Assembly: GCA_038998585.1 (NCBI GenBank)
Contig: JAVZGQ010000001.1
Coordinates: forward strand, 9,684-73,683
Direction: 5' to 3'
DNA: 64,000 nt
Source: Candidatus Aenigmatarchaeota archaeon
Lineage (GTDB): Archaea; Aenigmatarchaeota; Aenigmatarchaeia; CG10238-14; SCSR01
The position numbers were made by a program, and so were the translations under genes. This document shows positions 1-64,000 of the stretch, piece after piece (position 1 is the first letter of the stretch; each line of letters starts with the position of its first letter). The notes beneath the pieces are model-generated. The model worked only from the letters and a program-made list of their open reading frames with translations. It was not told where the DNA came from and did no database searches.

Positions 1-295
1 TTTTATAATCAAAAATTAAATCAGAAGTTTTATATAATGCAAAATTCTTAACAAACAATTTATATTCCTCCAAATTAAATTTCAAATCCTCACAATCTTT
101 GCTTAAAGCTACGGTCTCTTTTGCCTTTTCAACTATGTTATTGAAAATGAAGAAATCTTCTCTAATTGCAACGGAAGAAGTATCTGTAATTGTGTAAGGC
201 TCAATCCATTGGCTGACATAAAATATCGTGGTAATTATGGCAAAAGCTGAAAGTAAGAAAAACTGGGCCTTATTAGATTTTAATAAATTGTGCAT
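1..295 (-). CDS. partial hypothetical membrane protein; N-terminal part, gene runs off the window start
   Basis: Open minus-strand frame from ATG at 295 (MHNLLKSNKAQFFLLSAFAIITTIFYV...) continuing to position 1; hydrophobic N-terminus; no homology recognised. Confidence 0.3.
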   Translation of the reverse strand, partial: MHNLLKSNKAQFFLLSAFAIITTIFYVSQWIEPYTITDTSSVAIREDFFIFNNIVEKAKETVALSKDCEDLKFNLEEYKLFVKNFALYKTSDLIFDYK

Positions 296-572
296 GCGGT
301 ACGCCATCAATTAAAATTACATTTTCTTTAACGATAAAACCATTATTGCTAGCAAGCTCAACTATATTCTTTCCTATCAAGTTCCCTATAGTGGCTTTAC
401 TTAAAAGCTTTAAAGCAACATTCTCATCTACAAGATTCCCCCCATAAAACTTTTCACTTACATTTACACTTATTTTCTTATCTTTCATCTTTAGCTTTTT
501 CCCCAGAAGTTCCTCATCACACATTACCACAACTATATCTTTTTTATCTGTAAAAACATTACACCAAAACAT
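273..572 (-). CDS. hypothetical protein (99 aa)
   Basis: Clean ORF tightly packed downstream of aIF2-beta; no recognisable motif. Confidence 0.4.
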   Translation of the reverse strand: MFWCNVFTDKKDIVVVMCDEELLGKKLKMKDKKISVNVSEKFYGGNLVDENVALKLLSKATIGNLIGKNIVELASNNGFIVKENVILIDGVPHAQFIKI

Positions 573-581
573 TTTAGACCC

Positions 582-986
582 TCAGACATTTTCTATAGGG
601 TACTTCGTACCACAGGCTTCACAAACTAGGAAGACCAACCTATCTTCTTTCACCACTTTTGTGTCTGGCTCGCCACAAATTTTACAATAAACAAATTTTT
701 TGATATAAGAGTTAAGCTTTTCTTGAAGCAGGCCACTTGGGAGTTTTCTCTGAAAAATCAGATAAGATCCTTGAATTGATCCAGGAGTTGCAAGTTCTTT
801 CAAAAGATATTTAGATAAATGAGTCGGATCCCTTCTCAATATGTCGGCTATTGCCCCAAAGTTTTTGAATATAGTTTTCGTACCACTGAATTCAAGTTCA
901 ACGTTCGGTACCACAAATCTTTTTTTGTCTTCAGTTTTCTTCGGCAATTTTTCTATGGCTTTCTTCAATAATTCTTCATAATTCAT
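582..986 (-). CDS. translation initiation factor aIF2 beta subunit
   Basis: 134 aa; C-terminal CxxC...CxxC zinc ribbon (CKICGEPDT...CEACG) and N-terminal e/aIF2-beta-like region. Confidence 0.8.
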   Translation of the reverse strand: MNYEELLKKAIEKLPKKTEDKKRFVVPNVELEFSGTKTIFKNFGAIADILRRDPTHLSKYLLKELATPGSIQGSYLIFQRKLPSGLLQEKLNSYIKKFVYCKICGEPDTKVVKEDRLVFLVCEACGTKYPIENV

Positions 987-1723
987 ATTTTCACCTTTTT
1001 CAAGAAACCTGGTCTTGGTTCAAACAAATCCCCTGAACTCAAGAGATCATTTATCGCATTTTCGATCACTCTTTCAGGCAGATGTATGACTTCAAATAAT
1101 TTTCCAATTTCCACACCATCGCCCCTGTCCATTTTACATATTATTTCAAGTATTTTTGGCTTATAATCTATATCTTTTACAAATTTTAAATTCTCCCTAA
1201 TAACACTCAAGCCTTCTTCATCCAAACCATATTTTTTCTTTATATATTTTTTCAACTCATCTTCTGACATCTGTTCAACCAAACTTCTTATTTCTTCAAC
1301 CATTTTCTTCTTATCCCTCAATTCCTTCAGTATTTCAAGCTTCCTTAAGTTTTCATAGTTAGGGTCTTCAAGCTTCCTTAAAATCTCTGCGACAACGTAA
1401 ATTTCACCATTATATTCTTTCAGCTTACCTATAACAACCAGCAAATCTCCTTTTGAAATGTTTTTTATAAGTTTAACATTATTTCCAAAAACTTTTACCC
1501 TAATAGAAGATGTACCATCTTCTATTGTAATGCTCCCATAACTCTCGTCTTCTGAAATAAACAAATCAACTAAAGTGCCTACCAAATTCACCCTTGAAAT
1601 TTTTTCTCCAAATTGTGTGATTACATAGCTTGGTTTCATTTCTAACTTGTTGCCGTGAAAAAATACACCATTGACTAAATCAAAAATTCTAACTTTTTTT
1701 GATACAACTCTTTTCTTCTCCAC
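983..1723 (-). CDS. OB-fold plus C-terminal winged-helix protein (RPA32-like ssDNA-binding candidate)
   Basis: N-terminal OB-like beta-rich segment and C-terminal wH ending GDLFEPRPGFLKKV, similar to the MCM C-terminus; sits next to MCM. Confidence 0.4.
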   Translation of the reverse strand: MEKKRVVSKKVRIFDLVNGVFFHGNKLEMKPSYVITQFGEKISRVNLVGTLVDLFISEDESYGSITIEDGTSSIRVKVFGNNVKLIKNISKGDLLVVIGKLKEYNGEIYVVAEILRKLEDPNYENLRKLEILKELRDKKKMVEEIRSLVEQMSEDELKKYIKKKYGLDEEGLSVIRENLKFVKDIDYKPKILEIICKMDRGDGVEIGKLFEVIHLPERVIENAINDLLSSGDLFEPRPGFLKKVKI

Positions 1724-1755
1724 GATTAAAATTAGTTGTTAAAATTAATAATTTA

Positions 1756-4700
1756 TCACATTTTTTGTAAAATTCCTACTTTAGGCTCAAACAAATCTCC
1801 TTTATTTTTTAACTCGTTCAAGATCTTCTCCACATCAAATTCTTTGAGTCCTTTATCTTTTGCAATTCTAAGTATATCTTCTTTTGGGATGGTATTCCCC
1901 ATAGTTTTTGACAATTCTTCTATGATATCCAGAACAACCCTTATCTTACCCCTTTCAGACGCAGTTGTTCTACCTTCAAGCCTATCAACATCAAACTTAC
2001 CAGTTTCGGCCTCAAATCCAAATTCTCTTAATGAGGCTTTCATCAAGTTTATGGCCCTTATGGCGTCTTCTCTTGTCACAACATCTCTTAACTGAACTTT
2101 TGCAGAAGCTTCCGCCAGTCTTATTAAAGCCTCATACTGTCTTAGAGTTATAGGAACAGCGGCCTCTTCAGCGCTGACTTTTTCTCTAAGAGACACAAAA
2201 AAGTTCTTTATTTCTTCCCCAGCTTCTCTAGATAGCTTTGGATGACAATTCTTTCTTGCGTAGGCTATATATTTCTTGAGAAATTCTGAATCTATTAATG
2301 GCCCCACATCTTCTTCTCCATAATGTCTTGATTTCAAAATGTGCTCAGCAACTTTAGCATCAATCTCAGGGTTTGGTATGTCACGTAAGGCAAACTTTAA
2401 ATCAAACCTCGAGAGCAAAGTTTCTGGAACATCTATTTGCTCTTTTATTGGTAAATAAGGGTCGAATCTCCCTAGCTTTGGGTTTCCACCGGCAAGAATC
2501 GAAGTCTGAGCCGGCAGGGTTGCTACTATGCTAGCTTTAGCTATGCTTATAGTTTGCTGCTCCATTGCTTCATGTAAAGCGACCTGATCACTTTTTTCCA
2601 CTTTTTCAAACTCATCTATAGCACAAAGTGATTTGTTACACATGACTAAAGCACCAGCTTCTAGAACCCAACCACCCAAAAATTCTTCATCTCTAACTAC
2701 AGTTGCGGTATTATGAATAATAATGCCATTTGCAACAAAACTGTGTTCATCTTCAACTGTTATATCATACACATACTCATAGTCTTTATTTTCTATTATC
2801 TCTACCTTTTCAATCCTATCCCAAAAAATATCTGATTCAACAAATTTTACAAGATCTTTAATTTGACCAAACTTATTCAACAATTTTTTCAAAAAGCTGC
2901 GTGTGGGTTTTCTTATATTTTTTTCATATTCGTAGCTTTTATATCCATAAAATTCTTTAGCGGATAGACCAAGTTCATTTCTAATTTCTCTTAATAAATT
3001 ACCAATTTCTGGAATTACATCAATATTTGAATTTTCTTTAGAACATTTTTCTATTATTTCGTCTAATTTTTTTGATTTGTATTTATCTCTAAATCCTATT
3101 TTTTTTCTAAAAATTTTAAGATTTTTCAAACCATTGATTACAAGAACATATTTCTTCCCAGAGTTAACCGTCCGACCTCTTAAAGATGTCCTGGGACTTT
3201 TTTCTCTCACTAAAGAAATTATGCCATATCTCAACAAGAGTAATTGCAATACTCTTATGAATTCTTTGCTATTTGACGAGAGCTCCACACGGTTTGATCT
3301 TTTAGAGTTTTTTTCAATTACAGAACCACTGGTATCAAATATTACCTGAAGATAAGTGGCTAAAATATTTTTTGGAAGTAGTGATAATTCTTCTGCGAAT
3401 TTCGACTCATCTGTTTCATATTCCTTCACAGCCCCATATTTACTGAAAGTCATTGGGTTGAAAATAAAATAAGGGACCCTGCTATGGTATGGTTCTATAC
3501 ATAATTCTTTCCAACACACAGTCCTAAAGCCCATTAAAAAATCATCACAGATTTTTAAAAACTTTATATCGAATCCTTCTCGATTGTTTCTTGGTATGCT
3601 TCTATCATTCACCACTGACCCTATCGGGTGTGTCAAATCTGAATTAATAGAAAACAAAGTATTTATTTTATATCCATGACATTTGCTCAAAACTATATTC
3701 TTTGGTAATTCACCCAACGACTTTGTCTGGTTAGATTTATTTTCATTTACAGAACAAATGCGTGGTGTAGCGATATATTCTCCTTGAATTAACTCAGATG
3801 CAGGCTTCCAGCATATTTTAGCATTTTTTATCACCGGAATCGGGTTTTCTGGAGTAACTATAACTTCTTTCCCTGTTTGAGTTACTACTTTAACCATTTT
3901 TTTTGGAGCTTTTAATTTCCAATATCTTGTTATTCTAAGTGGTTTTAACTTTAAATTTTCTTGGTCAAATGAAAGAATCTTTCTTGGGGAACCCTGTGTC
4001 ACAAAACCGTCTTCGATTTTTTCAAAATCTTTTTTTAGTTCCTCTTCCACTAACTTTCCTATTTGTATTAATGACCCATCTTCTAATTGCACTAAGGTCT
4101 CGTAAACTGTACACAGTCCTGCGGCGGTGACACCCTTACCAGACACATATTTCCCCCTGGGAATTAAGGTTGAAACCACTTTCATCAAAGCACTCTTAGC
4201 AGTTGAAGGATCCCCAACCAATAATATGTGAATATCACCCCTTACTCTAGATTTGTCCTTCTGCACGTGCTGCTCCCCACCAAACAACTGTAGTACAATA
4301 GCTTCTTTTATGTGTTCTAGTCCATACAAGCTTGGTGCGATGGATGTCACGAGCTTTGAGTATATTTCAGGATCTTTTGAAAATTCCACAATCATTTTCT
4401 CATCTTCAGGAGTTATTTCTAGCTCCTCCCACTCAACTTCCACACTTTCGACAGAATTAGCGTCAATGTAAATTTCAAGCTGCCTGGATCTTGTACCCTT
4501 AACTCTTCTTGGAATTTGCTTCAACACACCTACAACTTTTATCCTATTTCCAGGATCAGTTTTGTTCTGCATTTTTGGTGAAGTTAAATCTTCTTTTAAG
4601 AAGATCATTATCTCAGAAGGTCTTTCACCGCTTGTTATTTCGAAAGGCTCTTCAATTGTTATCCACCTAGCATCGTAAAGTTTTTGATCTATTAACTTGA

Positions 4701-5169
4701 AATTCCTTCTGTTTCCACATTGACAATCATTTGGTGGTATTATGAATCTTTCAGTTTGAATAACATTTATCTTAGCTCCACACTCAAGACATTGAAAAAT
4801 AGCTTCTGAGACCTCTGGTCTAATTTCACTCGCTCTTTTAACAATACCATCAACAGATATCAGCTTGCCTATGTGTTCTGCTCTTATGTTCCTTATCCTT
4901 ATTTGTCTTTCTTCTGGTAAGTTAAAAAACCTTATTCTTATGTTCGTGCTGCTCGGCAAATCTATTTGCTTCAGAGAATCTTCTATTGCTGTTAAAACTT
5001 CATCGGGATTTTCAAGCAAGTAGTCTGCAAGCTCAGGGTCGAATTTATCTAAAACTGAAAAATCAACTAGCAAGGATTTTTTGCCTTCGATTGTAGTTGC
5101 GACTAATTCATTGTAGAAATATTCTTTAAAAAATTCAGCAAACTTTTCAACTATTTCTCCTCTTTCCAT
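1756..5169 (-). CDS. mcm: MCM replicative helicase, intein-containing
   Basis: Walker A GDPSTAKS, Zn finger CxxC..CQC, arginine finger region, C-terminal wH; intein inserted after GKGVTAAGL and before TATVVRD; likely start is MERGEIVEKF at 5169 (the track's 5259 start overlaps TBP). Confidence 0.9.
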   Translation of the reverse strand: MERGEIVEKFAEFFKEYFYNELVATTIEGKKSLLVDFSVLDKFDPELADYLLENPDEVLTAIEDSLKQIDLPSSTNIRIRFFNLPEERQIRIRNIRAEHIGKLISVDGIVKRASEIRPEVSEAIFQCLECGAKINVIQTERFIIPPNDCQCGNRRNFKLIDQKLYDARWITIEEPFEITSGERPSEIMIFLKEDLTSPKMQNKTDPGNRIKVVGVLKQIPRRVKGTRSRQLEIYIDANSVESVEVEWEELEITPEDEKMIVEFSKDPEIYSKLVTSIAPSLYGLEHIKEAIVLQLFGGEQHVQKDKSRVRGDIHILLVGDPSTAKSALMKVVSTLIPRGKYVSGKGVTAAGLCTVYETLVQLEDGSLIQIGKLVEEELKKDFEKIEDGFVTQGSPRKILSFDQENLKLKPLRITRYWKLKAPKKMVKVVTQTGKEVIVTPENPIPVIKNAKICWKPASELIQGEYIATPRICSVNENKSNQTKSLGELPKNIVLSKCHGYKINTLFSINSDLTHPIGSVVNDRSIPRNNREGFDIKFLKICDDFLMGFRTVCWKELCIEPYHSRVPYFIFNPMTFSKYGAVKEYETDESKFAEELSLLPKNILATYLQVIFDTSGSVIEKNSKRSNRVELSSNSKEFIRVLQLLLLRYGIISLVREKSPRTSLRGRTVNSGKKYVLVINGLKNLKIFRKKIGFRDKYKSKKLDEIIEKCSKENSNIDVIPEIGNLLREIRNELGLSAKEFYGYKSYEYEKNIRKPTRSFLKKLLNKFGQIKDLVKFVESDIFWDRIEKVEIIENKDYEYVYDITVEDEHSFVANGIIIHNTATVVRDEEFLGGWVLEAGALVMCNKSLCAIDEFEKVEKSDQVALHEAMEQQTISIAKASIVATLPAQTSILAGGNPKLGRFDPYLPIKEQIDVPETLLSRFDLKFALRDIPNPEIDAKVAEHILKSRHYGEEDVGPLIDSEFLKKYIAYARKNCHPKLSREAGEEIKNFFVSLREKVSAEEAAVPITLRQYEALIRLAEASAKVQLRDVVTREDAIRAINLMKASLREFGFEAETGKFDVDRLEGRTTASERGKIRVVLDIIEELSKTMGNTIPKEDILRIAKDKGLKEFDVEKILNELKNKGDLFEPKVGILQKM
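2710..4113 (-). other. intein (468 aa) in the MCM ATPase domain, with a putative LAGLIDADG-type homing endonuclease core
   Basis: Begins with Cys after AAGL (CTVYETL...) and ends ...IIHN followed by T; removing it restores the conserved MCM sequence KGVTAAGLTATVVRD. Confidence 0.85.
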
Positions 5170-5251
5170 GACAATTATTTCTACGCACTTATTAATTTTA
5201 AGTTTTTTGGAATGATGAAAAAAATTAAAAAGTAAGTAAAATGTTCGCAGT

Positions 5252-5806
5252 TTATTCATTGATTATTGCTTTGATTTCCTTCAGCCTCTTGTAAACTTTA
5301 TCCAGGGCATTCTTCACATCTTTTACGCTTCTACCCCCAGTGCAAACTATTTTACCAGATCCAAAGAGCAAGAAAGCAACCTTCGGCTCATCCATCCTAT
5401 AAACCAATCCTGGAAACTGCTCTGGTTCATATTCTGAATTTTCAAGTTTGAGGGCAATTGTATCTAAGTTAAGATTTCCTTCTATCTTAGCTGAGGCCAC
5501 TATGTTTTCAACTTGTATTTTAAAATTTTTTGGGACTTGAACTCCCACACTTTTGATCACAGAAACAATTTTTTTAAAGACAGCGTTAACATCCTCTATG
5601 TTTCTTGCCCCGGTACATACTATCTTTCCAGAACTAAAGATTAGAGCAGCTGCTTTCGGCTCATCCATCCTATAAACCAATCCTGGAAACTGCTCTGGTT
5701 CATATTCCATTCCTTCAAGCTTTGAAACTATTTTTTCAAGAGGCACTTCCACATGTAAAGAAGCTGATGCAACTATATTTTCGATTTTTATTTTGAAATC
5801 TGACAT
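5252..5806 (-). CDS. tbp: TATA-box binding protein
   Basis: 184 aa with two internal direct repeats (…PEQFPGLVYRMDEPK…SGKIVCTG…, twice). Confidence 0.9.
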   Translation of the reverse strand: MSDFKIKIENIVASASLHVEVPLEKIVSKLEGMEYEPEQFPGLVYRMDEPKAAALIFSSGKIVCTGARNIEDVNAVFKKIVSVIKSVGVQVPKNFKIQVENIVASAKIEGNLNLDTIALKLENSEYEPEQFPGLVYRMDEPKVAFLLFGSGKIVCTGGRSVKDVKNALDKVYKRLKEIKAIINE

Positions 5807-5882
5807 GGTATCACTACTTATATTTATATTTTACTAAAAGTATTTAAAGGGTTTTAAATAAAAGCTCTTAAATATTTTTATT

Positions 5883-6362
5883 ATGATAGATTTTCTTTTC
5901 TCTTTTCTCCGGGAATATGGTTTGTTTGCCCTTTTTCTAAGTTCACTCTCTTCTAATTTTTTGCTTTTCCCAGCTTTTGTAGAACTTTCTTGTATAGTCT
6001 TTCTCAGTCTCGGTTTTACACCATTTTCTATATTTATTTCATTAATTACCGGCTCAGTTTTAGGCGGGTTGTTGAGCTATTTTTTTGGTTTTTTTGGCTC
6101 TGCAAGTTTGTTAAAATACAAGGAAAGAATAAGAGATATGGAAAAAATAATAGAGAGATATGGAAATTTTTCAGTTTTTTTGGTGTCTTTTTTACCCGTT
6201 CCATTCCCCTTTACACTTTTTGCTATGTTGGTTGGTTTTTTAAAGATGAATGTAAAAACTTTTTTGCTTGCAATGACTGCTGGGAAAGCTTTGAGAGTAT
6301 GTCTTTCGCTTTTTGTTCTTACTTGGGGCTTTAGAGTTTTGAGTTTTTATCATCTGGTTTAG
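5883..6362 (+). CDS. DedA/TVP38-like membrane protein
   Basis: Polytopic; motif YG.F.VFLVSFLPVPFP resembling the DedA family signature. Confidence 0.45.
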   Translation: MIDFLFSFLREYGLFALFLSSLSSNFLLFPAFVELSCIVFLSLGFTPFSIFISLITGSVLGGLLSYFFGFFGSASLLKYKERIRDMEKIIERYGNFSVFLVSFLPVPFPFTLFAMLVGFLKMNVKTFLLAMTAGKALRVCLSLFVLTWGFRVLSFYHLV

Positions 6363-6974
6363 ATGTAATTTTATAGCAAAAATGAGCTAAATCCTAACAA
6401 TGGAAATATGAATTTTTTGTACAAATCTTCTCACACCAACACTAAAATCAAAGCTATGGCCTCAAATTCTTTTCCAAACAAGAATTTTTTAAATAAAATA
6501 TTCTACAAAAATCTTAGTCTCTCCTGTATTTTTTCCCTTGATTTTCTGCGCTTCTTTTAATTTCAAATTTCTTATAATGTCACTTAACCACTCTTTGCAG
6601 TCAACACGGATAATCTAAATTCTTAATAAGAAATCATGACTAGTGAAAATTCAACAAAGACCCCTTAAACCCCATAGAGTTATTTTTTATTTTTTATTGG
6701 TTCTTGTATTGTTTTTTCTCTAAATTTTTCTATTTCTTCTAAATCTATCGTCACAAATTAATTATAGCCTATTTAAAGTGAAAGAAATTGTTTAGTTCCC
6801 TAGATTTTATTTTGTGTAAATTCTATATCTTCATTTAGAAAAATGTTCTGGCGGGGTAATAAATGAATTCAAAAAACCGGTTGTTTACAAATACTTAAAG
6901 AATTATAAAAAATTAATTTAGTAAAGTGTTCAAATGATTTATAACATAAAATACTGACTAAAAGGGGTGATTTA

Positions 6975-7708
6975 ATGTTAATAGCAGGTATCGATGAGGC
7001 TGGTAGAAAACGATAAGTCTGGAGGATTTTCGTTTGCCATAAGGTGCTCTCATCGGTCCGATGGTCATAGCTGGAGTTGTGATAGACGATAAAGACGAGA
7101 AGAAACTTAAAAAAATAGGAGTGAAGGATTCTAAGCTTTTATCTCCAAGAAGAAGGGAAGAACTTGCCAAAAAAATAGAAGAAATAGCAAAGAATATTGT
7201 TGTTTTAAGAGTCCAGCCTTGCAAAATAGATTCTTATCGTGCTAAAGGTATAAATTTGGATAAAATAGAAGCCATGAAGATGGCAGAAATAATTGGGATG
7301 TTTGGTGCAAAAAAAGTTTTCATCGATTCTTTGGAACAAAATGCAAAAAAATTCGAAAATCTAATCAGGAGTTTTTTAAATGAAAGAGATCTTGAGCTAA
7401 TTGTTAAAAATTATTTGGACGAATCAATACCAGTCGTATCTGCAGCTAGTATAATTGCCAAAGTTGAACGCGATGCTGCAATAGAAGAGATAAAGAAAAA
7501 AGAGGGAACAGATTTTGGAGTGGGGTACAGTCATGATCCTAGAACTATAGAATTTGTTGAGAGATTGATAAAAGAAGGAAAAGGAAAACTTCCCTCTTAT
7601 GTTAGGCAATCGTGGATAACAACCCAAGAATTAAAGAAGAGATCTCTTCAACAAAAAATTAAAGATTTCTTTAAAAAAGACGAAAAAATTAAAAGGGAAA
7701 AAGTATGA
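6975..7708 (+). CDS. rnhB: ribonuclease HII, coding sequence interrupted by a 35-nt insertion (frame shifts after DEAGR)
   Basis: ATG at 6975 with an SD-like aggggtga; encodes MLIAGIDEAGR then KR-stop; the downstream frame resumes at 7043 with GALIGPMVIAGVV...; removing 7008-7042 restores the canonical DEAGRG-xx-IGP motif. Confidence 0.7.
7008..7042 (+). other. 35-nt insertion in rnhB forming a hairpin (aaacga-16nt-tcgttt) with an in-frame TAA
   Basis: 6-bp perfect stem aaacga/tcgttt; 35 nt is not a multiple of 3; flanking codons match conserved RNase HII residues. Confidence 0.6.
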
Positions 7709-7956
7709 AAATTGAGCAAAAAATAGTGACAGTTTACACAATCCTGGGTTTAATTTTAGGATTCTTGACAAATTATTTACATAAAATTTTTGGGTTGGCT
7801 GCCGCAGTAGCAATTTCATTTGCCATTTATTTTTCTTCTTTAACTCTTCTCTCCACTTTTGTGAATAAGAGAACCATGCTATTTTATAACAGTTTCATCA
7901 CTTTCTTTTTACTTTGGTTGACAATATGGATTTTATTTTATAATTTGGGTGTTTGA
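7705..7956 (+). CDS. small membrane protein (83 aa)
   Basis: Two predicted TM helices; start overlaps the rnhB stop (ATGA) and its stop abuts the aspS start. Confidence 0.4.
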   Translation: MKIEQKIVTVYTILGLILGFLTNYLHKIFGLAAAVAISFAIYFSSLTLLSTFVNKRTMLFYNSFITFFLLWLTIWILFYNLGV

Positions 7957-9261
7957 ATGAGAAGAATTTTCACTAAAGAGCTGGCGAAGTTTGTTGGAAA
8001 AAGGGTAAATATTTTTGGTTGGGTCCACGATGTCAGATTTTTAGGTAAAATTAATTTTTTAATTCTAAGAGATAGGGAAGGGATGGTTCAAGTTATTGCT
8101 CAAAAGGATAAAATCTCAGAAGAGGCTTTCAATTCTATAAAAAAACTTCATCAAGAAGACGTTGTTTCAATTCAAGGGAAAGTCGTGGAGAGTAAAGTAA
8201 AAAAGGGAGTTGAAGTTTTGCTAGAGAGTATAGAGGTTGTAAGCAAAGCACATGTTCCATTGCCTCTAGATCCAAGATGGGTGACACCAGCAAACTTGGA
8301 TACGAGGTTAGAGTGGAGACCATTAGACTTGAGGAGAAAAGATAACATTGCCATATTTAGAATACAGGCAAAAATTGTTGAAGGAATGACAGAATTTTTA
8401 AGAAAGAAAGGCTTCTTACAAGTTTTCACACCATCTCTAATTGGTGGGATTTCTGAAGGTGGTGCGGATGTTTTCAAAATAAATTTTTTTGGTAAGGAAG
8501 CTTTCCTAAGGCAAGATCCACAACTACATAGACAACTGTTGATATTAGCAGGATTTGAAAAAATTTTTGATGTTGGTGCAAACTGGAGGGCAGAGCCTTC
8601 CGACACACCATACCATTTAGCAGAACACAGAAGCATAGCTCCTGAGCTTGTGTTGAAGGATGAAAGTGATATGATGAAATTGGAAGAAGAGATGGTAAGA
8701 TATGGGATAAAAAAAATTATAGAGGAATGTGGTGACGAGCTCAAAACCCTTGGTAAAGAAATAGAAATTCCTAAAAAATCTTTCCCAGAGCTGAGATTCC
8801 CAAAAATCTATGATATATTGAAAGAATATGGTAAAGAACTACCTTTTGGTTCAGATGTAGATAAGGAAGCTGAAAAAATACTATTGAAATATGTTAAAGA
8901 AAAATTCAAGCATGATTTCTTTTTCATAAACAGATTTCCATCAAAAATTAAGCCTTTTTATGTCATGCGTGTAGATGATGAACCTGAATGGGCTAGAAGT
9001 GTTGACCTGATTTTTAAAGGGCTGGAAGTGTCTTCAGGGGGTCAGAGAGAACATAGGTACGAAAAAATAATTCAACAGGTGAAAGAAAAGGGCATGAATC
9101 TAGAGCATATAAAATGGTTTACAGAACATTTTAAGTATGGCGCTCCTCCCCATGGAGGCTTTAGCTTGGGTTTAGAAAGGTTTACTATGCAGCTCCTTGA
9201 TATAGTGAATATAAAAGAGGCAGTTCTTTTCCCCAGATATTTAACAAGAATATTACCATAA
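7957..9261 (+). CDS. aspS: aspartyl-tRNA synthetase (archaeal type)
   Basis: 434 aa class IIb aaRS: N-terminal OB anticodon-binding domain, motifs 1-3, C-terminal GGFSLGLERFTMQLL...LFPR. Confidence 0.75.
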   Translation: MRRIFTKELAKFVGKRVNIFGWVHDVRFLGKINFLILRDREGMVQVIAQKDKISEEAFNSIKKLHQEDVVSIQGKVVESKVKKGVEVLLESIEVVSKAHVPLPLDPRWVTPANLDTRLEWRPLDLRRKDNIAIFRIQAKIVEGMTEFLRKKGFLQVFTPSLIGGISEGGADVFKINFFGKEAFLRQDPQLHRQLLILAGFEKIFDVGANWRAEPSDTPYHLAEHRSIAPELVLKDESDMMKLEEEMVRYGIKKIIEECGDELKTLGKEIEIPKKSFPELRFPKIYDILKEYGKELPFGSDVDKEAEKILLKYVKEKFKHDFFFINRFPSKIKPFYVMRVDDEPEWARSVDLIFKGLEVSSGGQREHRYEKIIQQVKEKGMNLEHIKWFTEHFKYGAPPHGGFSLGLERFTMQLLDIVNIKEAVLFPRYLTRILP

Positions 9262-9503
9262 GAATTTCTTTCTCAAAAATAGTTTTACAGCCTCAACATG
9301 GGAGCAATACTTTCCTTTTAGAGTGAAATAAGCACAATCACAAAGAAACTTTCTACTCCTTTTTTCAAAAATCACAGAATGTTCTTCAGATTCCCCACGA
9401 ACCTTAAAATGAATTCTTTTATCGGTTTCTAGTTCTTTCCCAACCATTCCTCCTTCAAACAATTTTTTTGCTTTAGTTTTGATCTCGCTTGAGATTTTCA
9501 TCA
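9253..9503 (-). CDS. SWIM-type zinc finger protein (~83 aa; likely start is the internal Met)
   Basis: CDCAYFTLKGKYCSHVEAV fits the CxCxnCxH SWIM signature; the N-terminal 59 aa of the called ORF are low-complexity and probably not coding. Confidence 0.45.
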
Positions 9504-9554
9504 ATTGAATATTGAGCTCAAGATTTAAATTGATGAAAAAATAAAAAGAAATTG

Positions 9555-9680
9555 ATGAAAAAGTTTTGTGATATTTGTAAAAAACCTGTTCGTGAGGTAG
9601 GAAGACTTTATCGCCATCGTTTTCTCGATGTTTGTAAGAAGTGTAGGGAAAAACTGAAAAAGAATAGGAGATTAACATAA
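9555..9680 (+). CDS. small zinc-ribbon protein (41 aa), not in the ORF track
   Basis: MKKFCDICKKPVREVGRLYRHRFLDVCKKCREKLKKNRRLT; CxxC...CxxC; ends 3 nt before the dph2 start. Confidence 0.3.
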   Translation: MKKFCDICKKPVREVGRLYRHRFLDVCKKCREKLKKNRRLT

Positions 9681-9683
9681 ATT

Positions 9684-10616
9684 ATGGAAATTCCCGATGA
9701 AATTTTTAAAAGACTTGAAAAACTTAAAACAAAGAGAGTTTTTCTTCAATTTCCTGAAGGCTTAAGACTTAGAGTACAAAATATGGTTAAAGAACTTGAG
9801 GCCAAGGGCTTTCAAGTATTTTTATGTTTGGAAAAGTGTTTTGGCGCGTGTGATGTAAGAGAAGATGAAGCTTTAAGGCTTGGTTGTAGTGTTATTCTTC
9901 ACATAGGCCATGAGAAATTTTTGCCCAGAACTAAAATTCCAGTTGTTTATTGGGAATATTTTCTTGAGGCCGATGTAATACCAATTCTAGAAAAGGAGTT
10001 TGATAAGTTGAAGGAATTCGATAGCATAGGATTAATAACGAGTATTCAGTTTGTCAAGATTTTGCCTCTGGTAAAAGAATATCTAGAGAAAAAAGGAAAG
10101 AAAGTTTTTATGCACAAGGCATTACAATACACGGGGCAAGTTCTTGGTTGTAACCTGAAAGCAGCTATGTCTATAGAAAAAGAGGTTGAGTGCTTTCTTG
10201 CTGTTTCTGCTGGCGAATTTTATGCTGCCGGCCTAGTGCTCCAAACAGAAAAGCCTGTTTTGAATTTGGATTTGGAAAAGGGCGAGATAAGGAGATTGGA
10301 AGAATTCAAGAGAAGAACTCAAAAAATTTTGGTTTGGAATAAAGCCCAATTGAAAGAAGCTAGGAGAATTGGTTTGATTGTGAGTTGGAAGAGAGGTCAA
10401 ATGTTTGGAGACCCGCTAGATATAAAAGAAAAATTGGAGAAAAAAGGAAAAGAAGTTTTTCTTCTTGTTATGGACGAAATCTCGCCTGAAAAATTGGAGG
10501 GGCTTAATCTAGACTTACTCATAAGCTTTGGATGTCCAAGAATAGCTATCGATGATCAAGCTAAATTTTCAATCCCGATTTTAAACTATAGCTGGATCAA
10601 TGAGAAAGAAATTTAA
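9684..10616 (+). CDS. dph2: diphthamide biosynthesis enzyme Dph2 (2-(3-amino-3-carboxypropyl)histidine synthase)
   Basis: 310 aa; VFLQFPEGL start and conserved Cys spacing typical of archaeal Dph2. Confidence 0.75.
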   Translation: MEIPDEIFKRLEKLKTKRVFLQFPEGLRLRVQNMVKELEAKGFQVFLCLEKCFGACDVREDEALRLGCSVILHIGHEKFLPRTKIPVVYWEYFLEADVIPILEKEFDKLKEFDSIGLITSIQFVKILPLVKEYLEKKGKKVFMHKALQYTGQVLGCNLKAAMSIEKEVECFLAVSAGEFYAAGLVLQTEKPVLNLDLEKGEIRRLEEFKRRTQKILVWNKAQLKEARRIGLIVSWKRGQMFGDPLDIKEKLEKKGKEVFLLVMDEISPEKLEGLNLDLLISFGCPRIAIDDQAKFSIPILNYSWINEKEI

Positions 10617-10641
10617 ATATCAGCGATCCAAATTAATTTAA

Positions 10642-10920
10642 ATGCAGCTTAAAGTTATAAAAGAAGATGATAAAACCCTTTTCATAGAGTGTGGTGGGGA
10701 AACACACACACTAACTAATACAATTAGAGAAGCTTTGTGGGAAGATAAAAATGTTTCTGAATCGGCCGATGTTAAAGAGCATCCATACTTAAGCCAACCA
10801 AAGATTTTTGTCAGGGTCTCTAAAGGTTCCCCGAAGGAAGCTTTAGAAAAAGCCGCTGAAAGAATAGCTGAAAAGGCAAAAGAATTTGAGGAAGAATTCA
10901 AGAAGGCCTTGAAGGGTTAA
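10642..10920 (+). CDS. rpoL: DNA-directed RNA polymerase subunit L (Rpo11)
   Basis: 92 aa; ETHTLTNTIREAL matches the EDHTLGNLLR-type motif of RpoL/Rpb11. Confidence 0.75.
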   Translation: MQLKVIKEDDKTLFIECGGETHTLTNTIREALWEDKNVSESADVKEHPYLSQPKIFVRVSKGSPKEALEKAAERIAEKAKEFEEEFKKALKG

Positions 10921-10922
10921 AT

Positions 10923-11489
10923 TTAACAGATTTTTCTTCCAACTTCTTTCAGGAGTGTAGAATTTACATAAATTGAAGAATTTGTTCTTAATGCTATTGC
11001 TATAGCATCGCTTGGTCTTGCATCTAGGCTTAAAATAGTATTGCCTTGCCTCAAAATTAGCTTGGAATAGAAAGAATTTTCTTTTAGCTCTGTTATTTTA
11101 ACCATCAGGACCTCTATTCCCAAAGAATTGAAAGCATCAGCAACTATATCGTGGGCATTTGGTCTTGCTACATATATATTTTCAATTCCTCTTTGGACAG
11201 ACTCTGCTTGGCTAGTTTCAACAGTTGCAATCAAGTCATAACAGTCTGTTTTAATGCTTATGATACCAATATTCCCAAGAATGTTTGTTTCAATATTTTT
11301 GACTTTTGAAAAGCCAGAAGTTGAAAGCTCGGGTAAAAGAATCGATTGAAAAGTTCGCTCGATTTCTTTTGGCCAGAAAGTGTAGATTGCCAAAAAAGCG
11401 ATGGCAAACAAGAGTATTATAGAAAGGATTTTATATTGCCCAGAATATTTTTTCCATCTGTATTTCATATTTATTCCTTTTTTTACCAA
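10923..11489 (-). CDS. bifunctional nuclease (BFN/DUF151) domain protein with N-terminal TM anchor
   Basis: DARPSDAIAIALR motif characteristic of the BFN family. Confidence 0.6.
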   Translation of the reverse strand: MVKKGINMKYRWKKYSGQYKILSIILLFAIAFLAIYTFWPKEIERTFQSILLPELSTSGFSKVKNIETNILGNIGIISIKTDCYDLIATVETSQAESVQRGIENIYVARPNAHDIVADAFNSLGIEVLMVKITELKENSFYSKLILRQGNTILSLDARPSDAIAIALRTNSSIYVNSTLLKEVGRKIC

Positions 11490-11530
11490 AATAAAAAGCT
11501 TTTATATTAAAAAAAAAATAATTAAATATT

Positions 11531-11941
11531 ATGAGTTCAAAAGCCGTAAGCCCTATGATAGCTACTATTCTCCTTATAGCTTTTACTGTGGCAGTAGGTG
11601 GTATAATAAGTGTTTGGCTAACAACCTACACAAGAACAACAGGGGCTTCTGTTTCAACAGCAACAGAAGATCAAATAAAGTGCTCTGGAACTTATCCATA
11701 TATATATTCTGTCACAGGCACAGCAATCTTCGTGACAAATCCTGGTAGTGAGAACATAACCAACATCACATGTTTGGCCGGTGACGGATCTAATCTTGGT
11801 AGCGTTTCAGATCTTACTCCAGGAGCTTTGGCTTCTAAACTCTGGACAAGAGGAAGCAACACTTCAGTTATTTGCACTGGTAAATGCAGATCAATAGGAG
11901 TTTCAGGAGAATGTAGAACAGGGCAAACTTGTTGGAGTTAG
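11531..11941 (+). CDS. archaeal type IV pilin (class III signal peptide)
   Basis: N-terminus KAVSPMIATILLIAFTVAVGG (prepilin peptidase-type motif); multiple N-x-S/T sequons and Cys pairs. Confidence 0.7.
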   Translation: MSSKAVSPMIATILLIAFTVAVGGIISVWLTTYTRTTGASVSTATEDQIKCSGTYPYIYSVTGTAIFVTNPGSENITNITCLAGDGSNLGSVSDLTPGALASKLWTRGSNTSVICTGKCRSIGVSGECRTGQTCWS

Positions 11942-12006
11942 TAAAATCTTTAAAATTTGATCAAAGCCAACAAATGGTCCGATAAATTTGACTTTGATTA
12001 GTTTTT

Positions 12007-13224
12007 TTAACAAGAAAATATTTTTATTAAGGGCTTGTTGTCAAGCTCACCAATTTTTTCTATACATAGCTTATGAGTTCCTTTACCAATCCTAAGATTT
12101 CCTGTCAGGATGATTTTGCTATATTCAAGAAGAACTTGATAGTTCGAGGCTTTAGTATTAAAGTTCTCTTTGATTTCTTCTTCACTTAAAGCTCTGTTGT
12201 AAATTCTAACTTCATCAATTATCAAATCTCCATATCGATTACCCCAGGATACTGCTAAATAAATTCCAAGAAATCCCATTTCTTTACCTGTTCTTTTGTC
12301 ATCACATTGGTAAATCAACTTACCATCTTGATAAATTTTATGGGAGTTATAATCCCAAACCCAAACTATATGATACCATCTCATTAAATCTGGTGCAGAA
12401 TTTGTTGGAGGGAATGGCCATATGCCTTCACCTGTATCCGTGCTTCGCGTTCCTAATTCAAATCTCTTATAACTACCTGAATAATATATAATAATATATG
12501 CACTCAAGTTTCCTCCTGGTTTAATATTTTTATGGAAAAAGATATATGTTGCATTTTGTGGATATGTAGTTATATATTTTCTAGGAAAAGCCCAAAGCGA
12601 TATAGTGAAAGAATTAGATATATATTTTTGCCAATCAAAGGAATTTGGAACTTCAACATAATCATCCACACCATCAAAACTCAAAGCCTTTCCAAACTTT
12701 CCATCAACCCACTCAGGACATCCCACCTCAGCTAGAGGTGGGTTAGAGCAGCTCAAGCTCCCATTGTAAAGTGTACCATGATTTCCATAACCAGAGCTGT
12801 CTTCAGCTTTTGTCCCATTCCTCTCATTTAAATTCCAATATCCAACCAAGCCGGCAGAACTCATTCCTGCACTATACTTCAAATTCCCCACTCTTTTAAG
12901 CATAGGTGCATCAAAAGGACTATGTTTCAAGTCTATCTTAAATTGAAGTGCTCCAGTAAAATTTCCACTAGTGTTAACTATTCTATAATTACCATCACTG
13001 ACTTTCAACACTACGCTCCTCAAACTTCCTGTCCCTTCCGAGGCAACCTCCCTTATCAAGTTGTCCAAAAGACGCATGTTCTGCTCAGCCTCGTTTATTA
13101 CACCAAACTCATAAGCCCTTTCTACAGTAGGTTTTGCTACATTCATCACAATATAAACTGCAGATACAGTGATCAATATCAATAGAACCGTTGAAACTAT
13201 AGGTGAAATCCCCTTTCTCATCAA
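12007..13224 (-). CDS. pilin-like protein with class III signal peptide and C-terminal LamG/concanavalin-like domain (putative pilus tip adhesin)
   Basis: RKGISPIVSTVLLILITV N-terminus; GKALSFDGVDDYVEVPN LamG-like motif. Confidence 0.6.
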   Translation of the reverse strand: MMRKGISPIVSTVLLILITVSAVYIVMNVAKPTVERAYEFGVINEAEQNMRLLDNLIREVASEGTGSLRSVVLKVSDGNYRIVNTSGNFTGALQFKIDLKHSPFDAPMLKRVGNLKYSAGMSSAGLVGYWNLNERNGTKAEDSSGYGNHGTLYNGSLSCSNPPLAEVGCPEWVDGKFGKALSFDGVDDYVEVPNSFDWQKYISNSFTISLWAFPRKYITTYPQNATYIFFHKNIKPGGNLSAYIIIYYSGSYKRFELGTRSTDTGEGIWPFPPTNSAPDLMRWYHIVWVWDYNSHKIYQDGKLIYQCDDKRTGKEMGFLGIYLAVSWGNRYGDLIIDEVRIYNRALSEEEIKENFNTKASNYQVLLEYSKIILTGNLRIGKGTHKLCIEKIGELDNKPLIKIFSC

Positions 13225-13301
13225 ATAGAAATTGTTTTTCTTTGGTTTATTTTTATTCTATGGTCCAGACACAATTATGAGTTAGAGCTTGATATGTAAA
13301 A

Positions 13302-13931
13302 TCAAACGATTTCAACAATTTTTGAAAATTCGTCTCTATTTTCGGCTGTAAAACTTTTCATTCTCAAATCAAAGAATCCGACAAATTTACTTTTTCCAAG
13401 TTCAACATGAATTACAATCCTATACTGCTTAATTTCTTTAGATGTGGTATAATTCACGCTTAAAATGTAGTTTGCATTTGAAGCAGTATTGAATAGAAAG
13501 CTACTACTCACACTCTTCCCGTCTTCAACATTATAATGTTGCTCTACACTACCATTGAAATCCAGTGTTAAATTTTTTATAGTTTCTCCAAGAAAATTGT
13601 AGACAGTAACATTCAAGTTAGAATCAGCAGAAGCTGTAACATTTTTATAGATAGATTCAACAGCTATTCCATTTAGTTCTATTGTTCTACTTTTAAGCCT
13701 TTCCCTAACATATTTCAAATAATTCTCAATTTTTTCACTCTCATTTTTATTGTAAGAATATTCTACTGTTTTGATGAGGGCATTCTTCACATTCAAGAAT
13801 TCTTCCCTTTCTACACTTGTCTCAAGATTGCGCTTGTCTTCAATTATCCTAGAAAGGCTTAAGCTACTTTTAATCAGGAAAAGAACAATCACGATTACGA
13901 TCCCTGAAATCAAGAAAAATTGTCCTTTCAT
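13302..13931 (-). CDS. minor pilin-like protein
   Basis: MKG-QFFLISGIVIVIVLF (KG|Q prepilin cleavage motif), then a beta-rich glycosylatable domain. Confidence 0.4.
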   Translation of the reverse strand: MKGQFFLISGIVIVIVLFLIKSSLSLSRIIEDKRNLETSVEREEFLNVKNALIKTVEYSYNKNESEKIENYLKYVRERLKSRTIELNGIAVESIYKNVTASADSNLNVTVYNFLGETIKNLTLDFNGSVEQHYNVEDGKSVSSSFLFNTASNANYILSVNYTTSKEIKQYRIVIHVELGKSKFVGFFDLRMKSFTAENRDEFSKIVEIV

Positions 13932-14311
13932 ACCCCTCTCCACAAATAGAGCCAAACTTCTCTGGGTTCAACATGCGTAACATTACCGCTAACAAAATAT
14001 CCCACAGAGACGACTTTTTCTGATTCTATATTTGGCCTAGGACAAGTCTGATTACATATCACAATTTTGTAATCAAGACCAATTGGTAAATTCTTGATTA
14101 AACAGCTTTCGATTTTTTCACTCTGATTTGCTAAAACATAGTTTGCAAGCTGGTTTGAGTCGTCTAAAGCTTTTAAGGCCTCAATTCCCCTAAGCTTCCA
14201 TATCACAGTTTCCATCTCCGGAACTTTTTCTCCGACAAAGAGTGCAAAATAAGCAGCTAGAACAAAAAGTATTGCAACTAATGCTTCAAAACTTTTAAGT
14301 ATACCCTTCAT
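13928..14311 (-). CDS. pilin-like small protein
   Basis: MKG-ILKSFEALVAILFVLAAY hydrophobic N-terminus; overlapping start/stop within the pilus operon. Confidence 0.35.
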   Translation of the reverse strand: MKGILKSFEALVAILFVLAAYFALFVGEKVPEMETVIWKLRGIEALKALDDSNQLANYVLANQSEKIESCLIKNLPIGLDYKIVICNQTCPRPNIESEKVVSVGYFVSGNVTHVEPREVWLYLWRGV

Positions 14312-15006
14312 GATATCTCCACTTTAAATTCATATCCTTTAGGTATAGTTTGTATAGCTCCAATATAACTCAAATTCCTTAATGCAAGAAGTTTGTCTAC
14401 TGATATAATCTGAAACTCTTGAATAGGGTAGGTTTGAAATGTGTAATTGCTCGCATTTACAGGGAATTCTACTGAATAATTTGGTGGTAAGATATTTTTT
14501 TCAGAAGAAAAATACAAGAAGAAGAATTCGGATTGGTATGGTTCAAGGCTGAGATTGAAAGCAATCTCACCTTTTTTAAGAAAGCCCTCACAAAAGCTTT
14601 GGTTGTAAAGCTGGAAAGGAATTTGGGAGTTGTTTGAATTATATAGCCTTACACTACTGTTTGTAATTCCTCTTACACAACTTGAGTCAAATTCAACACT
14701 TCCATTTATAGTTATATTATTTCTGTAGCTACCATTTGTTTCCGTAACATTTATTACCATCATGTAAAGCTTGCCCATCAAACCAATTTTAACAGGCGCC
14801 AAGTTACTTTCTTCCCAGTTGCTAGGCACACCCTCATCCGTGAAAAAAATGTTAAAAAGGTCTGATGCTATGCTTCTTACTTCAGAATTCTCTGCTATGC
14901 CCCTATAATTAATAAGATAACTGATAACATAACCAAAAAGTATGCCAATAAAAACAAAAAAAATGCCGGCAGCTATTGCAAAATCAACATGTGAAATGGC
15001 CATCAA
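14308..15006 (-). CDS. pilus-associated membrane-anchored protein
   Basis: N-terminal TM helix, N-glycosylation sequon-rich ectodomain; operon member. Confidence 0.35.
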   Translation of the reverse strand: MMAISHVDFAIAAGIFFVFIGILFGYVISYLINYRGIAENSEVRSIASDLFNIFFTDEGVPSNWEESNLAPVKIGLMGKLYMMVINVTETNGSYRNNITINGSVEFDSSCVRGITNSSVRLYNSNNSQIPFQLYNQSFCEGFLKKGEIAFNLSLEPYQSEFFFLYFSSEKNILPPNYSVEFPVNASNYTFQTYPIQEFQIISVDKLLALRNLSYIGAIQTIPKGYEFKVEIS

Positions 15007-15593
15007 CTCACCTTCAATATATTTATAATTATTTCCTGTTTACCAAGTGTTATGAAATCTTTTATTGTGTTATTAATGTTCGCTCTATAATAGCTGAGAG
15101 TGCTATTTAAACCGTTCTCAATTCTTCCTTGAAATAGAACATCTACATTTGGAACTTCCTGCTCAACCATAACTTCAGGAGACTGCGTTGTCTTTAAGAT
15201 GATTTTTGCACCAGGAGAAGTAATTATAGGTGCTGCTGGTGATCTCCCCCCAACGGTTAGATTTGAGATTTGGATCCAGATTGGACTAGAGGAAATCAAA
15301 AAAATCTCATAATTTCTGCCCGAAATTCTAGGCGGCAAATTCAAATTAACTTCAGCGAGTTTAGCACTCTCGCCCAACATCGGATAATATTTAGAATTTT
15401 TTCCAGTCTCGTAAATTTTTAGAATATTGTTTGAGACTTCAAGAGCTAATTGCCTGAGATTGTTTTCAATTTCAGCTTTAAGTTGATTTGTGTAGAGATT
15501 GTAAACCATAACAGAAATTGCAGACAAAATTACAATACCAAAGAGAATTGTAAACACATTTTCAACAACTTCAGCTTGACCCTTCCCCATCAA
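15003..15593 (-). CDS. pilin-like protein
   Basis: MMGKG-QAEVVENVFTILFGIVIL class III-like N-terminus. Confidence 0.4.
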   Translation of the reverse strand: MMGKGQAEVVENVFTILFGIVILSAISVMVYNLYTNQLKAEIENNLRQLALEVSNNILKIYETGKNSKYYPMLGESAKLAEVNLNLPPRISGRNYEIFLISSSPIWIQISNLTVGGRSPAAPIITSPGAKIILKTTQSPEVMVEQEVPNVDVLFQGRIENGLNSTLSYYRANINNTIKDFITLGKQEIIINILKVS

Positions 15594-15646
15594 TTAAATT
15601 TTCTCATCTACAATATATTTATTAGTCTAAATACAAATTTAGATTA

Positions 15647-16090
15647 ATGAAAGGAATTTCCCCTCTTGTAGCAACCGTTCTTTTGATAGCGATAACAATG
15701 TCCGTGGCAGGTATATTGGCCTTCTGGGTCTCGAGTTTTACTAGCCAAACTTTGCCAAAATACAACAGGACAGAAGAATGTAGGTTCTCAAATTTTGAAA
15801 TATATAGTTGTACTCTAGATAGGGCTACAGGAACACTAACCTTTATACTCAGAAACACAGGTCAGTATGATATTCAAGGTCTTACAGCTTTTATTATATT
15901 AAAAAATAACATAGTAACACCAACCATAAATTTGAATCCTAGCTCTCTTATGGTCGGTGAGTATAAAAGTTTCATTCTTCCAAACTCCACAACCAATGTT
16001 CCAGCCGAACAATTCTCAAAGCTTATAGTCGGAACTTCGGTATGCCCTGATTTGAGCAAAGAATCTACTTGTGGTGTATATGGTGTATAA
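15647..16090 (+). CDS. archaeal type IV pilin
   Basis: MKGISPLVATVLLIAITMSVAGILAFWV class III signal peptide. Confidence 0.7.
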   Translation: MKGISPLVATVLLIAITMSVAGILAFWVSSFTSQTLPKYNRTEECRFSNFEIYSCTLDRATGTLTFILRNTGQYDIQGLTAFIILKNNIVTPTINLNPSSLMVGEYKSFILPNSTTNVPAEQFSKLIVGTSVCPDLSKESTCGVYGV

Positions 16091-16091
16091 A

Positions 16092-16565
16092 ATGAAAGGA
16101 ATCTCCCCCCTCATCGCAACTATTCTCTTAATTGCAATAACTGTTGCGGTTGGTGGTTTGGTCGGAAGTTGGGTTTTTAGTTTCACAAGAAGCTCTACGC
16201 AAACTGTAAGGCAACAAGCGGATATAGAAATAATTTGTAATCAAGGCAGAATTTCTCTTTCAGATGTCTGTTATTCAAACAACTACATTTTAGGCTACAT
16301 TACCAACACAGGCAACATACCACTAGGGGATATAACCCTTACGATATTTTACTCAAATGCATCAACACAGAGATATTACCTTTCTTTTGCTAATGGGGCT
16401 GTCGTGCCTGAGACATCTTGTTGCGGCAACTTAACTATACTTGTAAATGAAAAATATATGTTTAATATTTCTGCAAATCAAAATTACAATAAAGTTTACG
16501 TTTCTACTAACTGTACATCAATAGTAACAGATGAGGTGGAGGCTTCAGATATTTCGAGTTGTTAG
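16092..16565 (+). CDS. archaeal type IV pilin
   Basis: MKGISPLIATILLIAITVAVGG (internal Met of the called ORF); many N-x-S/T sequons. Confidence 0.7.
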   Translation: MKGISPLIATILLIAITVAVGGLVGSWVFSFTRSSTQTVRQQADIEIICNQGRISLSDVCYSNNYILGYITNTGNIPLGDITLTIFYSNASTQRYYLSFANGAVVPETSCCGNLTILVNEKYMFNISANQNYNKVYVSTNCTSIVTDEVEASDISSC

Positions 16566-17383
16566 CCTAAAATTGTGAACACGACTAGACCGACGACAAT
16601 CATTACCAAACTATGTTTTATGCCGCTTACGATTCTACCTTCAGCCATTTTTCCAACACTTAGGCCAGCGAAACCACCTTGAAGCAGGATTAGATTCCTG
16701 AAGAGATTTTTATATTCGCTGCTAAAATTTTGTTGTGGAGAAGTCACACCCTCAACATTAATATTCATCAAACTTGGAATCAAAAATCTACCCATCGCAA
16801 TTATTACACCCAGAAAAACAAAGAAAATTATATAGCCTGTGGTTACTTGAGAATACAAGTACATCATTCTTTCAGCTTTAATTCTTTCTACTTCTATGCT
16901 AGCATTGCCAAGTGCTTCCAGGGTATCTGTGAGATTACCACCAAATCTATGACTTTCAATCACAGAAGATATAGTTCTATTTATCATCCTGGATTTTGTT
17001 GATTTGGCAAAGTTGAGTAAAACTTTTTCTACAGGTATACCCCAATCAAGCTGTGCTGCCATCTTTTTCACATACTGGTTAAGCTCTTTGTAGTCATTCT
17101 TTTTCAAATTTTCCATAGCCTGTTCTACAGTCATTCCACCTCTCGTTAATTCTATGAAATCTCTGAGAAATGCCGGAAACATATTTTCAATAATTTTAAG
17201 CTTCCTGTATTTTAGATATTCAAGCAGTACTATTGGCATAACAAACATTATGCAGGCAAGGATGTTTATGGTGGAAAAAATGTTTGGTATTTCCCTCAAG
17301 AATAGAAAGTTAATAGCTATTATTCCCAGTACTATAAAACCATTCAAAATTACCAGTATCAAATACTTCTTTTCTATCTTCAT
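16562..17383 (-). CDS. TadC/FlaJ-like pilus assembly membrane protein (T2SSF domain), second half of a split pair
   Basis: Polytopic membrane protein downstream of and overlapping the other TadC-like gene and the pilus ATPase. Confidence 0.55.
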   Translation of the reverse strand: MKIEKKYLILVILNGFIVLGIIAINFLFLREIPNIFSTINILACIMFVMPIVLLEYLKYRKLKIIENMFPAFLRDFIELTRGGMTVEQAMENLKKNDYKELNQYVKKMAAQLDWGIPVEKVLLNFAKSTKSRMINRTISSVIESHRFGGNLTDTLEALGNASIEVERIKAERMMYLYSQVTTGYIIFFVFLGVIIAMGRFLIPSLMNINVEGVTSPQQNFSSEYKNLFRNLILLQGGFAGLSVGKMAEGRIVSGIKHSLVMIVVGLVVFTILG

Positions 17384-18255
17384 ATTTGAACCTCAATTCC
17401 TCCCAAGAACAGTAAGAAACCTATGTTGATTGTGGGTATGAGGAGATATACGCTAAGCTTCATCAAATCGAAGATTCCGAAGCCACCTAAGGTGGGTTGG
17501 ATCATATTCATCACAGCGAACAAAGAAATAATGAAAAGGGGTGCGGCTATCAATATACCTGTGTAAAATTCTGCAATTGTGCTTAGTTGTTGAATAAATT
17601 TTTCTCTTTTAATTCTCCACTCAAAAAGTGCTTGCTCTCCCATGGTCTTCAAGAAGGTCTTTATATTACCACCTGCTTCTATTGTTGTAGCAAACCCTAA
17701 AAGGACTTGTTTGAATTGATCGCTTGGAGATCTGTTCGCGCACTCTTTAACGGCAGTTAACGGATCTACACCAAACTCATCGATATTTTTAACTATTTTA
17801 TCCATTTCTTTTGAAATTTCCCCATATTCACCAAACTGGCTAAGGAGCCTAAAAACCACATACGGAGGGATTCCAGATTCTGCTATTGCTCCCATATGTG
17901 TTAGAGCAAAAGGTAAGTTAGCTTCTATATCTTTTTTTCTTCTTTCAGCTTTTTGAGATGGGTAAAAAGTGAAAACAATTAAATTAACCGCAGCTATCAA
18001 GAAAGAAGCAAAAAAAGAATAGAAAATTCTTAAAATAAATTGAAGTTGGATTGCTGTTAAAGCTGTGAAAGAAACTATGAAGCTTAAGATGAAAATTATT
18101 AAGGAAAAGAGGATCACCAGACTGGCATAAGTCCTATAACCAATTCTTATATCTGCTTTTGGTAGATTGTCCTTTATGATAGAAAAAAATTCTGGGTATT
18201 TGTCTACAATCCAACCAAAATTTGAATTTGCCAAACCTTTAACAAATTCCAACAT
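17380..18255 (-). CDS. TadC/FlaJ-like pilus assembly membrane protein (T2SSF domain), first half
   Basis: Same operon; TM-cytoplasmic-TM layout typical of T2SS F domains. Confidence 0.55.
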   Translation of the reverse strand: MLEFVKGLANSNFGWIVDKYPEFFSIIKDNLPKADIRIGYRTYASLVILFSLIIFILSFIVSFTALTAIQLQFILRIFYSFFASFLIAAVNLIVFTFYPSQKAERRKKDIEANLPFALTHMGAIAESGIPPYVVFRLLSQFGEYGEISKEMDKIVKNIDEFGVDPLTAVKECANRSPSDQFKQVLLGFATTIEAGGNIKTFLKTMGEQALFEWRIKREKFIQQLSTIAEFYTGILIAAPLFIISLFAVMNMIQPTLGGFGIFDLMKLSVYLLIPTINIGFLLFLGGIEVQI

Positions 18256-20030
18256 TACCTTTCCCTTAAGATTTTAAATCCTAGGATTTCTAATATAGGT
18301 ACTCTTTTCTTTTCCTTCTCACGCTTTTCGGTTTTGATTAAAGGAGTTTCAATTTCTGGTTTTTGTGACACCTTTTCTTCGTATACAATATCTTCCAATT
18401 CTTTCCCAGCAATCTCGAAAAATTTTTTCTTATCTTTATGATAAAGATTTATGATCTTGACAACTTCTGTGTAATCTTTTATACCTTTTTTTCTCATCCA
18501 TTCTAAGATTTTCTCCCTTCTTTTAATTTCTTCCCATGCATCCTCTATTTTTCCACCTTTTGCCAGTGTAATATTTTTAACTTTTATACTATCTTCGACT
18601 TTTTTATACTCATCTCTTTCAGGATCCCATTTGAAGATAGTTCTGTATTTCACCTCTCCAGTCTTAGGGTCAACAGATTCTATTTCTACCACTTCTCTTA
18701 TCCTTCTTGCAGACTTCCCCCTTTCCCTTGCATGAATCATCACCACTATAACATCAAGTCCCTCAATTAGAGTTGGCGAAAGTTCAATAGGCGGGCTTGT
18801 CAACCTCTTTATCAAAGTTTCTACAGATCCTGCGTGTATTGTGCTAAGGCTTGGATGACCTGAGCTTATTCCCTGGAACATAACATAAGCTTCTTCACCT
18901 CTTGTCTCCCCGACAATCACATAATCAGGGTTTTGTCTGAAACTCTCTTTCAACAAATCAAAAAGGCTCACACCACCATATTTTTCTCCAGATGGCATTG
19001 GTATTCCAAACCCAGGTCTTGCTAAAGTCGGGACCCAATGTTCGTTAGGAATCCTAAGCTCCCTAGTGTCTTCTATACTTACTATCTTTGCTTCTGGTGG
19101 GATGAACATACATAATGTGTTCAGAAAGCTTGTTTTACCTGTAGCAACCCCACCAATTATAAGTGCTGAAATACCATGCTCCATAAGATACCAAAAGTAT
19201 GCTAAGATTTGGGGGGAGGCTGTTTTAACTTCAATCTGCTCAATGGGAGAGAGAGGTCTTTCACCGAATTTTCTTATTGTTATCACTGGCCCACGAGTTG
19301 CTACGTCAGGTGCTAGAGTTGCCGCGACTCTTGAACCATCTGGCAGAGTCCCATCAAGAATAGGTTCAGCGTAACTAACATATCTACCACATCTTTCCGA
19401 AAGCTTAACAACAAGTTCTCTTAATTTCCCTAAATCCTTAAAGATAACATTGGTCTTAAGAGTACCATATTTTCTATGAACGACATAAAAAGGAATGTTT
19501 ACTCCATCACAGCTTATGTCCTCTATATTTGGGTCCTGCATGAAAGGTTCAATTTCATTCAAACCTACAAAATTCCTATAAATGTAATACATTATTTTGA
19601 TGTATTGTTCTTGAGTGAGCTTAATTCCCAACTCTTTTATCACTTTTACTACATTTTTTTCTAGATATTCTATGATTTTTGAAGGTTGCTTTATGCTTGA
19701 AAGCTCGACATCAACAAGCTCAATCAAACTTTCTGAAACTTTTTTAAGAATTTCCTCATCTTTTTCACTTAGCTTTGGCTCTAGTACATTATAAACCAAT
19801 TCTTTGTTTTCTGGGTTCCATTTAATTTGTGCATACGCAAAGGGTTCAAGTAGAGGGTAGATAACATTAACTTTTGTTGTTTCTACATCGGGAAATTCAA
19901 CTATTCTCTTGGGTTTTCTCACACCAAATCCAGGCAAGATTTCATCAAGAATCGTACCTTCCTTTTTTTTCTCAGATTCCTTGATTTTCCTGTACAAGAT
20001 TCCTCTTATACCCCATATTTTTTTAAGCAT
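18255..20030 (-). CDS. type IV pilus assembly ATPase (TadA/CpaF/FlaI-VirB11 family)
   Basis: Walker A GGVATGKTSFLN, Asp box, Walker B DYVIVGETRGEE, His box. Confidence 0.8.
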   Translation of the reverse strand: MLKKIWGIRGILYRKIKESEKKKEGTILDEILPGFGVRKPKRIVEFPDVETTKVNVIYPLLEPFAYAQIKWNPENKELVYNVLEPKLSEKDEEILKKVSESLIELVDVELSSIKQPSKIIEYLEKNVVKVIKELGIKLTQEQYIKIMYYIYRNFVGLNEIEPFMQDPNIEDISCDGVNIPFYVVHRKYGTLKTNVIFKDLGKLRELVVKLSERCGRYVSYAEPILDGTLPDGSRVAATLAPDVATRGPVITIRKFGERPLSPIEQIEVKTASPQILAYFWYLMEHGISALIIGGVATGKTSFLNTLCMFIPPEAKIVSIEDTRELRIPNEHWVPTLARPGFGIPMPSGEKYGGVSLFDLLKESFRQNPDYVIVGETRGEEAYVMFQGISSGHPSLSTIHAGSVETLIKRLTSPPIELSPTLIEGLDVIVVMIHARERGKSARRIREVVEIESVDPKTGEVKYRTIFKWDPERDEYKKVEDSIKVKNITLAKGGKIEDAWEEIKRREKILEWMRKKGIKDYTEVVKIINLYHKDKKKFFEIAGKELEDIVYEEKVSQKPEIETPLIKTEKREKEKKRVPILEILGFKILRER

Positions 20031-20032
20031 AT

Positions 20033-20317
20033 TTATCTTGCCATATGTTTTTTTCTAACACTCTTCCCAGGTTTAACCACTCCATGGAATCTTGCACAAG
20101 CAGGACATATTCTTATCATCCTTGTCATTGTATGGATGAATCTCCTATCAACTTGCTGAAGGATCGTTGGATCCGTGATTCTGAAACTCTTTCTCACTAC
20201 AAAGGTCTTGTATCTTGGCACCTGTCTACCACACACACCACATATAACTGTTGTCTCCCTTCCTCTAGATTTGGTGTGGGCATACTTTCTCCTGTAAGGT
20301 ACAGTGCTGATCGGCAT
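20033..20317 (-). CDS. rps26e: 30S ribosomal protein S26e
   Basis: 94 aa basic protein; CGVCGRQVP...VVR and CPACARFHGVV resemble the eS26 zinc-binding pattern. Confidence 0.6.
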   Translation of the reverse strand: MPISTVPYRRKYAHTKSRGRETTVICGVCGRQVPRYKTFVVRKSFRITDPTILQQVDRRFIHTMTRMIRICPACARFHGVVKPGKSVRKKHMAR

Positions 20318-20356
20318 ATTCTCTAATAAATAGTTAGAATTTAGGAAATATTAAGG

Positions 20357-21424
20357 TTAAAACAGTTCCAATATTTTCGAAGGATCTGCCTCCTCAAGCA
20401 AGAACTCGTTGCCTCTTTTTTTGAATTTTTCTAAAACTTTTTCTATGTTTGCATCCCCAGGCTCAAATTTTTTCAATTCTTTCATTTTTAGGGGTAAAGA
20501 TATAAGTCCGGTTTTAGAGTGTAAACCATAGGGGGTACGAACTAGACCCATAGGCTTCATACTCGAAGAATCTAGCAAAATTTTATCCCCTCTTTTTTCT
20601 TTGGGCAGGGTTTCAGAGGTTGTTACTTTCGGGATTTCTTTATCAACTTCTTTTTGAATTAATCTGACAAAATCTGCGAATAATGAGAAATAATTTTTTT
20701 CTCTCTTGTTTTCCCCTCTTAAGATCAAAGGCTGATATTTTTCAGGCATTTCAAATTTTTTTATTAAAGACCAAATCTGAAAGCCACGGGAGCCAGAAAA
20801 CTTCATGGCAGGCTTAAGCTTAAATCTTTCAAAAATTTTGTAAACTACTTCAGCAATTTCTTTTGTTTGTTGCCAAGAAACTTTTGGCCCAGGATCAATA
20901 TCAACAATAAGCCAATCAGGCCTATTCACGCCTATGCGATGTACGCATGGAATTACATCTATGCAATGGATGTTCACAAAAAACAACAGATCTTTTGGCG
21001 ACTTCAAAACAATTTTCTTGCCACGAAAATCTCTTCTGAAGAATCTCTGCTCTGTAAACAAACAATAAAATCCTACATAGCGATCTTTACAAAATTCAAA
21101 AACCGTTTCAGCAACATTTGGATAATACTCCTTAGCTTTATAAACAATTATCCAAGGTTGGTTAACTTTTTTCAACTCATCTTCAATTTTTGGCAACAGT
21201 TTAGCAAAATGTCCTTTTCCTTCTTGAGTCACACCATACAAACCTTTAACTTCTTCTAAAAAACCTTTTTGAATCAAACCATTCAAAATCTTTTGAATTT
21301 CTTCTTCTGAAGAAATTTTCAAATCTCTAGAGAGTTTTTCTTTCACATGCTTAAAATCAACCCTTTTGCCAACACCTTTCATTGAAAACATCAAAAGGAG
21401 ATAATCTTCCGGCTTAGCTACCAT
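20357..21424 (-). CDS. archaeo-eukaryotic primase (AEP) family protein, PriS-like catalytic core with N-terminal winged helix
   Basis: AEP motifs: DWLIVDIDP (DxD), FSGSRGFQ (sG.RG.H-like), RTPYGLHSKTGL. Confidence 0.5.
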   Translation of the reverse strand: MVAKPEDYLLLMFSMKGVGKRVDFKHVKEKLSRDLKISSEEEIQKILNGLIQKGFLEEVKGLYGVTQEGKGHFAKLLPKIEDELKKVNQPWIIVYKAKEYYPNVAETVFEFCKDRYVGFYCLFTEQRFFRRDFRGKKIVLKSPKDLLFFVNIHCIDVIPCVHRIGVNRPDWLIVDIDPGPKVSWQQTKEIAEVVYKIFERFKLKPAMKFSGSRGFQIWSLIKKFEMPEKYQPLILRGENKREKNYFSLFADFVRLIQKEVDKEIPKVTTSETLPKEKRGDKILLDSSSMKPMGLVRTPYGLHSKTGLISLPLKMKELKKFEPGDANIEKVLEKFKKRGNEFLLEEADPSKILELF

Positions 21425-21508
21425 AATTTAAGATTGGAAAAAAATTTAAATATAAAACATTAAGTTCTGAAAGTTCTTTAGGATTATTCCTAGTTTTGAA
21501 AATTAAAT

Positions 21509-22348
21509 TTGCTAGTAAAAATTATTTCCTTACAGTGTTTTTGCCCGACAAACTTTGGTTTAAATAGTAAAATGGTCAAATTAAAAACTGTGAAATTTAA
21601 CCAGAATTTAGCAACTATATATGGATATCTTTGCACAGATGGTTATGTAATAACTAATCCACCAAGTCAAAAACATAAGTATTATTGTATTGGTTTAAGA
21701 AATAAGAATGAAATAATTTTACAAGATTTTCAGAAGAATTTTGAAAAAGCATTTGGGATAAAACCAATAAAAGAAAAAGATAGATGTAAACTCCAAAATA
21801 AAAACTTATTTTTACAACTTACAAAAAATTTTTCATTCTATTCTGTATTCTATTCTGATAAGTGGGGTATGTCAAAACTTTCTTTAGAAGAATTAAAATG
21901 TCGGCTAAGAGCTTATTTTGATTGTGATGCATGAGTTGAGTTTCAAAAAGGTAAAAGTAGATCAATAAGATTAGAATCTATTAACAAAAATGGTCTAGAA
22001 CAAATTAGAACCTTTTTATTAAAGTTTGGGATTAAACCCTCTGATGCGAAGAAAATAAAGAATAGAAATATTTGGCATATTTATATTTGTAGTAAAGATA
22101 ATCTTCTAAGATTCAAAGAAAATATAGGATTTTTACATCAAGATAAAAATAAAAAAATCTTAGAAACTATCAACTCATATAAAACTTATGAATGGATAAT
22201 ACCAAATAAAAGAGAAGAATTTATCGAATTTATAAATAAAAAAGATAGGTTGAGAAACGACACTAAAGATATTAGATTCTTTTCAATACTCAAAACTAAT
22301 TTAATAAAATTAAGAGATAAGCTAATGGATTACAACTTTAATGTATAA
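21509..22348 (+). pseudogene. free-standing LAGLIDADG homing endonuclease gene interrupted by an in-frame TGA (21932-21934)
   Basis: First motif LATIYGYLCTDGYV; second motif LRAYFDCDA-stop-VEFQKGK; the same frame stays open 137 more codons to TAA at 22346. Confidence 0.6.
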
Positions 22349-22431
22349 ATATATGGCCCATGGAAGAATAATAGAGGGAGAATTTATTATTGTTTATCTT
22401 TTAAACAAAAAGAACTAATTAAATTAAGGAG

Positions 22432-23927
22432 GTGAGAGAGATAAGTCTAAAAGAAAAATTGAGAAAAATTAGGCCTTGCATATGGGAATTGCCAAAAGAA
22501 GCCAAGCAAGGTATGAAAGTACCAGCATGGCTTTTCTTGTCAGAAAAACTTTTAAAAGAAGTAGAAGACGGAGCAATAGAACAAGCAGCCAATGTTGCTT
22601 TTCTACCAGGAATTTACAAGCATAGCATAGCACTCCCCGATATGCATTTTGGATATGGATAGAGCTTAGCTTCCCAGAATTCCAATAGGGGGAGTGGCAG
22701 CATTAGACTACAAAGAAGGCGGCTTGAGCCCCGGTGGCATCGGATTGGATTTAGATCCACGAAATTGACATAAATTGTGGGGTTCGCCTCCTTCGCACAA
22801 ATCTAACAGTAGATCAAATTAGACCAAGGCTTAAAGATTTGCTAGAATCGATTTTCAACAATGTTCCCTCTGGAGTTGGTGAATTTGGTAAGATTAAGTT
22901 AAGCTTTTCTGAGCTTGATGAAGTTCTGTTTAAAGGAGCAAGGTGGGCTGTTGAAAAAGGCTATGGGACTGAAAAAGATTTGGAACATTTAGAGGAAAAC
23001 GGTTGTATTAAAGGCGCAAACCCAGAAAGAGTTTCTATCCAAGCTAAAAAGAGAGGTGCTCCTCAGCTTGGTACTTTAGGAGCAGGGAATCATTTTCTTG
23101 AAATTCAAGTTGTGAATAAAATATTTTTACCAGAAGTTGCGAAAGTTTTTGGAATAGAAAGAGAAGGACAGGTGTTTGTAGAAATCCATACAGGGTCAAG
23201 AGGGTTGGGACATCAAGTTTGTGCAGATTACCTAAAAATTTTAGAATCAAGGTTTAGAGATGAATTGAGAAAATTACCTGATCGTGAACTAGTTTATGCC
23301 CCTGCTGGAACTCAAGAATGTGAGGATTATTTTTCTGCAATGGCTTGTGCTGCAAACTATGCTTACACCAATCGACAAGTGATAACTCATTGGGTAAGAG
23401 AAAGTTTAGTTAAGGTATTAAAAATGAAACTAGAAGATATAGGGCTTGAAATAGTTTATGATCAAGCACACAATCGTGGATTTATCGAGGAACATAAAAT
23501 TAACGGTGAAAAGAGAAAAGTCTTTGTGCATAGAAAAGGTGCTAGTCTTGCCTTACCACCAAATCATCCCAATCTACCTCCAGAATATAGGAAGACAGGT
23601 CAGCCGGTATTAATTCCAGGTTCTATGGGGAGTGCATCATATGTATTGGTAGGTCAGGAAACAGGAGAAATAACATTTTATTCTACTGCTCATGGTGCAG
23701 GAAGAGTCGAATCAAGATCGAGAGCACTTAAACAAATAAGAGGAGAAGAAGTTGCGAAAATGCTCGAACAAAGAGGTATACTAACAAGGGCGGCAAGTTG
23801 GAAAGTTCTTGCAGAAGAAAGGCCAGAGGCATACAAGGAAATAGACGAAGTAGCACGAGTTAGCGATGAAGCTGGGATAGGAAAGCGTGTAGCTCGTTTT
23901 GTTCCTCTTGGAGTTGTAAAAGGTTAG
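22432..23927 (+). CDS. rtcB: tRNA-splicing ligase RtcB, coding sequence interrupted by two 19-nt insertions
   Basis: GTG start preceded by aggagg; N-terminal 76 aa end at ...DMHFGYG; the middle segment [22 protein letters not shown] is in the +1 frame; the C-terminal 362 aa ([10 protein letters not shown]...GAGNHFLEIQ...) are in the next frame. Confidence 0.75.
22660..22678 (+). other. 19-nt insertion #1 in rtcB (tagagcttagcttcccaga)
   Basis: Starts with an in-frame TAG; removal gives [11 protein letters not shown], matching the conserved RtcB sequence. Confidence 0.65.
22745..22763 (+). other. 19-nt insertion #2 in rtcB (ttggatttagatccacgaa), contains hairpin ggat-ttag-atcc
   Basis: Removal gives [14 protein letters not shown], matching conserved RtcB; the insert carries stops in both adjacent frames. 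Confidence 0.65.
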
Positions 23928-24339
23928 CTAAAGACAAAAACAGCTTTTTCTTAAATAATTTTTCTTTAATAGTTAATAGGTAACTTACTAAGCAAATGAC
24001 AGATATCTTTTTTACTTTTAATTTTTACAGCATACAAATTAATTCCTGCAGCAAATGGCTCAGCATTTTCTTTTAAGTCTGTGAAGAAGTCAAAGTTATC
24101 ATAAATGGAAAAACACTTATGGTAAAAAATAGATTTAGAACTCATTTGGTTTGGGTAGGAGTGATTAAAGTTTTAGAGATATGTGGGATTTCGAATGGAA
24201 AATAGACCTTTAATTTTTTGTATTCTTCAAAAAGTAGGATAAATCTCTTATTTTGGATGATAATGAAGTGTTTTAGAAAAGACTCTAGTTGACTACTATT
24301 TTTTTGAATTTATAAATTAAAAGTTTAAGCTCTAGAGTA

Positions 24340-24477
24340 TTATCTAAAACTAGCTTCCATTTTTTTCATCAATTTTTTAGAATGGTATTCGCACTCATAG
24401 CAAACCCACTCATCTAAAATTTTAGTTAAGCTTTTGTTTCCACAATTTGGACATCTCTTTATTTTAAATTCACACAT
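24340..24477 (-). CDS. small zinc-ribbon protein (45 aa), not in the ORF track
   Basis: MCEFKIKRCPNCGNKSLTKILDEWVCYECEYHSKK...; immediately downstream of archease. Confidence 0.3.
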   Translation of the reverse strand: MCEFKIKRCPNCGNKSLTKILDEWVCYECEYHSKKLMKKMEASFR

Positions 24478-24523
24478 AATATTAACCCACTATAAGAAAA
24501 TTAATTTGAAAAATTTAACAATT

Positions 24524-24943
24524 TTAAATGTCCAGAATAACTCTAGCTTTCCAAATTTCGTTCTTTTTGATTTCCATTTTATGATATGTGCAGGCTTTAA
24601 CATGAGTTCTTGTTTCATGTTTTTCTCTATCCATAAATTCTCCTTTACATTTAGCTTTTAAGCTTAAATTTTTTTCATCAACTTTTACACTAAATTTTGA
24701 GAAGGCCAAATTTTCTGCATCTACAAAAACCAACAATTCATTCAACCAATTGAAGAGAAGTGATTGGAGGTCTTTCCCGTTCAATTCAATACTTCTTTCT
24801 ATTCTCGCTTTTACTTGTTTTGTGTTTATTATGACCTCAAACATCGCTAGTGCTGCATTGGTAAATAATTCATCCAGATTTTTACCATAAGCTTCAAAAG
24901 CAACATCACTCGTTGTTATGTCAACAAACTTAAATTTCTTCAT
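24524..24943 (-). CDS. archease (RtcB ligase cofactor)
   Basis: 139 aa; HTADI-type N-terminus (VDITTSDVAFEAYGKNLDELFTNAALAMFEVI) typical of archease. Confidence 0.8.
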   Translation of the reverse strand: MKKFKFVDITTSDVAFEAYGKNLDELFTNAALAMFEVIINTKQVKARIERSIELNGKDLQSLLFNWLNELLVFVDAENLAFSKFSVKVDEKNLSLKAKCKGEFMDREKHETRTHVKACTYHKMEIKKNEIWKARVILDI

Positions 24944-25240
24944 ATTAAATATTTTTTCATTAAAAAATTAAATTCAAAAGAAATGAAAAATGATTTATAT
25001 GGTCTTTAGAGCATAGATTTCGAAAAAGCTTTTATTCAAAAATATTAGGTAAGTCTTGAGAATTTCACCAGAAAATTGTAAAAAAGTTTAAATAGGTTTT
25101 GTTAGAATTATAAATGATTCTTCTTCATAAAGCAAATTGATAAAAAATCGAAAAGATTAAATATTTTGAATTAAATAAGTTTTTTGAATTGGTTGATGAC
25201 TTTTTCTTTTTAAAGGAAACTTGGGTGAAGAGGTGAGAAT

Positions 25241-26812
25241 TTGGTAGAAGAGAAAGAGAGTTTTTTATTGACTGAAATACGAAGAGAGAATGAAGCAAGG
25301 ATAAGGGCCTTGGGAAGTGGTGATATTAATCATATTGATTTTAATAAAATTTTTATATGGTCATATGTTGACGATGTCTATGAACAATTTTTGGATGCCG
25401 TGGAGAAGAAGAATGAAATTGAGGCTAAAAACTTAATTGAAACAAAAAAACAAATTCTCCATTATTTTTACGATCAACTTCATAAATTATATGAAATAAT
25501 CAATCTTTCAAGTGTTTCTGTGACAGGAGAATTAAAAGAAAAAGATGAGACAGAAGAATCGAGGGTAAATAGCTTAAAAGAAAAAAGAAGAGGACAAATA
25601 GATAAGGCACGTAAGATGATTTCACAATACTTAAAGTATGTTGAAGAATTAGAGAAAAATTTAGACACAGATCCTGAGGCTTTAAAACATTTGGGCACTT
25701 TCCTTTATTTGGCAAATGAGAGGGCTTATGCTTCTTCTCAAATAATAGATGCTACTTTGGACAGAACTTGTAGAATTCTAGAAATGACTAAAGAAAAGGG
25801 ACCAGACGAATACCCGAGACAAATTGAAGAGTTGAGAAGAAAAGCCATTTCAGCGTTAACCCGCTATATATCCTCACTCGAAGCTTCAAAAGAATTTGAT
25901 AGGATTCATTCTTCCGAAGGAGAGGTCTTCGGTGTACACGGAGAGTATTATCATGATTATCTTGGAGAAGGTAATTTAACATTGGGTTTTTGTGAGCCAA
26001 TAATCTTTAACATAACACTCATGGATTTAGGTGAAAAAGACTTAGAGAATTTGAATAAAAAGATAGAAGATGTGGCGAAGGAGTATAAATTAAGTGATGA
26101 AATGAAAAATAAAATTTTAGGTAAAGTTAAAGGAGCAACCGATTTGCTGAAAGATTTTTATGGGTTGAGCAATATAGACTCTATTCTAATCGATGCAAAT
26201 ATGCTTTACATTATAGCAAAAGAGAGGGGGAAATATATAAAAGAATTCTTTAAAAGGGGGAAGTGTCATGCCATTCCTCTATTTCTAATCCACACCTATG
26301 AAGAGCCATATTTTTATCAAATAGTTGACATATTAGTTAGATTTGAAAGTGAGAGGCTGGGCTCTCCAATAACATTAAAAGAGCAAGTGGAATTGGCCGG
26401 AAGTTGGTATCTGAGCAAATATTCTTCAGTCATTAACGAAATGGCAAAAGCGGTCGTTGATTTAAAAGATTCGATAAAATTGACAAAAGACGTAATACAA
26501 TATCAAACTCTTCTCAATTATTTGGAAAAAATTGACAAAGCCTCAAAAGAATTCTTAACCCCTTCAGGAATTTTATTAATTGCTGAAGATGGCAAACCAT
26601 ATAAAATAACAAGGGAAGAGTTTCGGAAAATTATAAAGAATATAAAATCTGGCGTCGAGGAGTACAGGAAGAATCGAATTTTCCCAGATGGAATGGAAGA
26701 AGATATCAATAGAGCATTAGAGTATACAAAAAGAGCCTTTAATCGAGCTAAAGAAGCCTATTTTAAATTAAAAACACCAAAGAAGACTGAGGAAACTCTT
26801 TTATACTTGTAG
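25241..26812 (+). CDS. hypothetical protein (523 aa, alpha-helical)
   Basis: Long ORF with TTG start; no recognisable catalytic motif. Confidence 0.45.
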   Translation: MVEEKESFLLTEIRRENEARIRALGSGDINHIDFNKIFIWSYVDDVYEQFLDAVEKKNEIEAKNLIETKKQILHYFYDQLHKLYEIINLSSVSVTGELKEKDETEESRVNSLKEKRRGQIDKARKMISQYLKYVEELEKNLDTDPEALKHLGTFLYLANERAYASSQIIDATLDRTCRILEMTKEKGPDEYPRQIEELRRKAISALTRYISSLEASKEFDRIHSSEGEVFGVHGEYYHDYLGEGNLTLGFCEPIIFNITLMDLGEKDLENLNKKIEDVAKEYKLSDEMKNKILGKVKGATDLLKDFYGLSNIDSILIDANMLYIIAKERGKYIKEFFKRGKCHAIPLFLIHTYEEPYFYQIVDILVRFESERLGSPITLKEQVELAGSWYLSKYSSVINEMAKAVVDLKDSIKLTKDVIQYQTLLNYLEKIDKASKEFLTPSGILLIAEDGKPYKITREEFRKIIKNIKSGVEEYRKNRIFPDGMEEDINRALEYTKRAFNRAKEAYFKLKTPKKTEETLLYL

Positions 26813-26834
26813 ATTGTCGACCAACTCGGTCTTT

Positions 26835-27140
26835 TTATATGTATCTATATTTTTCTATTTGTACTTTTTTTCCTGATTTGAGGGCATCAATAGCGGCAAT
26901 TAAGACCATTTCTGCTTCCTCTAAGCAGTTTTCTATAGCTATGCTGTTATGATCAAAGCGAGGTGAATAAGCGATAGCTCCTGTTTTATTTTCTTCATCT
27001 ATACTCAAGCATATCATTGGACTCTTTGACTTTAGATTGACTTTTTCTAAAATTTTACTAATTTCCTCAAAGTCTCCTGAAATCACGTAGTTTGGTGGGT
27101 ATGCCACATATTCCCCGTTTCTTTTTAGTAGTTGCGCCAT
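26835..27140 (-). CDS. hypothetical protein (101 aa)
   Basis: Clean ORF, no motif recognised. Confidence 0.35.
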   Translation of the reverse strand: MAQLLKRNGEYVAYPPNYVISGDFEEISKILEKVNLKSKSPMICLSIDEENKTGAIAYSPRFDHNSIAIENCLEEAEMVLIAAIDALKSGKKVQIEKYRYI

Positions 27141-27321
27141 AATAATTAATTAATTCGAAAAGTTTATAAATATTTATTTATTAGAAATTTTACAAAAATT
27201 TTTTATTGAAAATACAAAATTCACACCCTTTATTTTTACATTATCTTTTAATTTCTCATGGCGGTTCATCATTTGAAGTTTAGTTATTTAATTAAGAATT
27301 ACTAACATATTTTAGAATCAT

Positions 27322-27975
27322 ATGTTTAAAAGCAGGAAAGGTCAATTTTTTCCCTATCTAGACACAGCACCAAGAAAGAGCTATCCTATTTTAACAACCT
27401 CCCTTATAGTCTTGAATGTTCTAATCTTCTTTTGGAGCTTAACAGACTATGAAAAAATAATCTATACTTTTGGTTTCATTCCAATTAAATTTTCTGTTCT
27501 AACGCTTTTCACTTCCATGTTCTTACACGGTGGTTTAGACCACTTGTTTGGAAATATGTGGTATCTCTGGATTTTTGGCGATAATGTTGAGGATAGATTG
27601 GGTAGGATTAAGTTCATTTTGCTCTATTTTCTTTCGGGCCTTTCAGCAGCCTTTTTCCAATTCTTAACAGATCCTTATTCCACCATCCCAAGCATAGGAG
27701 CTTCTGGGGCAATTTCAGGCATACTTGGAGCTTACTTATTTCTATTCCCAAAAGAGAAAATTTTGACAAATGTCCAATACGTTCTTATAAGAGTCCCGGC
27801 TTATGTTGTCATAGGGGTTTGGTTTTTGATTCAATTTATCTTTGGTACAGCTAGTTTGCTTGGAGGAATAGGGAGCAATATAGCTTTCTGGGCCCACATA
27901 GGCGGCTTTTTGTTCGGCCTAGCTTTTACTAAACTCATTGTAAAAAAGAGAAGAAATCTAAAGCTTGAATTTTAA
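27322..27975 (+). CDS. rhomboid family intramembrane serine protease
   Basis: GASGAISG (GxSG) motif and the downstream catalytic His in HIGGFLFG; six TM helices. Confidence 0.75.
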   Translation: MFKSRKGQFFPYLDTAPRKSYPILTTSLIVLNVLIFFWSLTDYEKIIYTFGFIPIKFSVLTLFTSMFLHGGLDHLFGNMWYLWIFGDNVEDRLGRIKFILLYFLSGLSAAFFQFLTDPYSTIPSIGASGAISGILGAYLFLFPKEKILTNVQYVLIRVPAYVVIGVWFLIQFIFGTASLLGGIGSNIAFWAHIGGFLFGLAFTKLIVKKRRNLKLEF

Positions 27976-28788
27976 ATCTATTTTTTTGAAAGTCTGAAGC
28001 ATCTTCAAGCTATCTTGTTCAAGAATGGGGGATTCAGAAATTATTGTTATGTTAACCCTTCTTTTCAAAATTTCTTCAGCCAAAGGTTTAAATGGAGGAT
28101 GAGAATTTACGGGTATGTGAACATCTAAAAATTTTTTTGTATTGAGATTGTATTTGGCGTTTGAAAAGTGGGAATAGATATGGTCAAAATCTTTCAGCTT
28201 TTCCAGAATTCCTACATAATCAATTTTCCCATTATTTCTCACAAACAAATGAGCAAAATCGACGTTAATTGTGAGTTGTTTAGAGTTAACTTTTTTCACG
28301 AGCTGGAGCAGCCCATCTAGATCAGCAAACTGGCTTTCTTTTGCCATGGTTTCGTAGGCTAGTAAAGGATTTTTTATCCCATTTTTTCTAGCCTCTTCCA
28401 ATATTTCTTCTGTTATATTTACCATCCTTTCCATAGCATCTTCTTTCGATAAGCCCCCATAGTAAGCGGCATGTACCACAATGGCTTTAGCTCCCATTCT
28501 ATCTGCTCTATCTAAAGATTCTAAAATCCTTTTCTTAGAAGCTTCCACCGTCGTTTTCTTGTCTGAGAGCAAATTTATGAAATAGGGTGCATGGACAGTA
28601 AGGCTTATTCCATAGTCTTTGGCGATCTTTCCGATTTCTTCTGCTTTTTTTTGATTCATATAAATATTTTTCACAAATTCAACTTCCATCGCATTTAACC
28701 CAAGCTCAGAAATTTTTCTTATTCCACCTTCTGTTGTTCTATCTTCAGCCACAGTCGGAATTCCAGCAGGGCCGAGAAATATCCTCAT
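27958..28788 (-). CDS. AP endonuclease family 2 / xylose-isomerase-like TIM-barrel protein (endonuclease IV-like)
   Basis: TIM-barrel sugar-phosphate isomerase/epimerase-like pattern with conserved His/Glu/Asp. Confidence 0.5.
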   Translation of the reverse strand: MRIFLGPAGIPTVAEDRTTEGGIRKISELGLNAMEVEFVKNIYMNQKKAEEIGKIAKDYGISLTVHAPYFINLLSDKKTTVEASKKRILESLDRADRMGAKAIVVHAAYYGGLSKEDAMERMVNITEEILEEARKNGIKNPLLAYETMAKESQFADLDGLLQLVKKVNSKQLTINVDFAHLFVRNNGKIDYVGILEKLKDFDHIYSHFSNAKYNLNTKKFLDVHIPVNSHPPFKPLAEEILKRRVNITIISESPILEQDSLKMLQTFKKIDLKFKL

Positions 28789-28820
28789 AAATTATAGATG
28801 AATTTGAAAAGAAAAATACC

Positions 28821-28976
28821 TTAGCCAAAAAATTTGAGCAAGAGTTCCAAAGCTATTATTCCAACAACAATAATTACAACGTGTTCAGGCTTTATAGTAA
28901 GCATCTCTTCCTCTTCTTGATACCTAAGTAAACCACCTGTACCCATAGGCATGTAAATTCTATCTCTTCTCGCCAT
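28821..28976 (-). CDS. preprotein translocase subunit Sec61-beta (SecG-like), not in the ORF track
   Basis: 51 aa: MARRDRIYMPMGTGGLLRYQEEEEMLTIKPEHVVIIVVGIIALELLLKFFG; GGLLRY motif plus a C-terminal TM helix. Confidence 0.55.
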   Translation of the reverse strand: MARRDRIYMPMGTGGLLRYQEEEEMLTIKPEHVVIIVVGIIALELLLKFFG

Positions 28977-29006
28977 AATTTATCTTACTCATTTTAAAAA
29001 TAAAAA

Positions 29007-29263
29007 GGCGTGCTGGTTATAGCCCGTCTTTTGTTTAAGGTAGCATTTGTCTAAGCGTATCAAACTTGCACCTCACAGGGGCACCGATCCGTTTCATCTT
29101 TCTCTACCCCAACTCCGTTTTCTTCATCGTTACCGAGGTAGGAAAGTCTCGTTTCTGATATCGGTGCTACCTTCTCAGGTAGGCAGAGCCACCCTCTCAA
29201 GGTGGACGGAACTTCCTCAGCCTTTCTTTGATAGAAAGGCCGAAGCTACCCAACCAGCTCGCC
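29007..29263 (-). ncRNA. rnpB: RNase P RNA candidate (compact, ~257 nt)
   Basis: GC-rich island in AT-rich DNA; 10-bp terminal helix GGCGAGCUGG/CCAGCACGCC (P1); P2 GGUAGC/GCUACC; a 9-bp P3-like hairpin; CR-I-like GAGGAAGUUCCGUCC; CR-II-like UGAAACGG; CR-V-like AAAAGACGGGCUAUAA with P4 pairing UCCGUC/GACGGG; element order P1-P2-P3-P4 ... P2'-P4'-P1'; TATA-like tttataa ~30 nt upstream. Confidence 0.6.
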
Positions 29264-29303
29264 TAATAATTTACTGAGAAAAAGTATTTATAAGATTTAT
29301 GGT

Positions 29304-29894
29304 TCACTCTTTTTCAAAATCTTCAACTTTAATTTTGTAGTCTTTTTCTGATTTTATTTCTTGCCTTTCTTTCAATATCTCACGAGTGAGTAACCAAAGC
29401 AAAGTTGCCAAGGCCCTTTTCCCTTTGTTGTTAGCGGGAATTACGAGGTCTATGTTTCTTGTTTCATTGAAACTATTGCACACGGCTATCACAGGAACCC
29501 TTGCTTTTACAGCTTCCTCCACAGCCTGTTTATCAATCATAGGGTCTATAACAAAAACAACATCAGCCTCCATGTATTTTTCAAAAGAGGGATTTGTTAG
29601 AGTGCCTGGCAAAAATCTCCCGACAAAAGCCTTGGCCTTTATTAGTTCAGCAAATTTCTCCACACCTTTTTGTACTTGGCTTTTCTTGCTCGCCACAACT
29701 ATATTTTTTGACCTTGCCAAAAATTTTGAAGCAATTCTTATTCTTTCATCAATCTTCCTAAGGTTTAAAACAGCTAGACCATCGGGTCTTATCTTGAAGA
29801 TGAACTCTCTCATGTTTTTGGTCCTTAGCTTCATTCCCATATGTATTCCAGACGACAAATATTGTTGCCTAGGGATTAAAAGTTTTGTCGGCAT
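29304..29894 (-). CDS. rps2: 30S ribosomal protein S2
   Basis: 196 aa uS2: ...IHMGMKLRTKNM..., VVFVIDP..., conserved core. Confidence 0.85.
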   Translation of the reverse strand: MPTKLLIPRQQYLSSGIHMGMKLRTKNMREFIFKIRPDGLAVLNLRKIDERIRIASKFLARSKNIVVASKKSQVQKGVEKFAELIKAKAFVGRFLPGTLTNPSFEKYMEADVVFVIDPMIDKQAVEEAVKARVPVIAVCNSFNETRNIDLVIPANNKGKRALATLLWLLTREILKERQEIKSEKDYKIKVEDFEKE

Positions 29895-29898
29895 TTGC

Positions 29899-30693
29899 TC
29901 AACCTATGTAAGTTAGTTCTTCCTTCTTTCCAACTTTTTCAGGTGGTGCTAGAAGCTGACTCAAAGCTCTTTTTTGTACATCCTCAACCTTCTTTATCAA
30001 TTCTTCCATTTCTTCTACTTTTTTCCCAAGTCTTGAAGTATCAATGTTTAAATTCAAAATCTTTATCAGGATCGTGAGAACAGATTCAGCACTCTTCGGG
30101 TCCGGAATTATCGGGAAGCCCATAGTTTCACCCAGAAGGCAAACACCCTTCATTTTTCTCATCTTCCCGAGTCCTATGAAAAGACCGGAGGCTCCGACTA
30201 TAGTACCAACTTTATTCACAGACTGGAAGTCTATTCCATATTTCTCATATTTTTTTATGAGTTCGGGGTCGCTTACAGCACCAATAACTTTAGGCTTTGC
30301 TTTTTCTTCACCTATGCTCAGTCCTGCCAAAGCAAAAATTTCTTTCACCCCAAACTTCTGAATATAATCAAGAATAGTTTCAACTATTTCATAATGTCCT
30401 TCAGGATCTATGCTTTGGCTGTCCCCGATTAACAAAATCAAGTCTCTCTGGGTTTTCTTTTTTGCCTTCCAATAATAGAACTCATTTTTAAGCATATGGA
30501 CGGAAGAATTTTCATGTAATAAAACAAATGGCATAAAATGGGAAGAAAAGAGTTCAGCAAACTTTTTTGCTTTTAATTCTTCCACCAAATAGCCAGCAGC
30601 AATTCTACCGACATTTCCAATCCCGGGTAGACCTTCAATGAATATAGGATCCTTTAGCTTAGGTCTTTCAAGTTCAATTATTTTTGTTGTCAT
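29899..30693 (-). CDS. proteasome assembly chaperone family protein (PAC2/ATP-grasp-like)
   Basis: 264 aa; PFIEGLPGIGNVGRIAAGYL N-terminus typical of the PAC2 family. Confidence 0.55.
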   Translation of the reverse strand: MTTKIIELERPKLKDPIFIEGLPGIGNVGRIAAGYLVEELKAKKFAELFSSHFMPFVLLHENSSVHMLKNEFYYWKAKKKTQRDLILLIGDSQSIDPEGHYEIVETILDYIQKFGVKEIFALAGLSIGEEKAKPKVIGAVSDPELIKKYEKYGIDFQSVNKVGTIVGASGLFIGLGKMRKMKGVCLLGETMGFPIIPDPKSAESVLTILIKILNLNIDTSRLGKKVEEMEELIKKVEDVQKRALSQLLAPPEKVGKKEELTYIG

Positions 30694-30759
30694 GTGCTCA
30701 CATATAGATTATCTTGTTTATCTTTTAAATTTATGTATTTTAAAATGTCTTGAAACTTC

Positions 30760-30921
30760 TTAAGGATTTTTAGTCTTTTTTATCGCCATTCTTCTCAATT
30801 CACCATATCTATCTTGTAATGAAAATTTTGGTGGTTGTGGGGGAATAGTCTCAATCCCACACCTGACACACTTATCTTTAAAGGTGTAGGTTTTACAAAC
30901 AGAACATTTCCTCATCTTCAT
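30760..30921 (-). CDS. nop10: H/ACA ribonucleoprotein subunit Nop10, not in the ORF track
   Basis: 53 aa: MKMRKCSVCKTYTFKDKCVRCGIETIPPQPPKFSLQDRYGELRRMAIKK; Zn ribbon plus PP..F motif; adjacent to aIF2-alpha as in many archaea. Confidence 0.7.
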   Translation of the reverse strand: MKMRKCSVCKTYTFKDKCVRCGIETIPPQPPKFSLQDRYGELRRMAIKKTKNP

Positions 30922-30946
30922 ATTATTTATTTTTAATTTCTAAAAA

Positions 30947-31270
30947 ATGAAAAATATGAATTTATTGCTGTTATTTTTAGGAGTGCTTGATTTCTGTGGT
31001 GCTATGATTATCTACTTTGGGCCAAGCTTTCCGATAATTGGAGCCTATACTCTTTATTTTGCCTATATTCTTTTGGTTAAAGGTATTTTGTCGGTCTTCA
31101 CAAGCTTTTCGATTGGAATTTTTGATTGGATGGGGATTCTTGATGTTCTAGCGGGATTAGTCTTACTTTTAATTTCATTTGGTGCAAATTTTAATTTTTT
31201 TCACATATTTGCAATTTTATATGTGTTTAAAGTAGCTTATGTGCTTTTTAGAACAATCTTCAACTTTTAA
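30947..31270 (+). CDS. hypothetical membrane protein (107 aa)
   Basis: Three predicted TM helices. Confidence 0.35.
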   Translation: MKNMNLLLLFLGVLDFCGAMIIYFGPSFPIIGAYTLYFAYILLVKGILSVFTSFSIGIFDWMGILDVLAGLVLLLISFGANFNFFHIFAILYVFKVAYVLFRTIFNF

Positions 31271-32036
31271 GGAATTTGAACTTTCCCTCTCCGTCAAATT
31301 TTTCAATTTGTTTGCACATGGCTTCAAGCTCTTGAGTGAGCCTTCTTTCCAAAGTTTTTGGATCTTTACTTTTAATCTCAATTCTATATTTAGGAGCAGA
31401 GATATACTTAACCTTGCACCCAGTTTTTTTCTCAAATTCAGAGAGTAACTCCTTTATCTTCTTCACACCATCTTTAGCAAAACATTTCAGCTCAATCTCA
31501 GCTTTTATTTCGAATTCTTTTTCTTGAATACTCTCTTCAGCAATTCCGGCTATGGCTTCGGCCCACTCTTTGCTCACACCTGCTTTAATTAACTCTTCTT
31601 TACATTTTTTTGCTAATTCAAAGGCTGTTGATAAATTACCAAATTTTTCTTGGATCAGAAAGCCGATTTCATCATAAGCCTGATTCAAATTTTTTCCGAG
31701 AGATTTTGCCGCCTGTTCCATGAGCTTTTCAGCTCTCTGCTCTTTTCTAAACTCATTCATCTTTTCCTTTTCATCAACCCTACTTACTCTTTTCAAGCTC
31801 AAATTCACAAAGTTTTTCTGATAGTCTATCTTGATAACTTTAGCCACATACTGTTTTTTAATTTTAACAAAGTCACGAATGTCATGAACCCATTTTCCAG
31901 CAACTTCTGTTACATGAATCATGCCCTCAGCTTCAGGATATTCTACAAGCCTACACCAAGCAGCATATGGAGTAATTTTTTCAACTGTAACTAAAACAAA
32001 CTCACCCCATTGAGGCAGTCCTTTTTTCCTGACCAT
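31260..32036 (-). CDS. translation initiation factor aIF2 alpha subunit
   Basis: 258 aa; N-terminal S1 domain (LPQWGEFVLVTVEKITPYAAWCRLVEYP...GMIHVTEV) and conserved alpha-helical and C-terminal domains. Confidence 0.85.
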   Translation of the reverse strand: MVRKKGLPQWGEFVLVTVEKITPYAAWCRLVEYPEAEGMIHVTEVAGKWVHDIRDFVKIKKQYVAKVIKIDYQKNFVNLSLKRVSRVDEKEKMNEFRKEQRAEKLMEQAAKSLGKNLNQAYDEIGFLIQEKFGNLSTAFELAKKCKEELIKAGVSKEWAEAIAGIAEESIQEKEFEIKAEIELKCFAKDGVKKIKELLSEFEKKTGCKVKYISAPKYRIEIKSKDPKTLERRLTQELEAMCKQIEKFDGEGKFKFLKS

Positions 32037-32553
32037 ACTAATACTAAATAATAATAAAGTAATTAAAGTTTGTTGTTAGTGCAAATAAGTTGATGTGAAT
32101 AATATAGGACAAGAAAAGAAAAAAAAGAAAGTTTGCCTATAAAAATTAGGCATATTAGACGTGGTTTTTAGGCAGAAGGAGTTGTTTGTTCCTCAGGTTT
32201 TGGCTCCTCTTTCTTTTTCTTTGCCATTCTCTCACCCCTTTATATTTTTTCATCCTTCTTGGACGAAGGAATCATCTTTATTAACAGCATAAAAAATAGG
32301 TAAGATAAAGATGACCGATAACTTTAAGTAGAAGTTCTACCATCTTCTTACTCTTAAGCTTTTCGGATAAGCTTAAATTTAAGGAATACAATAAAAAAGA
32401 CCTTATTTTTAGATTCCATTACAATATTAATTTGTTCTTTTAGATGGACATCAATAAGTTTCTTTATGACTTTTTAATTAAGGCCCATATTTTTAAGGAT
32501 ATGTCAGGAATTCATCTGAGAATCTGGCCATCAAAAATAAAAAATAGGAAACT

Positions 32554-32651
32554 TGCAGGGGGTGGGATTCGAACCCACGAAGGCACTAAGCCACTAGGTT
32601 TCCTCTTAACACCTAAGCCTAGCCCGATTGACCAGACTACGGGACCCCTGC
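32554..32651 (-). tRNA. tRNA-Leu(UAG) with ~12-nt intron in the anticodon loop
   Basis: Acceptor GCAGGGG/CCCCUGC-A, T-arm GUGGG-UUCGAAU-CCCAC, long variable arm; anticodon stem CUAGG/CCUAG encloses 19 nt (CUUAGG + 12-nt intron + A). Confidence 0.7.
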
Positions 32652-32711
32652 AATATTTGAGATAAGTTTTCTAGAAATTAAATCTTTGTTGTTTTTTATT
32701 TCAGGGACTAA

Positions 32712-33710
32712 ATGCTATTTATGAAAACTCTGATCAAAATACCAAAAGATGCCGAGCTTCCTTTAATAGGCCTAGTTCAAGTTGGTATGATAGACAGAGG
32801 GACAAATCTTTTACAGATAAGACCAACCACCATTTGTAATTTGAACTGTGTTTTTTGTAGTACTGATGCTGGGGGCCTTTCGAGGTATCACACTACCGAG
32901 TATGTTGTGGAAAAAGACTATTTGTTAGATTGGTTGAAAAATATCATTAAATTCAAAGGAAGTGTGCACGCCTTTTTCGACTCTGTTGGTGAAGTATTAA
33001 CCTACCCAAAGATTTTGGATCTATTATCTGAAGTTTCTCAACTCAAAGGAATTAAGAGTTTGGCTTTTGAAACAAATGGCACATTACTGACAGAAGAAAT
33101 AATTAAAGAGCTTGAAGAGATTAAGATCGATAGAATCAATTTGTCTTTACATGCTTTAGACGAGGAAATTAACAAAAAGCTCACAGGCTGTACGGAATAC
33201 AACACGAAGAGGATTGTTGAGCTATTAAAATTTATAACAAGAAGTAAAATAGAAATTTGTCTCACACCAGTTTGGGTTCCGGGCTTGAATGACCAAGAGA
33301 TACCAAAACTGATAGAGTTAGCTAAAGCTGAAATAAAGAACAAAAGATTTCCAATTCTTGGGATTCAGAAATACGAAGTCCATAGATTTGGAAGAAAGCC
33401 TAAAGGAGCTAGACCAATTTCTTGGTACAAATTTTTCGGACAACTGAAAAAATGGGAGGATGAATTTAAGGTCAAGCTAAAAATTTCACCTTCTGAATTT
33501 GGGATAGAAAAAGCCAGACATTTGCCGTTCGCTTTCAAGATTGGTGAAAGGGTTATGGTCGAAATTAGATCTCAAGGGTGGATGTTGAATGAAATGATAG
33601 GTGTTGCAAGACAAAGGAGTATAACAATAGTTGATTGTAAAGAAAGCTTAAACAAGTTGGTAAAAGTAAGGATTTTAAGAAATAGGGATAATATCTACAT
33701 TGCGAGATGA
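32712..33710 (+). CDS. radical SAM domain protein
   Basis: CNLNCVFC (Cx3Cx2C) near the N-terminus; 332 aa. Confidence 0.6.
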   Translation: MLFMKTLIKIPKDAELPLIGLVQVGMIDRGTNLLQIRPTTICNLNCVFCSTDAGGLSRYHTTEYVVEKDYLLDWLKNIIKFKGSVHAFFDSVGEVLTYPKILDLLSEVSQLKGIKSLAFETNGTLLTEEIIKELEEIKIDRINLSLHALDEEINKKLTGCTEYNTKRIVELLKFITRSKIEICLTPVWVPGLNDQEIPKLIELAKAEIKNKRFPILGIQKYEVHRFGRKPKGARPISWYKFFGQLKKWEDEFKVKLKISPSEFGIEKARHLPFAFKIGERVMVEIRSQGWMLNEMIGVARQRSITIVDCKESLNKLVKVRILRNRDNIYIAR

Positions 33711-34331
33711 ATGAAAAAAGAGCTCGAGTTTTTGCTTTCTCGGCTTAGACCATTGGAAAGACCAAAAATTAAGCTTGAGCAATACACCATACCGCCAGAC
33801 TTGGCAGCAGAGATTTTAAATCTTGCTTTTTTGTCAAAAGACATTAAGGACAAGTATGTGGCAGACTTTGGTTGCGGAAGTGGAAGGCTTGCAATAGGAG
33901 CGGCTTTACTTGAAGCTAAGAAAGTTATAGGAATAGATTTGGATGAAGAGGCAATAAAGCAAGCAAAAGAAAATTTGAAAATTGCTGAGGATTTGATTGG
34001 AAGAAAGCTAAAAGTTAAATTTATTTATTGTGATATAGCAAAATGGAAAGGAAAGTGTGATACAATTTTACAAAATCCACCTTTTGGTATAAAAGGAATT
34101 TATACTGATAAGATTTTTCTAGAGAAAGCTTTAACTTGTGCGAAAAAGATTTACTCTCTCCACAGGAATGGAAGAAAAGAGACAAGGAATTTCCTCATAA
34201 ATTTTATTTCTGCTCGAGGAGGCAAAATTGAAAACATAATTAAACTTAAATTTTTCTTACCATACACTTTTAAGTTTCACAAGAAGCCGAAAATAAGATA
34301 TGATGTTGATCTTTTTGTAATAAGATGTTAG
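33711..34331 (+). CDS. class I SAM-dependent methyltransferase with NPPF motif (HemK/METTL5-like RNA or protein methylase)
   Basis: DFGCGSGRL (motif I) and QNPPFG (motif IV). Confidence 0.6.
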
Positions 34332-34462
34332 TTTCATTGTAAGTTATAATCCTTTTAAAAAATTCTCTGTCACATTTTTAAATCCATACAAGTTTTTTGA
34401 TCATATTTAGTAGAGAAAACAATCCAATATTAGAAAACATATTTTTTAAAAAAATAAATTTA

Positions 34463-34558
34463 TGCCCCCTCAGGGATTTGAACCCTGGTTCACAGCCCGA
34501 GAAGCTGTTGTCCTATCGATTTTACATAGTTCAATTAACCGGGCTAGACGAAGGGGGC
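34463..34558 (-). tRNA. tRNA-Glu(CUC) with ~19-nt insertion (intron) in the D-loop
   Basis: Acceptor GCCCCCU/AGGGGGC-A, T-arm CAGGG-UUCAAAU-CCCUG, anticodon arm ACAGC-UUCUCGG-GCUGU; D-stem GUCU/GGAC encloses 31 nt beginning AGCCCGGUUAAU (Glu-like D-loop). Confidence 0.55.
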
Positions 34559-34872
34559 TTATTAAATTTATGCAATATATTATTGGTATTTTTAAATTGT
34601 TAAATTTTATTTCATCAAAGAAATTAAATACATTTTTACATCTATCGACACCAATACCATCTCTCATTACTATCCATTTAGAAAGTTTTAGGTCCAAAAT
34701 CAGATAAAAGATATTTATTCAAAGTTTAAACCAAATCTTTACTTTGTTTCTCTTTCTAATAATATTTTCCTCATCCATATGTCCTATGAGTTATAACCAT
34801 AGGATAGACAACTGACCTCTTAAAATTTCTTTTTAACATAAAAAATTTAAAGAAAGTGGAAAGAACAAAGTT

Positions 34873-35136
34873 TTATACAAGGATTTTGTAAACGGAATCC
34901 CCTTCTCTAACTTTATCAACAACTTTCAAACCAATTGCGTTTCCTGCTTTTGCTGTTTTTATTTGATTGTGCTCCATTTCCATACTTTCAACAGTTTGTT
35001 GGAAATTTGTGACATTACCTTCTATTGAGATCTTGTCGCCTACCGAAATCTCGTCTGTAACTTCAATTACAGCAACTCCAATCTTTCCATAGTAATGGGT
35101 AACTTTTCCAACTAACTTTTTTTCTTGATCTGCCAT
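34873..35136 (-). CDS. small beta-barrel protein (EF-Tu domain-2-like), hypothetical
   Basis: 87 aa; GKIGVAVIEV...VGDKISIEG pattern. Confidence 0.35.
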   Translation of the reverse strand: MADQEKKLVGKVTHYYGKIGVAVIEVTDEISVGDKISIEGNVTNFQQTVESMEMEHNQIKTAKAGNAIGLKVVDKVREGDSVYKILV

Positions 35137-35241
35137 AATTTATCTTTAGTTGGCTACTATTTAAATATTGCTTTTGTTCCTTTTGTTATTCCATATTCTG
35201 ATCAATAGGGTGTAATCTGATAGATTCATAAAAGAAATGTA

Positions 35242-35327
35242 TGGGCCTGGAGGGATTCGAACCCCCAACTCGAGGTTTCACCAAAAAACCGAAGCCTCGC
35301 CGGATATCCAAGTTTCCACACAGGCCC
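35242..35327 (-). tRNA. tRNA-Arg(UCG) with 12-nt intron after position 37
   Basis: Acceptor GGGCCUG/CAGGCCC-A, D-arm UGGA/UCCG, anticodon stem CGAGG/CCUCG enclosing CUUCGG + UUUUUUGGUGAA + A, T-arm GGGGG-UUCGAAU-CCCUC. Confidence 0.65.
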
Positions 35328-35606
35328 AATAATAGGTTGTCTTTTATTTAAAAAAAACTTGTGAGTATAAAAAATCAATTCTATCAATAAAATTAAAAAA
35401 TAAAAAAAGAGCGGGGATCAGAATTCTTCTGATTCCTCTTCCCCTATAAAGAGGTCTTCATCTTCGAAGGGATCCCACAGGTCTTCATTATCTTCTTTCA
35501 TCAGCCTCTCCTCCGCAAACCCATTTCTCCCAGGTCTAGAGTGTGAAACATAAAGCTAAGAGAGAAATAAGTTTTCCTGAACAAAGTGGGTTTGCTTATG
35601 GATAGA

Positions 35607-36773
35607 CTATCTGATTATATCTATCCCTAATGTTTGGCTGATTTCTCTTGACACTGGCGTTTCATAACTTACTGGCCCCAAGATATATGGCGACTTTACT
35701 CCTGTAACTATTACTATCACCTGTACTCTTCCCTCAAATTCTGGTAAAATCCTTGCTCCCCAGAAAACTTGTGCTGAAGGATCTAGATATTGTGAGACAG
35801 TTTCTCCAATCAGGTTTACTTCATCTAGTCTGAGATCAGGTCCACCTGTTATATGTACCAAAGCACCCTGAGCTCCTGTGTAGTCTACTTCGAGCAGTGG
35901 ATTCTCCAAGGCTCTTGTTATCGCGTCTTTGGCCCTGTCCGAGCTGTTACTCTCCCCAACTCCAATTGCTGCAACCCCTCCACCTGTGTGCATGACAGAC
36001 TTAACATCAGCATAATCCAGGTTGACAAGCGAGGGTAAGGTTATAGTTTCAGTTATTCCCTTCACCATCGAAGCTATCAACTCGTCCGCTACTGCAAAGG
36101 CCTGTTGGATTGAAAGATTGCCAGCATATTTCAAAAGCTTGTCATTCTCGATTACTATAACAGTATCACAAACTTGCCTCAGCCTTGCAAGACCATCTTC
36201 AGCCTTGGCAACTCTCGCCCCTTCTAGCTTGAAAGGCATTGTAGCAACAGCTATCACTATTGCCCCCGTTGATTTTGCTAGCTCACAAACAACTGGTATA
36301 CTCCCTGTCCCTGTTCCCTTTCCTAAGCCAGCTATTGCGAAAAGTAAGTCAACACCTTCCAAACATTCTTTTATTTCGTTTCTGCTTTCCTCGGCGGCCT
36401 TTCTTCCAACTTCCGGATAACCTCCACAGCCTAGACCTTTGGTCAATTCTTTACCTATCAAGATTTTCTTATCTGCTTTTGTAACAGCTAAAGCTTTAGC
36501 ATCTGTGTTCAGAGCTATTGTTGTAGCACCCTCAATTCCCATTTCTGTTAACCTAGTGACTGCATTGCTTCCCGCACCTCCACATCCAACCACAGCAATC
36601 TTAGCCTTTCTTACAGAAAATCCAAATTCTTGCTCAGCGAGCTTGTAGTAGTCTACATTACTGAAAGTTGCCCCACTTGTTGGTTCAAGCCTGAATCTTG
36701 TTTCTGGTCTATCTTCTCTCTGATTGCCAGTTGTTCTTGCTAAAGCGCTCTTTATGAGCGAATCCATTTGCAT
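35607..36773 (-). CDS. ftsZ: cell division protein FtsZ
   Basis: 388 aa; tubulin signature GLGKGTGTGS, GTP-binding AVVGCGGAGSN, T7 loop. Confidence 0.9.
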   Translation of the reverse strand: MQMDSLIKSALARTTGNQREDRPETRFRLEPTSGATFSNVDYYKLAEQEFGFSVRKAKIAVVGCGGAGSNAVTRLTEMGIEGATTIALNTDAKALAVTKADKKILIGKELTKGLGCGGYPEVGRKAAEESRNEIKECLEGVDLLFAIAGLGKGTGTGSIPVVCELAKSTGAIVIAVATMPFKLEGARVAKAEDGLARLRQVCDTVIVIENDKLLKYAGNLSIQQAFAVADELIASMVKGITETITLPSLVNLDYADVKSVMHTGGGVAAIGVGESNSSDRAKDAITRALENPLLEVDYTGAQGALVHITGGPDLRLDEVNLIGETVSQYLDPSAQVFWGARILPEFEGRVQVIVIVTGVKSPYILGPVSYETPVSREISQTLGIDIIR

Positions 36774-36883
36774 TTTTCATCCTCCTATATTCAACAAAAT
36801 ATATTTTGTTTCATCGAAAACCCTTTATTAAAGGTTTTCAATATTTTTCTTTAGAAATAGGTTGTGTGTAAAAAACACTACCT

Positions 36884-36920
36884 AGAACGAAACCCGAATT
36901 CTAACCCGACTTTAACCCGA
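36884..36920. repeat. three tandem copies of AACCCGA at 11-bp period upstream of ftsZ
   Basis: aaacccgaattct aacccgacttt aacccgaacta, about 110-150 nt upstream of the ftsZ start codon. Confidence 0.4.
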
Positions 36921-37122
36921 ACTAAATTAAATTTTAACAAACTCCGTGTAAATTTTTTGATAAAATAGATTTAAATACATTTTTTGTGTTTAAAATATAT
37001 GATGAAAATTGTATGATGGTGAATTTAAATTGTATAAAATATTTTTTTAATAATATATTTTTTAAATCAATCTTAATTATATTATAAAATTGATAAGATC
37101 TTTTTTTTGATTTCCAACCTTT

Positions 37123-37599
37123 TTAAAATTTTTTCATTTCAATAAAAATCCTTCTTGATTTTGGTAAAACATTTTCTATATAATTTTCTCTTAAAATTCC
37201 TGTGCCTACAAAATCTTTATCAAATTTTACAAGTACAAAGGAATTTATTTCGCAATTTATCAGTTTATGAGCCGAAAAATCAAGACCTTGTAAGAATTTT
37301 TTCAAATTTTCCTCATTGATAATAACAATATTTTTATTCGCCTTCTTTCCAACAAGTTGGACTCCTTCAACAGAAAGATGAATTTCCTCATTTTTCTTTA
37401 ACTTTCCAAAGTATAGGCCTAAAGCATTTATCCTTAGTTTAGAAGTATCCAATTCAAAAGCTTCATCTGATATAACCCAAATTTTATCTCCAGGAGTTTT
37501 GAACAATCTTTCTTTGAATTTAATTCTAGCCCCATAATTTTTTTCTAACAAATTCTCAAGATATACAATTTCTTCTAAGCCCATTTCTTCAACTTGCAT
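37123..37599 (-). CDS. hypothetical protein (158 aa), overlaps the Nsun gene by 25 nt in another frame; possibly an accessory or C-terminal domain partner
   Basis: Clean ORF directly downstream of the Nsun methyltransferase gene. Confidence 0.35.
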   Translation of the reverse strand: MQVEEMGLEEIVYLENLLEKNYGARIKFKERLFKTPGDKIWVISDEAFELDTSKLRINALGLYFGKLKKNEEIHLSVEGVQLVGKKANKNIVIINEENLKKFLQGLDFSAHKLINCEINSFVLVKFDKDFVGTGILRENYIENVLPKSRRIFIEMKKF

Positions 37600-38501
37600 A
37601 TAAAAAACCCCTCTGTGAAATTTTCAAATGGAAAGATTCGGATAGCATTTCTTATGCTTTCATCAAACTTTTTCCCGTTCCACTCCAAGATGCCTTCTCT
37701 ATATTTCAAATTCTTAATTTCAATCTTTTCAACACTTAGGCCAAGGTTTTTCACGCAGAAGTCAATTATTTCTTCATTTTCTTCTGGATCCAAAGAACAA
37801 GTTGAATAAACCAATGTTCCTTTTTCTTTCAAACATTTTGAGGCTGAGTATATAAGTTTTTTCTGCAAACTACTTAATTTTTCTACATTTGACTGTGACC
37901 AAAGTTTAAGTGAAGAGAACGTGCTTATAATTTTTCCACTTCCACTGCAAGGGGCGTCAACTAAAACTTTATCAAATTTTATTCCGTATTTCCAGAAATT
38001 TTCTCCTTTTTCATAAGTTAAAATACAATTTTTGACGCCCATTTTTTGCAAGTTAATCCGTAGGGCTTTTATTCTGTTCAGATTGTTATCATTAGCGACT
38101 ATTACTCCAGAATTTCTCATGATCATTGCGATTTGTGTTGTTTTTGAGCCAGGAGCTGCACATAAATCCAAGACTTTATCTTTCGGACTTGGGCTAAGGA
38201 TTAAGGGAGGAATCATTGAAGACGCTTCTTGAATATAATAGTATCCTAAAAAATATTCAAGAGTCTTTACAACATCTTTCTCATTTTCAACAAAAAACCC
38301 GTCCTTGTACCAAGGGATTTGTTTTAACTTCATCCCATTTTTTTCTAATCTTTTGACCAATTTTTCACTAGAAATTTTTATTGTGTTAACTCTTATCGAT
38401 TTTTTTGGTTTAAAAAATAAACAGGCTTCTAATTTTTCATATTCTTTACTTAAAAGTTTCTTATATTTTTCTTCAAAAGGTTTCGGTATTTTAATTTCCA
38501 T
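37575..38501 (-). CDS. RNA (cytosine-C5)-methyltransferase, NOL1/NOP2/Sun family
   Basis: LDLCAAPGSKTTQ (motif I), DAPCSGSG (motif IV with catalytic Cys), TCSL (motif VI Cys). Confidence 0.8.
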   Translation of the reverse strand: MEIKIPKPFEEKYKKLLSKEYEKLEACLFFKPKKSIRVNTIKISSEKLVKRLEKNGMKLKQIPWYKDGFFVENEKDVVKTLEYFLGYYYIQEASSMIPPLILSPSPKDKVLDLCAAPGSKTTQIAMIMRNSGVIVANDNNLNRIKALRINLQKMGVKNCILTYEKGENFWKYGIKFDKVLVDAPCSGSGKIISTFSSLKLWSQSNVEKLSSLQKKLIYSASKCLKEKGTLVYSTCSLDPEENEEIIDFCVKNLGLSVEKIEIKNLKYREGILEWNGKKFDESIRNAIRIFPFENFTEGFFICKLKKWA

Positions 38502-38555
38502 AATTAAATGGAAGTAAAATAAAAAGAATATTTTTTTCTATTAGCAAGGATATAT

Positions 38556-38858
38556 TTAATATGATTCAGATGATTTTATATTTTTCGAGTATTCAATTTT
38601 AATCCCATATAAATTTGCTAAGTTTCTAGCATTTTCATTCAGAGGCTTTTGTATTCTGAGTACACCTTCTTTATTTTCAACATCAGCGTCGAGCACTTTT
38701 ACATAAAGTTTCATCACAACTATCTCATCAGAAGAAGATTCGGTTTTTCTTATGATTTCTGAATAATCTTCGATTAGTCTAGTTTTTTCACGCGATTCAT
38801 CATATTCTATTGATGAAAACTCGTGTTCTATTCCAGATTTACCAATCTTTTTAACCAT
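38556..38858 (-). CDS. hypothetical protein (100 aa)
   Basis: ORF only. Confidence 0.3.
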   Translation of the reverse strand: MVKKIGKSGIEHEFSSIEYDESREKTRLIEDYSEIIRKTESSSDEIVVMKLYVKVLDADVENKEGVLRIQKPLNENARNLANLYGIKIEYSKNIKSSESY

Positions 38859-39306
38859 ATTATTATGATATTTGACTGACTATTTAAGCATTCTCATTCT
38901 CTGAGATACGAATCGATAGGATTTATTAATTCTTTAAAACACGCCATCGGTGGGACATTCAAAGAATTAGACTCCTACCCTTATTTTAAAATTACAGGTT
39001 GAAATTAAAAAACCTATTGGTTTCCAATATTTTTATTCTTTCAACATTTCTTAACAATTGTGAAGAAGAAATCCGAATGGCAAACAACTCCGATAAGAAG
39101 TTATAAGTATGCCTTCACTCCTGAAGAGATCAAAAAGATACTAGAAGTTGCAAAACCACACAGTTTCAGGTATACTGCTTATTGCTGACTCTCTTACTTA
39201 TTTCAAACATTTGAAAAATTATGATTCGATAAATAATGTTCTGTATAGTTTTAATAGTTTTAAAAGTTTTTTATAAATTTTATTGTTAAGATTTAATTAG
39301 AACTAT

Positions 39307-40017
39307 ATGCCTCAATTATTAAAAAAGTATGATGAAACATTAATAGAAACCATAAAAAGATACAATGAAATAGCTCCTCATTACAGTAGAGATGAGAGAG
39401 GAAAACTAGATAATGACCAAATTTTTCACTTAAAAAAGTTTATAAATTTTGTAGGATCACCCCCAAGAAAAATTTTAGATGCAGGTTGTGGCACAGGGAA
39501 AGACATTCTTTATCTTTCTTCATATGGATACGAACTTTTTGGAATAGATTTATCTTCTGGTATGTTAGAGGAGGCATTAAAAGTTGTGTATAACAAGAAT
39601 AACATACATTTACTAAGAGAAGATTTTAGGTATATGAGTTTTAGTAATTTTGTATTTGATGGTATATGGTGTAGTGCATCTCTGGTTCATTTGCCATATA
39701 AAGATAAACAAATAGCTCTTCAAGAATTTAATAGGGTTTTGAAAAAAGGGGAAATACTTTCCATAGGAATTCAAAATCTTTTATGTATAGATCGCTTAAT
39801 TCGTATTTTCAAATCTTATATAAGAAGGCCTATATATTCGTTAACCAAAACCTTCCTTTATAAAATGGAACTCGGATATGCCTACTATGATAAACGTCAT
39901 TGGTTCTTTCCGACAAAACCGTCTTTAATAAGGCTCGTAGAAGATGCGGGTTTTGAGATCATAGAAAGCAATAATGTTTTTTCAAAAAGGTTAAGAATCT
40001 ATGCTATAAAAAAATAA
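39307..40017 (+). CDS. class I SAM-dependent methyltransferase
   Basis: LDAGCGTGKD motif I; Methyltransf_11-like. Confidence 0.6.
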   Translation: MPQLLKKYDETLIETIKRYNEIAPHYSRDERGKLDNDQIFHLKKFINFVGSPPRKILDAGCGTGKDILYLSSYGYELFGIDLSSGMLEEALKVVYNKNNIHLLREDFRYMSFSNFVFDGIWCSASLVHLPYKDKQIALQEFNRVLKKGEILSIGIQNLLCIDRLIRIFKSYIRRPIYSLTKTFLYKMELGYAYYDKRHWFFPTKPSLIRLVEDAGFEIIESNNVFSKRLRIYAIKK

Positions 40018-40019
40018 AT

Positions 40020-40511
40020 ATGGATGTAGCAATTAAATTCGTATACTTATTAAAAAATATGGGAATTAATTTCGCTTCAGGTGTTCCTTGCGCTGTTCAA
40101 AAAGAAATAATTAAATATCTTTCAAATGATCCGGATATCATTCATATTCCAGCTACAAGAGAAGAAGAGGCAATAGGTATAACGGCAGGCGCATATTTGG
40201 GAGGAAAAAAACCTGTGTTTTATATGCAAAACTCAGGGCTTGGAAATTCTATAAATGCTATTACCTCATTATTAATAGCTTACAAAATTCCAGTCTTACT
40301 TTTAATTACATGGAGAGGATGTCCTGGAGAAGATGCACCACAACACTTACCTATGGGGGAAGCTACTCCAATGATTTTAAATAGTCTAAAAATACCCTTT
40401 CAAGTTATTACTAAAGAAAACATGGAAAAAGTAGTTTCCTTATCATTTGAATATATGAAAAAAAATTCATTACCTGTGGCTATTCTTTTTATAAGAGGCT
40501 TCTCTTTATGA
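40020..40511 (+). CDS. sulfopyruvate/phosphonopyruvate decarboxylase-like TPP enzyme, alpha (N-terminal pyrimidine-binding) subunit
   Basis: 163 aa ComD/Ppd-N-like; GVPCAV, TREEEAIGITAGAYLGGKKP. Confidence 0.6.
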   Translation: MDVAIKFVYLLKNMGINFASGVPCAVQKEIIKYLSNDPDIIHIPATREEEAIGITAGAYLGGKKPVFYMQNSGLGNSINAITSLLIAYKIPVLLLITWRGCPGEDAPQHLPMGEATPMILNSLKIPFQVITKENMEKVVSLSFEYMKKNSLPVAILFIRGFSL

Positions 40512-41074
40512 AAAGAGAAGATGCAGTCAAGTTAATATCTAAGGTATTGAAAGATAGGGAAAATGTTACAATAATTTCTTCTACAGGATTGATAAGTAGA
40601 GAATTATTTAGAATAAACGATAGTCCTCAAAATTTTTATATGACCGGATCTATGGGATTGGCATCTTCGATAGGATTGGGTTTAGCAATAGCACATACTA
40701 ATAGAAAAATCATTATCATCGAAGGAGACGGAAGTTTATTAATGAACATGGGTTCACTTGCAACAATTGGACACATTTCACCTAAAAATTTAATTCACAT
40801 TGTTTTAGATAACAATTCTTATGAGTCTAGTGGCGGTGAATGTACTGTTTCTAACACGGCTAACCTTGATAGTGTAGCAAAAATAGTTGGATATAAAAAT
40901 ACAGCAAAAGTTATTTGTGAAAAAGAATTAGAAAAAACTTTGATAGAATCACTTGATATAGATGGTCCTACATTTATACTTGTTAAAATCGAAAAAAGTG
41001 ATAAAAAAGATTTACCTAGAATACTAAATTTGGTGGAAATAAAAAATCGATTTATGAAATATTTATCTTCTTAG
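40508..41074 (+). CDS. sulfopyruvate/phosphonopyruvate decarboxylase-like TPP enzyme, beta (TPP-binding) subunit
   Basis: GSMGLASSIGLGLA...IIEGDGSLLMNMGSLATIG (the GDG...N TPP motif); start overlaps the alpha-subunit stop. Confidence 0.6.
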   Translation: MKREDAVKLISKVLKDRENVTIISSTGLISRELFRINDSPQNFYMTGSMGLASSIGLGLAIAHTNRKIIIIEGDGSLLMNMGSLATIGHISPKNLIHIVLDNNSYESSGGECTVSNTANLDSVAKIVGYKNTAKVICEKELEKTLIESLDIDGPTFILVKIEKSDKKDLPRILNLVEIKNRFMKYLSS

Positions 41075-41727
41075 TACTTTTTTTGTCCTAACAAGCAATA
41101 ATAGTTTTCTGAATCTACCCAAAAGTCTACAACATCAAAATTTTTGAACACATCTAGCAAAATCTTTTTGTTGAATCTATAATGCGGCATATTTTTTTCT
41201 GGACCACCTAAAATTACATAAGTTCGAGGCCCAATCCATTTGATTCCATAGAGTTTTTCCTTCGGTATATATTTTTTAGATAGATGTTTATGCACAGTTA
41301 TAAAAATGAAGCCTTTTGGTTTTAGAATTCTTTCCATTTCTCTTACACATCTCTTTATCCATCTAATTCTCCCATGATTAAGAGTTCTAATACTTATTAT
41401 TGCATCAAAAAAATCAGTTAGATAGGGCAATTTCTTGTATATGTCACCAATTTGTAAATTAGCCTTTAATTTCTCTTTTTTAAGCCATTCTTTTGCTATT
41501 TTTATACCATAATAAGCTATGTCAATCCCGTAAGCTTCAAAACCATTTTTGAGTAGATAGATTAAGTGTCTTCCAGAACCACAACCTAAATCTAGTACTC
41601 TTTTAACTTTATGTTTTTTAAAAAAATTTACAACCTTTGGTATATCTTCTTGTGGGGTTCTAAATATTTTCCCTTTTTCTTTAAAAATTTTATTCCAAGC
41701 ATTTTTATTTAATTTTTCCATTTTCAA
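41071..41727 (-). CDS. class I SAM-dependent methyltransferase
   Basis: VLDLGCGSGRH motif I. Confidence 0.6.
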   Translation of the reverse strand: MKMEKLNKNAWNKIFKEKGKIFRTPQEDIPKVVNFFKKHKVKRVLDLGCGSGRHLIYLLKNGFEAYGIDIAYYGIKIAKEWLKKEKLKANLQIGDIYKKLPYLTDFFDAIISIRTLNHGRIRWIKRCVREMERILKPKGFIFITVHKHLSKKYIPKEKLYGIKWIGPRTYVILGGPEKNMPHYRFNKKILLDVFKNFDVVDFWVDSENYYCLLGQKKY

Positions 41728-41740
41728 AATATTTTTTATC

Positions 41741-42193
41741 TCAAACTTTATAAACTTTACCTTTTTTGAAATAATATGTTTTTTTATCTGCAGTTAAAAT
41801 ACCAACAAGAATAATACCCTTTATATACGATCCTAAAAGAGCAGCATGATATCTCACACCCTGAGATTTATTGATTTTTATTTTTCGTATAGGGGGCACA
41901 AAATATTGTGATACATGTGTAAGATCTCCGGTTTCATTAATAAAATGAAACCCATCGTGGAGAGTGTTATTTTTTCTTGAAATCTTTAAAAGAAAATCTA
42001 TTGCTGAAGAGTTTTTTATGTTTATCTTATTTTTTGGTAATTTATACATTGGTCGCAAACTAAAATGTGGTATGTTTGAGAAATATCTCGAGTTATATAA
42101 TATTAGTCCCATCCCTGAAAAGTTGTTTATTTCCTTTGATTTTAATTTTATTTCCTTGAGTAATTTTATAAACAGATTAATTATAAATCTCAT
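41741..42193 (-). CDS. minimal stand-alone diadenylate cyclase (DAC/DisA_N) domain protein
   Basis: 150 aa; GMGLILY (GALIVI-like), LHDGFHFI (HDGAVII-like), GVRYHAAL (GTRHRAA-like). Confidence 0.5.
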   Translation of the reverse strand: MRFIINLFIKLLKEIKLKSKEINNFSGMGLILYNSRYFSNIPHFSLRPMYKLPKNKINIKNSSAIDFLLKISRKNNTLHDGFHFINETGDLTHVSQYFVPPIRKIKINKSQGVRYHAALLGSYIKGIILVGILTADKKTYYFKKGKVYKV

Positions 42194-42245
42194 GGTACTT
42201 TATGCTATAATAATGTTTTTGTATTTATTTTTATTATAACAAATT

Positions 42246-43322
42246 GTGTTAAAAAACATAGCACATGCTAAAGAACTTTCAAAAAAATTTAAAATCCCAG
42301 TAGAGGATATTTTACTTATTGCTCTTAACTGTTCAGGTATTAACACAAACCTACCTTTTAAAAGAATCAGATTTAGATTAAGGTTAAATAGTATTCCTTC
42401 AGAAGAATTTTATCTTGGTTTGCCTGTTCATTCAGATTCACCATTTTACTTGTCACAAGAAAAATCTCAATTATTTTTCAATAATAATTTAATTGGCTTT
42501 GTAAATGAAGTAGAAAATGATACTTGTGATTCGACTTATTTTAGAAGAAATAAAACCTACTTAACACTAAACTCAAATTCAAGAAGCAAATGTTATGGAT
42601 GTAAGTTTTGTGGGGTGATTAATCAAGACCCTAACGATGAATATAACTTAATAACTAAAAGCAGGCTCATTAATTTTCTTAAAAAATTTTTGAAGAGCAA
42701 CAACCTAAAAGATTTTTCTCATTTAGTAGGAGTTGGTATTTGTACAGGTTGTTTTGAAAATGAAGAAAAAACTCTAGAGCATATACTGCTAGTAAGGAAA
42801 GTTATGAGAAAATTTAAATTTGATAAGGAGTTAATCTACATTGGTTCTCAAATCACATCTAGAAGTAGTTTAGATATAATTAAAGAAAATGCAACTCCAT
42901 TTTCACTATCTCTTGCTTTAGAATGTTTTATGAGGCGTAAAGAGTTATTAAAATCAATTAAATCTAAAATAACTTTAAGGATGGGTAGAAAAATCCTTAA
43001 GGAATCTATAGAAAGGGGTTTTTATTCTACAATATTTTATATTATAGGCTTAGACTCACTAGAAGTAGTTATTAAAGAGTTTGAAAAATTTTTACCATAC
43101 ATGAATAGGTTCCCAGTGATAAATCTATTTCAACCTTACACTTCATACCAAAAAAATTTAAGGGATCCTGATGCTTGGAGCATTGAATATTATTTAGAAA
43201 TTCGGAAGAAATTAGAAGAATTATTTCTTCCCACATCTCTTAGACCAAGACCTTGGGAAAATTATAGACCTTTATGGTATCTAACATTTGGAAACGAACG
43301 TATAAACGACATAAGAATATAA
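42246..43322 (+). CDS. putative Fe-S enzyme (atypical CYGCKFC cysteine cluster; radical-SAM-like?)
   Basis: 358 aa; cluster C-x2-C-x2-C, not the canonical Cx3Cx2C; no other homology recognised. Confidence 0.35.
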   Translation: MLKNIAHAKELSKKFKIPVEDILLIALNCSGINTNLPFKRIRFRLRLNSIPSEEFYLGLPVHSDSPFYLSQEKSQLFFNNNLIGFVNEVENDTCDSTYFRRNKTYLTLNSNSRSKCYGCKFCGVINQDPNDEYNLITKSRLINFLKKFLKSNNLKDFSHLVGVGICTGCFENEEKTLEHILLVRKVMRKFKFDKELIYIGSQITSRSSLDIIKENATPFSLSLALECFMRRKELLKSIKSKITLRMGRKILKESIERGFYSTIFYIIGLDSLEVVIKEFEKFLPYMNRFPVINLFQPYTSYQKNLRDPDAWSIEYYLEIRKKLEELFLPTSLRPRPWENYRPLWYLTFGNERINDIRI

Positions 43323-43336
43323 CACCGAGTGATTAA

Positions 43337-43954
43337 ATGGGTAGGGACTTTTTACAAAAAACAATTAATGAATTATTTGAGTTATGGACTAGTAACTTGG
43401 ATACAAAAAGAAGTAGAATTAATATTTTTGAAAAAATAAGAGACATGCCTTTTGAAGTAATGCCCAATATATCTTTAGATTATGAAAAAAGTATAGAGTC
43501 AATTCTTGTTTATAAAAAGGGTTCTTGTACTTCAAAACACTTTCTTTTAGGAGAGTTATACAAAAGATTATACATTCCAATTAAATATGTGACGTATGTA
43601 TTTTACTGGTATGACTTAGAAGTTTCATATCCAATTAAATTAAAAAAACTTGCCTCAAAATTACCAGAACAGTATCACCTTGCATGTATAGCATATATTG
43701 AAGAGCGAAATGTGCTAATCGATGCTACATGGGACTTAGCTTTAAAGAAAGTAGGTTTTACTGTAAATGAGCAGTGGGATGGTATAAATGATACATTAAA
43801 TTCAATCAAACCTATAGATATGATTGTTCATGATACTCCAGAAGAAAGAATAGATTATCTTAAAGCAAAAATAAAAAATAATACAAACCCCTTGATTAGT
43901 AAATTTTATTGTGAGCTGAATAGATGGTTAAATGAAATTAGAAGTGGTAAGTAA
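43337..43954 (+). CDS. transglutaminase-like superfamily protein (putative cysteine protease fold)
   Basis: KKGSCTSKHFLLGELYKRLYIP resembles the G.C...A.L...LLR..GIP transglutaminase-core motif. Confidence 0.4.
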   Translation: MGRDFLQKTINELFELWTSNLDTKRSRINIFEKIRDMPFEVMPNISLDYEKSIESILVYKKGSCTSKHFLLGELYKRLYIPIKYVTYVFYWYDLEVSYPIKLKKLASKLPEQYHLACIAYIEERNVLIDATWDLALKKVGFTVNEQWDGINDTLNSIKPIDMIVHDTPEERIDYLKAKIKNNTNPLISKFYCELNRWLNEIRSGK

Positions 43955-44173
43955 AACTGGTTTTATGAACAATATTTGTAATTTGTATCCGTAGACTCTG
44001 TTTATTAAAATTTAAAGTATATTCTTTTACTCCCGGGAATATATTTAAAGTATGGGTTAGATTAAAATATTTTTGACTACGATTATGTAATTAGAAACCC
44101 CTTTAACAACTATATATTTTAGAGCTATAATCAAAAAAGTTTGAAATATTTGTCCTAAAAGTTTTCTAAAAAT

Positions 44174-44395
44174 TTAAAAAAAACATAAATATTTTTCTAT
44201 CCTTCTTTTTGAATAGTTGTTCGCTTCAAGCTTTCTCCAAAACTCTAACACACTTTCATAAGTTTTGACATCTATTTGTCTGAGAACCTCTAAGTTTGAT
44301 TTGATTCTGTGTTCTCGAGTATACAGGATCTTCCATGTTTTTAGCCTTATTCTACTTGCTAATAAATGCCAAAATGGGAATTGAAGAAATAAGCA
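44174..44395 (-). pseudogene. tyrosine-recombinase (integrase) N-terminal-domain fragment abutting tRNA-Asn
   Basis: ...NLEVLRQIDVKTYESVLEFWRKLEANNYSKRRIEKYLCFF resembles the SAM-like N-terminal domain of integrases; the called ORF's first 16 codons are tRNA sequence; there is no catalytic domain. Confidence 0.35.
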
Positions 44396-44500
44396 CGCCC
44401 TCGGTGGGATTTGAACCCACGACCTACCGGTTAACAGCCTCACCTTCCTTCTGGAATCGGGTGCTCTACCACTGAGCTTCCCCCGTATAACTACGAGGGC
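44396..44500 (-). tRNA. tRNA-Asn(GUU) with two short insertions (putative introns: ~14 nt after position 9, ~20 nt at 29/30)
   Basis: Acceptor GCCCUCG/CGAGGGC-G, D-arm GCUC-AGUGGUA-GAGC, loop CUGUUAA, 3' anticodon stem CCGGU, T-arm GUGGG-UUCAAAU-CCCAC; the 5' anticodon stem ACC..GG is split by CGAUUCCAGAAGGAAGGUGA; GUUAUACGGGGGAA lies between U8A9 and the D-stem; the leader carries a GCCCUCG-AGAGA-GCCCUCG direct repeat. Confidence 0.5.
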
Positions 44501-44569
44501 TCTCTCGAGGGCCCAACTAAATTAATATCTTATTTTTATTATATCTTATTTTCTTACATATTTTCAACT

Positions 44570-45856
44570 TCAGGGATACACTCTGTTTACTAGTCTTGGA
44601 AAAGCAATCGCATCCCTTATATGTTTGAGCTTACAAATCCACATCACAAATCTTTCAATTCCCAAACCAAACCCTGCATGTCGAACAGAGCCATATTTTC
44701 TCAAGTCCAAATACCATTTATAGGCAGAGACGTCGAGCTTCTCCTCTTCTATCCTTTTCATCAACTCTTCAAAACTTTCAATCCTTTCCCCAGAACCAAT
44801 TATTTCTCCATAGCCTTCTGGAGCCAGCATATCAACACTTAAAGTTACATTTGGGTTTTGTGGATCAGGTTTGTGATAGAATGCCTTTATTCCCTTTGGG
44901 AAATGTGTGACAAAAAAAGGAGTTTTAAACTCAAGTGCTAAAACTTTTTCTTCATCTGCCCCGAGATCATCCCCATATTTTACCTTCACCCCTTTTTCTT
45001 GCAGAATTTTTATCGCTTCTTCATATTTTATTCTTGGGAAAGGGGGCACCATCTTCAAAAAATCTTCAGGATTTCTTCCCAATTCTTTCAACTCAATTTC
45101 ACACTCTCTAGCAACTTTTTGTAAGATATGGACCACCAATTCTTCTTCAATCTTTACTAATTCTTCAAAGCCACAAAAAGGCATCTCAGCCTCAAGATGC
45201 CAGAATTCTGTTAAATGTCTTCTCGTCCTAGACTTCTCTGCCCTGAATGATGGAGCTATCGTGTAACATCTTCCAAAACCAAAAATCATTGCTTCTCCAT
45301 ACAATTGCCAAGACTGGGTCAAGTAGGCTTTAGAATCAAAGTACTTTAGTTCAAACAAGGTTGACCCACCTTCGCAAGCAGCCCCAACTATTATCGGCAC
45401 CTGGACTTCCAGGTAGCCATGCTCTTTAAACCATTCTCTTGCAGCTTCTAAGACTTTGGCCCTAATTTTTATTATTCTGTTCATCTTCTTACTTCTTATC
45501 CAAAAATGACGGTTGTCTAATAGAAATTCAGGACCATGATATTTTTTTCCAATCGGGAAATCTTCCATTGCTCTACTCAAAACTTTAACTTTTTCCACTA
45601 CTATTTCGTATCCATAGGGTGCTCTTTGATCTTTCTTTACTTTACCAAAAATTTCTATCGCAGATTCCAGGGGCAATTTTTCAATTTCATCAAAAGTTTT
45701 TTCATCTAACTGATCTTTCTTTAAAGTGCATTGGATGAAGCCTGTACCATCTCTTACTATCAAGAATAGAATACCGCCTGAGCTACGTTTGTTGTGAAGC
45801 CAACCTTTAATTTCAACTTCCCCTTCCAATTTCTTAAATATCTCAGCTATATCCAT
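44570..45856 (-). CDS. asnS: asparaginyl-tRNA synthetase
   Basis: 428 aa class IIb aaRS (OB domain, motifs 1-3, C-terminal AGFGLGIERFVMW...AFPR); assigned Asn rather than Asp because it is flanked by two tRNA-Asn genes and an asnA/asnC-like pair, and a distinct AspRS is at 7957. Confidence 0.65.
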   Translation of the reverse strand: MDIAEIFKKLEGEVEIKGWLHNKRSSGGILFLIVRDGTGFIQCTLKKDQLDEKTFDEIEKLPLESAIEIFGKVKKDQRAPYGYEIVVEKVKVLSRAMEDFPIGKKYHGPEFLLDNRHFWIRSKKMNRIIKIRAKVLEAAREWFKEHGYLEVQVPIIVGAACEGGSTLFELKYFDSKAYLTQSWQLYGEAMIFGFGRCYTIAPSFRAEKSRTRRHLTEFWHLEAEMPFCGFEELVKIEEELVVHILQKVARECEIELKELGRNPEDFLKMVPPFPRIKYEEAIKILQEKGVKVKYGDDLGADEEKVLALEFKTPFFVTHFPKGIKAFYHKPDPQNPNVTLSVDMLAPEGYGEIIGSGERIESFEELMKRIEEEKLDVSAYKWYLDLRKYGSVRHAGFGLGIERFVMWICKLKHIRDAIAFPRLVNRVYP

Positions 45857-45890
45857 ATAATCACATATTTTATTTTATAAAAATAAAATA

Positions 45891-45963
45891 CTGCGGCGGG
45901 GAGAATCGAACTCCCATCACCAGGTTAACAGCCTGGTATGCTAGCCTTTAGCACCACGCCGCT
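45891..45963 (-). tRNA. tRNA-Asn(GUU), intronless
   Basis: Clean cloverleaf: D-arm GUGC-UAAAGGCUA-GCAU, anticodon arm CCAGG-CUGUUAA-CCUGG, T-arm GGGAG-UUCGAUU-CUCCC, discriminator G; the 1:72 pair is an A-A mismatch. Confidence 0.75.
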
Positions 45964-46121
45964 ATAGCTCAAGCTAGGAATAAAAACAAATTCAAGGATT
46001 TTTTTATTTTGATAAAAACTGACCAAAAATTAGAACAAGTCTCGCTAAATATCGTTTTGGCAATCACCCTTCACTTTACCACCTTATAATTTTTCCCTCT
46101 TTTGTATTTAAATAATTAGCT

Positions 46122-47108
46122 CTATGGCGAAACGATTCCGGGAACTTTAGGGAAAGGAACAGCTTCCCAAATTTTTTCTATACCACAAACCCATCTTGTC
46201 AGTCTTTCCACACCAATTCCAAATCCAGAAGATGGTGGTATACCGGCCTTCAACATACCTAAATACCATTTGTACTTCTTGGGGTTTTCTCCAGTTTTTT
46301 TCATTCTTTCAACAACTTTTTGATATTCGTGTTCTCTTTCCCCTCCAGAAATAACTTCACCAAAGCCTTCTGGTAAAATCAAGTCAAAATCCCTCAATCT
46401 TTTCGTTTTTGGATCTTCAAGATAATAGAATCCTCTTGCCTTAAGAGGATAGTCGGTTATCCAGAATGGCTCAGAGTTTTGAGCTGAAAGAGCTTCTTCA
46501 GCCTCCCAAGGAATTTCTTCTTCGTCTCCCATCTTGAACCCAAGCTTCCTCACCGCCTCTACTGCTTGATGGTGAGTTAATCTTTTGAAAGGAGTTTTAG
46601 GAATTTTTATATTCCTGTTGAAAATTTTCAGCTCTTTGAAACATTTTTTCTTCAGATCTTTTAATACATAAACAATCATTTTTTCTCCTAAATACATAGA
46701 ATCTTCATAAGTGGCGTAAGCTTCTTCCAAATCAATTTGCCTGAATTCGGCCAAATGTCTTCCCGTCTGTGCAGACTTAATGGGTTCAATCCTTATGTTT
46801 GGCGAAAGAGAAAAAATTTTGTTAATAGAGGAAATTGCCATCTGCTTGTATAAGATCATACTGCTCATGAGTCTAAATTTCTGTCCATAAAAATTTATCA
46901 TCACTTGTTTCGCACCCCTTATTCCTGGGTCAGTAGCAGGACCAATTATTGGGGCAAGAATTTCTATGAACCCATGTTTTCTTAAAAATTCTCTTATGGC
47001 TGTTAAAATTTCATCTTGAATTTTAAGCATTGCTACCATTTTAGGATGTTTTAAAGTTATGTATCTATACTTGATTGAATCGAGTTTGTCAAGCTTCATA
47101 TTCATCAA
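46122..47108 (-). CDS. asnA: AsnRS-paralogous asparagine synthetase A-like protein (class II aaRS catalytic core without anticodon-binding domain)
   Basis: 328 aa; class II motifs (FRAE..., GFGIGVERL) but no N-terminal OB domain; resembles the archaeal AS-AR type. Confidence 0.5.
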   Translation of the reverse strand: MMNMKLDKLDSIKYRYITLKHPKMVAMLKIQDEILTAIREFLRKHGFIEILAPIIGPATDPGIRGAKQVMINFYGQKFRLMSSMILYKQMAISSINKIFSLSPNIRIEPIKSAQTGRHLAEFRQIDLEEAYATYEDSMYLGEKMIVYVLKDLKKKCFKELKIFNRNIKIPKTPFKRLTHHQAVEAVRKLGFKMGDEEEIPWEAEEALSAQNSEPFWITDYPLKARGFYYLEDPKTKRLRDFDLILPEGFGEVISGGEREHEYQKVVERMKKTGENPKKYKWYLGMLKAGIPPSSGFGIGVERLTRWVCGIEKIWEAVPFPKVPGIVSP

Positions 47109-47142
47109 ACTTTTTATATACTTAAGCTAATAAATTAAATTT

Positions 47143-47421
47143 ATGCAACAAAAGCTAAAAAAGGTTAAGGCATTTATATTGGCTTCTTTCACCTATACAC
47201 AAAAAGGAAAAATATTGGATCAAAAAGAAATCTTAAATCAGATTTCAAAATTCTCAGAAGTTGAAGAGGCTCATATCATAAGCGGGAATTGGGATATTTT
47301 GATAAAAGTAGCTATGAGTAGCGTGGATGAAATAGGAGAGTTTGTGGTTAACAAGCTTAGGAAGATAAAAGGAATAGAGAAAACAATAACCTGCATGGTC
47401 TTCCATACTGCAAAAGAGTGA
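47143..47421 (+). CDS. Lrp/AsnC-family C-terminal (RAM) ligand-binding domain protein
   Basis: 92 aa stand-alone RAM domain (EEAHIISGNWDILIKV...); divergent from the asnA-like gene. Confidence 0.6.
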   Translation: MQQKLKKVKAFILASFTYTQKGKILDQKEILNQISKFSEVEEAHIISGNWDILIKVAMSSVDEIGEFVVNKLRKIKGIEKTITCMVFHTAKE

Positions 47422-47423
47422 AT

Positions 47424-47729
47424 TTAAACTTCTTCTCCCACTTCTTCTGTAGTTTCTCCCACTTCTTCTGACATCTCAGGCACATTTATATGTTTGATTA
47501 TTACTATGTCGCCAACAGCCTGAACTACAGGATAAGGAACTATAACCCCCTTTTTACCTCCTAAAGTTTTACCTAAGAAGCCTTCCCTTGCGGCTTCTAC
47601 CACCAGGCTTCTTATTTTGAATCTCGCTAGGTCAAACTCGACATCAGAAACCCTACCACAGTAAAAGCCTTTTGCAGTGAAGACATCCTTACCGAATAAG
47701 TCAGCCACATCTCTGACATTGATTGGCAT
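47424..47729 (-). CDS. PRC-barrel domain protein
   Basis: 101 aa; glycine-rich beta-barrel pattern with an acidic tail. Confidence 0.5.
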   Translation of the reverse strand: MPINVRDVADLFGKDVFTAKGFYCGRVSDVEFDLARFKIRSLVVEAAREGFLGKTLGGKKGVIVPYPVVQAVGDIVIIKHINVPEMSEEVGETTEEVGEEV

Positions 47730-47795
47730 TTGTATTCCTCCTTAATAGAATTATGTTTTAATATTAAATAAACTTTTGTTTATAAATTAATTATT

Positions 47796-47894
47796 GCCTA
47801 GGTGGCCGAAATTTTAGTCGGTATTCCGGTCAAGGCGCCAGTCTGCTAAGCTGGTGGTCGAAAGACCGTGTGGGTTCAAATCCCACCCTAGGCG
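47796..47894 (+). tRNA. tRNA-Ser(GCU) with ~17-nt insertion (intron) in the D-loop
   Basis: Acceptor GCCUAGG/CCUAGGC-G, anticodon arm CCAGU-CUGCUAA-GCUGG, long variable arm GGUCGAAAGACC, T-arm GUGGG-UUCAAAU-CCCAC; the D region GUGGCCGA[AAUUUUAGUCGGUAUUC]CGGUCAAGGCG is interrupted relative to canonical Ser D-arms. Confidence 0.6.
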
Positions 47895-48243
47895 TGCCCA
47901 TTTATTCAATTCTCATTTTGGAAAATAGCTATTGTTTTAAAAATCTTTATTTGAATCTGATAAAAGAAAAATTGATGAAAACCAAAAGCATTAGAAAGTA
48001 TTTTCTTGAAAAGATGATTTGTAGATTAGTTTTTAAAAAATTACTTTCTGGTTACCTTTCTTTCTTGTCAAAAAGAACATGTATAATAAGAGAAAAGGTA
48101 AAAAATTAGAAAATCAGTTCTTTCAATGTTAGATCAAATATTCCTATAAAATAGATTTGGTTTGCGAAGAATAAAATGTTCTTTAGTTTTTGAGGAATGG
48201 AAAGGCTTAAATAATTAATTGTTTCTATTCTTACATAGATAAA

Positions 48244-49125
48244 ATGGTGAATAAGAAAACAAAGCATGCAAATTCCAATAAGAAAATACTCTCTTATGAA
48301 GATGAGATCTTAATTCCAATTACCTTAGAAGAAACCCCGTATGAAGCTTATATTTTAATTAAAAAGAGAGAGGATTTAGAAAAACCCTCTTCTAGGCAAG
48401 TGTATGTCCCTGCTATAATCCCCAAATACTATATGGGGGGAAAAGACTATGTTGTAGATGAAATTAAAAAAATTAATAAGCAGTTAAAAATTAATAATCG
48501 GTCAGTTCTAGAAAATAAACCTTCACAAGATCCACCAAACGAGCCTGAGTACAAGAAAACCATTTTGGATATTATAAATAAAAAAGGCAAAGAGATAAAA
48601 AGAGAGATTCAAAACGAGGTTCAAAATGCTTTAAAAGATCTTGAGAAGAAAATGGATGAGAAAATAAATTTAATCTTGGAAGAAATTAAAAAACAAAAAG
48701 TTTTAGAAGAGTCACAAAATTCTCTTAAATCTCAAACAGGAACACAACAATCTCAAGAAGAATTTGAAAAAATTGCATCAGAATATGTGGTTAGTAAAAA
48801 AATTATAGAGAGTGACGAGGATTTTAAGGAGTATTTGGATAAAACTAAAAAAATAATTGAAGATGTAAAAAGTGGAAAAATAGATATTAAAAAACTTTTA
48901 GAATATATGAGGAATAAAATTCCATGCTACGATTTTTCTGAGGTACAACCTTATATGCCCATAATAATCGCAGCTGTAAAGAATTCTATAGAGCTTAAAG
49001 AAGAAGAATCTGATATATATCCTAGTTTTTGTAATATCTTATATAATCTCTCAACTTCAGATGCTGAAAATTTTAAGAATTGTTCAGAACTTTACAAAAT
49101 ATGTAGTGAGGGAGAAGAAAATTAA
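48244..49125 (+). CDS. hypothetical lysine/glutamate-rich protein (293 aa, coiled-coil)
   Basis: ORF only. Confidence 0.35.
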   Translation: MVNKKTKHANSNKKILSYEDEILIPITLEETPYEAYILIKKREDLEKPSSRQVYVPAIIPKYYMGGKDYVVDEIKKINKQLKINNRSVLENKPSQDPPNEPEYKKTILDIINKKGKEIKREIQNEVQNALKDLEKKMDEKINLILEEIKKQKVLEESQNSLKSQTGTQQSQEEFEKIASEYVVSKKIIESDEDFKEYLDKTKKIIEDVKSGKIDIKKLLEYMRNKIPCYDFSEVQPYMPIIIAAVKNSIELKEEESDIYPSFCNILYNLSTSDAENFKNCSELYKICSEGEEN

Positions 49126-49129
49126 AGAG

Positions 49130-50107
49130 TTATTTGAGTAGTTTTATTAAATCATTTATATTTTTTTTACCGCTTATAATCTCATTTATTATTCTATCCA
49201 CTTCTCCTTGAAGCACAAAACCTAAATTTGAATACGCTTGATACTGTGGCGATCCTTTGCTACCTTTTATGCTCAGCAATGCATTATTTAGTACTGCCCC
49301 CTTGTAACCTTTTATTTTATTAATATAAGTGAGAAGTGCTGCCTTTGCATTTTTTTCAATCTCTAATCCTGTTTTTATAGCATCTTGCAAGTTTTTTGTA
49401 TATTCCTCAAGCTTGAACCAATTTTCTACCATATATTGCAGAGCTTTAACGAATAGGACTGCCCCAAATACTCCAATCAACCCCCACACACCATATCCAT
49501 ACATATCTAGTAAGAAAAACCCAAATAATTGTCTAGAAGCATACATAGAAATTATAAAAGAGAGAATGAGTGTGACTGATCTTCCCACATTGCCTAGCAA
49601 ATCTTCAACTCCCACTTTGCTCATTATCCCATACATAAAAGTAAAGACAAATGCGAATGGTAAAATTAGATAAAATACTGCAAAGACAGTCCAACCCAAG
49701 TCTCCTACTTCTATTGGAAAGTAACCATTTGTCGTACAAGACCAAATAGCAATTGCATCAGTTATTTTTGTTGGGGTTTCTTTTGTCCCGAATAGACTCG
49801 TACATTTTTCCAACATAATTTGTGATGAAGGGTATTGTTGAATGAAAGTTTTGAGCAAGTTTATTTCCAACAACAAAACAAAAATGAAGAGAAAAAAGTA
49901 GCCAACATATCTTAATATCTTGCCCCATATGAAAGGTAAGAAAGTACTAATCATAAAAAGAAGTGCTGTAGAAACAATTGCCACAAAAATCATTGGATGA
50001 GCGAAGAAATCAAGTTGATTCCCAAAAAGCTTTAAAATAGCAAATTGGGCAATAAAATAAAACAATATAATTCCTAAGCCAACACCAAATACTTTAAAAT
50101 TTGGCAT
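49130..50107 (-). CDS. hypothetical polytopic membrane protein (325 aa)
   Basis: About 8 predicted TM helices. Confidence 0.4.
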   Translation of the reverse strand: MPNFKVFGVGLGIILFYFIAQFAILKLFGNQLDFFAHPMIFVAIVSTALLFMISTFLPFIWGKILRYVGYFFLFIFVLLLEINLLKTFIQQYPSSQIMLEKCTSLFGTKETPTKITDAIAIWSCTTNGYFPIEVGDLGWTVFAVFYLILPFAFVFTFMYGIMSKVGVEDLLGNVGRSVTLILSFIISMYASRQLFGFFLLDMYGYGVWGLIGVFGAVLFVKALQYMVENWFKLEEYTKNLQDAIKTGLEIEKNAKAALLTYINKIKGYKGAVLNNALLSIKGSKGSPQYQAYSNLGFVLQGEVDRIINEIISGKKNINDLIKLLK

Positions 50108-50482
50108 AATAACTATTTAGAAACATAAGCTTAAAAATGTTAAGAAAGAATTCTTGATGCGCTATTTCTACTATTTAGATTCTGTAAGAAAAATTAGGTC
50201 AGTCTTAGATTTTAAATTAAAGAATGTTTACATACTATGAATAGTCTTTTTCTATTGTATAATATGAATTATTTTGGCTTAACATCAAACATCAAAAGAT
50301 AGTTTTCCTGCTTTTGAATAATTTTGCTGTAGTCAACTTCCGAGGTCAATCAATAAAGTTAATGAAAATTAGATTTAAGTAGCTGTGGCTAAAGGTTTTT
50401 AAATTTAAAAAGAAATAATATTAGTGAGAATTGAAGAAAAGCACTTTACCACACTGGGAGTGTTTATACTTAAAGTGTTTGA

Positions 50483-50992
50483 ATGGACATTACGCTTTTG
50501 CTGATACTTTTCATACTTCTCTATTTTTGGGTAAAATTAATTTTGAACGAAGCGATTTACATTCCTTTACCAGGTTCAACAATAAGAAAAATGTTAAAGC
50601 TCGCTAAAGTGAATAAAAAAGATTTGGTTTATGATTTGGGCGCCGGTGACGGGAGAGTTGTGATAATTGCAGCAAAAGAATTTGGTTGTAAAGCTGTAGG
50701 GATTGAGAGAAGTGCTTTGCTTGCTGCTATTTGTAGATGGAAAATAAAAAGAGCCAGGCTTCAAGGCAAAGTTAAAATTATTAATAAAAATTACTTTAAT
50801 GTCAATCTGAGCAAGGCCACAGTAATAACAGCCTACCTTTCTAAAAGACAAAATGAAAGACTTGTACCCAAGCTGAAAAAAGAATTGAGAAGTGGGACAA
50901 GAATAGTTTCTGCATCTCACATTTTTCCAGGTTTAAAAGAAATGAAAAGAATAAAAACAGGGCATTTTTATTCTTATTTATATAAAATCTAA
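50483..50992 (+). CDS. small class I SAM-dependent methyltransferase with N-terminal TM helix
   Basis: VYDLGAGDGRV motif I. Confidence 0.5.
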   Translation: MDITLLLILFILLYFWVKLILNEAIYIPLPGSTIRKMLKLAKVNKKDLVYDLGAGDGRVVIIAAKEFGCKAVGIERSALLAAICRWKIKRARLQGKVKIINKNYFNVNLSKATVITAYLSKRQNERLVPKLKKELRSGTRIVSASHIFPGLKEMKRIKTGHFYSYLYKI

Positions 50993-51006
50993 ATTTTATT
51001 GAAAAA

Positions 51007-51088
51007 GGGTCCGTAGTCTAACGGTAGGACGTCAAGTTTGCGGAACCCTGACACGGTGAAGAAAGGAGTTCAATTCTCCTCGGACCCA
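51007..51088 (+). tRNA. tRNA-Val(GAC) with 11-nt intron at position 29/30
   Basis: Acceptor GGGUCCG/CGGACCC-A, D-arm GUCU-AACGGUA-GGAC, 5' anticodon stem UCA[AGUUUGCGGAA]CC pairing with GGUGA, loop CUGACAC, T-arm AGGAG-UUCAAUU-CUCCU. Confidence 0.6.
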
Positions 51089-51096
51089 CTTTCTAA

Positions 51097-51183
51097 AGCC
51101 CCAGGCGGGATTTGCACCCGCGACCTCATGCTTACCATGCTTACGCAGATCTTATGCGCTCTAGCTAGCTGAGCTACTGGGGC
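51097..51183 (-). tRNA. tRNA-Thr(GGU) with 13-nt intron at position 29/30; unusual T-loop (G at position 55)
   Basis: Acceptor GCCCCAG/CUGGGGC-U, D-arm GCUC-AGCUAGCUA-GAGC, 5' anticodon stem CAU[AAGAUCUGCGUAA]GC pairing with GCAUG, loop AUGGUAA, T-arm GCGGG-UGCAAAU-CCCGC; tandem 9-nt GUAAGCAUG repeat. Confidence 0.5.
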
Positions 51184-51472
51184 ATAATCTTATAATATGA
51201 TTTAAGTTAGAAAAATCAATTTCTTTTTTCATTTATCAAGAGACTTTTACCATAGATATCTATAAAAAGAATTTGATATGAAATGTTATTTTTATAGTTA
51301 TCTCCAATTAAATGAAATAAGGCTGAGCTTAGTGTATAAAGAATATAAGTTGGTAAGAGCATAATTTTGGAAATAATTTCACTGTTGATAATAATAAGAG
51401 CAAAAAAAGTTTTTAAGAACAATGGGATAAGTTAAGAAAATTCTTTTATTCTGAAAAATCAAATTAATTTTT

Positions 51473-52705
51473 ATGGTTGAAGAAATTTTTTTGAAAATAA
51501 TTCTTTCTCTCTCTATAGGAGCTTTAATTGGGATAGAAAGAGAGCAAAGGGCTAGAGGAGAGGTTGCCCAAGGAATAAGAACTTTCATGCTTTCTTCTCT
51601 CCTAGGTTTCCTCTCAATTCATTTTTCCTTTCTTTTCCAGTCTTTCTTACCTTTTTATATTGCTTTCATCTTTGTAGGTATTTTGACGGCATTGGCTTAT
51701 TTAAGAAAAACAAAAGAGCATGTGGGTCAAACCACAAATTTTGCCTTTCTTTTGACATTCCTTCTTGGAACTTTGGTCTTTTTTGATAAATTTCCTTTTT
51801 ATCTTTCTATCTCTCTTGCTATCCTACTGACTTTTATTCTTGCTTCAAAAGAAATCCTACACACATTTTCCAAACATTTGACAAAAAAAGAAATTTGGAA
51901 TGCTGTTTTTTTTGCAGTACTTTCTTTTGTTGTGTTGCCAATACTTCCAAATTACCCAATAGACCCACTCAATTCAATAAATCCTTTTTTGATTTGGTCA
52001 AGTGTCGTGATAGTTCTTTCTTTAAGCTTTGCCGCTTACATAATAATGAAAATTTTTGGTCCTAAGAAAGGAATAATTATTTCAGGGATTTTGGGTGGTA
52101 TAATCTCGTCTGTAGCTGTAACTATATCTATGTCAAGCAATACCAAGAAAAACAAAAGAATTTTTTATTCCGCAATGTTTTCAATCATTTTAGCATCTTC
52201 AACCATGTTCTTAAGGATGTTTTTCCTATCAACCGTCTTCAATTATAGTTTAATCTTAATGCTTTTACCACTTGTAGTTCTGAGTATTTTGGGCTACTTT
52301 TTTGCTTTTACTTTTATAGAAAAAATTAGAAAGGAAAAATCCAGCCTAGTTCTAAAATCTCCTCTCGATTTAAAAACGGCTTTAAGGTTTGGCGTGTTTT
52401 TCACGCTAACAATGGTTTTGATAAATATAACTAAGAACTATTTCAACGAGTCAATCGTCTATCCAATAGCATTCATAACAGGATTAGCTGATGTTGACGC
52501 GGTTGTAATTTCACTCTCTTCTTTAGCTTTTAATACAATCTCTCCTTCAATTGCAGCGAAAGGTATAATAATAGCAGCTATTTCAAACACTTTGTCAAAA
52601 TGGTTTTTGGCTCTGTGGTTTGGCACTAGAAAAATGGTCTTTTATTTAGGTAAAGTGTTTTTGGCTTTAGTTTTAGTCGGGATGGTGACACTATTTTTCA
52701 TTTAA
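51473..52705 (+). CDS. MgtC/SapB-family membrane protein with DUF4010-like C-terminal region
   Basis: N-terminus GIEREQRARGEVAQGIRTFML typical of MgtC; polytopic. Confidence 0.55.
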   Translation: MVEEIFLKIILSLSIGALIGIEREQRARGEVAQGIRTFMLSSLLGFLSIHFSFLFQSFLPFYIAFIFVGILTALAYLRKTKEHVGQTTNFAFLLTFLLGTLVFFDKFPFYLSISLAILLTFILASKEILHTFSKHLTKKEIWNAVFFAVLSFVVLPILPNYPIDPLNSINPFLIWSSVVIVLSLSFAAYIIMKIFGPKKGIIISGILGGIISSVAVTISMSSNTKKNKRIFYSAMFSIILASSTMFLRMFFLSTVFNYSLILMLLPLVVLSILGYFFAFTFIEKIRKEKSSLVLKSPLDLKTALRFGVFFTLTMVLINITKNYFNESIVYPIAFITGLADVDAVVISLSSLAFNTISPSIAAKGIIIAAISNTLSKWFLALWFGTRKMVFYLGKVFLALVLVGMVTLFFI

Positions 52706-52763
52706 ACATATATTGTAAAAAGATTTTTTAGAAAAAACACTTGTAAGATACAGAAAAAAATTA

Positions 52764-55565
52764 TCAACCACTCCAATATTTTCTTGTTCTTATGAACCTT
52801 CTCTCTTCTTCCAAAATATCTCTCAAGAAATCGTTTTCATCTTTATGGAATCTTGCCAATATTCTCTTTGCTGTTTCAGGCCCGACCCCTCTCGCTGCTA
52901 GAGCTATAGCAGCTTTTTTGCCATAAACGAGGAAAAGATCAGCAGATTGCCTTATTTTTTCAAATTTCTTCTTCTCCCCTTCAGCCAGAGTTCCTCCCAA
53001 TTTTTTCTTAACAATCTTGATCGCTTCCATATTTTTTGGGTGAACTATTGCTAAAAGCTTAGCTTCACACTTCTTACATCTCACTTTATCTGAAATTTCT
53101 TTAGCCAAAAAGCTTTGTTGCCACTGCCCGCAATTCACGCAAACAAGCTTAATGTTAGTGTTCAAAAGTCTTTTCTTGAAAAGCTCAAAGATTTCGATTT
53201 CTGGTCTTGTCGGGCCAACAAGCTCTGAAAAGTCGTGTTTAAGACCAATTTTTCCTAAAGGTGAGATACCAGCTTTGAATATAACCCCAATTTCTTTGTT
53301 TTGGATTTTTTTCAAAATTTCTGTAGCTTTTTCTATATCAAGCTTTTCAGTTTCAAGTTCTTTTAAAGTTTCCTTGAAAATAGGCGTGTCTGTATAAATC
53401 TCAACAATTTTCCCAAGTCTCACTTTACTATAGTCAGCATCTTTGGCTATAGCCCCAAACCTTTTTGCGACATGAACAAACTTCCACTCAAACAAATTAC
53501 TTTTGCTCAAGTACATCTCTATATAATTTTTTAAATATTCTGGATTTGTTTTCATTAGAATTTCTTTCAAAATTTCTATGGCTTTGAATTGAAACTTTAA
53601 AATTATCCTGTAGGGATCTACTCTCAAACCAACAGAACCTATTCTTGTTGTTAGCAGAGAAGACAAAAGTCTACCTAGGGTTTCATTCACTAGAGAACCA
53701 AAACAAGCATGAATTATCACGGAATTTTCATGATCTTCTATCAGTATTGTTTTTTCGTCTGGTACTATTCCATACTTCTTCTGCTGTTTTATTATCTTAA
53801 TCATCTTCTTGGCACAATATTCGTCTATAGGATAATATGACAAAAGCCAGTTAGCAATTTCACCTTCACTTTTTTCTTCTAAATCTTTTGACAAAATTCC
53901 TCTCAATCTTCCAACTTCTTGTGCAACTTCAAAAGGAACCGGAATTAGCTCACCTTCCCATCCTGGTATAGCAGCTTCTATATCTTCGATGGGCTCTACA
54001 AAAATTTTGTCTTCTTCAATCGATGCTATTTTGTAAGCTTCACCTTTCAAGATGAAAGTTGTTCCTGGCTCAGCATTTAGAGCTACGAACTCTTCATCCA
54101 ACACGCCAACAAAAGAATCGTCTAAGCTATTGAAAACTTTGAACTGTTTTGTGTCAGGGATCGTGGAAAGCTGGGTGAAATAGTACTCAAAGCCTCTCCT
54201 TTTCTTTTTTATTTGACCATTTAAGAAAATTTGTCCGAGCTGCTGCAACTGCCTACAAACTTCGAGGAATTCTGAAAAGCTAAGTTTTTGATAAGGATAA
54301 GCTTTTTTCACGAGCTCGTAAGCTTTTTGAAGATCAATTTTCCAATTATCTAATGTAAGGCCAACAAGCTGATGAGCCAAAACATCAAAAGAATTTTCAT
54401 GCAACTTTAAAGTTTCTATTTCTTCTTTCAAAGCTTTTCTTGCTATAATCGCTGACTCAAAAACATCGTCTTCATCTGTCGCTATTATTATTCCTCTGCT
54501 TATTTTTTCAACACCGTGCCCACTTCTTCCTATTCTCTGGATGCATTGTGTTACAGTACGAGGAGACATGTACTGAAGTACAAGGTCAACACTTCCAATA
54601 TCAATTCCCAATTGAAGGGATGAAGTTGCTATTATGCTTTTTATTTTTTCCTCCTTAAATTCTTTTTCAGCTTTTATTCTAACTTCTTTGCTCAAGCTTG
54701 AATGGTGAACGGCTATTGGAAAATCTTTATCCAAAGCTTTAATCCTTGAAGCTAAGATTTCGGCAAATTCCCTTGTATTAGTAAAAGCTAGAACAGAGCG
54801 AGATTTTTTTATAAGCTCCATTATCATCCTAAGTCTTGCAGCAGTTTCTGGTGAGACAAAAAGCTTTTTAGCTATTTTTATGTCTTCAGCTCCAGGCTCT
54901 GGGCTCATTACTTTTATTTCCATGGTTTTTGATTGGATTGCTTTAATTGTTTCAATATTCCCATTTGGGCAGATAAACTTTGCAACTTTTTCAGGCGAAC
55001 CAACTGTTGCTGATAAACCAATGATTTGAAAATCGTGGCCAGCAAGTGCCTTCAATCTTTCTAGTGCCAAAGCCAGCTGAGTACCACGCTTGCTGTCAAC
55101 AAGCTCGTGAATTTCGTCAATCACAATATACTTCACGTTCTTCAAATGCTCTCTTATTACTTTTCCTGGCAAAATTGCCTGCAAAGTTTCTGGAGTTGTT
55201 ATCAATAGCTGGGGAGGAAATTCGGCTTGCTGCTTTCTCTCATAGGCTGAAGTGTCACCATGCCTTACAGAAGCTTCCATTCCAATTTCATTACACCACC
55301 AAAGCAATCTGCTTAGAAGATTTCGGTTGAGTGCACGGAGTGGTGTGAGATAAAGGATTGCTATAGGCTTGGAGTTTTCTTGCATAACAAGATGGAATAA
55401 AGGAAGCATGCAACTTTCTGTTTTTCCTAAGCCTGTGGGGGCAATTATCAAAACATTCTTTCCCTCCAAGATTGGTTTGAAAGCCAGCTCTTGGACTAAG
55501 GTTGGTTTAGAAAACCTTTTCTTTACCAGCTTTTGAAGCTCTGGGTTCAAAAGTTCGAAGACCAT
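52764..55565 (-). CDS. lhr: Lhr-like large ATP-dependent DNA helicase (superfamily 2)
   Basis: 933 aa; Walker A APTGLGKTE, DEIH box, helicase C domain followed by an Lhr-core-like extension. Confidence 0.7.
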   Translation of the reverse strand: MVFELLNPELQKLVKKRFSKPTLVQELAFKPILEGKNVLIIAPTGLGKTESCMLPLFHLVMQENSKPIAILYLTPLRALNRNLLSRLLWWCNEIGMEASVRHGDTSAYERKQQAEFPPQLLITTPETLQAILPGKVIREHLKNVKYIVIDEIHELVDSKRGTQLALALERLKALAGHDFQIIGLSATVGSPEKVAKFICPNGNIETIKAIQSKTMEIKVMSPEPGAEDIKIAKKLFVSPETAARLRMIMELIKKSRSVLAFTNTREFAEILASRIKALDKDFPIAVHHSSLSKEVRIKAEKEFKEEKIKSIIATSSLQLGIDIGSVDLVLQYMSPRTVTQCIQRIGRSGHGVEKISRGIIIATDEDDVFESAIIARKALKEEIETLKLHENSFDVLAHQLVGLTLDNWKIDLQKAYELVKKAYPYQKLSFSEFLEVCRQLQQLGQIFLNGQIKKKRRGFEYYFTQLSTIPDTKQFKVFNSLDDSFVGVLDEEFVALNAEPGTTFILKGEAYKIASIEEDKIFVEPIEDIEAAIPGWEGELIPVPFEVAQEVGRLRGILSKDLEEKSEGEIANWLLSYYPIDEYCAKKMIKIIKQQKKYGIVPDEKTILIEDHENSVIIHACFGSLVNETLGRLLSSLLTTRIGSVGLRVDPYRIILKFQFKAIEILKEILMKTNPEYLKNYIEMYLSKSNLFEWKFVHVAKRFGAIAKDADYSKVRLGKIVEIYTDTPIFKETLKELETEKLDIEKATEILKKIQNKEIGVIFKAGISPLGKIGLKHDFSELVGPTRPEIEIFELFKKRLLNTNIKLVCVNCGQWQQSFLAKEISDKVRCKKCEAKLLAIVHPKNMEAIKIVKKKLGGTLAEGEKKKFEKIRQSADLFLVYGKKAAIALAARGVGPETAKRILARFHKDENDFLRDILEEERRFIRTRKYWSG

Positions 55566-55633
55566 GATATCACCTATAGCTTACGCTAACAATAAGAGGA
55601 GTATATATTAAATGCTTCACTTGCATAAGTGAA

Positions 55634-56332
55634 ATGCTAATACTAATTACTTATTATGTTTTAAATAATTTTGTGGGTAAGAAGCAAAATATGAAATTGG
55701 TATTGAAATTCTTGAAGAAAAAATACGGCAAAGAAATAAAAGAATTCCTCAAGCTCAAGAAAAATGTTTTCAAGCTTTTGGTAACAACGATCCTCTCTCA
55801 AAGAACTAGAGACGAAAACACGAGGAAAGCTTCCGAAAAATTGTTTTCAATTGCTTCAACTCCAGAAGAGATCTTAAAACTTTCAGACGAAAAACTGCAA
55901 GAGTTGATAAAACCTTCAGGCATGTACAAGCAAAAAGCCGAGAAAATAAAAAAGCTTTGCAAAATTTTGGTTGAAAAGCTTGAAGGGAAAATTCCAAAGA
56001 AAAGGGAAGAGCTACTGAAGCTTCCTGGAGTTGGAAATAAAACTGCAGATATTGTTTTGTCTTACGGTTTTGGTCTTCCTATTATAGCTGTGGATGTGCA
56101 TGTTGAAGTTTGTAGCAAAAGGCTTGGTTTGGTTGAGAAAAAAGCTAAATATATGGAAATAAGGAAGAGGCTTGAAGAAATTACCTCTGAAAAAGAAAGG
56201 TATTTTGTGAATTTGGGCTTTGTCAAGTTTGGGCAAGAGATTTGTTTAACAAGAAACCCTAAGTGTTACGCTTGCCCTTTCTTTGAATTTTGTGAGTACG
56301 AGAAGAAAAATCTTTATAAGCTTAAAAATTAG
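55634..56332 (+). CDS. nth: endonuclease III (Nth), HhH-GPD with 4Fe-4S cluster
   Basis: LVTTILSQRTRDENT, LPGVGNKTADIV, C-x6-C-x2-C-x5-C at the C-terminus; start probably MKLVLKF (55694). Confidence 0.75.
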   Translation: MLILITYYVLNNFVGKKQNMKLVLKFLKKKYGKEIKEFLKLKKNVFKLLVTTILSQRTRDENTRKASEKLFSIASTPEEILKLSDEKLQELIKPSGMYKQKAEKIKKLCKILVEKLEGKIPKKREELLKLPGVGNKTADIVLSYGFGLPIIAVDVHVEVCSKRLGLVEKKAKYMEIRKRLEEITSEKERYFVNLGFVKFGQEICLTRNPKCYACPFFEFCEYEKKNLYKLKN

Positions 56333-56335
56333 TTT

Positions 56336-56826
56336 ATGGTGTTTGAAGAAATTGAGATAAGAGAAGCAAGGAAAGAAGATTTGAAGATATTGTAAGGCTT
56401 TGGAAGAAGCTAACGGATTATCATCATAAGCTTAATAGCAAAAGATACTTATCTGGAGAAGAGGGGGAAGAAAAAATAAGGCAAAGCTTGGAAAAATTTT
56501 TTGAAAAGAATAGAAGGAATAGAAAATTTTTGGTGGCTGTTAAAAAAGGAAAGCTAATTGCAATGATGCTTGGTCTAATTCGCAAATCTCCAAGCTATTT
56601 GTATGGAAAGAGATTTGGTGAAATAGATGTAGCTTTCATTGAAGAAAAATTCAGGAGAAAGGGAATAGGAAGAAAGTTTTTTGAAGAATTGTTGAAATGG
56701 TTTAAGAAAAGAAAAATAAAGCTTATTGAAGTTTTGGTGGATTCTAAAAATGAGATAGGAATTTCAGCTTACAAAAATTATGGTTTTTCAGAAGTTTCGA
56801 AAAGAATGGCTCTTGAAGAAAGTTAA
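56336..56826 (+). pseudogene. GNAT family N-acetyltransferase with 1-nt frameshift near 56390
   Basis: The ATG frame gives MVFEEIEIREARKEDLKIL-stop; the +2 frame continues DIVRLWKKLTDYHH...RRKGIGRKFFEEL (acetyl-CoA binding motif). Confidence 0.5.
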
Positions 56827-56856
56827 AGGATATTTTGATAAAAAGCTAAATTAAGT

Positions 56857-59544
56857 TTGATGGATCAAATCAAGTGGCATACTTTGGAAAAAGAAGAAGT
56901 TTTAAATGCTCTTGAAAGTGACGAAAAAGGGTTGAGCGAAGAAGAAGCAAAAAAGAGGCTTGAAAAATTCGGCTTCAATAGAATCGAGGAAAAAAAGAAA
57001 ATCTCTCCTCTCAAAATTTTCTTAAGGCAATTCAAAAGTTTTTTAATAGCTATATTGATTGTTGCTGCAATAGTTTCTTTTTTGTTGAAAGAATTGCTCG
57101 ATGCTTCAGCAATTTTTGCTATTTTAATCCTTAACGCTTTCCTCGGCTTTTACCAAGAATACAAAGCAGAAAAAGCTATGGAAGCTTTGAAGAAGATGAT
57201 GGTGAAAAAAATCAAGGTGTTGAGAGAAGGTAAGCAAACGGAAATTTCTTCAGAAGAGATTGTCCCAGGAGACATAATAGTTTTAGAAGAAGGTGAAGGA
57301 GTTCCTGCCGATGCTCGTTTAATAGAAAATTTCAATTTAGCTACGGACGAATCAACTTTAACTGGAGAATCAACTCCAGTTGAAAAGCAAACCAAACCAA
57401 TTCAAGATTTGTCGATAGCCGAAAGGAGCAACATGGTCTTTATGGGGACTTATGTTGCTAGAGGAATGGGAAAAGCAGTGGTTGTTCAAACAGGCATGAA
57501 CACAGAACTGGGGAAAATAGCAAAAGAGATTGAAGAAGAGGAAGAAGAAACTCCTTTGCAGAAAAAACTTGACAAATTTGGAAAATGGCTTGGTTTTTTA
57601 GTTCTTTTAATTTGTTTGTTCGTTTTCATTTTAGGTTATCTGGAAGATTTGAATATCGTTGATGACTTCTTCACGGCAGTGGCTTTAGCAGTTTCAGCAG
57701 TTCCCGAAGGCTTGCCAGCAGTTGTTACAATAGCTTTAGCTTTAGGAGTTAACAAGATGGCCAAAAGAAATTCTTTGGTTAGAAAGCTTTCTGCAGTTGA
57801 AACTTTAGGATGCACGACTGTGATTTGCGCTGATAAAACAGGGACTATGACAGCCAATGAAATGTGTGTTAGAAAAATTTGGTGTTCGAGCAAAGTTTAC
57901 GAAGTTTCCGGCACAGGCTTTGAGCCAAAAGGAGAATTTTTGTTAGGAGGAAATAAAATAGATGTTTCGAAAAACAAAGATCTCATGCTCTTGATCAAAG
58001 CAGGAGTTTATTGCAATCACACAACTCTTGAATTGAAAGAATGGAAGTGGCATGTCGTTGGAGACCCAACTGAGGGCTCTTTGGTTGTTTTGGCTTCAAA
58101 AGCTGGTCTTGCTAGGAAAGAAGAGCCTGTGTTTGAAATTCCATTTTCTTCTGAAAGGAAGCTTATGACAACAGTTTACAAAGAAGGGGAAGAGTTTGTA
58201 GTTTTCACGAAAGGTGCTCCTGAAAAAGTGCTTAAAATTTCTTCTTTTTTGCTTAGAGACGGCAAAAAAGAAAATTTGAGTGAAGAAAAAAAAGCAAAAA
58301 TAAACTTGGAAATGGAAGAAATGGCAAAACAAGGCTTTAGAGTTCTAGCTTTAGCTTACAAGAAAATTAAGAAAGTTGAAGAGAGCAATTTAGAAAAAAA
58401 TTTAACTTTTCTCGGATTTGTTGGGATGATAGATCCTCCTAGACCAGAAGTTAAAAAGGCAATAGAAACTTGCAAAGAAGCTGGGATAAAGGTTGTTATG
58501 GTAACTGGCGACCACAAACTCACAGCTTTGGCAATAGCAAGAGAAATAGGATTGACAGAAGACCAAGAAGTTTTAACTGGAGAAGAACTGGATAAAATGA
58601 GCGATGGAGAGCTTGAAGAAAAAATCGAAAAAATTTCAATATACGCAAGAGTTTCACCTCAACACAAATCAAGAATAGTTAAAGTTCTGAAGAAGAAAGG
58701 TCATGTAGTTGCTGTTACTGGCGATGGAATAAACGATGCTCCTGCTTTGAAAAAATCAGATATCGGAGTTGCGATGGGGATTAAAGGAACAGATGTTGCA
58801 AAAGAAGCAAGCGACATGATTTTGCTTGACGACAATTTTGCTACAATAGTTAATGCTGTGGAAGAAGGAAGAGGAATTTACGATAACATAAGGAAGTTTG
58901 TTAGGTTTTTGCTTTGTATCAATTTTGATGAAATAGCTTTAATAACGGCTGCAACTCTTTTATCAACATTAATACCAAATTTACCTTTGCCTTTATTGCC
59001 TTTGCAAATTCTCTGGATCAACCTTGTCACAGATGGTTTACCAGCTCTGACTTTGGCTACAGATCCTTACGAAGAAGGTTTGATGAAAAAGAAGCCAAGA
59101 AATCCAAAACAAGGGATTTTACATGGCATGCTCCTCTTCATATTAACAGCAAGCTTAGTAAATTTCATCTCAACTTTCACGATTTTCATCTGGAGCTTTA
59201 ATTCAGGCTACAGCCCAAAAGAAATAAGGAGTATGGTTTTCTGCACAGCGGTTTTCTTCGAGCTTTTCTTCGTTTTCAATTGCCGCTCAGAAAACAAATC
59301 AGTTTTCAAGAAAGGCTTTTTAGACAACAAAAAGCTTTTGGTAGCTGTTTTGATTTCTTTCTTCTTACAGTTGATGGTAGTTTATATTCCGTTCTTCCAA
59401 CAAGTTTTTGAAACATCCCCAATTGGGATGAAGGAAATGTTTTTAGTTCTTGCAATGAGCTCTTTGGCCTTTTTAGTCTTACCCGAAATTTTCATGAATA
59501 GAGATTTGAGATTCAGAAAGGAGGAAGTTAAAACTACTTTCTAA
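56857..59544 (+). CDS. cation-transporting P-type ATPase (P2-type, Ca2+/Na+-like)
   Basis: 895 aa; DKTGTMT phosphorylation site, TGES actuator motif, VTGDHKLTA, GDGINDAPALKKSDIGVAMG hinge, 10 TM helices. Confidence 0.85.
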   Translation: MMDQIKWHTLEKEEVLNALESDEKGLSEEEAKKRLEKFGFNRIEEKKKISPLKIFLRQFKSFLIAILIVAAIVSFLLKELLDASAIFAILILNAFLGFYQEYKAEKAMEALKKMMVKKIKVLREGKQTEISSEEIVPGDIIVLEEGEGVPADARLIENFNLATDESTLTGESTPVEKQTKPIQDLSIAERSNMVFMGTYVARGMGKAVVVQTGMNTELGKIAKEIEEEEEETPLQKKLDKFGKWLGFLVLLICLFVFILGYLEDLNIVDDFFTAVALAVSAVPEGLPAVVTIALALGVNKMAKRNSLVRKLSAVETLGCTTVICADKTGTMTANEMCVRKIWCSSKVYEVSGTGFEPKGEFLLGGNKIDVSKNKDLMLLIKAGVYCNHTTLELKEWKWHVVGDPTEGSLVVLASKAGLARKEEPVFEIPFSSERKLMTTVYKEGEEFVVFTKGAPEKVLKISSFLLRDGKKENLSEEKKAKINLEMEEMAKQGFRVLALAYKKIKKVEESNLEKNLTFLGFVGMIDPPRPEVKKAIETCKEAGIKVVMVTGDHKLTALAIAREIGLTEDQEVLTGEELDKMSDGELEEKIEKISIYARVSPQHKSRIVKVLKKKGHVVAVTGDGINDAPALKKSDIGVAMGIKGTDVAKEASDMILLDDNFATIVNAVEEGRGIYDNIRKFVRFLLCINFDEIALITAATLLSTLIPNLPLPLLPLQILWINLVTDGLPALTLATDPYEEGLMKKKPRNPKQGILHGMLLFILTASLVNFISTFTIFIWSFNSGYSPKEIRSMVFCTAVFFELFFVFNCRSENKSVFKKGFLDNKKLLVAVLISFFLQLMVVYIPFFQQVFETSPIGMKEMFLVLAMSSLAFLVLPEIFMNRDLRFRKEEVKTTF

Positions 59545-59809
59545 AAACAAAAATAAGAAGGATAATCAAAATTGAGAAAATCAAAAGTAAAGATATGGAA
59601 GAGGCTACAAGAACAAATGCACCTGTAAAAGGAGTTGAAAATACGGCTGTAGATGGTGTATATTCTGGGATTGGAAGTTGGATGTAAGATGATATACTCT
59701 TTACTTCTATGTAAGCACCGTAGCTAAGAATACATGCAAAAAAGGAGAGTGTTAATGAAATGGTGGTAATGATGATTAATGAAAGCAACAATTTATTATA
59801 TTTCATCAT
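59534..59809 (-). CDS. small hypothetical membrane protein (91 aa)
   Basis: Two TM helices; ORF only. Confidence 0.3.
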   Translation of the reverse strand: MMKYNKLLLSLIIITTISLTLSFFACILSYGAYIEVKSISSYIQLPIPEYTPSTAVFSTPFTGAFVLVASSISLLLIFSILIILLIFVFRK

Positions 59810-60365
59810 TTCCTTTCATTTTTAGTTTTAAAAAATCTACTACATAAGGTATTAGTGGTGCAAGCGTGAGTGCTATCAATAAATTGAATGGGTAGACATT
59901 GGGTGGTTCGAACGGATTTCCTCCAGATGGCCATTGAATTTTTAGCATATCACACAAAACATACCCACAATATTGTATGGAAGTCCAAACAGTTGTTGTA
60001 ACTACAGACCCCATAACTCTGCTCACATACTTTTCAAATTTTTCAGTTGTCTTAAATTTTTTGATAAAAGTTTCACCAATTACAGCACCTACACCTCCAG
60101 GAGCAATTGGGTTAACTATTAATTTCTCTGGCAGGTTAACAGGTATGTATTCATTCGGGCTTAATATAAGTGGTATATAAGGCAAGTCTGGATTTCTTGT
60201 AATGGCTCTGTAAAAAGCTGGTAAGCCATAAGTGACAATACCACAAACTGCCCACTTTTGGACCCTCTTATCTTTAAGAGTTTCTTTTGTAGTATAAAGA
60301 GCTCTATCAACAAAATATTTGATCTCATACAACCTTTTTGTGAGACTTTTCTTATCTAATTCCAT
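59796..60365 (-). CDS. hypothetical protein (189 aa)
   Basis: ORF only. Confidence 0.35.
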   Translation of the reverse strand: MELDKKSLTKRLYEIKYFVDRALYTTKETLKDKRVQKWAVCGIVTYGLPAFYRAITRNPDLPYIPLILSPNEYIPVNLPEKLIVNPIAPGGVGAVIGETFIKKFKTTEKFEKYVSRVMGSVVTTTVWTSIQYCGYVLCDMLKIQWPSGGNPFEPPNVYPFNLLIALTLAPLIPYVVDFLKLKMKGNDEI

Positions 60366-60467
60366 ATGAAGTTAATTTTTTCGTAAACATAATTTATTTG
60401 ATTGAAAGTTAGCTACACCTCAAGGAGTTAAAAATCTTTATACTGAGCTTCATTTCAAAAGCTTTCC

Positions 60468-60878
60468 ATGAAAATGGAAAAATTTTTGGTAGGAATAATT
60501 GCAGTAGCTCTGCTCGCTTGTTCAGCCCAAGCTATAAGCGTAAACATAAGAGAAGGCGAAATATCGCAACTTGAATCTCAAGAAATTTTGGTAAATTTTG
60601 GCATGCTTACAGGAACAATAAATTTTAAGCTCGGTAATTACACATGGCCTGCTAGTGAAATCTGGCTTGTGCCACTTGGAACTGAGCCAAGCCAATTTAA
60701 ATCAAGTAGTATTTACCTTCAAATCCCAGAAAACATAACCTATTCTACCTGTAAGACAAGCGTTTATTACAATTCAACTTATGGCTTTGCTTTCAAGGCT
60801 TTAACTCAAATCTTACCAAACGGAACTTTTTGCATTTTAGCTTACAATGGAAGCTATGATGTCATTGCAAAATACTAG
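60468..60878 (+). CDS. hypothetical secreted protein (signal peptide, N-glycosylation sequons)
   Basis: MKMEKFLVGIIAVALLACSAQA signal peptide. Confidence 0.35.
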   Translation: MKMEKFLVGIIAVALLACSAQAISVNIREGEISQLESQEILVNFGMLTGTINFKLGNYTWPASEIWLVPLGTEPSQFKSSSIYLQIPENITYSTCKTSVYYNSTYGFAFKALTQILPNGTFCILAYNGSYDVIAKY

Positions 60879-61131
60879 TGGTGTTATGAAGACTTTCCTT
60901 TTGATTTTCTTTCTTTCTTTCTTATTTATAGTTTTTTTGTTTGTTATAAATTCAAAAATTCCCCAGACAGGTAAACTTATTGATCCCCTTGGTAAACAAA
61001 ATGAGAAGTGGAGAGTTGTGGCAAGAGTAGAAATAATGAATGGAAGGATAGTTAGTATAGTAAAAAATTTTACCATACCTTAGCCAGAAATTTTTATTTA
61101 AATCCCATAAGACAAATTATAAAAAGAGAGA

Positions 61132-61761
61132 ATGAAGTTTATTGGATTTTTGAATTGGATCTATAGAATTTTAGGAGTGAGAAAAAATCTTAAGATAGGG
61201 CTTTATGGTGAAACTGGAGTAGGTAAAACAACATTGGCCAATAGAATTTCTTTAGACTGGGCTGGTGAGGAAATCGGTAAAGTTACGGGTATACCACATG
61301 AAACTAGAGCCGTACAGAAAAAAGAGAAGATTGAGATAAAGGTTAATAGGAAGAAGATTTTACTAAGCATCTTAGATATGCCAGGTCTATCAACAAAAGT
61401 CGATTATCGAAGCTTCCTGAAATACGGGCTTTCAAAGAAAAAGGCAAGGGAGAGAGCAAGAGAGGCCACAGACGGTGTGATAGAGGCAATAAAGTGGTTA
61501 AGCAATGTGGATGCCGTATTGGCTGTTATGGACGCAACACGCGATCCTTTGACGCAAGTCAATATTACTTTACTTGGAAATTTAGAGGCTAGAAAAATTC
61601 CGGTGATAATAGTTGCAAACAAGATTGACAAGAAAGGGGCGAACCCGAAGCTGATAAGGGAAGCCTTTCCTACTTATCCTGTTGTTGAAATTTCTGCTCT
61701 TAAGGGCAGAAACATGGAGTCTCTTTATAAAGCTATAGCAAAATATGTGGGGGGAGGATGA
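61132..61761 (+). CDS. Ras-like small GTPase (archaeal COG2229-type)
   Basis: G1 GETGVGKTT, G3 DMPG, G4 NKID. Confidence 0.6.
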   Translation: MKFIGFLNWIYRILGVRKNLKIGLYGETGVGKTTLANRISLDWAGEEIGKVTGIPHETRAVQKKEKIEIKVNRKKILLSILDMPGLSTKVDYRSFLKYGLSKKKARERAREATDGVIEAIKWLSNVDAVLAVMDATRDPLTQVNITLLGNLEARKIPVIIVANKIDKKGANPKLIREAFPTYPVVEISALKGRNMESLYKAIAKYVGGG

Positions 61762-62171
61762 TGAAGCTAAAGTTCGATTTCGTTTCTTCTGCAATTTTGG
61801 AGGGGAAACCAAAAGAAAAGAGGATAAACTTTATTCTAAACAAAGTTAAAGATGGAACAATTCTTGTGACAGATGGTGTGATGAGTCCTGAAGAAGAAAT
61901 GGAATTGATAAAAGAGACGATGCGGAGAGTTGACGATGGTTTTCCTGGTATAGAAGTTGCGAGTTTAAAAAAACCTACTAGCGGATTAGTAAAAATTATG
62001 GAGAAATTTTCTGAACAAAAAGACAAGATAAAGATTTTTTTTGCTAGCTTGAGTGGAGGAAAAGTTTCAACAAGTCTGAAGACGGGTCTTACTTTGATAG
62101 GACCTGCAAAGTATATAAGAAAAGTGAAGAAGAATCCAAACTCTTTTTCAATTTTAACAGAGGTTAAATAA
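61758..62171 (+). CDS. hypothetical protein co-operonic with the GTPase (DUF2073-like partner)
   Basis: Start overlaps the GTPase stop; conserved GTPase/partner/Zn-ribbon gene triad. Confidence 0.4.
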   Translation: MMKLKFDFVSSAILEGKPKEKRINFILNKVKDGTILVTDGVMSPEEEMELIKETMRRVDDGFPGIEVASLKKPTSGLVKIMEKFSEQKDKIKIFFASLSGGKVSTSLKTGLTLIGPAKYIRKVKKNPNSFSILTEVK

Positions 62172-62572
62172 TGCACAAGTGTGTGCGATGCGGCACAACT
62201 TATGAAGATGATGATTCTTCTATACTTAGAGGATGTACGAACTGTGGCTCGATATTTTTTATCTATTTAAGAAATCAACAAGATGTAGTTCAAGTAAAAG
62301 AGATAGAAAAAGAGCTTGAAGCCAAAGACACGACTCTTGAAAAAGAGATAGCTAAGAAGATAGAAGAGAATAAAGAAAAAGTTGAGAAAAGAACTAAAAA
62401 GAAGGAGGAAAAGAAGATTAAATTCGGTATCGAGACTGTAAAAATACCGAAAGAAGGGATTTACGAAATCAATCTTGATGCTTTAATGCAGAAGAAACCT
62501 CTGATAATTCTGGAAAGAGGAAAAGTTTATTTCATTCATCTTCCCTCTGTTTTTGATATTGGAAAAGAATAA
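62171..62572 (+). CDS. zinc-ribbon protein (DUF2072-like) co-operonic with the GTPase
   Basis: CVRCGTTY...CTNCGS zinc ribbon at the N-terminus, K/E-rich tail. Confidence 0.45.
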   Translation: MHKCVRCGTTYEDDDSSILRGCTNCGSIFFIYLRNQQDVVQVKEIEKELEAKDTTLEKEIAKKIEENKEKVEKRTKKKEEKKIKFGIETVKIPKEGIYEINLDALMQKKPLIILERGKVYFIHLPSVFDIGKE

Positions 62573-62757
62573 CAGAAAAATATTTAAGTTAGTTTTACCA
62601 ATAAAATATAAGAAGGACATGCAATCTCTACCCTTGTGGTTGCATTGTAATCTTGTAAATCTTTCTATTAGTTTTTATACCACAAAGGGTTAGTTTGGGA
62701 TGATTCCTTCTTTTTGCTTCTAAAGGATGACCAAAAAATTGCTCTTGTTTTTCACAA

Positions 62758-62928
62758 ATCTGGTCAATGAGAAAGGACGAGACAAACCCCTAAGAGGTTT
62801 CTGATAGATCGACACCGGTTTTTAAGGTCTCTTGTCCCTCAACATTGAGAATGAATGGAAAGAATTAAAATCGACACCGGTATGTAAGAATAATTCTTCT
62901 ATTCCTCGAAATTTCTCATTGACCAGAT
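62758..62928. repeat. 17-bp perfect inverted repeat (atctggtcaatgagaaa) flanking a ~137-nt spacer that contains a 12-nt direct repeat (atcgacaccggt x2)
   Basis: Left arm 62758-62774; right arm 62912-62928 is the exact reverse complement; direct repeats at 62808-62819 and 62870-62881; lies between convergent gene ends. Confidence 0.55.
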
Positions 62929-62961
62929 GTAAAAAATGAAAATTTAGATTTGAAAGAAGGT

Positions 62962-63321
62962 CTAGATTAATCCCCTTATTTTATCTTCTCTTGCTTTTTT
63001 TTCAATTTCTGGCTTAATTTTTATTAATCCTTCGAATAGCTTTTCATAATATTCTTCACATATAAACCCATCATCTTTCAATTGCTTCAATAGGATGAAG
63101 GCATCCATAGTCAATTCATCTTTCTTATTCATGCTTTCTGGTTTACAGTCATCTTTTTTACCATATTCTCTTTTACAAGCTTCACATAAAACTCTTGAAA
63201 CAACATCATAGATTTTTGCTACAACAATTTGTTCGGGATAGGGAATTTGTTGATTTTTTGATATTTCTTCTTTCATTTTTTTGATCATTTCTTGCACAGC
63301 ACTAAGGACACAATCCTTCAT
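62962..63321 (-). CDS. hypothetical protein (119 aa)
   Basis: ORF only. Confidence 0.35.
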   Translation of the reverse strand: MKDCVLSAVQEMIKKMKEEISKNQQIPYPEQIVVAKIYDVVSRVLCEACKREYGKKDDCKPESMNKKDELTMDAFILLKQLKDDGFICEEYYEKLFEGLIKIKPEIEKKAREDKIRGLI

Positions 63322-63412
63322 GATTAGTTTTTAATTTTTAGTTAAATATTTTTTTTATCATTTTCGTCAAAATAACTCTACACTCATAAAAGATAATCAA
63401 TTTATAATATCT

Positions 63413-63682
63413 TTGTCCAAATATTTCATAGGTAAAATGAAAGAAGAGAACAAAATTGTTAAAGAAATAATAACCGGAAACGCTGTACCAAAGAGCATAA
63501 GTTTAATAGAGCTTGAAAAAAACTATGCTTTATTAGCTGAAATGTTTGCGCGTTTGCTCGATAGAATTAAAGTTATAGAAGATGATATAGATAAGCTTGA
63601 AAAAAAGGTTGCATCCCTTCTAATAGAAAGAGAAAACAAGAAAATCAAGAAAAATGATAATAACAAAGAGTATGGTAATTAA
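63413..63682 (+). CDS. hypothetical coiled-coil protein (89 aa)
   Basis: ORF only. Confidence 0.3.
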   Translation: MSKYFIGKMKEENKIVKEIITGNAVPKSISLIELEKNYALLAEMFARLLDRIKVIEDDIDKLEKKVASLLIERENKKIKKNDNNKEYGN

Positions 63683-63686
63683 ATTT

Positions 63687-63890
63687 TTATAAATGTTTAT
63701 ATTTATCAACTTTTACAAGTTTGTATTCTAAAACTAGGCGATCCTCGTTAAGACAAATTTTTTCAAGCTCCCATTCTTCACAATATCCATCATAACATCC
63801 AAATTCTTTGCAAACACTAACCTCAATTATTTTTTGAATAAACTTTTTTCTTGTTTCCATAAATTCATCGCTTCTATCCAATTCACTCAT
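63687..63890 (-). CDS. hypothetical protein (67 aa)
   Basis: ORF only. Confidence 0.25.
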   Translation of the reverse strand: MSELDRSDEFMETRKKFIQKIIEVSVCKEFGCYDGYCEEWELEKICLNEDRLVLEYKLVKVDKYKHL

Positions 63891-64000
63891 AAATTTTTAA
63901 AATGAAAATAAAATTATTTAAAGTTTCCCTCAATGAGATAAGTTCAAAATTACATAGAAGTATAAAGTTTTTGACGGATTTTATTAATTTAGTCAAGATC

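Follow-up and report, generated by a model that had tools for sequence, protein, structure and literature searches.

How can an archaeal genome keep an RNase HII gene whose reading frame breaks within the codons of its catalytic motif? This is the question raised by the rnhB gene of the window, by which we mean the whole 64,000-nt stretch of Candidatus Aenigmatarchaeota DNA analysed here. The gene starts at an ATG (6975-6977) that opens MLIAGIDEAGR, and frame 0 from there reads MLIAGIDEAGRKR before it runs into a TAA stop at 7014-7016; the coding sequence then resumes at 7043, in frame +2, as GALIGPMVIAGVV. Deletion of the 35 nt from 7008 to 7042 results in a 232-aa ORF that ends at 7708; as there is an A at 7007 and another at 7042, deleting 7007-7041 comes to the same. 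The sequence statements of an earlier, sequence-only reading of the locus, among them the 6-bp stem enclosing 16 nt within the insert, all hold on rereading.

The joined ORF covers the Pfam RNase_HII profile from end to end (positions 1-199 of 199, 152 bits), and its product aligns from residue 1 with the solved archaeal RNase HII 1UAX (E 2e-41). The ORF that begins at 7061 covers positions 15-199 only (116 bits), and the corresponding protein is devoid of the Asp7 and Glu8 encoded in exon 1, which are catalytic residues of archaeal RNase HII. The database protein for this gene (P0001, MEM5766037.1), with 218 aa and a start at MGPMVIAG, is a truncated call as well. The earlier reading was right that the 7061 call lacks the first catalytic residues, and also in seeing the insert as a true intervening sequence, whose removal is needed for an active enzyme. 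From an unspliced rnhB mRNA, nothing but a peptide of 13 residues or a protein truncated at its N-terminus, and so lacking the catalytic Asp/Glu, can be made. The gene is otherwise free of lesions, and its protein is 60-85% identical to those of relatives over the whole length.

We consider it very probable that positions 7007-7041 are an archaeal bulge-helix-bulge (BHB, tRNA-type) intron of the rnhB pre-mRNA, which EndA, the tRNA splicing endonuclease, would cut and RtcB, with Archease, would join (Table 1). In the transcript, UGGU of exon 1 would pair with GCCA at the 3' end of the insert into a 4-bp central helix (H), leaving a 3-nt bulge on each strand; the hairpin of the insert would form the inner helix (h), and pairing of exon 1 with exon 2 the outer one (h'). 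The hairpin that had been noticed earlier is present, but what it supplies is no more than the inner helix of the BHB, the central helix being built from exon 1 and the late intron. EndA would cleave each bulge between its second and third nucleotides, RtcB with Archease would seal the exons, and the ligated product, ...GGU AG/A GGU GCU..., would encode DEAGRG and give a full-length, active RNase HII. In the window, H has exactly the 4 bp expected of a BHB, one of them a G-U pair, and cuts at 7006/7007 and 7041/7042 remove exactly the 35 nt needed to obtain DEAGRG. The predicted spliced junction joins GCTGGTAG to AGGTGCTC, also given as GATGAGGCTGGTAG to AGGTGCTCTCATCGG.

Table 1. Features of the interrupted rnhB gene, its predicted BHB intron and the second interrupted gene, in positions of the window
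Feature	Position	Strand	Basis
Shine-Dalgarno GGGGTGAT	6964-6971	+	3 nt 5' of exon-1 ATG, strong; read from sequence
rnhB exon 1 (MLIAGIDEAG + AG, first two bases of Arg codon)	6975-7006	+	BHB geometry predicts the 5' cut at 7006/7007
Outer helix exon-exon, 5' strand AUCGAUGAGGC	6990-7000	+	MFE fold, RNAalifold consensus
Central helix H, exon-1 (5') strand UGGU	7001-7004	+	pairs with 7036-7039
5' bulge B1, AG/A	7005-7007	+	3-nt bulge in MFE and RNAalifold; predicted 5' splice site 7006/7007
Predicted 35-nt BHB intron (equivalently 7008-7042)	7007-7041	+	BHB geometry
Inner hairpin h, AAACGA 7008-7013 / UCGUUU 7030-7035	7008-7035	+	fold; compensatory changes
Inner hairpin extension	AAGUCU 7015-7020 / GGAUUU 7024-7029	+	fold
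Central helix H, 3' strand GCCA, late intron	7036-7039	+	pairs with 7001-7004
3' bulge B2, UA/A	7040-7042	+	predicted 3' splice site 7041/7042
rnhB exon 2 (third Arg-codon base, then GALIGPMV... to stop)	7042-7708	+	ORF reading, Pfam
Outer helix exon-exon, 3' strand GC.CUCAUCGGU	7046-7057	+	folds, RNAalifold, pairing in relatives
rtcB (RNA-splicing ligase), with BHB-like introns of 19 nt at 22661-22679 and at 22746-22764	22432-23927	+	same class as rnhB element

The motif departs from the textbook on its 3' side. The strict hBHBh' form has flanking helices h and h' of at least 2 bp each; here the inner helix has 6 bp and covaries, and the outer helix is offset by 3 nt from the 3' bulge before it runs for 11 bp. 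Because h' is not contiguous with this bulge, the motif is a relaxed form and not a strict hBHBh'. For the bulge at 7040-7042 there is no more than a single closing C-G pair (7000-7043), and both MFE folding and RNAalifold place these three nucleotides within a loop of 6 nt (7040-7045); as modelled, the 3' splice site is a non-canonical, relaxed one. Given the position and the length, the chance of a BHB this good (H 4/4, inner helix of at least 6 bp) is 7.7e-5 in the window, which comes to ~2e-4 overall because only three deletions restore the rnhB motif. The bare geometry is not enriched across the AT-rich window (2919 matches versus ~3000 in Markov shuffles), so the significance of the motif rests on its exact placement and on its conservation. 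A window-wide BHB scan was also tried as an intron finder and dropped, as it gave no excess over shuffles and its 'ORF-fusing' matches were mostly adjacent operon genes.

The conservation could be followed in relatives, whose loci were collected by a metagenome scan with alignment (an earlier peptide-pattern genome scan had returned only 20 loci). The intron is present in 42 of 95 related Aenigmatarchaeota rnhB loci, which come from NCBI, JGI and ENA, and the other 53 are continuous. The sequence-only reading had named continuous orthologs among the conditions that would refute an intron; they do exist, in the majority of loci, but they do not refute it, because the distribution is patchy. All 40 of the systematically scored interrupted loci have H at 4/4, and a cut after the second bulge nucleotide yields GIDEAGRG in every one of them; two further interrupted loci (L085 and L098) were read by hand and stand outside these 40. 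Three insertion sites, 1-9 nt apart, are used: one within the Arg codon, one 1 nt upstream of that, and one after the Glu codon. The helix sequences are unrelated between the three sites, and the geometry is identical. Intron lengths range from 15 to 37 nt and fall in all three phases, those of 15, 18, 21, 24, 30 and 36 nt being in frame.

These lengths bear directly on the possibility of translational recoding, in which the ribosome would hop or shift frame over the insert, with no RNA processing at all; phage T4 gene 60 is the model. In its favour, the take-off region is soon followed by a stop and the gap contains a stable hairpin, and the cbf5 introns were themselves once mistaken for frameshift sites (PMC2738675). 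However, a frame-dependent device is excluded by the occurrence of all three phases, in-frame inserts included. Moreover, there is no matched pair of take-off and landing codons that would give DEAGRG, nor any conserved codon pair or slippery heptamer, and a hopping signal would have no need of a 4-bp helix and 3-nt bulges kept in exact register at three sites of unrelated sequence. We thus regard recoding as very unlikely. A T4-style hop from GGU at 7002 to GGU at 7043 was considered specifically and discarded, as it would lose Arg-Gly from DEAGRG.

The BHB intron is further supported by the way in which its helices vary. In two alignments (A2 and A3), 95% and 97% of the cells are paired, and H is 100% paired in both, figures that are somewhat favoured by the fact that these alignments were structure-registered using the assumed geometry. 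The covariation score was reached in 0 of 500 shuffles, and sliding the register by 1-3 columns lowers the pairing to 25-47%. As an unbiased check, RNAalifold was run on the untrimmed sequences and it returned the identical architecture, with 7 compensatory pairs. Compensatory double changes affect all pairs of the inner helix, one pair of H and one or two pairs of the outer helix: in a set of 11 sequences, the fourth pair of H covaries (GC:8, CG:2, UG:1) and 91% of the outer-helix cells are paired. It is the structure, rather than the sequence, that is kept in the rnhB introns.

This structure extends into the exons, where it meets the genetic code. Synonymous sites covary in the outer helix, the third base of the Glu codon with the third base of the Ala codon. 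Leu is encoded by CTC in 8 of 11 intron-bearing rnhB genes versus 5 of 46 intronless ones, and Ile by ATC in 9/11 versus 10/46. The closest pair of loci that differ in the intron, L082 (with) and L060 (without), are 89% identical in nucleotides and carry 7 synonymous differences within the 8 codons around the site. Exon codon choice therefore tracks the presence of the intron. What these genomes show directly is the structure, the exact register in which it stands to the protein, how it is conserved and covaries across the 42 loci, and the codon constraints of the exons.

The same data weigh against the insert simply being retained, be it in a pseudogene, in a gene that makes a truncated protein from 7061, or as an error of assembly or sequencing. 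Gene callers do produce the truncated ORF, the genome of the window is represented by a single database contig, and a nearby LAGLIDADG gene looks decayed. An assembly artefact, which the sequence-only reading had proposed to check, is excluded by the insert lying at the same place in 42 independent loci from different projects. Decay would hardly preserve a strong Shine-Dalgarno sequence, an open frame and the GIDEAG codons of exon 1 in all loci, the Shine-Dalgarno GAGGTGAT of relatives keeping the same spacing to exon 1 also in genes that start with ATT, ATA or ATC; nor would it leave the rest of rnhB intact and maintain helices by compensatory changes, and the protein started at 7061 would have neither Asp7 nor Glu8. 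We hold this explanation to be very unlikely.

If the insert is removed as a BHB intron, the next question is which host factors would do so. For an intron of this kind, EndA would leave 2',3'-cyclic phosphate and 5'-OH ends, RtcB would ligate the exons, and the spliced RNA would be accompanied by a circular intron. That the rnhB transcript is cut and ligated, and by these enzymes, we infer from the genome. With EndA, the sequence-only reading had already named what we consider the right enzyme. The genes of RtcB and Archease are both in the window. No EndA gene was found in the 64-kb window or in ~0.5 Mb of related sequence, a probe with the M. jannaschii EndA (approximate sequence) having matched only a bifunctional-nuclease-domain protein, so the presence and the type of EndA are assumed for this lineage. 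Several tRNA genes of the window bear introns, one of them at a non-canonical position, and to judge from these genes and from those of RtcB and Archease, BHB splicing is in all likelihood active in this genome. The scanner also gave tRNA-Leu a 24-nt intron (three G-U pairs), which is probably wrong; a 12-nt intron at 37/38 together with a long variable arm fits better by eye. The known cleavage rule places the cut between the second and third bulge residue (PMC2738675). In Crenarchaeota and in ARMAN, EndA is known to act on relaxed BHBs (PMC5829648, PMC2738675). Cleavage of a relaxed 3' site is not expected from strictly specific endonucleases, and the types that accept relaxed motifs are (alpha-beta)2, epsilon2, or alpha4 with an L3 insert (PMC5829648). 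The tRNA intron at a non-canonical position is an indirect hint that the EndA assumed for this genome may be of such a type.

It is the relaxed 3' site, the EndA gene that was not found in these sequences, and the interruption of rtcB in the same genome that would speak for removal by some other machinery, such as an unknown nuclease and ligase pair or self-cleavage. But the conserved features are those that define an EndA substrate, namely a 4-bp helix, 3-nt bulges and a cut after the second bulge nucleotide, and EndA accepts relaxed BHBs in the archaea just cited; inserts of 15-37 nt also have nowhere near the length of a group I or II ribozyme. Another machinery hence seems most improbable. 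A group I or group II self-splicing intron was rejected in its own right: it needs a core of hundreds of nucleotides, the insert has 35, and an Rfam scan of the window gave RNase P RNA and tRNAs only.

On a neighbour-joining (NJ) tree of the 220-aa protein the intron states are interspersed and imply ~24 changes, a tree that is too weak to tell many gains and losses from poor resolution. Protein clusters at 90% mix truncated and full-length RNase HII calls, their members being different strains with 90-92% identity. A spliced-transcript twin of any intron-bearing rnhB locus was looked for among the related sequences and none was found. The least credible of all explanations, a small MITE-like DNA element sitting in the gene by chance, would account for the patchy presence among close relatives, but it is rejected because a search of the window and of 100 related loci met the 35-nt intron at the orthologous position only, with no dispersed copies, and the inserts, of 15-37 nt only, have no terminal repeats or target-site duplication and draw half of their conserved structure from exon bases.

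How many genes are concerned? The sequence-only reading had seen the same phenomenon in rtcB, and the element is indeed of the same class, but rtcB is interrupted twice and not once. Across the phylum, rtcB has five insertion sites, of which several are canonical (fully so in L103, L104 and L106; the outer helix of the strict introns has 4 bp in L103 and 2 bp in L106), and the predicted junctions restore the consensus residues of 120 continuous relatives. The further step to a genome-wide class of such elements is not borne out. Judged by truncated Pfam profile coverage, no convincing interrupted gene was found among the ~60 ORFs of the window beyond rnhB and rtcB; the syntenic neighbours TBP, AspRS, MCM and a small ORF carry no such inserts in 44-79 relatives; and tblastn of the window neighbours against the 100 related loci met only one 4-nt frame break, in one AspRS. 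This fits a few hot-spot genes rather than pervasive interruption.

The rnhB element is a real feature and a further case of BHB introns. For more than 20 years, cbf5 of Crenarchaeota has been the only archaeal protein-coding gene with a confirmed intron of the endonuclease type, and it is still the sole case cited in papers as late as 2025; no earlier report of BHB introns in rnhB or rtcB was found in the literature, where only those of cbf5 are confirmed. The cbf5 intron was reportedly described by Watanabe in 2002 and by Yoshinari in 2006. The likeness is close: a short, protein-free intron, often with a relaxed BHB made partly of exon bases, lies inside catalytic-motif codons of a nucleic-acid-processing enzyme, is lost in a lineage-specific manner, and is mis-annotated by gene callers and confused with frameshifting. 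In cbf5, the predicted cut in the relaxed BHB is between the second and third bulge residue, and the intron is within the catalytic Asp codon (Yokobori 2009, PMC2738675). The cases differ in that the hosts here are rnhB and rtcB, in the DPANN superphylum, that three sites are used in rnhB and five in rtcB where cbf5 has one, that the introns are very small (14-37 nt), and that their distribution is much patchier, so that even genes with 90% identity or more may differ in having the intron or not. Experiments have confirmed the splicing of cbf5, whereas the introns of rnhB and rtcB are known from sequence.

Archaeal tRNA introns, canonical and non-canonical, are said to have been surveyed by Marck and Grosjean in 2003, and by Sugahara, Fujishima and Kanai in Thermoproteales and ARMAN. 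They share with the rnhB intron the motif, be it hBHBh' or relaxed, the range of sizes, which in tRNAs is 11-175 nt, and the presumed enzymes; several sites per gene and a rapid gain and loss are known for tRNA introns. Because the host here is an mRNA, each exon half of the motif has conserved amino acids to encode as well, hence the fixed synonymous codons and the exon-exon covariation at third codon positions. HAC1/XBP1 is another short mRNA intron independent of the spliceosome, in which an endonuclease recognises stem-loops, a tRNA-type ligase (RtcB in metazoa) joins the exons, and splicing alters the reading frame and the protein made; there, however, the enzyme is Ire1 with its own recognition motif, in a regulated stress switch. 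Phage T4 gene 60 resembles the locus in that its coding sequence is broken by a short gap that is not translated and that holds a hairpin and a stop codon, but bypassing relies on a landing codon matched to the take-off codon and on a signal in the nascent peptide. Nothing of the kind is conserved here, where a BHB is found instead.

An immediate consequence concerns the databases. The catalytic Asp/Glu is missing from 48 of the 120 closest RNase HII entries (~40%), and of the closest RtcB entries about one in four is truncated, both because the introns are overlooked in gene calling; such entries skew functional and completeness inferences for DPANN genomes. Beyond this, two host genes in a different superphylum are added to cbf5, with dozens of natural variants, several sites per gene and presence or absence among near relatives, which makes testable the gain and loss of introns, the substrate range of the DPANN endonuclease and the interplay of RNA structure and codon choice. 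An interrupted RtcB, itself needed for sealing, raises a question of bootstrapping and autoregulation, as ligation then needs pre-existing RtcB or a second copy. The host motifs are DEAGRG in rnhB and GYGFPIGG...GGIGFDINCG in rtcB, and for the crenarchaeal cbf5 it is the catalytic Asp. Speculatively, Aenigmatarchaeota may carry dynamic BHB micro-introns of 14-37 nt, which undergo repeated gain and loss and favour the catalytic-motif codons of nucleic-acid-processing enzymes, and RtcB as a host may create a self-referential circuit that depends on heritable protein and is possibly autoregulatory or fail-safe. If true, this circuit would link the enzymes of DNA and RNA maintenance to the state of the splicing machinery, and it would provide a natural system for how endonuclease-type introns spread into mRNAs.

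The stretch is archaeal DNA of 33.5% G+C with genes for an archaeal-type RNase P RNA and for several tRNAs, and the closest database proteins all come from Candidatus Aenigmatarchaeota (DPANN phylum). Its RNase HII gene, rnhB, begins with an ATG at 6975, opens as MLIAGIDEAGR and then reads KR and TAA (7014-7016); the +2 frame from 7043 (GALIGPMVIAGVV) runs to a stop at 7708. Re-reading the sequence confirmed this start, the early stop and the resumption at 7043, which the sequence-only reading had claimed, along with the 35-nt deletion it proposed. Removing 7008-7042, equivalent in result to removing 7007-7041, gives a 232-residue RNase HII that fits the Pfam RNase_HII profile from end to end (1-199/199, 152 bits) and aligns with solved archaeal RNase HII structures from residue 1, e.g., 1UAX (MKVAGVDEAGRGPVIGP..., E 2e-41). 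Exon 1 therefore holds the Asp-Glu pair that, by what is established for archaeal RNase HII, belongs to the active site. The ORF from 7061 matches only profile positions 15-199 and would lack these catalytic residues.

When the region 6990-7060 is folded without constraint, the ends of the two exons and of the insert pair with each other (see the table), leaving three bases unpaired on the 5' strand besides the insert's own hairpin. The archaeal bulge-helix-bulge (BHB) motif places a 4-bp helix between two 3-nt bulges (PMC5829648), and it is cleaved between bulge residues 2 and 3 (PMC2738675). The predicted fold of the insert and its flanking exons is of this architecture, and the cleavage rule excises 7007-7041, exactly 35 nt, joining the exons as GGU AGA GGU GCU (G-R-G-A). 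The canonical part is the 5' half, i.e., inner helix (the insert's hairpin), bulge and central helix. As modelled, the motif is of the relaxed kind, since its 3' bulge has at most one closing C-G pair (7000-7043) and folding programs absorb it into a 6-nt loop ahead of the long exon-exon (outer) helix. The 6-bp stem with a 16-nt loop described earlier does exist, but this hairpin forms just part of a BHB built with exon bases.

Coordinates of the features in the window (a slash marks the cut predicted by the BHB cleavage rule)
Feature	Position	Strand	Remarks
Shine-Dalgarno GGGGTGAT	6964-6971	+	upstream of rnhB ATG 6975
Exon-exon helix	6990-7000 with 7046-7057	+	unconstrained fold
Short helix, exon-1 end with insert end	UGGU 7001-7004 with GCCA 7036-7039	+	unconstrained fold
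Predicted 5' bulge (B1)	A7005 G7006 / A7007	+	rule applied
Predicted 3' bulge (B2)	U7040 A7041 / A7042	+	rule applied
rtcB	22432-23927	+	two interruptions
rtcB BHB-compatible deletion 1	22661-22679		19 nt; central helix 3/4
rtcB BHB-compatible deletion 2	22746-22764		19 nt; central helix 3/4
LAGLIDADG-type (homing-endonuclease-like) gene	21509-22425	+	directly 5' of rtcB
Archease	24524-24943	-	~600 nt 3' of rtcB on the other strand; matches its Pfam family over the full length
MCM helicase	1756-5259	-	intein with LAGLIDADG domain
Class-II Asp/Asn/Lys-type synthetase	7957-9261	+	paralogue 1
Class-II Asp/Asn/Lys-type synthetase	44570-45856	-	paralogue 2
Class-II Asp/Asn/Lys-type synthetase	46122-47108	-	paralogue 3
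Overlong tRNA genes	32553-32652, 34463-34558, 35241-35328, 44403-44480	-	most mistyped or missed by ARAGORN
Overlong tRNA gene	51007-51088	+	most mistyped or missed by ARAGORN
Overlong tRNA gene	51097-51183	-	most mistyped or missed by ARAGORN

In this AT-rich DNA, bare BHB geometry is common but no commoner than in shuffled sequence (2919 matches on both strands of the window, about 3000 in Markov shuffles), so the motif alone is no proof. At one given position and length, a BHB whose central helix is complete (4/4) and whose inner helix is 6 bp or longer has P = 7.7e-5, and only three deletions restore the RNase HII motif, which brings the combined chance to about 2e-4. The main weight comes from the relatives, above this figure for the window.

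The 120 nearest RNase HII proteins include 48 without the DEAGR N-terminus, several of which translate through an insert in another frame (e.g., MRLAENESLNDFRLPQ followed by GALIGP). The comparison drew on 100 related loci, taken from GTDB genomes and from JGI metagenomes; among the 95 that could be classified, rnhB is continuous in 53 and interrupted in 42. Deletions restoring D-E-x-G-R-G-x-x-x-G-P were found first and only then tested for a BHB prediction. All 40 scored loci have a complete central helix, 3 nt at both bulge positions and an inner helix adjoining the 5' bulge, and in all 40 the rule-based cuts yield GIDEAGRG; manual reading added L085 and L098 as two further examples. Thirteen loci, the window among them, carry the intron within the Arg codon, between AG and A (22-37 nt; L098 is a further case). 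In L063 (31 nt) the site is shifted upstream by one nucleotide, and in 26 loci (plus L085; 15-24 nt) it follows the Glu codon. Helix sequences are unrelated between sites (UGG[GCU]/[CG]CCA, CUGG/CCAG, GACG/CGU[CU]), and no interrupted locus examined has two introns in rnhB. Intron presence clearly differs between close relatives: genes with 77% identity or more to that of the window include all states, 90% protein clusters mix full-length and truncated RNase HII calls, and a neighbour-joining protein tree, albeit a weak one, intersperses the three states with about 24 changes. No further copy of the intron sequence was found in the window or the loci, orthologous position apart, and it is therefore not a dispersed repeat.

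Both main sites show covariation in cores cut by the assumed BHB geometry. At the Arg-codon site (11 sequences), 95% of cells are paired and the covariation is 0.279 (shuffled 0.110); at the after-Glu site (22 distinct sequences), the values are 97% and 0.270 (shuffled 0.153). No shuffle out of 500 reaches either score, and sliding the register by 1-3 columns lowers pairing to 28-47% and 25-46%, respectively. The central helix is 100% paired in both sets, and double changes occur at every inner-helix pair. Because the cores depended on the assumed geometry, RNAalifold was run on untrimmed sequences: it again gave the outer helix, the 4-bp helix, a 3-nt bulge, the inner helix and, on the 3' side, the 6-nt loop. 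In this prediction 7 pairs are compensatory, and one of them joins the exons, pairing the third base of Glu in exon 1 (GAG/GAA) with that of Ala in exon 2 (GCC/GCU) as GC 4, AU 3 and GU 2 times. Folding single sequences by minimum free energy yields this architecture for almost every locus.

Judging from codon usage, the synonymous codons that form the motif are fixed in intron-bearing genes. At the Arg-codon site these are GAT for Asp (11/11 vs 25/46 intronless), GCT for Ala (11/11 vs 23/46), AGA for Arg (11/11 vs 15/46), CTC for Leu (8/11 vs 5/46) and ATC for Ile (9/11 vs 10/46); at the after-Glu site they are GGC for Gly (23/23 vs 12/46), GAC for Asp (22/23 vs 21/46) and CGN for Arg (23/23 vs 27/46). 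Nearby Pro and Val codons remain diverse. Intron-bearing L082 and intronless L060 are 89% identical in nucleotides, with 7 synonymous differences in the 8 codons round the site and hardly any just downstream. Exon 1 is open in all loci behind a strong Shine-Dalgarno (GAGGTGAT). About a dozen relatives (e.g., L053, L083, L013, L073, L094, L033, L034 and L077) lack an ATG, GTG or TTG start; the in-frame ATT, ATA or ATC standing 3-5 nt past that Shine-Dalgarno suggests non-canonical initiation codons.

Taken with the genes for the RNA ligase RtcB and its cofactor Archease and the tRNA introns in the window, the motif, its register with the protein, its conservation, the covariation and the exon constraints make it very probable that the insert is a BHB intron that is excised from the RNA. 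The earlier proposal of an intervening sequence, with the tRNA splicing endonuclease EndA as test enzyme, was right in its core, as BHB geometry and relatives support. EndA would cut the pre-mRNA at 7006/7007 and 7041/7042, and RtcB would seal the exons; other RNA-processing machinery is an improbable alternative that need not be invoked. Translational bypass or frameshifting across the insert is contradicted by intron lengths spanning all three phases (the in-frame ones being 15, 18, 21, 24, 30 and 36 nt) and by take-off and landing codons that are not conserved. Forty-two independent loci contradict a pseudogene, a truncated protein or an artefact, as do an intact exon 1 with its Shine-Dalgarno, compensatory changes and the catalytic residues that truncation would lose. 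A DNA-level element is at odds with the single copy, the size and the exon share in the structure. Neither the window nor some 0.5 Mb of related sequence yielded an EndA gene. A 3' site this relaxed implies that the enzyme has broad specificity, a property that accompanies particular inserts, and the L3 insert is widespread in DPANN alpha4 enzymes along with disrupted tRNA genes (PMC5829648).

The phenomenon recurs in rtcB, as had been claimed, with BHB-like elements but two interruptions instead of one. The deletions restore GYGFPIGG and GGIGFDINCG, the residues of 120/120 continuous relatives; other deletions that restore the frame would yield I, Y or L instead. Among the 120 entries ranked closest by the C-terminal fragment, about 34 are truncated RtcB calls, and we examined the DNA of eight (L101-L108). 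L103 has 22 nt at DI/NCG (central helix 4/4, inner 5, outer 4), L104 has 17 nt at GY/G and 22 nt at DI/N (both canonical), L106 has 20 nt at GY/GFP (4/4, inner 5, outer 2), and L105 has 14 nt at GG/IG (4/4, inner 1, outer 3), as do L102 and L108 (3/4, outer 5). L101 has 19 nt at the window's second site (3/4, same G·A), its inner helix covarying with the window's; L107 has no intron, its truncation being a contig end. Five sites thus fall in about 75 nt of the active-site region (GYGFPIGG...GGIGFDINCG), several of them being fully canonical in the relatives. Since close relatives with the rnhB intron keep rtcB intact (L029 and L035 contigs), the two genes gain introns independently. The LAGLIDADG-type gene 5' of rtcB has a counterpart in the same place in L104 (1-414, 67% identity); the window's copy looks like a decaying gene and carries in-frame stops (CDA-stop-VEF and FNV-stop-IYGP, with K in L104).

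BHB interruption of genes is not pervasive, and the genome-wide class once proposed was not borne out: among about 60 window ORFs checked for Pfam coverage, rnhB and rtcB apart, there was no truncated gene, and the syntenic neighbours TBP, AspRS, MCM and a small ORF lack short inserts across 44-79 relatives. In L073, AspRS (3413-4718), downstream of rnhB, has a 4-nt frame break between collinear tblastn segments, too short for a BHB intron; its cause may be an error in sequencing, a frameshift or something else. Several tRNA genes bear introns, and most exceed standard length. tRNA-Glu(CUC) is recognised only once a 21-nt BHB insert in the D-arm region is taken out, and a 12-nt intron at 37/38 is probable in tRNA-Leu(UAG). 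The MCM intein (Pfam Intein_splicing and LAGLIDADG_3) lies between two halves of the P-loop domain. The third synthetase paralogue may be asparagine-synthetase-like, as the N-terminal anticodon-binding OB domain is missing.

The nearest known parallel is the intron in the cbf5 pre-mRNA of Crenarchaeota, a relaxed BHB in the catalytic Asp codon with lineage-specific loss, once confused with frameshifting (PMC2738675). The intron predicted here would share with it the relaxed BHB and the cleavage rule; both lie in catalytic-motif codons and are missing from some relatives. By the count of a Haloferax study, the literature has "one mRNA" with a BHB, to which that study adds a further mRNA substrate (PMC7714728), and a 2025 structural paper on archaeal endonucleases still cites the cbf5 work alone; in the full-text literature, subscription journals being outside its scope, we found no report of BHB introns in rnhB, rtcB or DPANN mRNAs. 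What is unusual here is the several sites per gene, the very small size, the patchy distribution and the ligase as host. Ligase expression would depend on the ligase and, because its gene itself requires splicing, presupposes inherited RtcB protein or a second rtcB copy.

Follow-up and report, generated by a model that had tools for sequence, protein, structure and literature searches.

Putative bulge-helix-bulge mini-introns in the rtcB and rnhB reading frames of an Aenigmatarchaeota archaeon

Introduction

Spliced archaeal protein-coding transcripts amount to two cases in more than 20 years, cbf5 and HVO_1309. The intron of the cbf5 pre-mRNA is known from Desulfurococcales and Sulfolobales (Watanabe 2002; Yokobori 2009, PMC2738675). 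Archaeal tRNA-type introns are cut between bulge bases 2 and 3 of a BHB (bulge-helix-bulge) motif, and the same system processes the cbf5 pre-mRNA (PMC2738675, PMC10485636).

Here we describe rtcB and rnhB of an Aenigmatarchaeota archaeon, both located in a 64-kb stretch of DNA that was analyzed as a whole (the window). Like cbf5, both genes carry what appear to be BHB-type introns inside a protein ORF, with a relaxed motif in cbf5 as in intron 1 of rtcB; the tRNA-splicing endonuclease is predicted to cut them after the second of the three bulge bases, and they share with cbf5 its lineage-specific presence or absence and its errors of gene prediction. The cbf5 intron divides the codon of a catalytic residue after the first base (phase 1), as is the case at the Phe codons of rtcB. 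The differences are that the hosts are rtcB and rnhB in DPANN (Aenigmatarchaeota), that one gene holds two introns, that the introns are 16–37 nt long, and that one of the interrupted genes codes for the pathway's own ligase; moreover, the cbf5 intron is experimentally proven, whereas those of rtcB and rnhB are predicted from sequence.

Other systems are related in part. The HVO_1309 element in the mRNA of Haloferax volcanii (PMC7714728; PMC10485636) is likewise a BHB substrate of the archaeal splicing endonuclease with re-ligated flanks. Its host differs in being a euryarchaeon with an alpha2 enzyme. The element is reportedly situated in the 5' region, outside the ORF. The non-canonical and multiple tRNA introns handled by EndA of broad specificity (PMC5829648, PMC4090602) have the same motif, size range and bulge bases, with several introns per gene; however, the mature tRNA body aids their recognition, whereas here the substrate would be an mRNA whose frame depends on exact excision. 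XBP1 and HAC1, processed by IRE1 plus RtcB or Trl1, also contain a very short frameshifting mRNA intron (26 nt in XBP1) cut in paired stem-loops, and in metazoan XBP1 RtcB joins the exons and the frame switch gives the active protein; the enzyme (IRE1 instead of EndA) and the motif differ, XBP1 is stress-regulated, and the ligase does not act on its own mRNA. In the collaborative homing of phages, in which free-standing endonucleases act together with group I introns (psbA/F-CphI; T4-like nrd genes), an endonuclease gene adjoins an essential gene whose conserved core is split by an ORF-less intron. The phage introns are self-splicing group I elements, whereas those considered here would be protein-spliced BHB mini-introns, and their link to an endonuclease is co-occurrence in four lineages.

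Results

Two 19-nt inserts split rtcB over three reading frames

Translation in three frames showed that the coding sequence of rtcB, 22432-23927 (+), is divided: frame 1 reads to ...DMHFGYG and then meets TAG, exon 2 lies in frame 2, and the remainder lies in frame 3 up to the stop codon at 23925-23927. When 2 × 19 nt are taken out, an open RtcB of 485 aa results, with 79–80% identity over the full length to the intact RtcB proteins (482–485 aa) of Aenigmatarchaeota; the assignment to PF01139 was taken from the precomputed domains of these matching proteins. The initial annotation had stated that the gene can be read only if two 19-nt segments are skipped, and their removal did restore the protein, but its insert limits were each one base off. 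With its limits, 22660-22678 and 22745-22763, each junction would encode Ile, whereas Phe stands at both positions in 13 of 13 aligned close relatives (GYG-F-PIGG and GIG-F-DINCG). Both limits moved by +1 (22661-22679 and 22746-22764) give GGA T/TT, or Gly-Phe, at each junction; the slash marks the predicted splice point here and in Table 1. Exon 1 is 100% colinear with residues 1-76 of the RtcB relatives, many of which share its Val/GTG start, and exon 3 includes the active-site Cys of DINCG.

The initial annotation had also raised the question of a second, intact rtcB. None was found within the 64-kb window. The gene for archease, the RtcB cofactor, was found downstream of rtcB as had been described. 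For the archease of the window and for the 362-aa RtcB fragment there was no exact-sequence match on record.

Table 1. Positions of the features in the window; introns and spliced junctions are predictions
Feature	Position	Strand	Description
rnhB (RNase HII)	6975..7708	+	putative 35-nt BHB intron at 7007-7041, AAAACGATAAGTCTGGAGGATTTTCGTTTGCCATA
rnhB junction, spliced (predicted)			...GCTGGTAG/AGGTGCTCTC... (GGTAG/AGGTG)
LAGLIDADG gene, free-standing homing endonuclease (LAGLIDADG_3)	21572..22435	+	degenerate, two in-frame stops
rtcB exon 1	22432..22660	+	GTG start; ends after base 1 of the Phe77 codon (...TAT GGA T/)
rtcB intron 1 (site 1b)	22661..22679	+	putative, 19 nt, AGAGCTTAGCTTCCCAGAA; excision gives GYG-F-PIGG
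rtcB exon 2	22680..22745	+	/TT CCA ... ATC GGA T/; residues 77-99
rtcB intron 2 (site 2)	22746..22764	+	putative, 19 nt, TGGATTTAGATCCACGAAA; excision gives GIG-F-DINCG
rtcB exon 3	22765..23927	+	/TT GAC ATA AAT TGT ... through stop codon
rtcB junction 1, spliced (predicted)			...TATGGAT/TTCCAATAGG... (GGAT/TTCCA)
rtcB junction 2, spliced (predicted)			...ATCGGAT/TTGACATAAA... (GGAT/TTGAC)
archease (RtcB cofactor)	24524..24943	-	intact; Pfam Archease profile 1-136 of 136, E = 1.5e-44
tRNA-Asn	44403-44480	-	canonical 19-nt BHB intron, 1+4+4+4+4+2, read by hand

Both inserts can be folded as BHB introns

The BHB template was fitted at boundaries set beforehand by protein homology. Both rtcB introns fit an architecture of 1+4+4+4+4+2 = 19 nt (one bulge base, a 4-nt helix strand on either side of a 4-nt loop, 4 nt of the central helix and two bulge bases), with the cut after the second bulge base. 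Intron 2 has an outer helix of 2 bp (CA 22738-39 with TG 22766-67), a central helix of TCG 22740-42 with CGA 22760-62 plus a G22743.A22759 mismatch (3/4 pairs), bulges A,T/T (5', 22744-46) and A,A/T (3', 22763-65), and an inner helix of GGAT 22747-50 with ATCC 22755-58 (4/4) closed by the loop TTAG; as modelled, it is a nearly canonical hBHBh'. The central helix of intron 1 consists of TGG 22656-58 with CCA 22674-76 plus an A22655.G22677 mismatch (3/4 pairs), its bulges are A,T/A (5', 22659-61) and A,A/T (3', 22678-80), and its inner helix has 3 bp with one G.U pair (GAG 22662-64 with TTC 22671-73). In the MFE fold its outer helix, TTGGA 22649-53 with TCCAA 22681-85, is offset by two unpaired bases. 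On this model intron 1 is a relaxed BHB, the least canonical among the 14 introns examined, and its exact site (site 1b) was occupied in none of the relatives whose DNA was retrieved. The initial annotation could fit no BHB motif because its boundaries were one base off; with the limits that restore Phe, the two folds described above are obtained.

The BHB score of intron 1 is reached by 2.9% of all window positions and that of intron 2 by 0.43%, which corresponds to a joint probability of about 1e-4 and argues that the fit is not due to chance. The registers adjoining the boundaries fixed by homology do not fit a BHB, and among the frame-restoring excisions nearby, the one consistent with homology has the top score at site 2 and ties for the top at site 1. 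The BHB of intron 2 competes with an alternative local fold (predicted pair probability 0.08; -1.6 kcal/mol for the BHB versus -7.2 kcal/mol for the MFE), so cleavage would need capture of this conformer by the enzyme. Discovery by structure alone was uninformative: a window scan combined with ORF fusion gave 4078 hits, and a strict BHB scan of the window gave 8042 hits on both strands, where shuffled sequence yields about 2800 on each. So small a motif has to be located with the help of homology.

The same window contains a putative rnhB intron and tRNA introns

Judged from its sequence, the insert in rnhB is a textbook BHB intron, and a widespread one. It is found 32 nt away from the start of rnhB, where it separates GGT AG/ from /A GGT within the catalytic GIDEAGR/G motif, and combines a fully paired central helix (TGGT with GCCA, 4/4) with an inner helix of 6 bp (AAACGA with TCGTTT). 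The spliced product covers Pfam RNase_HII profile positions 1-199 of 199 with GIDEAGR-G restored. The same site is also interrupted, with compensating changes, in relatives L172 (37 nt) and L173 (22 nt). Among the 120 closest RNase HII clusters, about 45 lack this N-terminus, and the NCBI RNase HII of the source genome is recorded without its catalytic N-terminus. A Pfam scan of about 50 other ORFs of the window found no further domains truncated at the N- or C-terminus; the three introns are probably all that can be detected in the window in this way, a procedure that in-frame, stop-free introns would escape.

Seven of the eight tRNA genes recognized in the window, read by hand, have short introns of 11–19 nt, several at non-canonical positions, with the same AT/N and AA/N bulges. 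The canonical 19-nt intron of tRNA-Asn is built exactly like the two rtcB introns (1+4+4+4+4+2). EndA was not found in the ORFs of the 64-kb window scanned against Pfam; its presence in the genome is likely because seven tRNA genes carry introns, several of them non-canonical. DPANN EndAs having an L3 loop have been linked to disrupted tRNA genes (PMC5829648).

The rtcB sites are interrupted in many relatives

The 76-aa exon-1 peptide of RtcB was used as a query for interrupted relatives in other metagenomes. The search gave 69 short ORF clusters, of which 46 end directly after HFGY and another 9 a short way past GG[IV]G; the short ORFs come from many samples and from contigs of up to 204 kb, and interruptions at the same two rtcB sites recur in dozens of clusters formed at 90% identity. 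In many relatives exon 1 is annotated as a separate ORF of 72–79 aa. The DNA of 9 distinct relatives contains differing inserts of 16–29 nt at the rtcB sites, with compensating helices. Inserts at site 1a (TAT/GGN) are 16, 18, 18, 20, 21 and 29 nt long and those at site 2 (GGAT/TT) 17, 18 and 19 nt, and all of them fit a BHB. Whether relatives share the inserts had been left to be checked by the initial annotation; the sites are conserved, and independent assemblies hold homologous but non-identical inserts.

At site 1a the inner helices are of the type GCT.../...AGC, extended to 9 bp; at site 2 they are GGAT with ATCC, GGGT with ATCC, GAG with CTC, and GGCC with GGCC. Central-helix pairing changes in step with the exon codon (TCGG with CCGA versus TTGG with CCAA). 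The site-2 introns of L161, L164 and L170 are orthologous with compensating helices, and that of L161 differs from the intron in the window at 2 of 19 bases, one change keeping a pair (A-T to G.T). Among 12 distinct introns, 91.7% of the template cells pair, compared with 53.5% after shuffling (the observed figure was not reached in any of 500 shuffles) and 32–54% with the partner slid, and changes on both sides occur in 9 of 9 pairs; as this count pools four sites, uses trimmed sequences and takes its register from protein homology, it tests the fit to the template more than evolution at a single site. A 14-nt insert near site 2 in L166 had no BHB fit in any register giving GG[IV]GF, and L171 was left out as a chimeric or unrelated fusion. 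The search method matters: tblastn over 160 loci with a split-HSP flag bridges inserts of 18 or 21 nt having an in-frame stop and misleadingly flagged none, and a scan of anchor distances found inserts in L011, L017 and L096.

A LAGLIDADG gene and inteins at the same locus

Immediately upstream of rtcB lies the degenerate LAGLIDADG gene that the initial annotation had recognized. Its stops are a TGA at 21932-34 (Trp in orthologues) and a TAA at 22346-48, and its final codons run into the rtcB start (GTGA), as they do in the intact orthologues. Those of L161, L167 and L168/L169 are intact (64–65% identity, 278–291 aa), with the stop overlapping the rtcB start. Directly upstream of rtcB, an orthologue occurs only in relatives with a site-1 intron. 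Of 7 distinct intron-bearing loci, 4 have it, against 0 of about 27 intron-less loci with a match to the site-1 anchor, counts from a small sample of related lineages. Inteins are inserted at the DIN/C codon of rtcB in L014 and L170, and an intein is also present in the MCM gene of the window. The initial description of the locus as a hotspot for invasion is upheld in part, by the inteins at DIN/C in some relatives and by the association of the LAGLIDADG gene with the site-1 intron only.

These findings bear on a reading that concerns the origin and maintenance of the inserts and complements splicing rather than strictly competing with it. The inserts may be spliced and yet be kept mainly as immunity against a LAGLIDADG or intein endonuclease that cuts intron-less rtcB; the mini-introns would break the putative target site and spread with the endonuclease gene. 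The restriction of the orthologue to intron-bearing loci fits this idea, as do the two nonsense codons of the window copy, which are expected late in a homing cycle, the LAGLIDADG-bearing inteins of L014 and L170, inserted 11 nt downstream of site 2, and the parallel with phage collaborative homing. However, L162, L017 and L011 have a site-1 intron without the endonuclease gene, no endonuclease gene adjoins the rnhB intron, L170 combines a site-2 intron with an intein, which the intron therefore does not keep out, and the small sample is phylogenetically non-independent. We regard immunity as the main reason for their retention as rather unlikely, though worth considering.

Discussion

Explanations other than splicing

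Splicing of the inserts has to be weighed against three explanations that had been listed beside it at the outset. The rtcB gene, untranslatable as it stands in the DNA, might be a pseudogene inactivated by two small insertions, its function being supplied by another copy or dispensable. Broken genes do occur here: the adjoining LAGLIDADG gene is decaying and a GNAT gene of the window has a simple 1-nt frameshift, and the view of the genome is 64 kb. Nevertheless, dN/dS between interrupted rtcB genes is 0.09–0.13, with the part downstream of the interruptions included (dS about 1.5–2), and the interrupted genes are under purifying selection. About 390 downstream codons are free of further stops or frameshifts in four lineages, the spliced genes of L161, L162 and L168 would encode 482–486 aa, and the inserts keep the BHB fold through compensating changes at sites interrupted in dozens of lineages. 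A genome scan of the MAGs of L011 and L017 found no second rtcB, as in the window, and RtcB is needed for the many tRNA introns of the window. A pseudogene is thus very unlikely.

Slightly less probable still is programmed bypassing or frameshifting of the T4 gene 60 type, in which the 19-nt gaps would be skipped by ribosomes. In gene 60, a stop TAG immediately follows the take-off codon, and a TAG also stands directly after the GGA codon at the first rtcB gap; both gaps of the window follow a GGA codon and each holds a small hairpin. The landing codons, however, are not matched (GGA...AGA and GGA...GAA in the window), and the site-1 gap of the relatives comes after TAT, has CAA, TAA or CCA as its last codon, and ranges over 16–29 nt. 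Some of the relatives' gaps are multiples of three, where a hop would be useful only to avoid a stop. In the covarying helices, exon bases are paired to the insert's 3' part, as in a BHB central helix, which would be useless for bypass, and an element of the same type lies close to the start of rnhB.

An assembly or sequencing artefact, suggested by the metagenome-assembled source (NCBI protein MEM5766037.1, on a 140-kb contig) and by one homopolymer-type frameshift elsewhere in the window, has hardly any probability left, since JGI, ENA, NCBI and Logan assemblies carry homologous, non-identical inserts at the same codons.

Several other readings were rejected. The rtcB inserts are not inteins, being 19 nt long, frame-shifting and stop-carrying, and inserts of only 19 and 35 nt with no Rfam match there do not correspond to group I or II introns. 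Recoding of stop codons, considered for the in-frame TGA of the LAGLIDADG gene and for two pairs of same-frame ORFs, was dismissed on the normal stop usage (TAA 20, TGA 16, TAG 11); the two ORF pairs are simple TGA-ATG junctions. An origin of intron 2 by tandem duplication (8/19 matches to the following 19 nt) as well as two-step deletions giving Phe-Pro at site 1 were dropped in favor of a single 19-nt excision.

Probable splicing of the rtcB pre-mRNA

We therefore consider it very probable that the two 19-nt inserts in rtcB are archaeal BHB introns of the tRNA type, present in its pre-mRNA. The initial annotation had listed mRNA mini-introns removed by EndA and RtcB as its first option, and both the BHB fit and the compensating helices of the relatives lend it support. 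The interruptions, the restoration of the protein, the BHB fit, the conserved sites with compensating changes and the purifying selection were computed. Cleavage and ligation of the rtcB transcript, the enzymes involved and the feedback loop are what we infer.

In the proposed mechanism, the transcript would fold locally and present each splice site in a 3-nt bulge beside a short central helix. EndA would cut after the second bulge base on both sides, leaving 2',3'-cyclic phosphate and 5'-OH ends, and RtcB with archease would join the exons to give GGA-TTT (Gly-Phe) at both junctions and an open frame of 485 codons. Unspliced rtcB mRNA would yield only a 76-aa peptide, and mRNA spliced at intron 1 only a product of about 108 aa. 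The same mechanism could serve the 35-nt rnhB intron. As RtcB would join the exons of its own mRNA, new RtcB would depend on pre-existing RtcB, a positive feedback loop that would be inherited through the cytoplasm.

More tentatively, with the odds rather against the whole picture, we propose that in a clade of Aenigmatarchaeota the sole RNA-splicing ligase is made from a transcript on which it must itself perform one or two splicing steps, an arrangement that would sustain itself via the cytoplasm. The mini-introns would be selfish elements in active-site codons of rtcB and rnhB, and at rtcB they would be spread or kept together with a free-standing LAGLIDADG enzyme, like the introns in phage collaborative homing.

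Implications

A literature search, whose coverage was incomplete, found no prior report of introns in rtcB or RNase HII mRNA or of mRNA splicing in DPANN. With rtcB and rnhB, the short list of such archaeal genes would be extended by three introns in one 64-kb window and by homologous ones in dozens of uncultured relatives. Standard annotation shortens or drops such genes, and mRNA BHB introns may recur in the intron-rich genomes of DPANN. The splice junctions are predicted to the single base. Homing endonucleases and inteins in the same 100 nt offer a testable route for the gain of protein-spliced introns, and the self-dependence of RtcB would allow a clean test, provided by nature, of feedback and of the tolerance of introns under coupled transcription and translation.

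Interruption of rtcB by two 19-nt inserts

Three-frame translation of rtcB, the RNA-splicing ligase gene, showed that RtcB is spread across all three reading frames: frame 1 is open up to ...DMHFGYG and then reads TAG, frame 2 holds the exon 2 peptide followed by LDLDPRN and a stop, and frame 3 encodes the rest of RtcB up to the gene's stop. Excision of two 19-nt segments yields a 485-aa RtcB that is colinear with the intact 482-485-aa proteins of relatives and shares 79-80% identity with its counterparts in Candidatus Aenigmatarchaeota MAGs, which bears out the split gene proposed in the initial annotation. tblastn with the spliced protein returned exactly the three pieces and no second rtcB copy in the window. 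The intron boundaries were set from protein homology alone, before any RNA structure was considered. The insert size first proposed stands, but its limits were one base off, giving Ile at the junctions, whereas Phe occupies both junctions in 13/13 aligned relatives; moved one base to the right, both junctions read GGA T/TT (Gly-Phe). The interruption is confirmed with this correction, and Pfam agreed with the LAGLIDADG gene described upstream and the archease gene downstream. All features are collected in the table.

Coordinates and properties of the features in the window and in fetched DNA loci of relatives (L handles)
Feature	Locus	Coordinates	Strand	Detail
rtcB	window	22432-23927	+	
rtcB intron 1 (site 1b, predicted)	window	22661-22679		A-GAG(C)-ttag-(C)TTC-CCAG-AA; central helix (A)TGG/CCA(G)
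rtcB intron 2 (site 2, predicted)	window	22746-22764		T-GGAT-ttag-ATCC-ACGA-AA; central helix TCG(G)/(A)CGA plus two outer pairs
Site 1a inserts (TAT/.../GGN TTT)	relatives			16 nt L167; 18 nt L161, L017; 20 nt L168; 21 nt L011/L096; 29 nt L162
Site 2 inserts (GGAT/.../TT GAY)	relatives			19 nt L161; 17 nt L164; 18 nt L170
LAGLIDADG gene, free-standing	window	21572-22435	+	abuts rtcB start
LAGLIDADG orthologue	L161	1668-2504		
LAGLIDADG orthologue	L167	1651-2526		
LAGLIDADG orthologue	L168	1660-2499		
rtcB intein	L014	2498-4000		
rtcB intein	L170	from about 2830		
rtcB intein	L167	2850-4616		
RNase HII gene (rnhB)	window	6975-7708	+	
rnhB BHB intron (predicted)	window	7007-7041	+	35 nt, within catalytic GIDEAGR/G motif
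Intron-bearing tRNA gene	window	44403-44510	-	
Intron-bearing tRNA gene	window	51007-51088	+	
Intron-bearing tRNA gene	window	51097-51183	-	
Intron-bearing tRNA gene	window	35242-35327	-	
Intron-bearing tRNA gene	window	32554-32651	-	
Intron-bearing tRNA gene	window	34463-34558	-	
tRNA-Val intron				11 nt, position 29/30
tRNA-Thr intron				13 nt, position 29/30
tRNA-Arg, tRNA-Leu introns				12 nt each, position 37/38
tRNA-Asn introns				14 and 19 nt; the 19-nt one a perfect BHB (A-TTCC-agaa-GGAA-GGTG-AG)

Fit of the inserts to a bulge-helix-bulge motif

The bulge-helix-bulge (BHB) motif of archaeal tRNA introns has two 3-nt bulges with a 4-bp helix between them; the endonuclease cleaves each bulge between its second and third bases (PMC2738675). 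From this geometry, exon 1 should end in four central-helix and two bulge bases, the intron should consist of one bulge base, an inner hairpin, four central-helix and two bulge bases, and exon 2 should begin with one bulge base. In length, each rtcB insert corresponds exactly to this scheme (1+4+4+4+4+2 = 19 nt), and the fit is lost in registers 1-6 nt off. In a scan of the whole window, 2.9% of positions scored at least as high as intron 1 and 0.43% at least as high as intron 2; among all frame-restoring excisions nearby, the one consistent with homology scored top at site 2 and tied for top at site 1. The local minimum free energy structure of intron 1 is BHB-like (-9.8 kcal/mol); pairing of 22649-53 with 22681-85 adds an outer helix of 5 bp. 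For intron 2, an alternative fold competes with the BHB conformer, whose pair probability of 0.08 is a caveat.

Inserts in the rtcB genes of relatives

tblastn was first run on 160 genomic and metagenomic rtcB loci, in which all genes seemed intact; the inserts were revealed by the DNA of several clusters and an anchor-distance re-scan of the earlier loci. The 76-aa exon 1 peptide matched 69 clusters of short ORFs in the protein database, 46 of which end directly after HFGY (44 of these reading on into Ser) and nine shortly after GG[IV]G. The relatives' inserts fall at two sites, 1a and 2. Window intron 1 occupies a separate site (1b), 4 nt downstream of site 1a, for which no orthologue was found in the relatives' DNA fetched; one more cluster, ending HFGYG, may share it. 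The site 2 insert of L161 matches window intron 2 at 17/19 bases. In all inserts at sites 1a and 2 of relatives, four or three of the four central pairs form, and the inner helices (3 to 9 bp) vary in sequence and keep their complementarity. The central helix follows the exon codon (TCGG/CCGA in L164 vs TTGG/CCAA in L170). The L166 rtcB carries, at about 2715-2735 and a few bases upstream of site 2, a 14-nt frameshifting insert (…GGAATTGAAAAAACACAGTCGGGTTCGAC…) that fitted the BHB template in no register tried.

A predicted intron in rnhB

A break after MLIAGIDEAGR in the RNase HII gene was met while gaps between ORFs were inspected. Its predicted intron has a fully paired central helix (TGGT/GCCA, 4/4) and a 6-bp inner helix, and the minimum free energy structures (-27.9 kcal/mol for a 76-nt and -21.0 for a 63-nt segment) contain the bulge together with a long outer helix between the exons. 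The spliced protein matches the Pfam RNase_HII profile over positions 1-199 of 199. The public model for this genome, MEM5766037.1 (Aenigmatarchaeota MAG, 218 aa), is 100% identical to the window protein and begins after the intron. It is among the 49 of the best 120 RNase HII clusters (about 40%) without the DE[AVS]G[RK]G motif; the start is, in most of them, the Met just past the intron or an ATG within GAT-GAG that reads through it. Introns at the same site occur in L172 (37 nt) and L173 (22 nt), the latter with its own inner helix (GAAATT/AATTTC); at the fourth central pair, the window has U.G, L172 C-G and L173 G-C. Pfam scans of about 50 more window ORFs gave no further truncated domains.

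An apparent simple -1 frameshift in a T-run, with no insert, was also seen in a GNAT acetyltransferase gene (56340-56400, +, upstream part of ORF 56356-56823; …REARKED/FEDIVRLW…). Whether it is a homopolymer error or a real frameshift, it shows that not all disruptions in the window are introns.

Pairing and selection

Twelve distinct introns (rtcB 1a, 1b and 2; rnhB) were trimmed to the template columns and aligned ungapped, in a register set by protein homology, independently of structure. Standard pairs filled 91.7% of cells, against 53.5% in shuffles, and 0/500 shuffles reached the observed value; with four sites pooled, the comparison mainly tests how well the template fits. Sliding the 3' partner by 1-3 columns left 32-54% of cells paired. 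The inner helix was 100% and the central helix 93.8% paired, with both-sided changes at 9/9 pairs.

Once spliced, rtcB codes for 482-486 aa in the window, L161, L162 and L168, and its pairwise dN/dS was 0.09-0.13 both for the entire gene and for the part beyond codon 105 (dS about 1.5-2). Judged by this sequence constraint, these four interrupted genes are functional. A pseudogene is contradicted by such dN/dS values among interrupted genes and by the kept helices, an assembly artefact by non-identical inserts at the same codons in relatives, and ribosomal bypassing by the variable length of the site 1a insert (16-29 nt). The inserts' size and frame rule out both inteins and self-splicing introns. 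The reading of the rtcB inserts as predicted mini-introns has strong support from the comparative evidence.

tRNA introns

The window (G+C 33.5%) also encodes an archaeal RNase P RNA; with the RtcB and RNase HII identities, this makes the source a DPANN archaeon. Rfam, ARAGORN and reading by hand placed one or two short introns (11-19 nt) in nearly every window tRNA gene, several at non-canonical positions (29/30, 8/9, D-loop); the acceptor 5' half of tRNA-Asn had seemed missing because of its two introns. A probable tRNA-Ser(GCT) at about 47796-47900 (+), overlooked by ARAGORN and Rfam, has a D-loop intron of ~14 nt (GCCGAA/ATTTTAGTCGGTAT/TCCGG). Bulges such as AT/A and AA/G recur in the tRNA introns. 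Given these positions and bulges, the cell must have an endonuclease of the kind known from DPANN lineages, which tolerates non-canonical sites (PMC5829648), and RtcB must be needed too.

Mobile elements around rtcB

Two nonsense codons break the window LAGLIDADG copy: TGA replaces TGG at 21932-34 (Trp in orthologues), and a premature TAA lies at 22346-48. Its intact orthologues (64-65% identity, 278-291 aa) have a stop overlapping the rtcB start; they lie directly upstream of rtcB only in L161, L167 and L168/L169, all with a site 1 intron. The gene was found in 0 of about 27 intron-less loci with a site 1 anchor match; it was also missing from three intron-bearing loci. The endonuclease and the mini-introns may stand in a 'collaborative homing' relation. 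Some relatives carry an rtcB intein of ~500 aa at the active-site Cys (DIN/C), 11 nt downstream of site 2, and L170 has an 18-nt intron and an intein together. Several kinds of mobile element thus target this part of rtcB.

Elsewhere, reading of the translation of the MCM helicase ORF (1759-5262, -, 1168 aa) revealed an intein-like insertion that starts after GKGVTAAGL with CTVYETLV… and ends …IIIHN before TATVVRDEE. The rtcB-archease gap (23966-24477, -) contains a 45-aa zinc-ribbon ORF (24340-24477), which weakly matches IS1595/TnpB-like zinc ribbons, and, next to each other but in different frames, two short open stretches (24145-24309 and 23969-24172); these may be a mobile-element remnant or a split small gene.

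Relation to known introns

BHB introns of archaeal pre-mRNAs are already known from cbf5 and HVO_1309 (PMC2738675, PMC10485636). Compared with these, the host genes (rtcB, rnhB) and host phylum of the predicted introns appear to be new. Also apparently new for this kind are two introns within one gene, the unusually small size, the wide spread in uncultured relatives and the dependence, which we infer, of a ligase gene on its own product. No prior report of these introns was found in the literature searched, whose coverage was incomplete. The predicted rtcB and rnhB introns would thus add to a rare known kind, the archaeal pre-mRNA BHB introns.

Follow-up and report, generated by a model that had tools for sequence, protein, structure and literature searches.

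A 64-kb stretch of a Candidatus Aenigmatarchaeota (DPANN) genome, analysed in full and referred to here as the window, has eight tRNA genes, of which seven are interrupted by short inserts, eight in all and each 11–21 nt long, that are very probably archaeal bulge-helix-bulge (BHB) introns. Two of these (Leu and Arg) occupy the canonical position 37/38, the other six are at non-canonical sites: 8/9 and 30/31 in Asn, 15/16 in Ser, ~20/21 in Glu, and 29/30 in both Val and Thr. Rfam, ARAGORN and a scan for T-arms with acceptor strands detected the following eight tRNA genes and no others in the window, all of them contiguous and colinear, with no split or permuted arrangement.

32554–32651, minus strand, tRNA-Leu(UAG), class II, interrupted (Rfam 43.5 bits, E-value mode; the spliced form is tRNA-Leu(tag) by ARAGORN)
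34463–34558, minus strand, tRNA-Glu(CUC), interrupted in the D-loop (missed by Rfam, mislabelled by ARAGORN; spliced form tRNA-Glu(ctc))
35242–35327, minus strand, tRNA-Arg(UCG), interrupted (Rfam 43.7 bits with a 12-nt extra insertion in the anticodon loop; spliced form called by ARAGORN)
44396–44500, minus strand, tRNA-Asn(GUU) #2, with two putative introns (partial Rfam match only, 32.3 bits)
45891–45963, minus strand, tRNA-Asn(GUU) #1, the sole continuous tRNA gene (Rfam 54.4 bits, full length)
47796–47894, plus strand, tRNA-Ser(GCU), class II, interrupted in the D-loop (T-arm and acceptor scan; spliced form tRNA-Ser(gct) by ARAGORN)
51007–51088, plus strand, tRNA-Val(GAC), interrupted (Rfam 49.2 bits with an extra 11-nt insertion)
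51097–51183, minus strand, tRNA-Thr(GGU), interrupted (Rfam 45.7 bits with an extra 13-nt insertion; spliced form called by ARAGORN)

Rfam opened a large insertion exactly at the insert sites in Val, Thr, Arg, Asn#2 and Leu and missed Glu and Ser altogether, ARAGORN mislabelled interrupted tRNA genes in the unspliced window, and the unspliced Ser(GCU) locus was matched by neither program. The initial annotation had allowed that covariance searches might fold these loci as continuous tRNAs; insertions and misses were obtained instead. Following in-silico splicing, ARAGORN called all eight tRNAs with the expected anticodons and clean cloverleaves.

Alignment to intron-less orthologues placed the inserts as exact gaps of 11, 12, 14, 14, 19 and 21 nt between near-identical exons. 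The relatives used included L001, L002 and L003, in which AsnRS is 86–88% identical to that of the window. Leu showed an exact 12-nt gap against L003 (intron-less orthologue at 15753–15838) and L024, Glu an exact 21-nt gap against L003, L016 and L028, Ser an exact 14-nt gap against L001 and L003, and Val an exact 11-nt gap, its intron-less orthologues in L001, L002, L003 and L016 scoring 66–69 bits with Rfam. The spliced Asn#2 sequence is identical to a 72-nt intron-less gene in L001 (Rfam 76.3 bits).

With the junctions thus defined independently by orthologues, we compared each insert to the BHB motif, in which a central helix (H) is flanked by two bulges, with an outer helix (h) and an inner helix (h') beyond them.

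32600–32611, minus strand, Leu intron, 12 nt, 37/38, TGTTAAGAGGAA (H 3/4, h 6 bp, bulges GG^U and AA^A)
34515–34535, minus strand, Glu intron, 21 nt, D-loop ~20/21 (strict hBHBh': H 4/4, CGGU/AUCG, h 2, h' 2)
35277–35288, minus strand, Arg intron, 12 nt, 37/38, TTTTTTGGTGAA (H 3/4, h 5)
44479–44492, minus strand, Asn#2 intron, 14 nt, 8/9, AGTTATACGGGGGA (strict hBHBh': H 4/4, CCUC/GGGG, h 4, h' 2)
44439–44457, minus strand, Asn#2 intron, 19 nt, 30/31 (strict hBHBh': H 4/4, CACC/GGUG, h 2, h' 4)
47811–47824, plus strand, Ser intron, 14 nt, D-loop 15/16 (H 4/4, GCCG/CGGU, h 1, no h')
51035–51045, plus strand, Val intron, 11 nt, 29/30, AGTTTGCGGAA (H 3/4, h 4, no h')
51141–51153, minus strand, Thr intron, 13 nt, 29/30, AAGATCTGCGTAA (H 4/4, GCGC/GCGU, h 0, h' 1)

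At every insert the splice sites fall in two 3-nt bulges flanking a 4-bp helix, which is fully paired in five introns and carries one mismatch (3/4) in the other three. In total, 29 of 32 possible H pairs are formed, compared to 12.7 ± 2.6 for shuffled introns, and none of 20,000 shuffles reached the observed total. Scanning each precursor for BHB motifs without fixed junctions was set aside as too noisy, many spurious candidates outranking the true ones. The strict hBHBh' motif is present in the Asn 8/9, Asn 30/31 and Glu introns and the remainder are relaxed: h' is absent in four of the eight, half of the introns therefore having relaxed BHB motifs for want of an inner helix, and the outer helix is absent in Thr.

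The exact orthologue gaps and the BHB geometry together bear out the proposal of the initial annotation that seven of eight tRNA genes are interrupted, several of them non-canonically, with 45891–45963 the only continuous one. Its ~12-nt anticodon-loop inserts in Leu(UAG) and Arg(UCG) proved to be 12 nt each, its 11-nt and 13-nt inserts at 29/30 in Val(GAC) and Thr(GGU) coincide with the extra Rfam insertions and with BHB junctions, and the two inserts it had seen in the second tRNA-Asn, for which positions were unspecified, are located at 8/9 and 30/31. For Glu and Ser the D-loop site held, the suggested sizes of 17–20 nt did not (21 nt and 14 nt, respectively). Its view that removal of the inserts restores the stems agrees with the eight spliced ARAGORN calls and with the match of spliced Asn#2 to the L001 gene.

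A new point of this analysis is the rapid gain and loss of tRNA introns among close relatives. Homologues of the Asn 8/9 intron occur in L002, L014 and L015, those of the Asn 30/31 intron in L003 (14 nt) and L015 (21 nt), the Thr intron is also found in L001–L003, and the Arg 37/38 intron is conserved in L003, L005, L006, L012, L016 and L021 yet absent in L015. Conserved introns keep helix H through intron-side changes: the 3' part of the Arg intron varies (GAAG, GAGG, GGAG, GUGG) and is always complementary to CUUC, whilst a G.U pair of H in Thr becomes G-C in L003. BHB geometry also fits a further ~20 introns found elsewhere in the tRNA genes of relatives, and where the junction choice was ambiguous the alternatives scored 0–2 of the 4 H pairs; introns of 10 nt occur among relatives. 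The tRNA-Ser gene is interrupted at a different site in each of three genomes, and tRNA-Asn has from zero to three introns (three in L012) over at least five sites. Close relatives with different introns thus provide a natural snapshot series of BHB-intron gain and loss, of the kind wanted by the field to explain the origin of non-canonical introns.

That the interrupted loci are instead decaying tRNA pseudogenes, with functional copies elsewhere in the genome, is very unlikely, as their exons are otherwise undamaged and identical or near-identical to those of orthologues, the fit of the insert junctions to BHB geometry greatly exceeds chance, same-site introns persist in relatives with AsnRS only 64–88% identical, and every gene retains an A/T-rich box upstream and a T-run downstream. 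The visible sequence amounts to only 64 kb of the genome and Asn(GUU) does possess a second, continuous gene 1.4 kb away, both of which would suit such decay, although a single gene per tRNA is usual in the small genomes of DPANN. Retention of the inserts in mature tRNAs, whose D-loops or anticodon arms would then be enlarged, is highly improbable. The Glu and Ser inserts destroy no cloverleaf stem on paper, but these too have what splice sites should show, a 4/4 helix and 3-nt bulges, the other six disrupt either the anticodon stem or loop or the junction at 8/9, and relatives use the same tRNAs without inserts.

Assembly or sequencing artefacts are hardly conceivable as the source of the inserts. 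The window apparently comes from the assembly of an uncultivated organism and had no exact protein match in a public gene collection, but homologous introns, diverged in sequence, recur at these sites in assemblies made independently from other samples (Asn 8/9 in L002, L014 and L015, Asn 30/31 in L003 and L015, Thr in L001–L003, and Arg in six loci). BHB introns are therefore the reading that we adopt here; their cleavage and ligation, and the type of endonuclease involved, we infer.

Splicing of these introns would begin with transcription of the gene together with its intron or introns. The 3' part of the intron would pair with four exon nucleotides located 3–6 nt upstream of the 5' splice site, which would leave each of the two splice sites in a 3-nt bulge, one on either side of a 4-bp helix, where the tRNA splicing endonuclease (EndA) would cut after the second nucleotide of each bulge. 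Exons would then be joined by RtcB, aided by Archease, and the leader would be removed by RNase P. With only 11–14 nt, half of the introns are too short for h', which a loop replaces, and in one the outer h is missing; with such introns, lacking h' or h, the enzyme would have to accept relaxed motifs.

Three components of this predicted pathway are encoded in the window.

22432–23927, plus strand, rtcB (RNA-splicing ligase, Pfam RtcB), with two 19-nt inserts at 22661–22679 and 22746–22764
24524–24943, minus strand, Archease, cofactor of RtcB (Pfam PF01951, 1.5e-44)
29008–29262, minus strand, archaeal RNase P RNA, for 5' leader removal (Rfam RF00373, 118 bits)

No EndA was detected in the 64-kb window with Pfam, including a permissive run (ORFs of at least 100 aa not nested in a larger ORF), nor by tblastn with the M. 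jannaschii enzyme in the window or in 80 loci; a search for EndA homologues returned no entry named Aenigmatarchaeota, and one contig search was likewise without an EndA of this lineage. As four of the eight introns lack h' and one lacks h, an EndA of broad specificity, as inferred in the initial annotation, is a reasonable expectation, whilst mismatched, h'-less or h-less motifs are not expected substrates of a strict alpha4 or alpha'2 endonuclease.

Two protein-coding genes exhibit similar inserts, which are absent from close relatives. In rtcB, the Pfam RtcB profile matches positions 72–426 in the large open-reading frame and positions 1–426 once both inserts are removed, and alignment to L081 and L082 reveals two exact 19-nt gaps with BHB-like junctions. 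The coding sequence of rnhB has a single insert of 35 nt. Neither length (19 and 35 nt) is a multiple of three, the inserts contain stop codons, and the junctions which restore the reading frames have tRNA-intron-like geometry. The rtcB junctions adopted are those of a frame-aware scan, which also restored consensus residues; junctions deduced from the stop codons, 0 to 2 nt off, gave poor helices. It is credible that the rtcB and rnhB inserts are introns rather than pseudogene lesions, in line with the initial annotation, which had raised them as possible mRNA introns. Two other candidates were rejected, an RsmB-like gene pair at 37123–38501 considered as intron-split, where the upstream ORF has a normal C-terminus, and a hidden N-terminal exon of the AsnRS-like ORF at 46122–47108, where the upstream region is a promoter-like spacer.

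The host, with 33.5% G+C, appears by similarity only to be a DPANN archaeon. For both AsnRS and RtcB the closest relatives belong to hot-spring MAGs of Candidatus Aenigmatarchaeota, and the window encodes FtsZ, which together argue against a member of the Thermoproteales. Of the lineages first suggested, some DPANN thus stands and Thermoproteales does not.

The 5' leader of tRNA-Asn#2 contains a further element.

44506–44512, minus strand, copy of the 5' acceptor strand (GCCCTCG), 5 nt upstream of tRNA-Asn#2

This leader copy is present in all four Aenigmatarchaeota-type genes with the 8/9 intron (the window, L002, L014 and L015), and no acceptor-strand copy occurred within 25 nt of any other tRNA-like locus scanned. 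The association of a leader acceptor-strand copy with the 8/9 intron, which we read from sequence comparison, is a second new point. In both MFE and centroid folds the copy pairs with the 3' acceptor strand, and its in-silico replacement lowers the probability of helix H. The 8/9 intron would tie up the acceptor 5' strand, and the leader copy, by holding the 3' acceptor strand, may force a splicing-competent fold. We also considered the copy as the real 5' end of tRNA-Asn#2, followed by a longer intron; this was rejected as it leaves the tRNA without U8 in the window and L015, and in L014 the same reading reduces H to 3/4.

BHB mini-introns are themselves well known, from Thermoproteales and some DPANN. 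Multiple, non-canonical BHB introns in Thermoproteales tRNA genes were reportedly described by Sugahara et al. 2008 and Fujishima et al. 2010, and have been reviewed (PMC4033280, PMC4090602). The window resembles these genomes in its high interrupted fraction (7/8), in up to three introns per gene (tRNA-Asn of L012), in the favoured sites (20/21, 29/30, 30/31 and 37/38), in relaxed hBH and HBh' motifs and in fast gain and loss. It differs in its host, a DPANN with FtsZ and 33.5% G+C rather than the crenarchaeon with an (alpha-beta)2 EndA and crenarchaeal loop that characterises the Thermoproteales-type class. The introns here lie at the bottom of the size range, 11–21 nt (10 nt in relatives) compared to a published 11–129 nt, and show no sign of the intron-to-intron similarity which suggested transposition in Thermoproteales.

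More disrupted tRNA genes have been reported for several DPANN lineages (PMC5829648), other DPANN possess an epsilon2 EndA (ARMAN-2/Micrarchaeota) or an alpha4 EndA with an L3 loop, and a modified EndA was proposed to be linked to the rise in tRNA gene disruption (PMC3239211, PMC3488258, PMC5829648). The window belongs to the same superphylum as the disrupted-tRNA DPANN of Kaneta et al. 2018, a class marked by an L2 or L3 insertion in EndA that widens its specificity, and similarly has non-canonical introns with relaxed motifs; in the three papers cited by accession, however, Aenigmatarchaeota tRNA genes were not analysed, the phylum appearing only within the acronym, and a literature search on introns in this phylum yielded nothing specific. 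An abundance of tRNA introns, a phenotype familiar above all from Thermoproteales, would thus extend to a DPANN phylum for which we found no description of it. As in the split tRNAs of Nanoarchaeum equitans and Caldivirga maquilingensis, extra leader or trailer sequence pairs to build the structure required by the endonuclease, but here the genes are contiguous and colinear, and the leader copy pairs with the 3' acceptor strand, outside the BHB. The closest parallel to the rtcB and rnhB inserts is the BHB-type intron in the cbf5 pre-mRNA of Desulfurococcales and Sulfolobales (PMC2738675), also within a protein-coding gene and presumably cut by EndA; the genes and phylum differ, the inserts are 19 and 35 nt, and one host gene is the ligase itself.

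A wider and more tentative reading, which we regard as possible though somewhat doubtful, is that EndA/RtcB splicing may be a general and still spreading step of gene expression in this lineage, including a self-dependent rtcB and a surrogate leader strand. It is suggested because mini-introns of 10–35 nt are gained and lost between genomes with AsnRS 86–88% identical, because rnhB (one insert) and rtcB (two) are interrupted besides nearly every tRNA gene, and because the leader has gained a surrogate acceptor 5' strand for the 8/9 intron. With two inserts in rtcB, the enzyme would be required for ligation of its own mRNA, creating a self-dependent loop. A practical consequence of the tRNA inserts themselves is that standard tRNA finders miss or mislabel most of the interrupted genes, so the tRNA complements of such MAGs will look incomplete.

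The continuous tRNA-Asn#1, located 1.4 kb from the interrupted Asn(GUU) gene, carries an A1.A72 mismatch; it is found upstream of AsnRS in L001–L003 too, and its anticodon stem shows compensatory changes.

Three independent whole-window scans (Rfam covariance models, ARAGORN and a custom scan requiring an intact T-arm and, after it, a 7-bp acceptor match) located eight tRNA genes, which all lie in the 32.5-51.2 kb interval, and bore out the initial annotation in that seven are interrupted, the tRNA-Asn(GUU) at 45891-45963 (-), hereafter Asn#1, being the sole continuous gene (54.4 bits over the full Rfam model). Had the inserts been misread, the loci should fold as continuous tRNAs with other boundaries, which none did: Rfam opened unmodelled insertions (11 extra bases in Val, 13 in Thr, 12 in Arg, 12 in Leu and 19 in the second tRNA-Asn(GUU), Asn#2, at 44396-44500 (-)) or missed the gene (tRNA-Glu and tRNA-Ser, unreported in the window even at E <= 1), and ARAGORN labelled the interrupted loci wrongly.

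Much of the window's gene order recurs in loci from other assemblies (L numbers; L001-L003 are closest by AsnRS), which allowed orthologous tRNA genes to be read directly. Alignment gave the following gaps.

Inserts seen as alignment gaps in orthologous tRNA genes
tRNA-Val: 11 nt, against L001, L003 and L016
tRNA-Glu: 21 nt, against L003, L016 and L028
tRNA-Leu: 12 nt, against L003 and L024
tRNA-Ser: 14 nt, against L001 and L003
tRNA-Asn#2: 14 nt and 19 nt, against L001, L004 and L024

The sites are 37/38 in Leu and Arg, 29/30 in Val and Thr, 8/9 and 30/31 in Asn#2, and the D-loop in Ser (15/16) and Glu (about 20/21); the latter two inserts had been proposed at 17-20 nt, and their presence stands whilst the size does not. 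Removal of the inserts restores a tRNA in each case, as had been claimed: ARAGORN called the insert-free sequences as Leu(UAG), Glu(CUC), Arg(UCG), Asn(GUU), Ser(GCU), Val(GAC) and Thr(GGU), the expected anticodons. Spliced in silico, Asn#2 matches the L001 gene (76 bits in Rfam) at every base and Val differs from its L001 counterpart by one base.

The bulge-helix-bulge (BHB) test was confined to junctions set beforehand by the orthologues; exon bases -6 to -3 from the 5' site must pair with intron bases -6 to -3 from the 3' site, with cuts after the second base of each 3-nt bulge. The central helix had four of four pairs in Glu, Asn 8/9, Asn 30/31, Ser and Thr, and three of four in Leu, Arg and Val, in total 29/32 pairs against 12.7 +/- 2.6 in shuffled introns (maximum 23, n=20,000). 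Where a junction was ambiguous, the alternative choice yielded only 0-2 pairs. The strict form, with outer and inner helices, occurs in Asn 8/9, Asn 30/31 and Glu; in Leu, Arg, Val and Ser the 5' bulge runs into a small loop, which leaves no inner helix, and the Thr intron is without the outer helix. The 3' bulge is A-rich in all introns (AA^N in five of the eight). About 20 more introns of relatives, at other sites, follow the same rule, and in introns common to several genomes the helix is kept although the intron side varies: CUUC in Arg faces GGUG, GAAG, GAGG, GGAG or GUGG, and a G.U pair in Thr becomes G-C in L003.

Introns turn over rapidly among relatives. One tRNA-Ser gene is interrupted at 15/16 in the window, 30/31 in L001 and L002 and 37/38 in L003, and is intron-less in L016, L022, L024 and L028; the window introns of Val and Glu are missing from all relatives seen. 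The fetched AsnRS loci yielded 23 tRNA-Asn genes: 11 lack introns, and the other 12 have between one and three, located at 8/9, in the D-loop, at 30/31 or at 37/38. The 8/9 and 30/31 pair is common to the window, L014 and L015, with 8/9 alone in L002, 30/31 alone in L003 and neither in L001, a distribution that implies recent losses. The L012 tRNA-Asn gene (11288-11407), 120 nt long, has three introns (D-loop, 30/31, 37/38). An intron at 8/9 is also present in a tRNA-Asn of Bathyarchaeota (L059, 12955-13088, 134 nt); AsnRS and tRNA-Asn may travel together between these phyla.

Acceptor positions 3-6 are taken up by pairing with the 8/9 intron, and the 3' acceptor strand would therefore be partnerless. 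In each of the four Aenigmatarchaeota-type genes that have this intron, the leader repeats the 5' acceptor strand, 3-5 nt upstream.

Leader copies of the acceptor strand
Window: 44506-44512 (-)
L002: 10810-10816
L014: just upstream of 9408
L015: 4558-4564

At every other tRNA-like locus scanned, the 25 nt upstream are free of a second acceptor-complementary 7-mer, and the remaining double matches lie at least 56 nt upstream. In the MFE and centroid folds of all four genes the copy takes the 3' acceptor strand as its partner, and it is predicted thereby to hold the true 5' strand on the intron; when the copy is replaced in silico a normal acceptor stem can form and splicing-helix probability falls from 0.34-1.00 to 0.01-0.63. 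Alternatively, the copy may have originated as the remnant of an integration event, following the model of PMC3293823. The linker separating copy from gene varies, but the copy itself does not, not even in L002 and L014, whose true strand has changed. The L059 gene is without a leader copy but has a 6-bp inner helix.

The tRNA-Asn genes stand in the following order.

46122-47108 (-), asparagine-synthetase-like AsnRS paralogue that lacks the anticodon-binding domain
45891-45963 (-), tRNA-Asn#1
44570-45856 (-), AsnRS
44396-44500 (-), tRNA-Asn#2

Two tRNA-Asn(GUU) genes are unexpected in a small genome. Asn#1 has an A1.A72 mismatch kept in L001-L003, and compensatory changes in the anticodon stem. 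Also kept in L001-L003 are two features of tRNA-Thr(GGU) (51097-51183 (-)): the D-loop AGCUAGCUA, in which the usual GG is missing, and the T-loop UGCAAAU, whose position 55 is G.

As judged from sequence, the most likely processing route is that each gene would be transcribed with its intron(s) included, a BHB or relaxed BHB would form in the precursor, the splicing endonuclease EndA would cleave it, RtcB with its cofactor Archease would ligate the exons and RNase P would remove the leader. The window encodes RtcB, Archease and RNase P RNA. As no EndA gene was found within the 64 kb (Pfam on non-nested ORFs of at least 100 aa; tblastn) and no EndA of the lineage was obtained, it is from the relaxed motifs that we infer an EndA of broad specificity.

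The window (33.5% G+C) encodes an archaeal RNase P RNA, FtsZ and an intein-containing MCM. Its AsnRS shares 86-88% identity with proteins of three hot-spring Candidatus Aenigmatarchaeota MAGs (L001-L003) and 80% with those of three further MAGs (L004-L006), and the closest organism-named RtcB proteins are labelled Aenigmatarchaeota; on this gene content and these relatives the host is placed as a DPANN archaeon, one of the lineages initially suggested, and not as a member of the Thermoproteales. The MCM gene (1756-5259 (-)) carries its intein with a LAGLIDADG domain (Pfam Intein_splicing and LAGLIDADG_3).

On every feature that could be tested the inserts qualify as BHB introns, and the phenomenon is one already described for Thermoproteales and some DPANN, which share the motif, the favoured sites and multiple introns per gene (PMC4033280, PMC4090602, PMC3239211), whereas the host is outside the Thermoproteales and its genes are neither split nor permuted. 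According to Kaneta et al. 2018 (PMC5829648), alpha4 EndAs with an additional L3 loop go together with a rise in tRNA gene disruption in several DPANN lineages, a set analysed without Aenigmatarchaeota, and searches of the literature for the phylum name with intron terms returned nothing specific. L016 and L028 contain 10-nt introns, below the 11-129 nt range of a 2014 review (PMC4090602).

Two protein-coding genes are interrupted in the same manner.

22432-23927 (+), rtcB, two 19-nt inserts (22661-22679, 22746-22764), frame-shifting and with stop codons
6975-7708 (+), rnhB (RNase HII), 35-nt insert (7007-7041) after GIDEAGR

Without the inserts, rtcB encodes a 485-aa RtcB that spans the whole Pfam profile and contains the motifs GYGFPIGG and GIGFDINCG, and rnhB a 232-aa protein matching Pfam RNase_HII positions 1-199 of 199; both match uninterrupted orthologues, and L081 and L082 show exact 19-nt gaps at both rtcB sites. 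The junctions have the geometry of the tRNA introns, equalled by only 0.03-0.7% of shuffles: the central helix has three of four pairs at each rtcB junction (inner helices 3 and 4 bp, 3' bulge AA^U) and four of four in rnhB (UGGU/GCCA, inner helix 6 bp). Archaeal pre-mRNA splicing was, as of 2009, confirmed for cbf5 only (PMC2738675); were rtcB spliced, the mRNA of the ligase would itself need the ligase. The spacer between PrimPol and rtcB (21425-22431, ~1 kb) contains a 141-aa LAGLIDADG-like ORF (21509-21934 (+)), and may be a free-standing homing-endonuclease insertion; in L082 only 142 nt separate the two genes.
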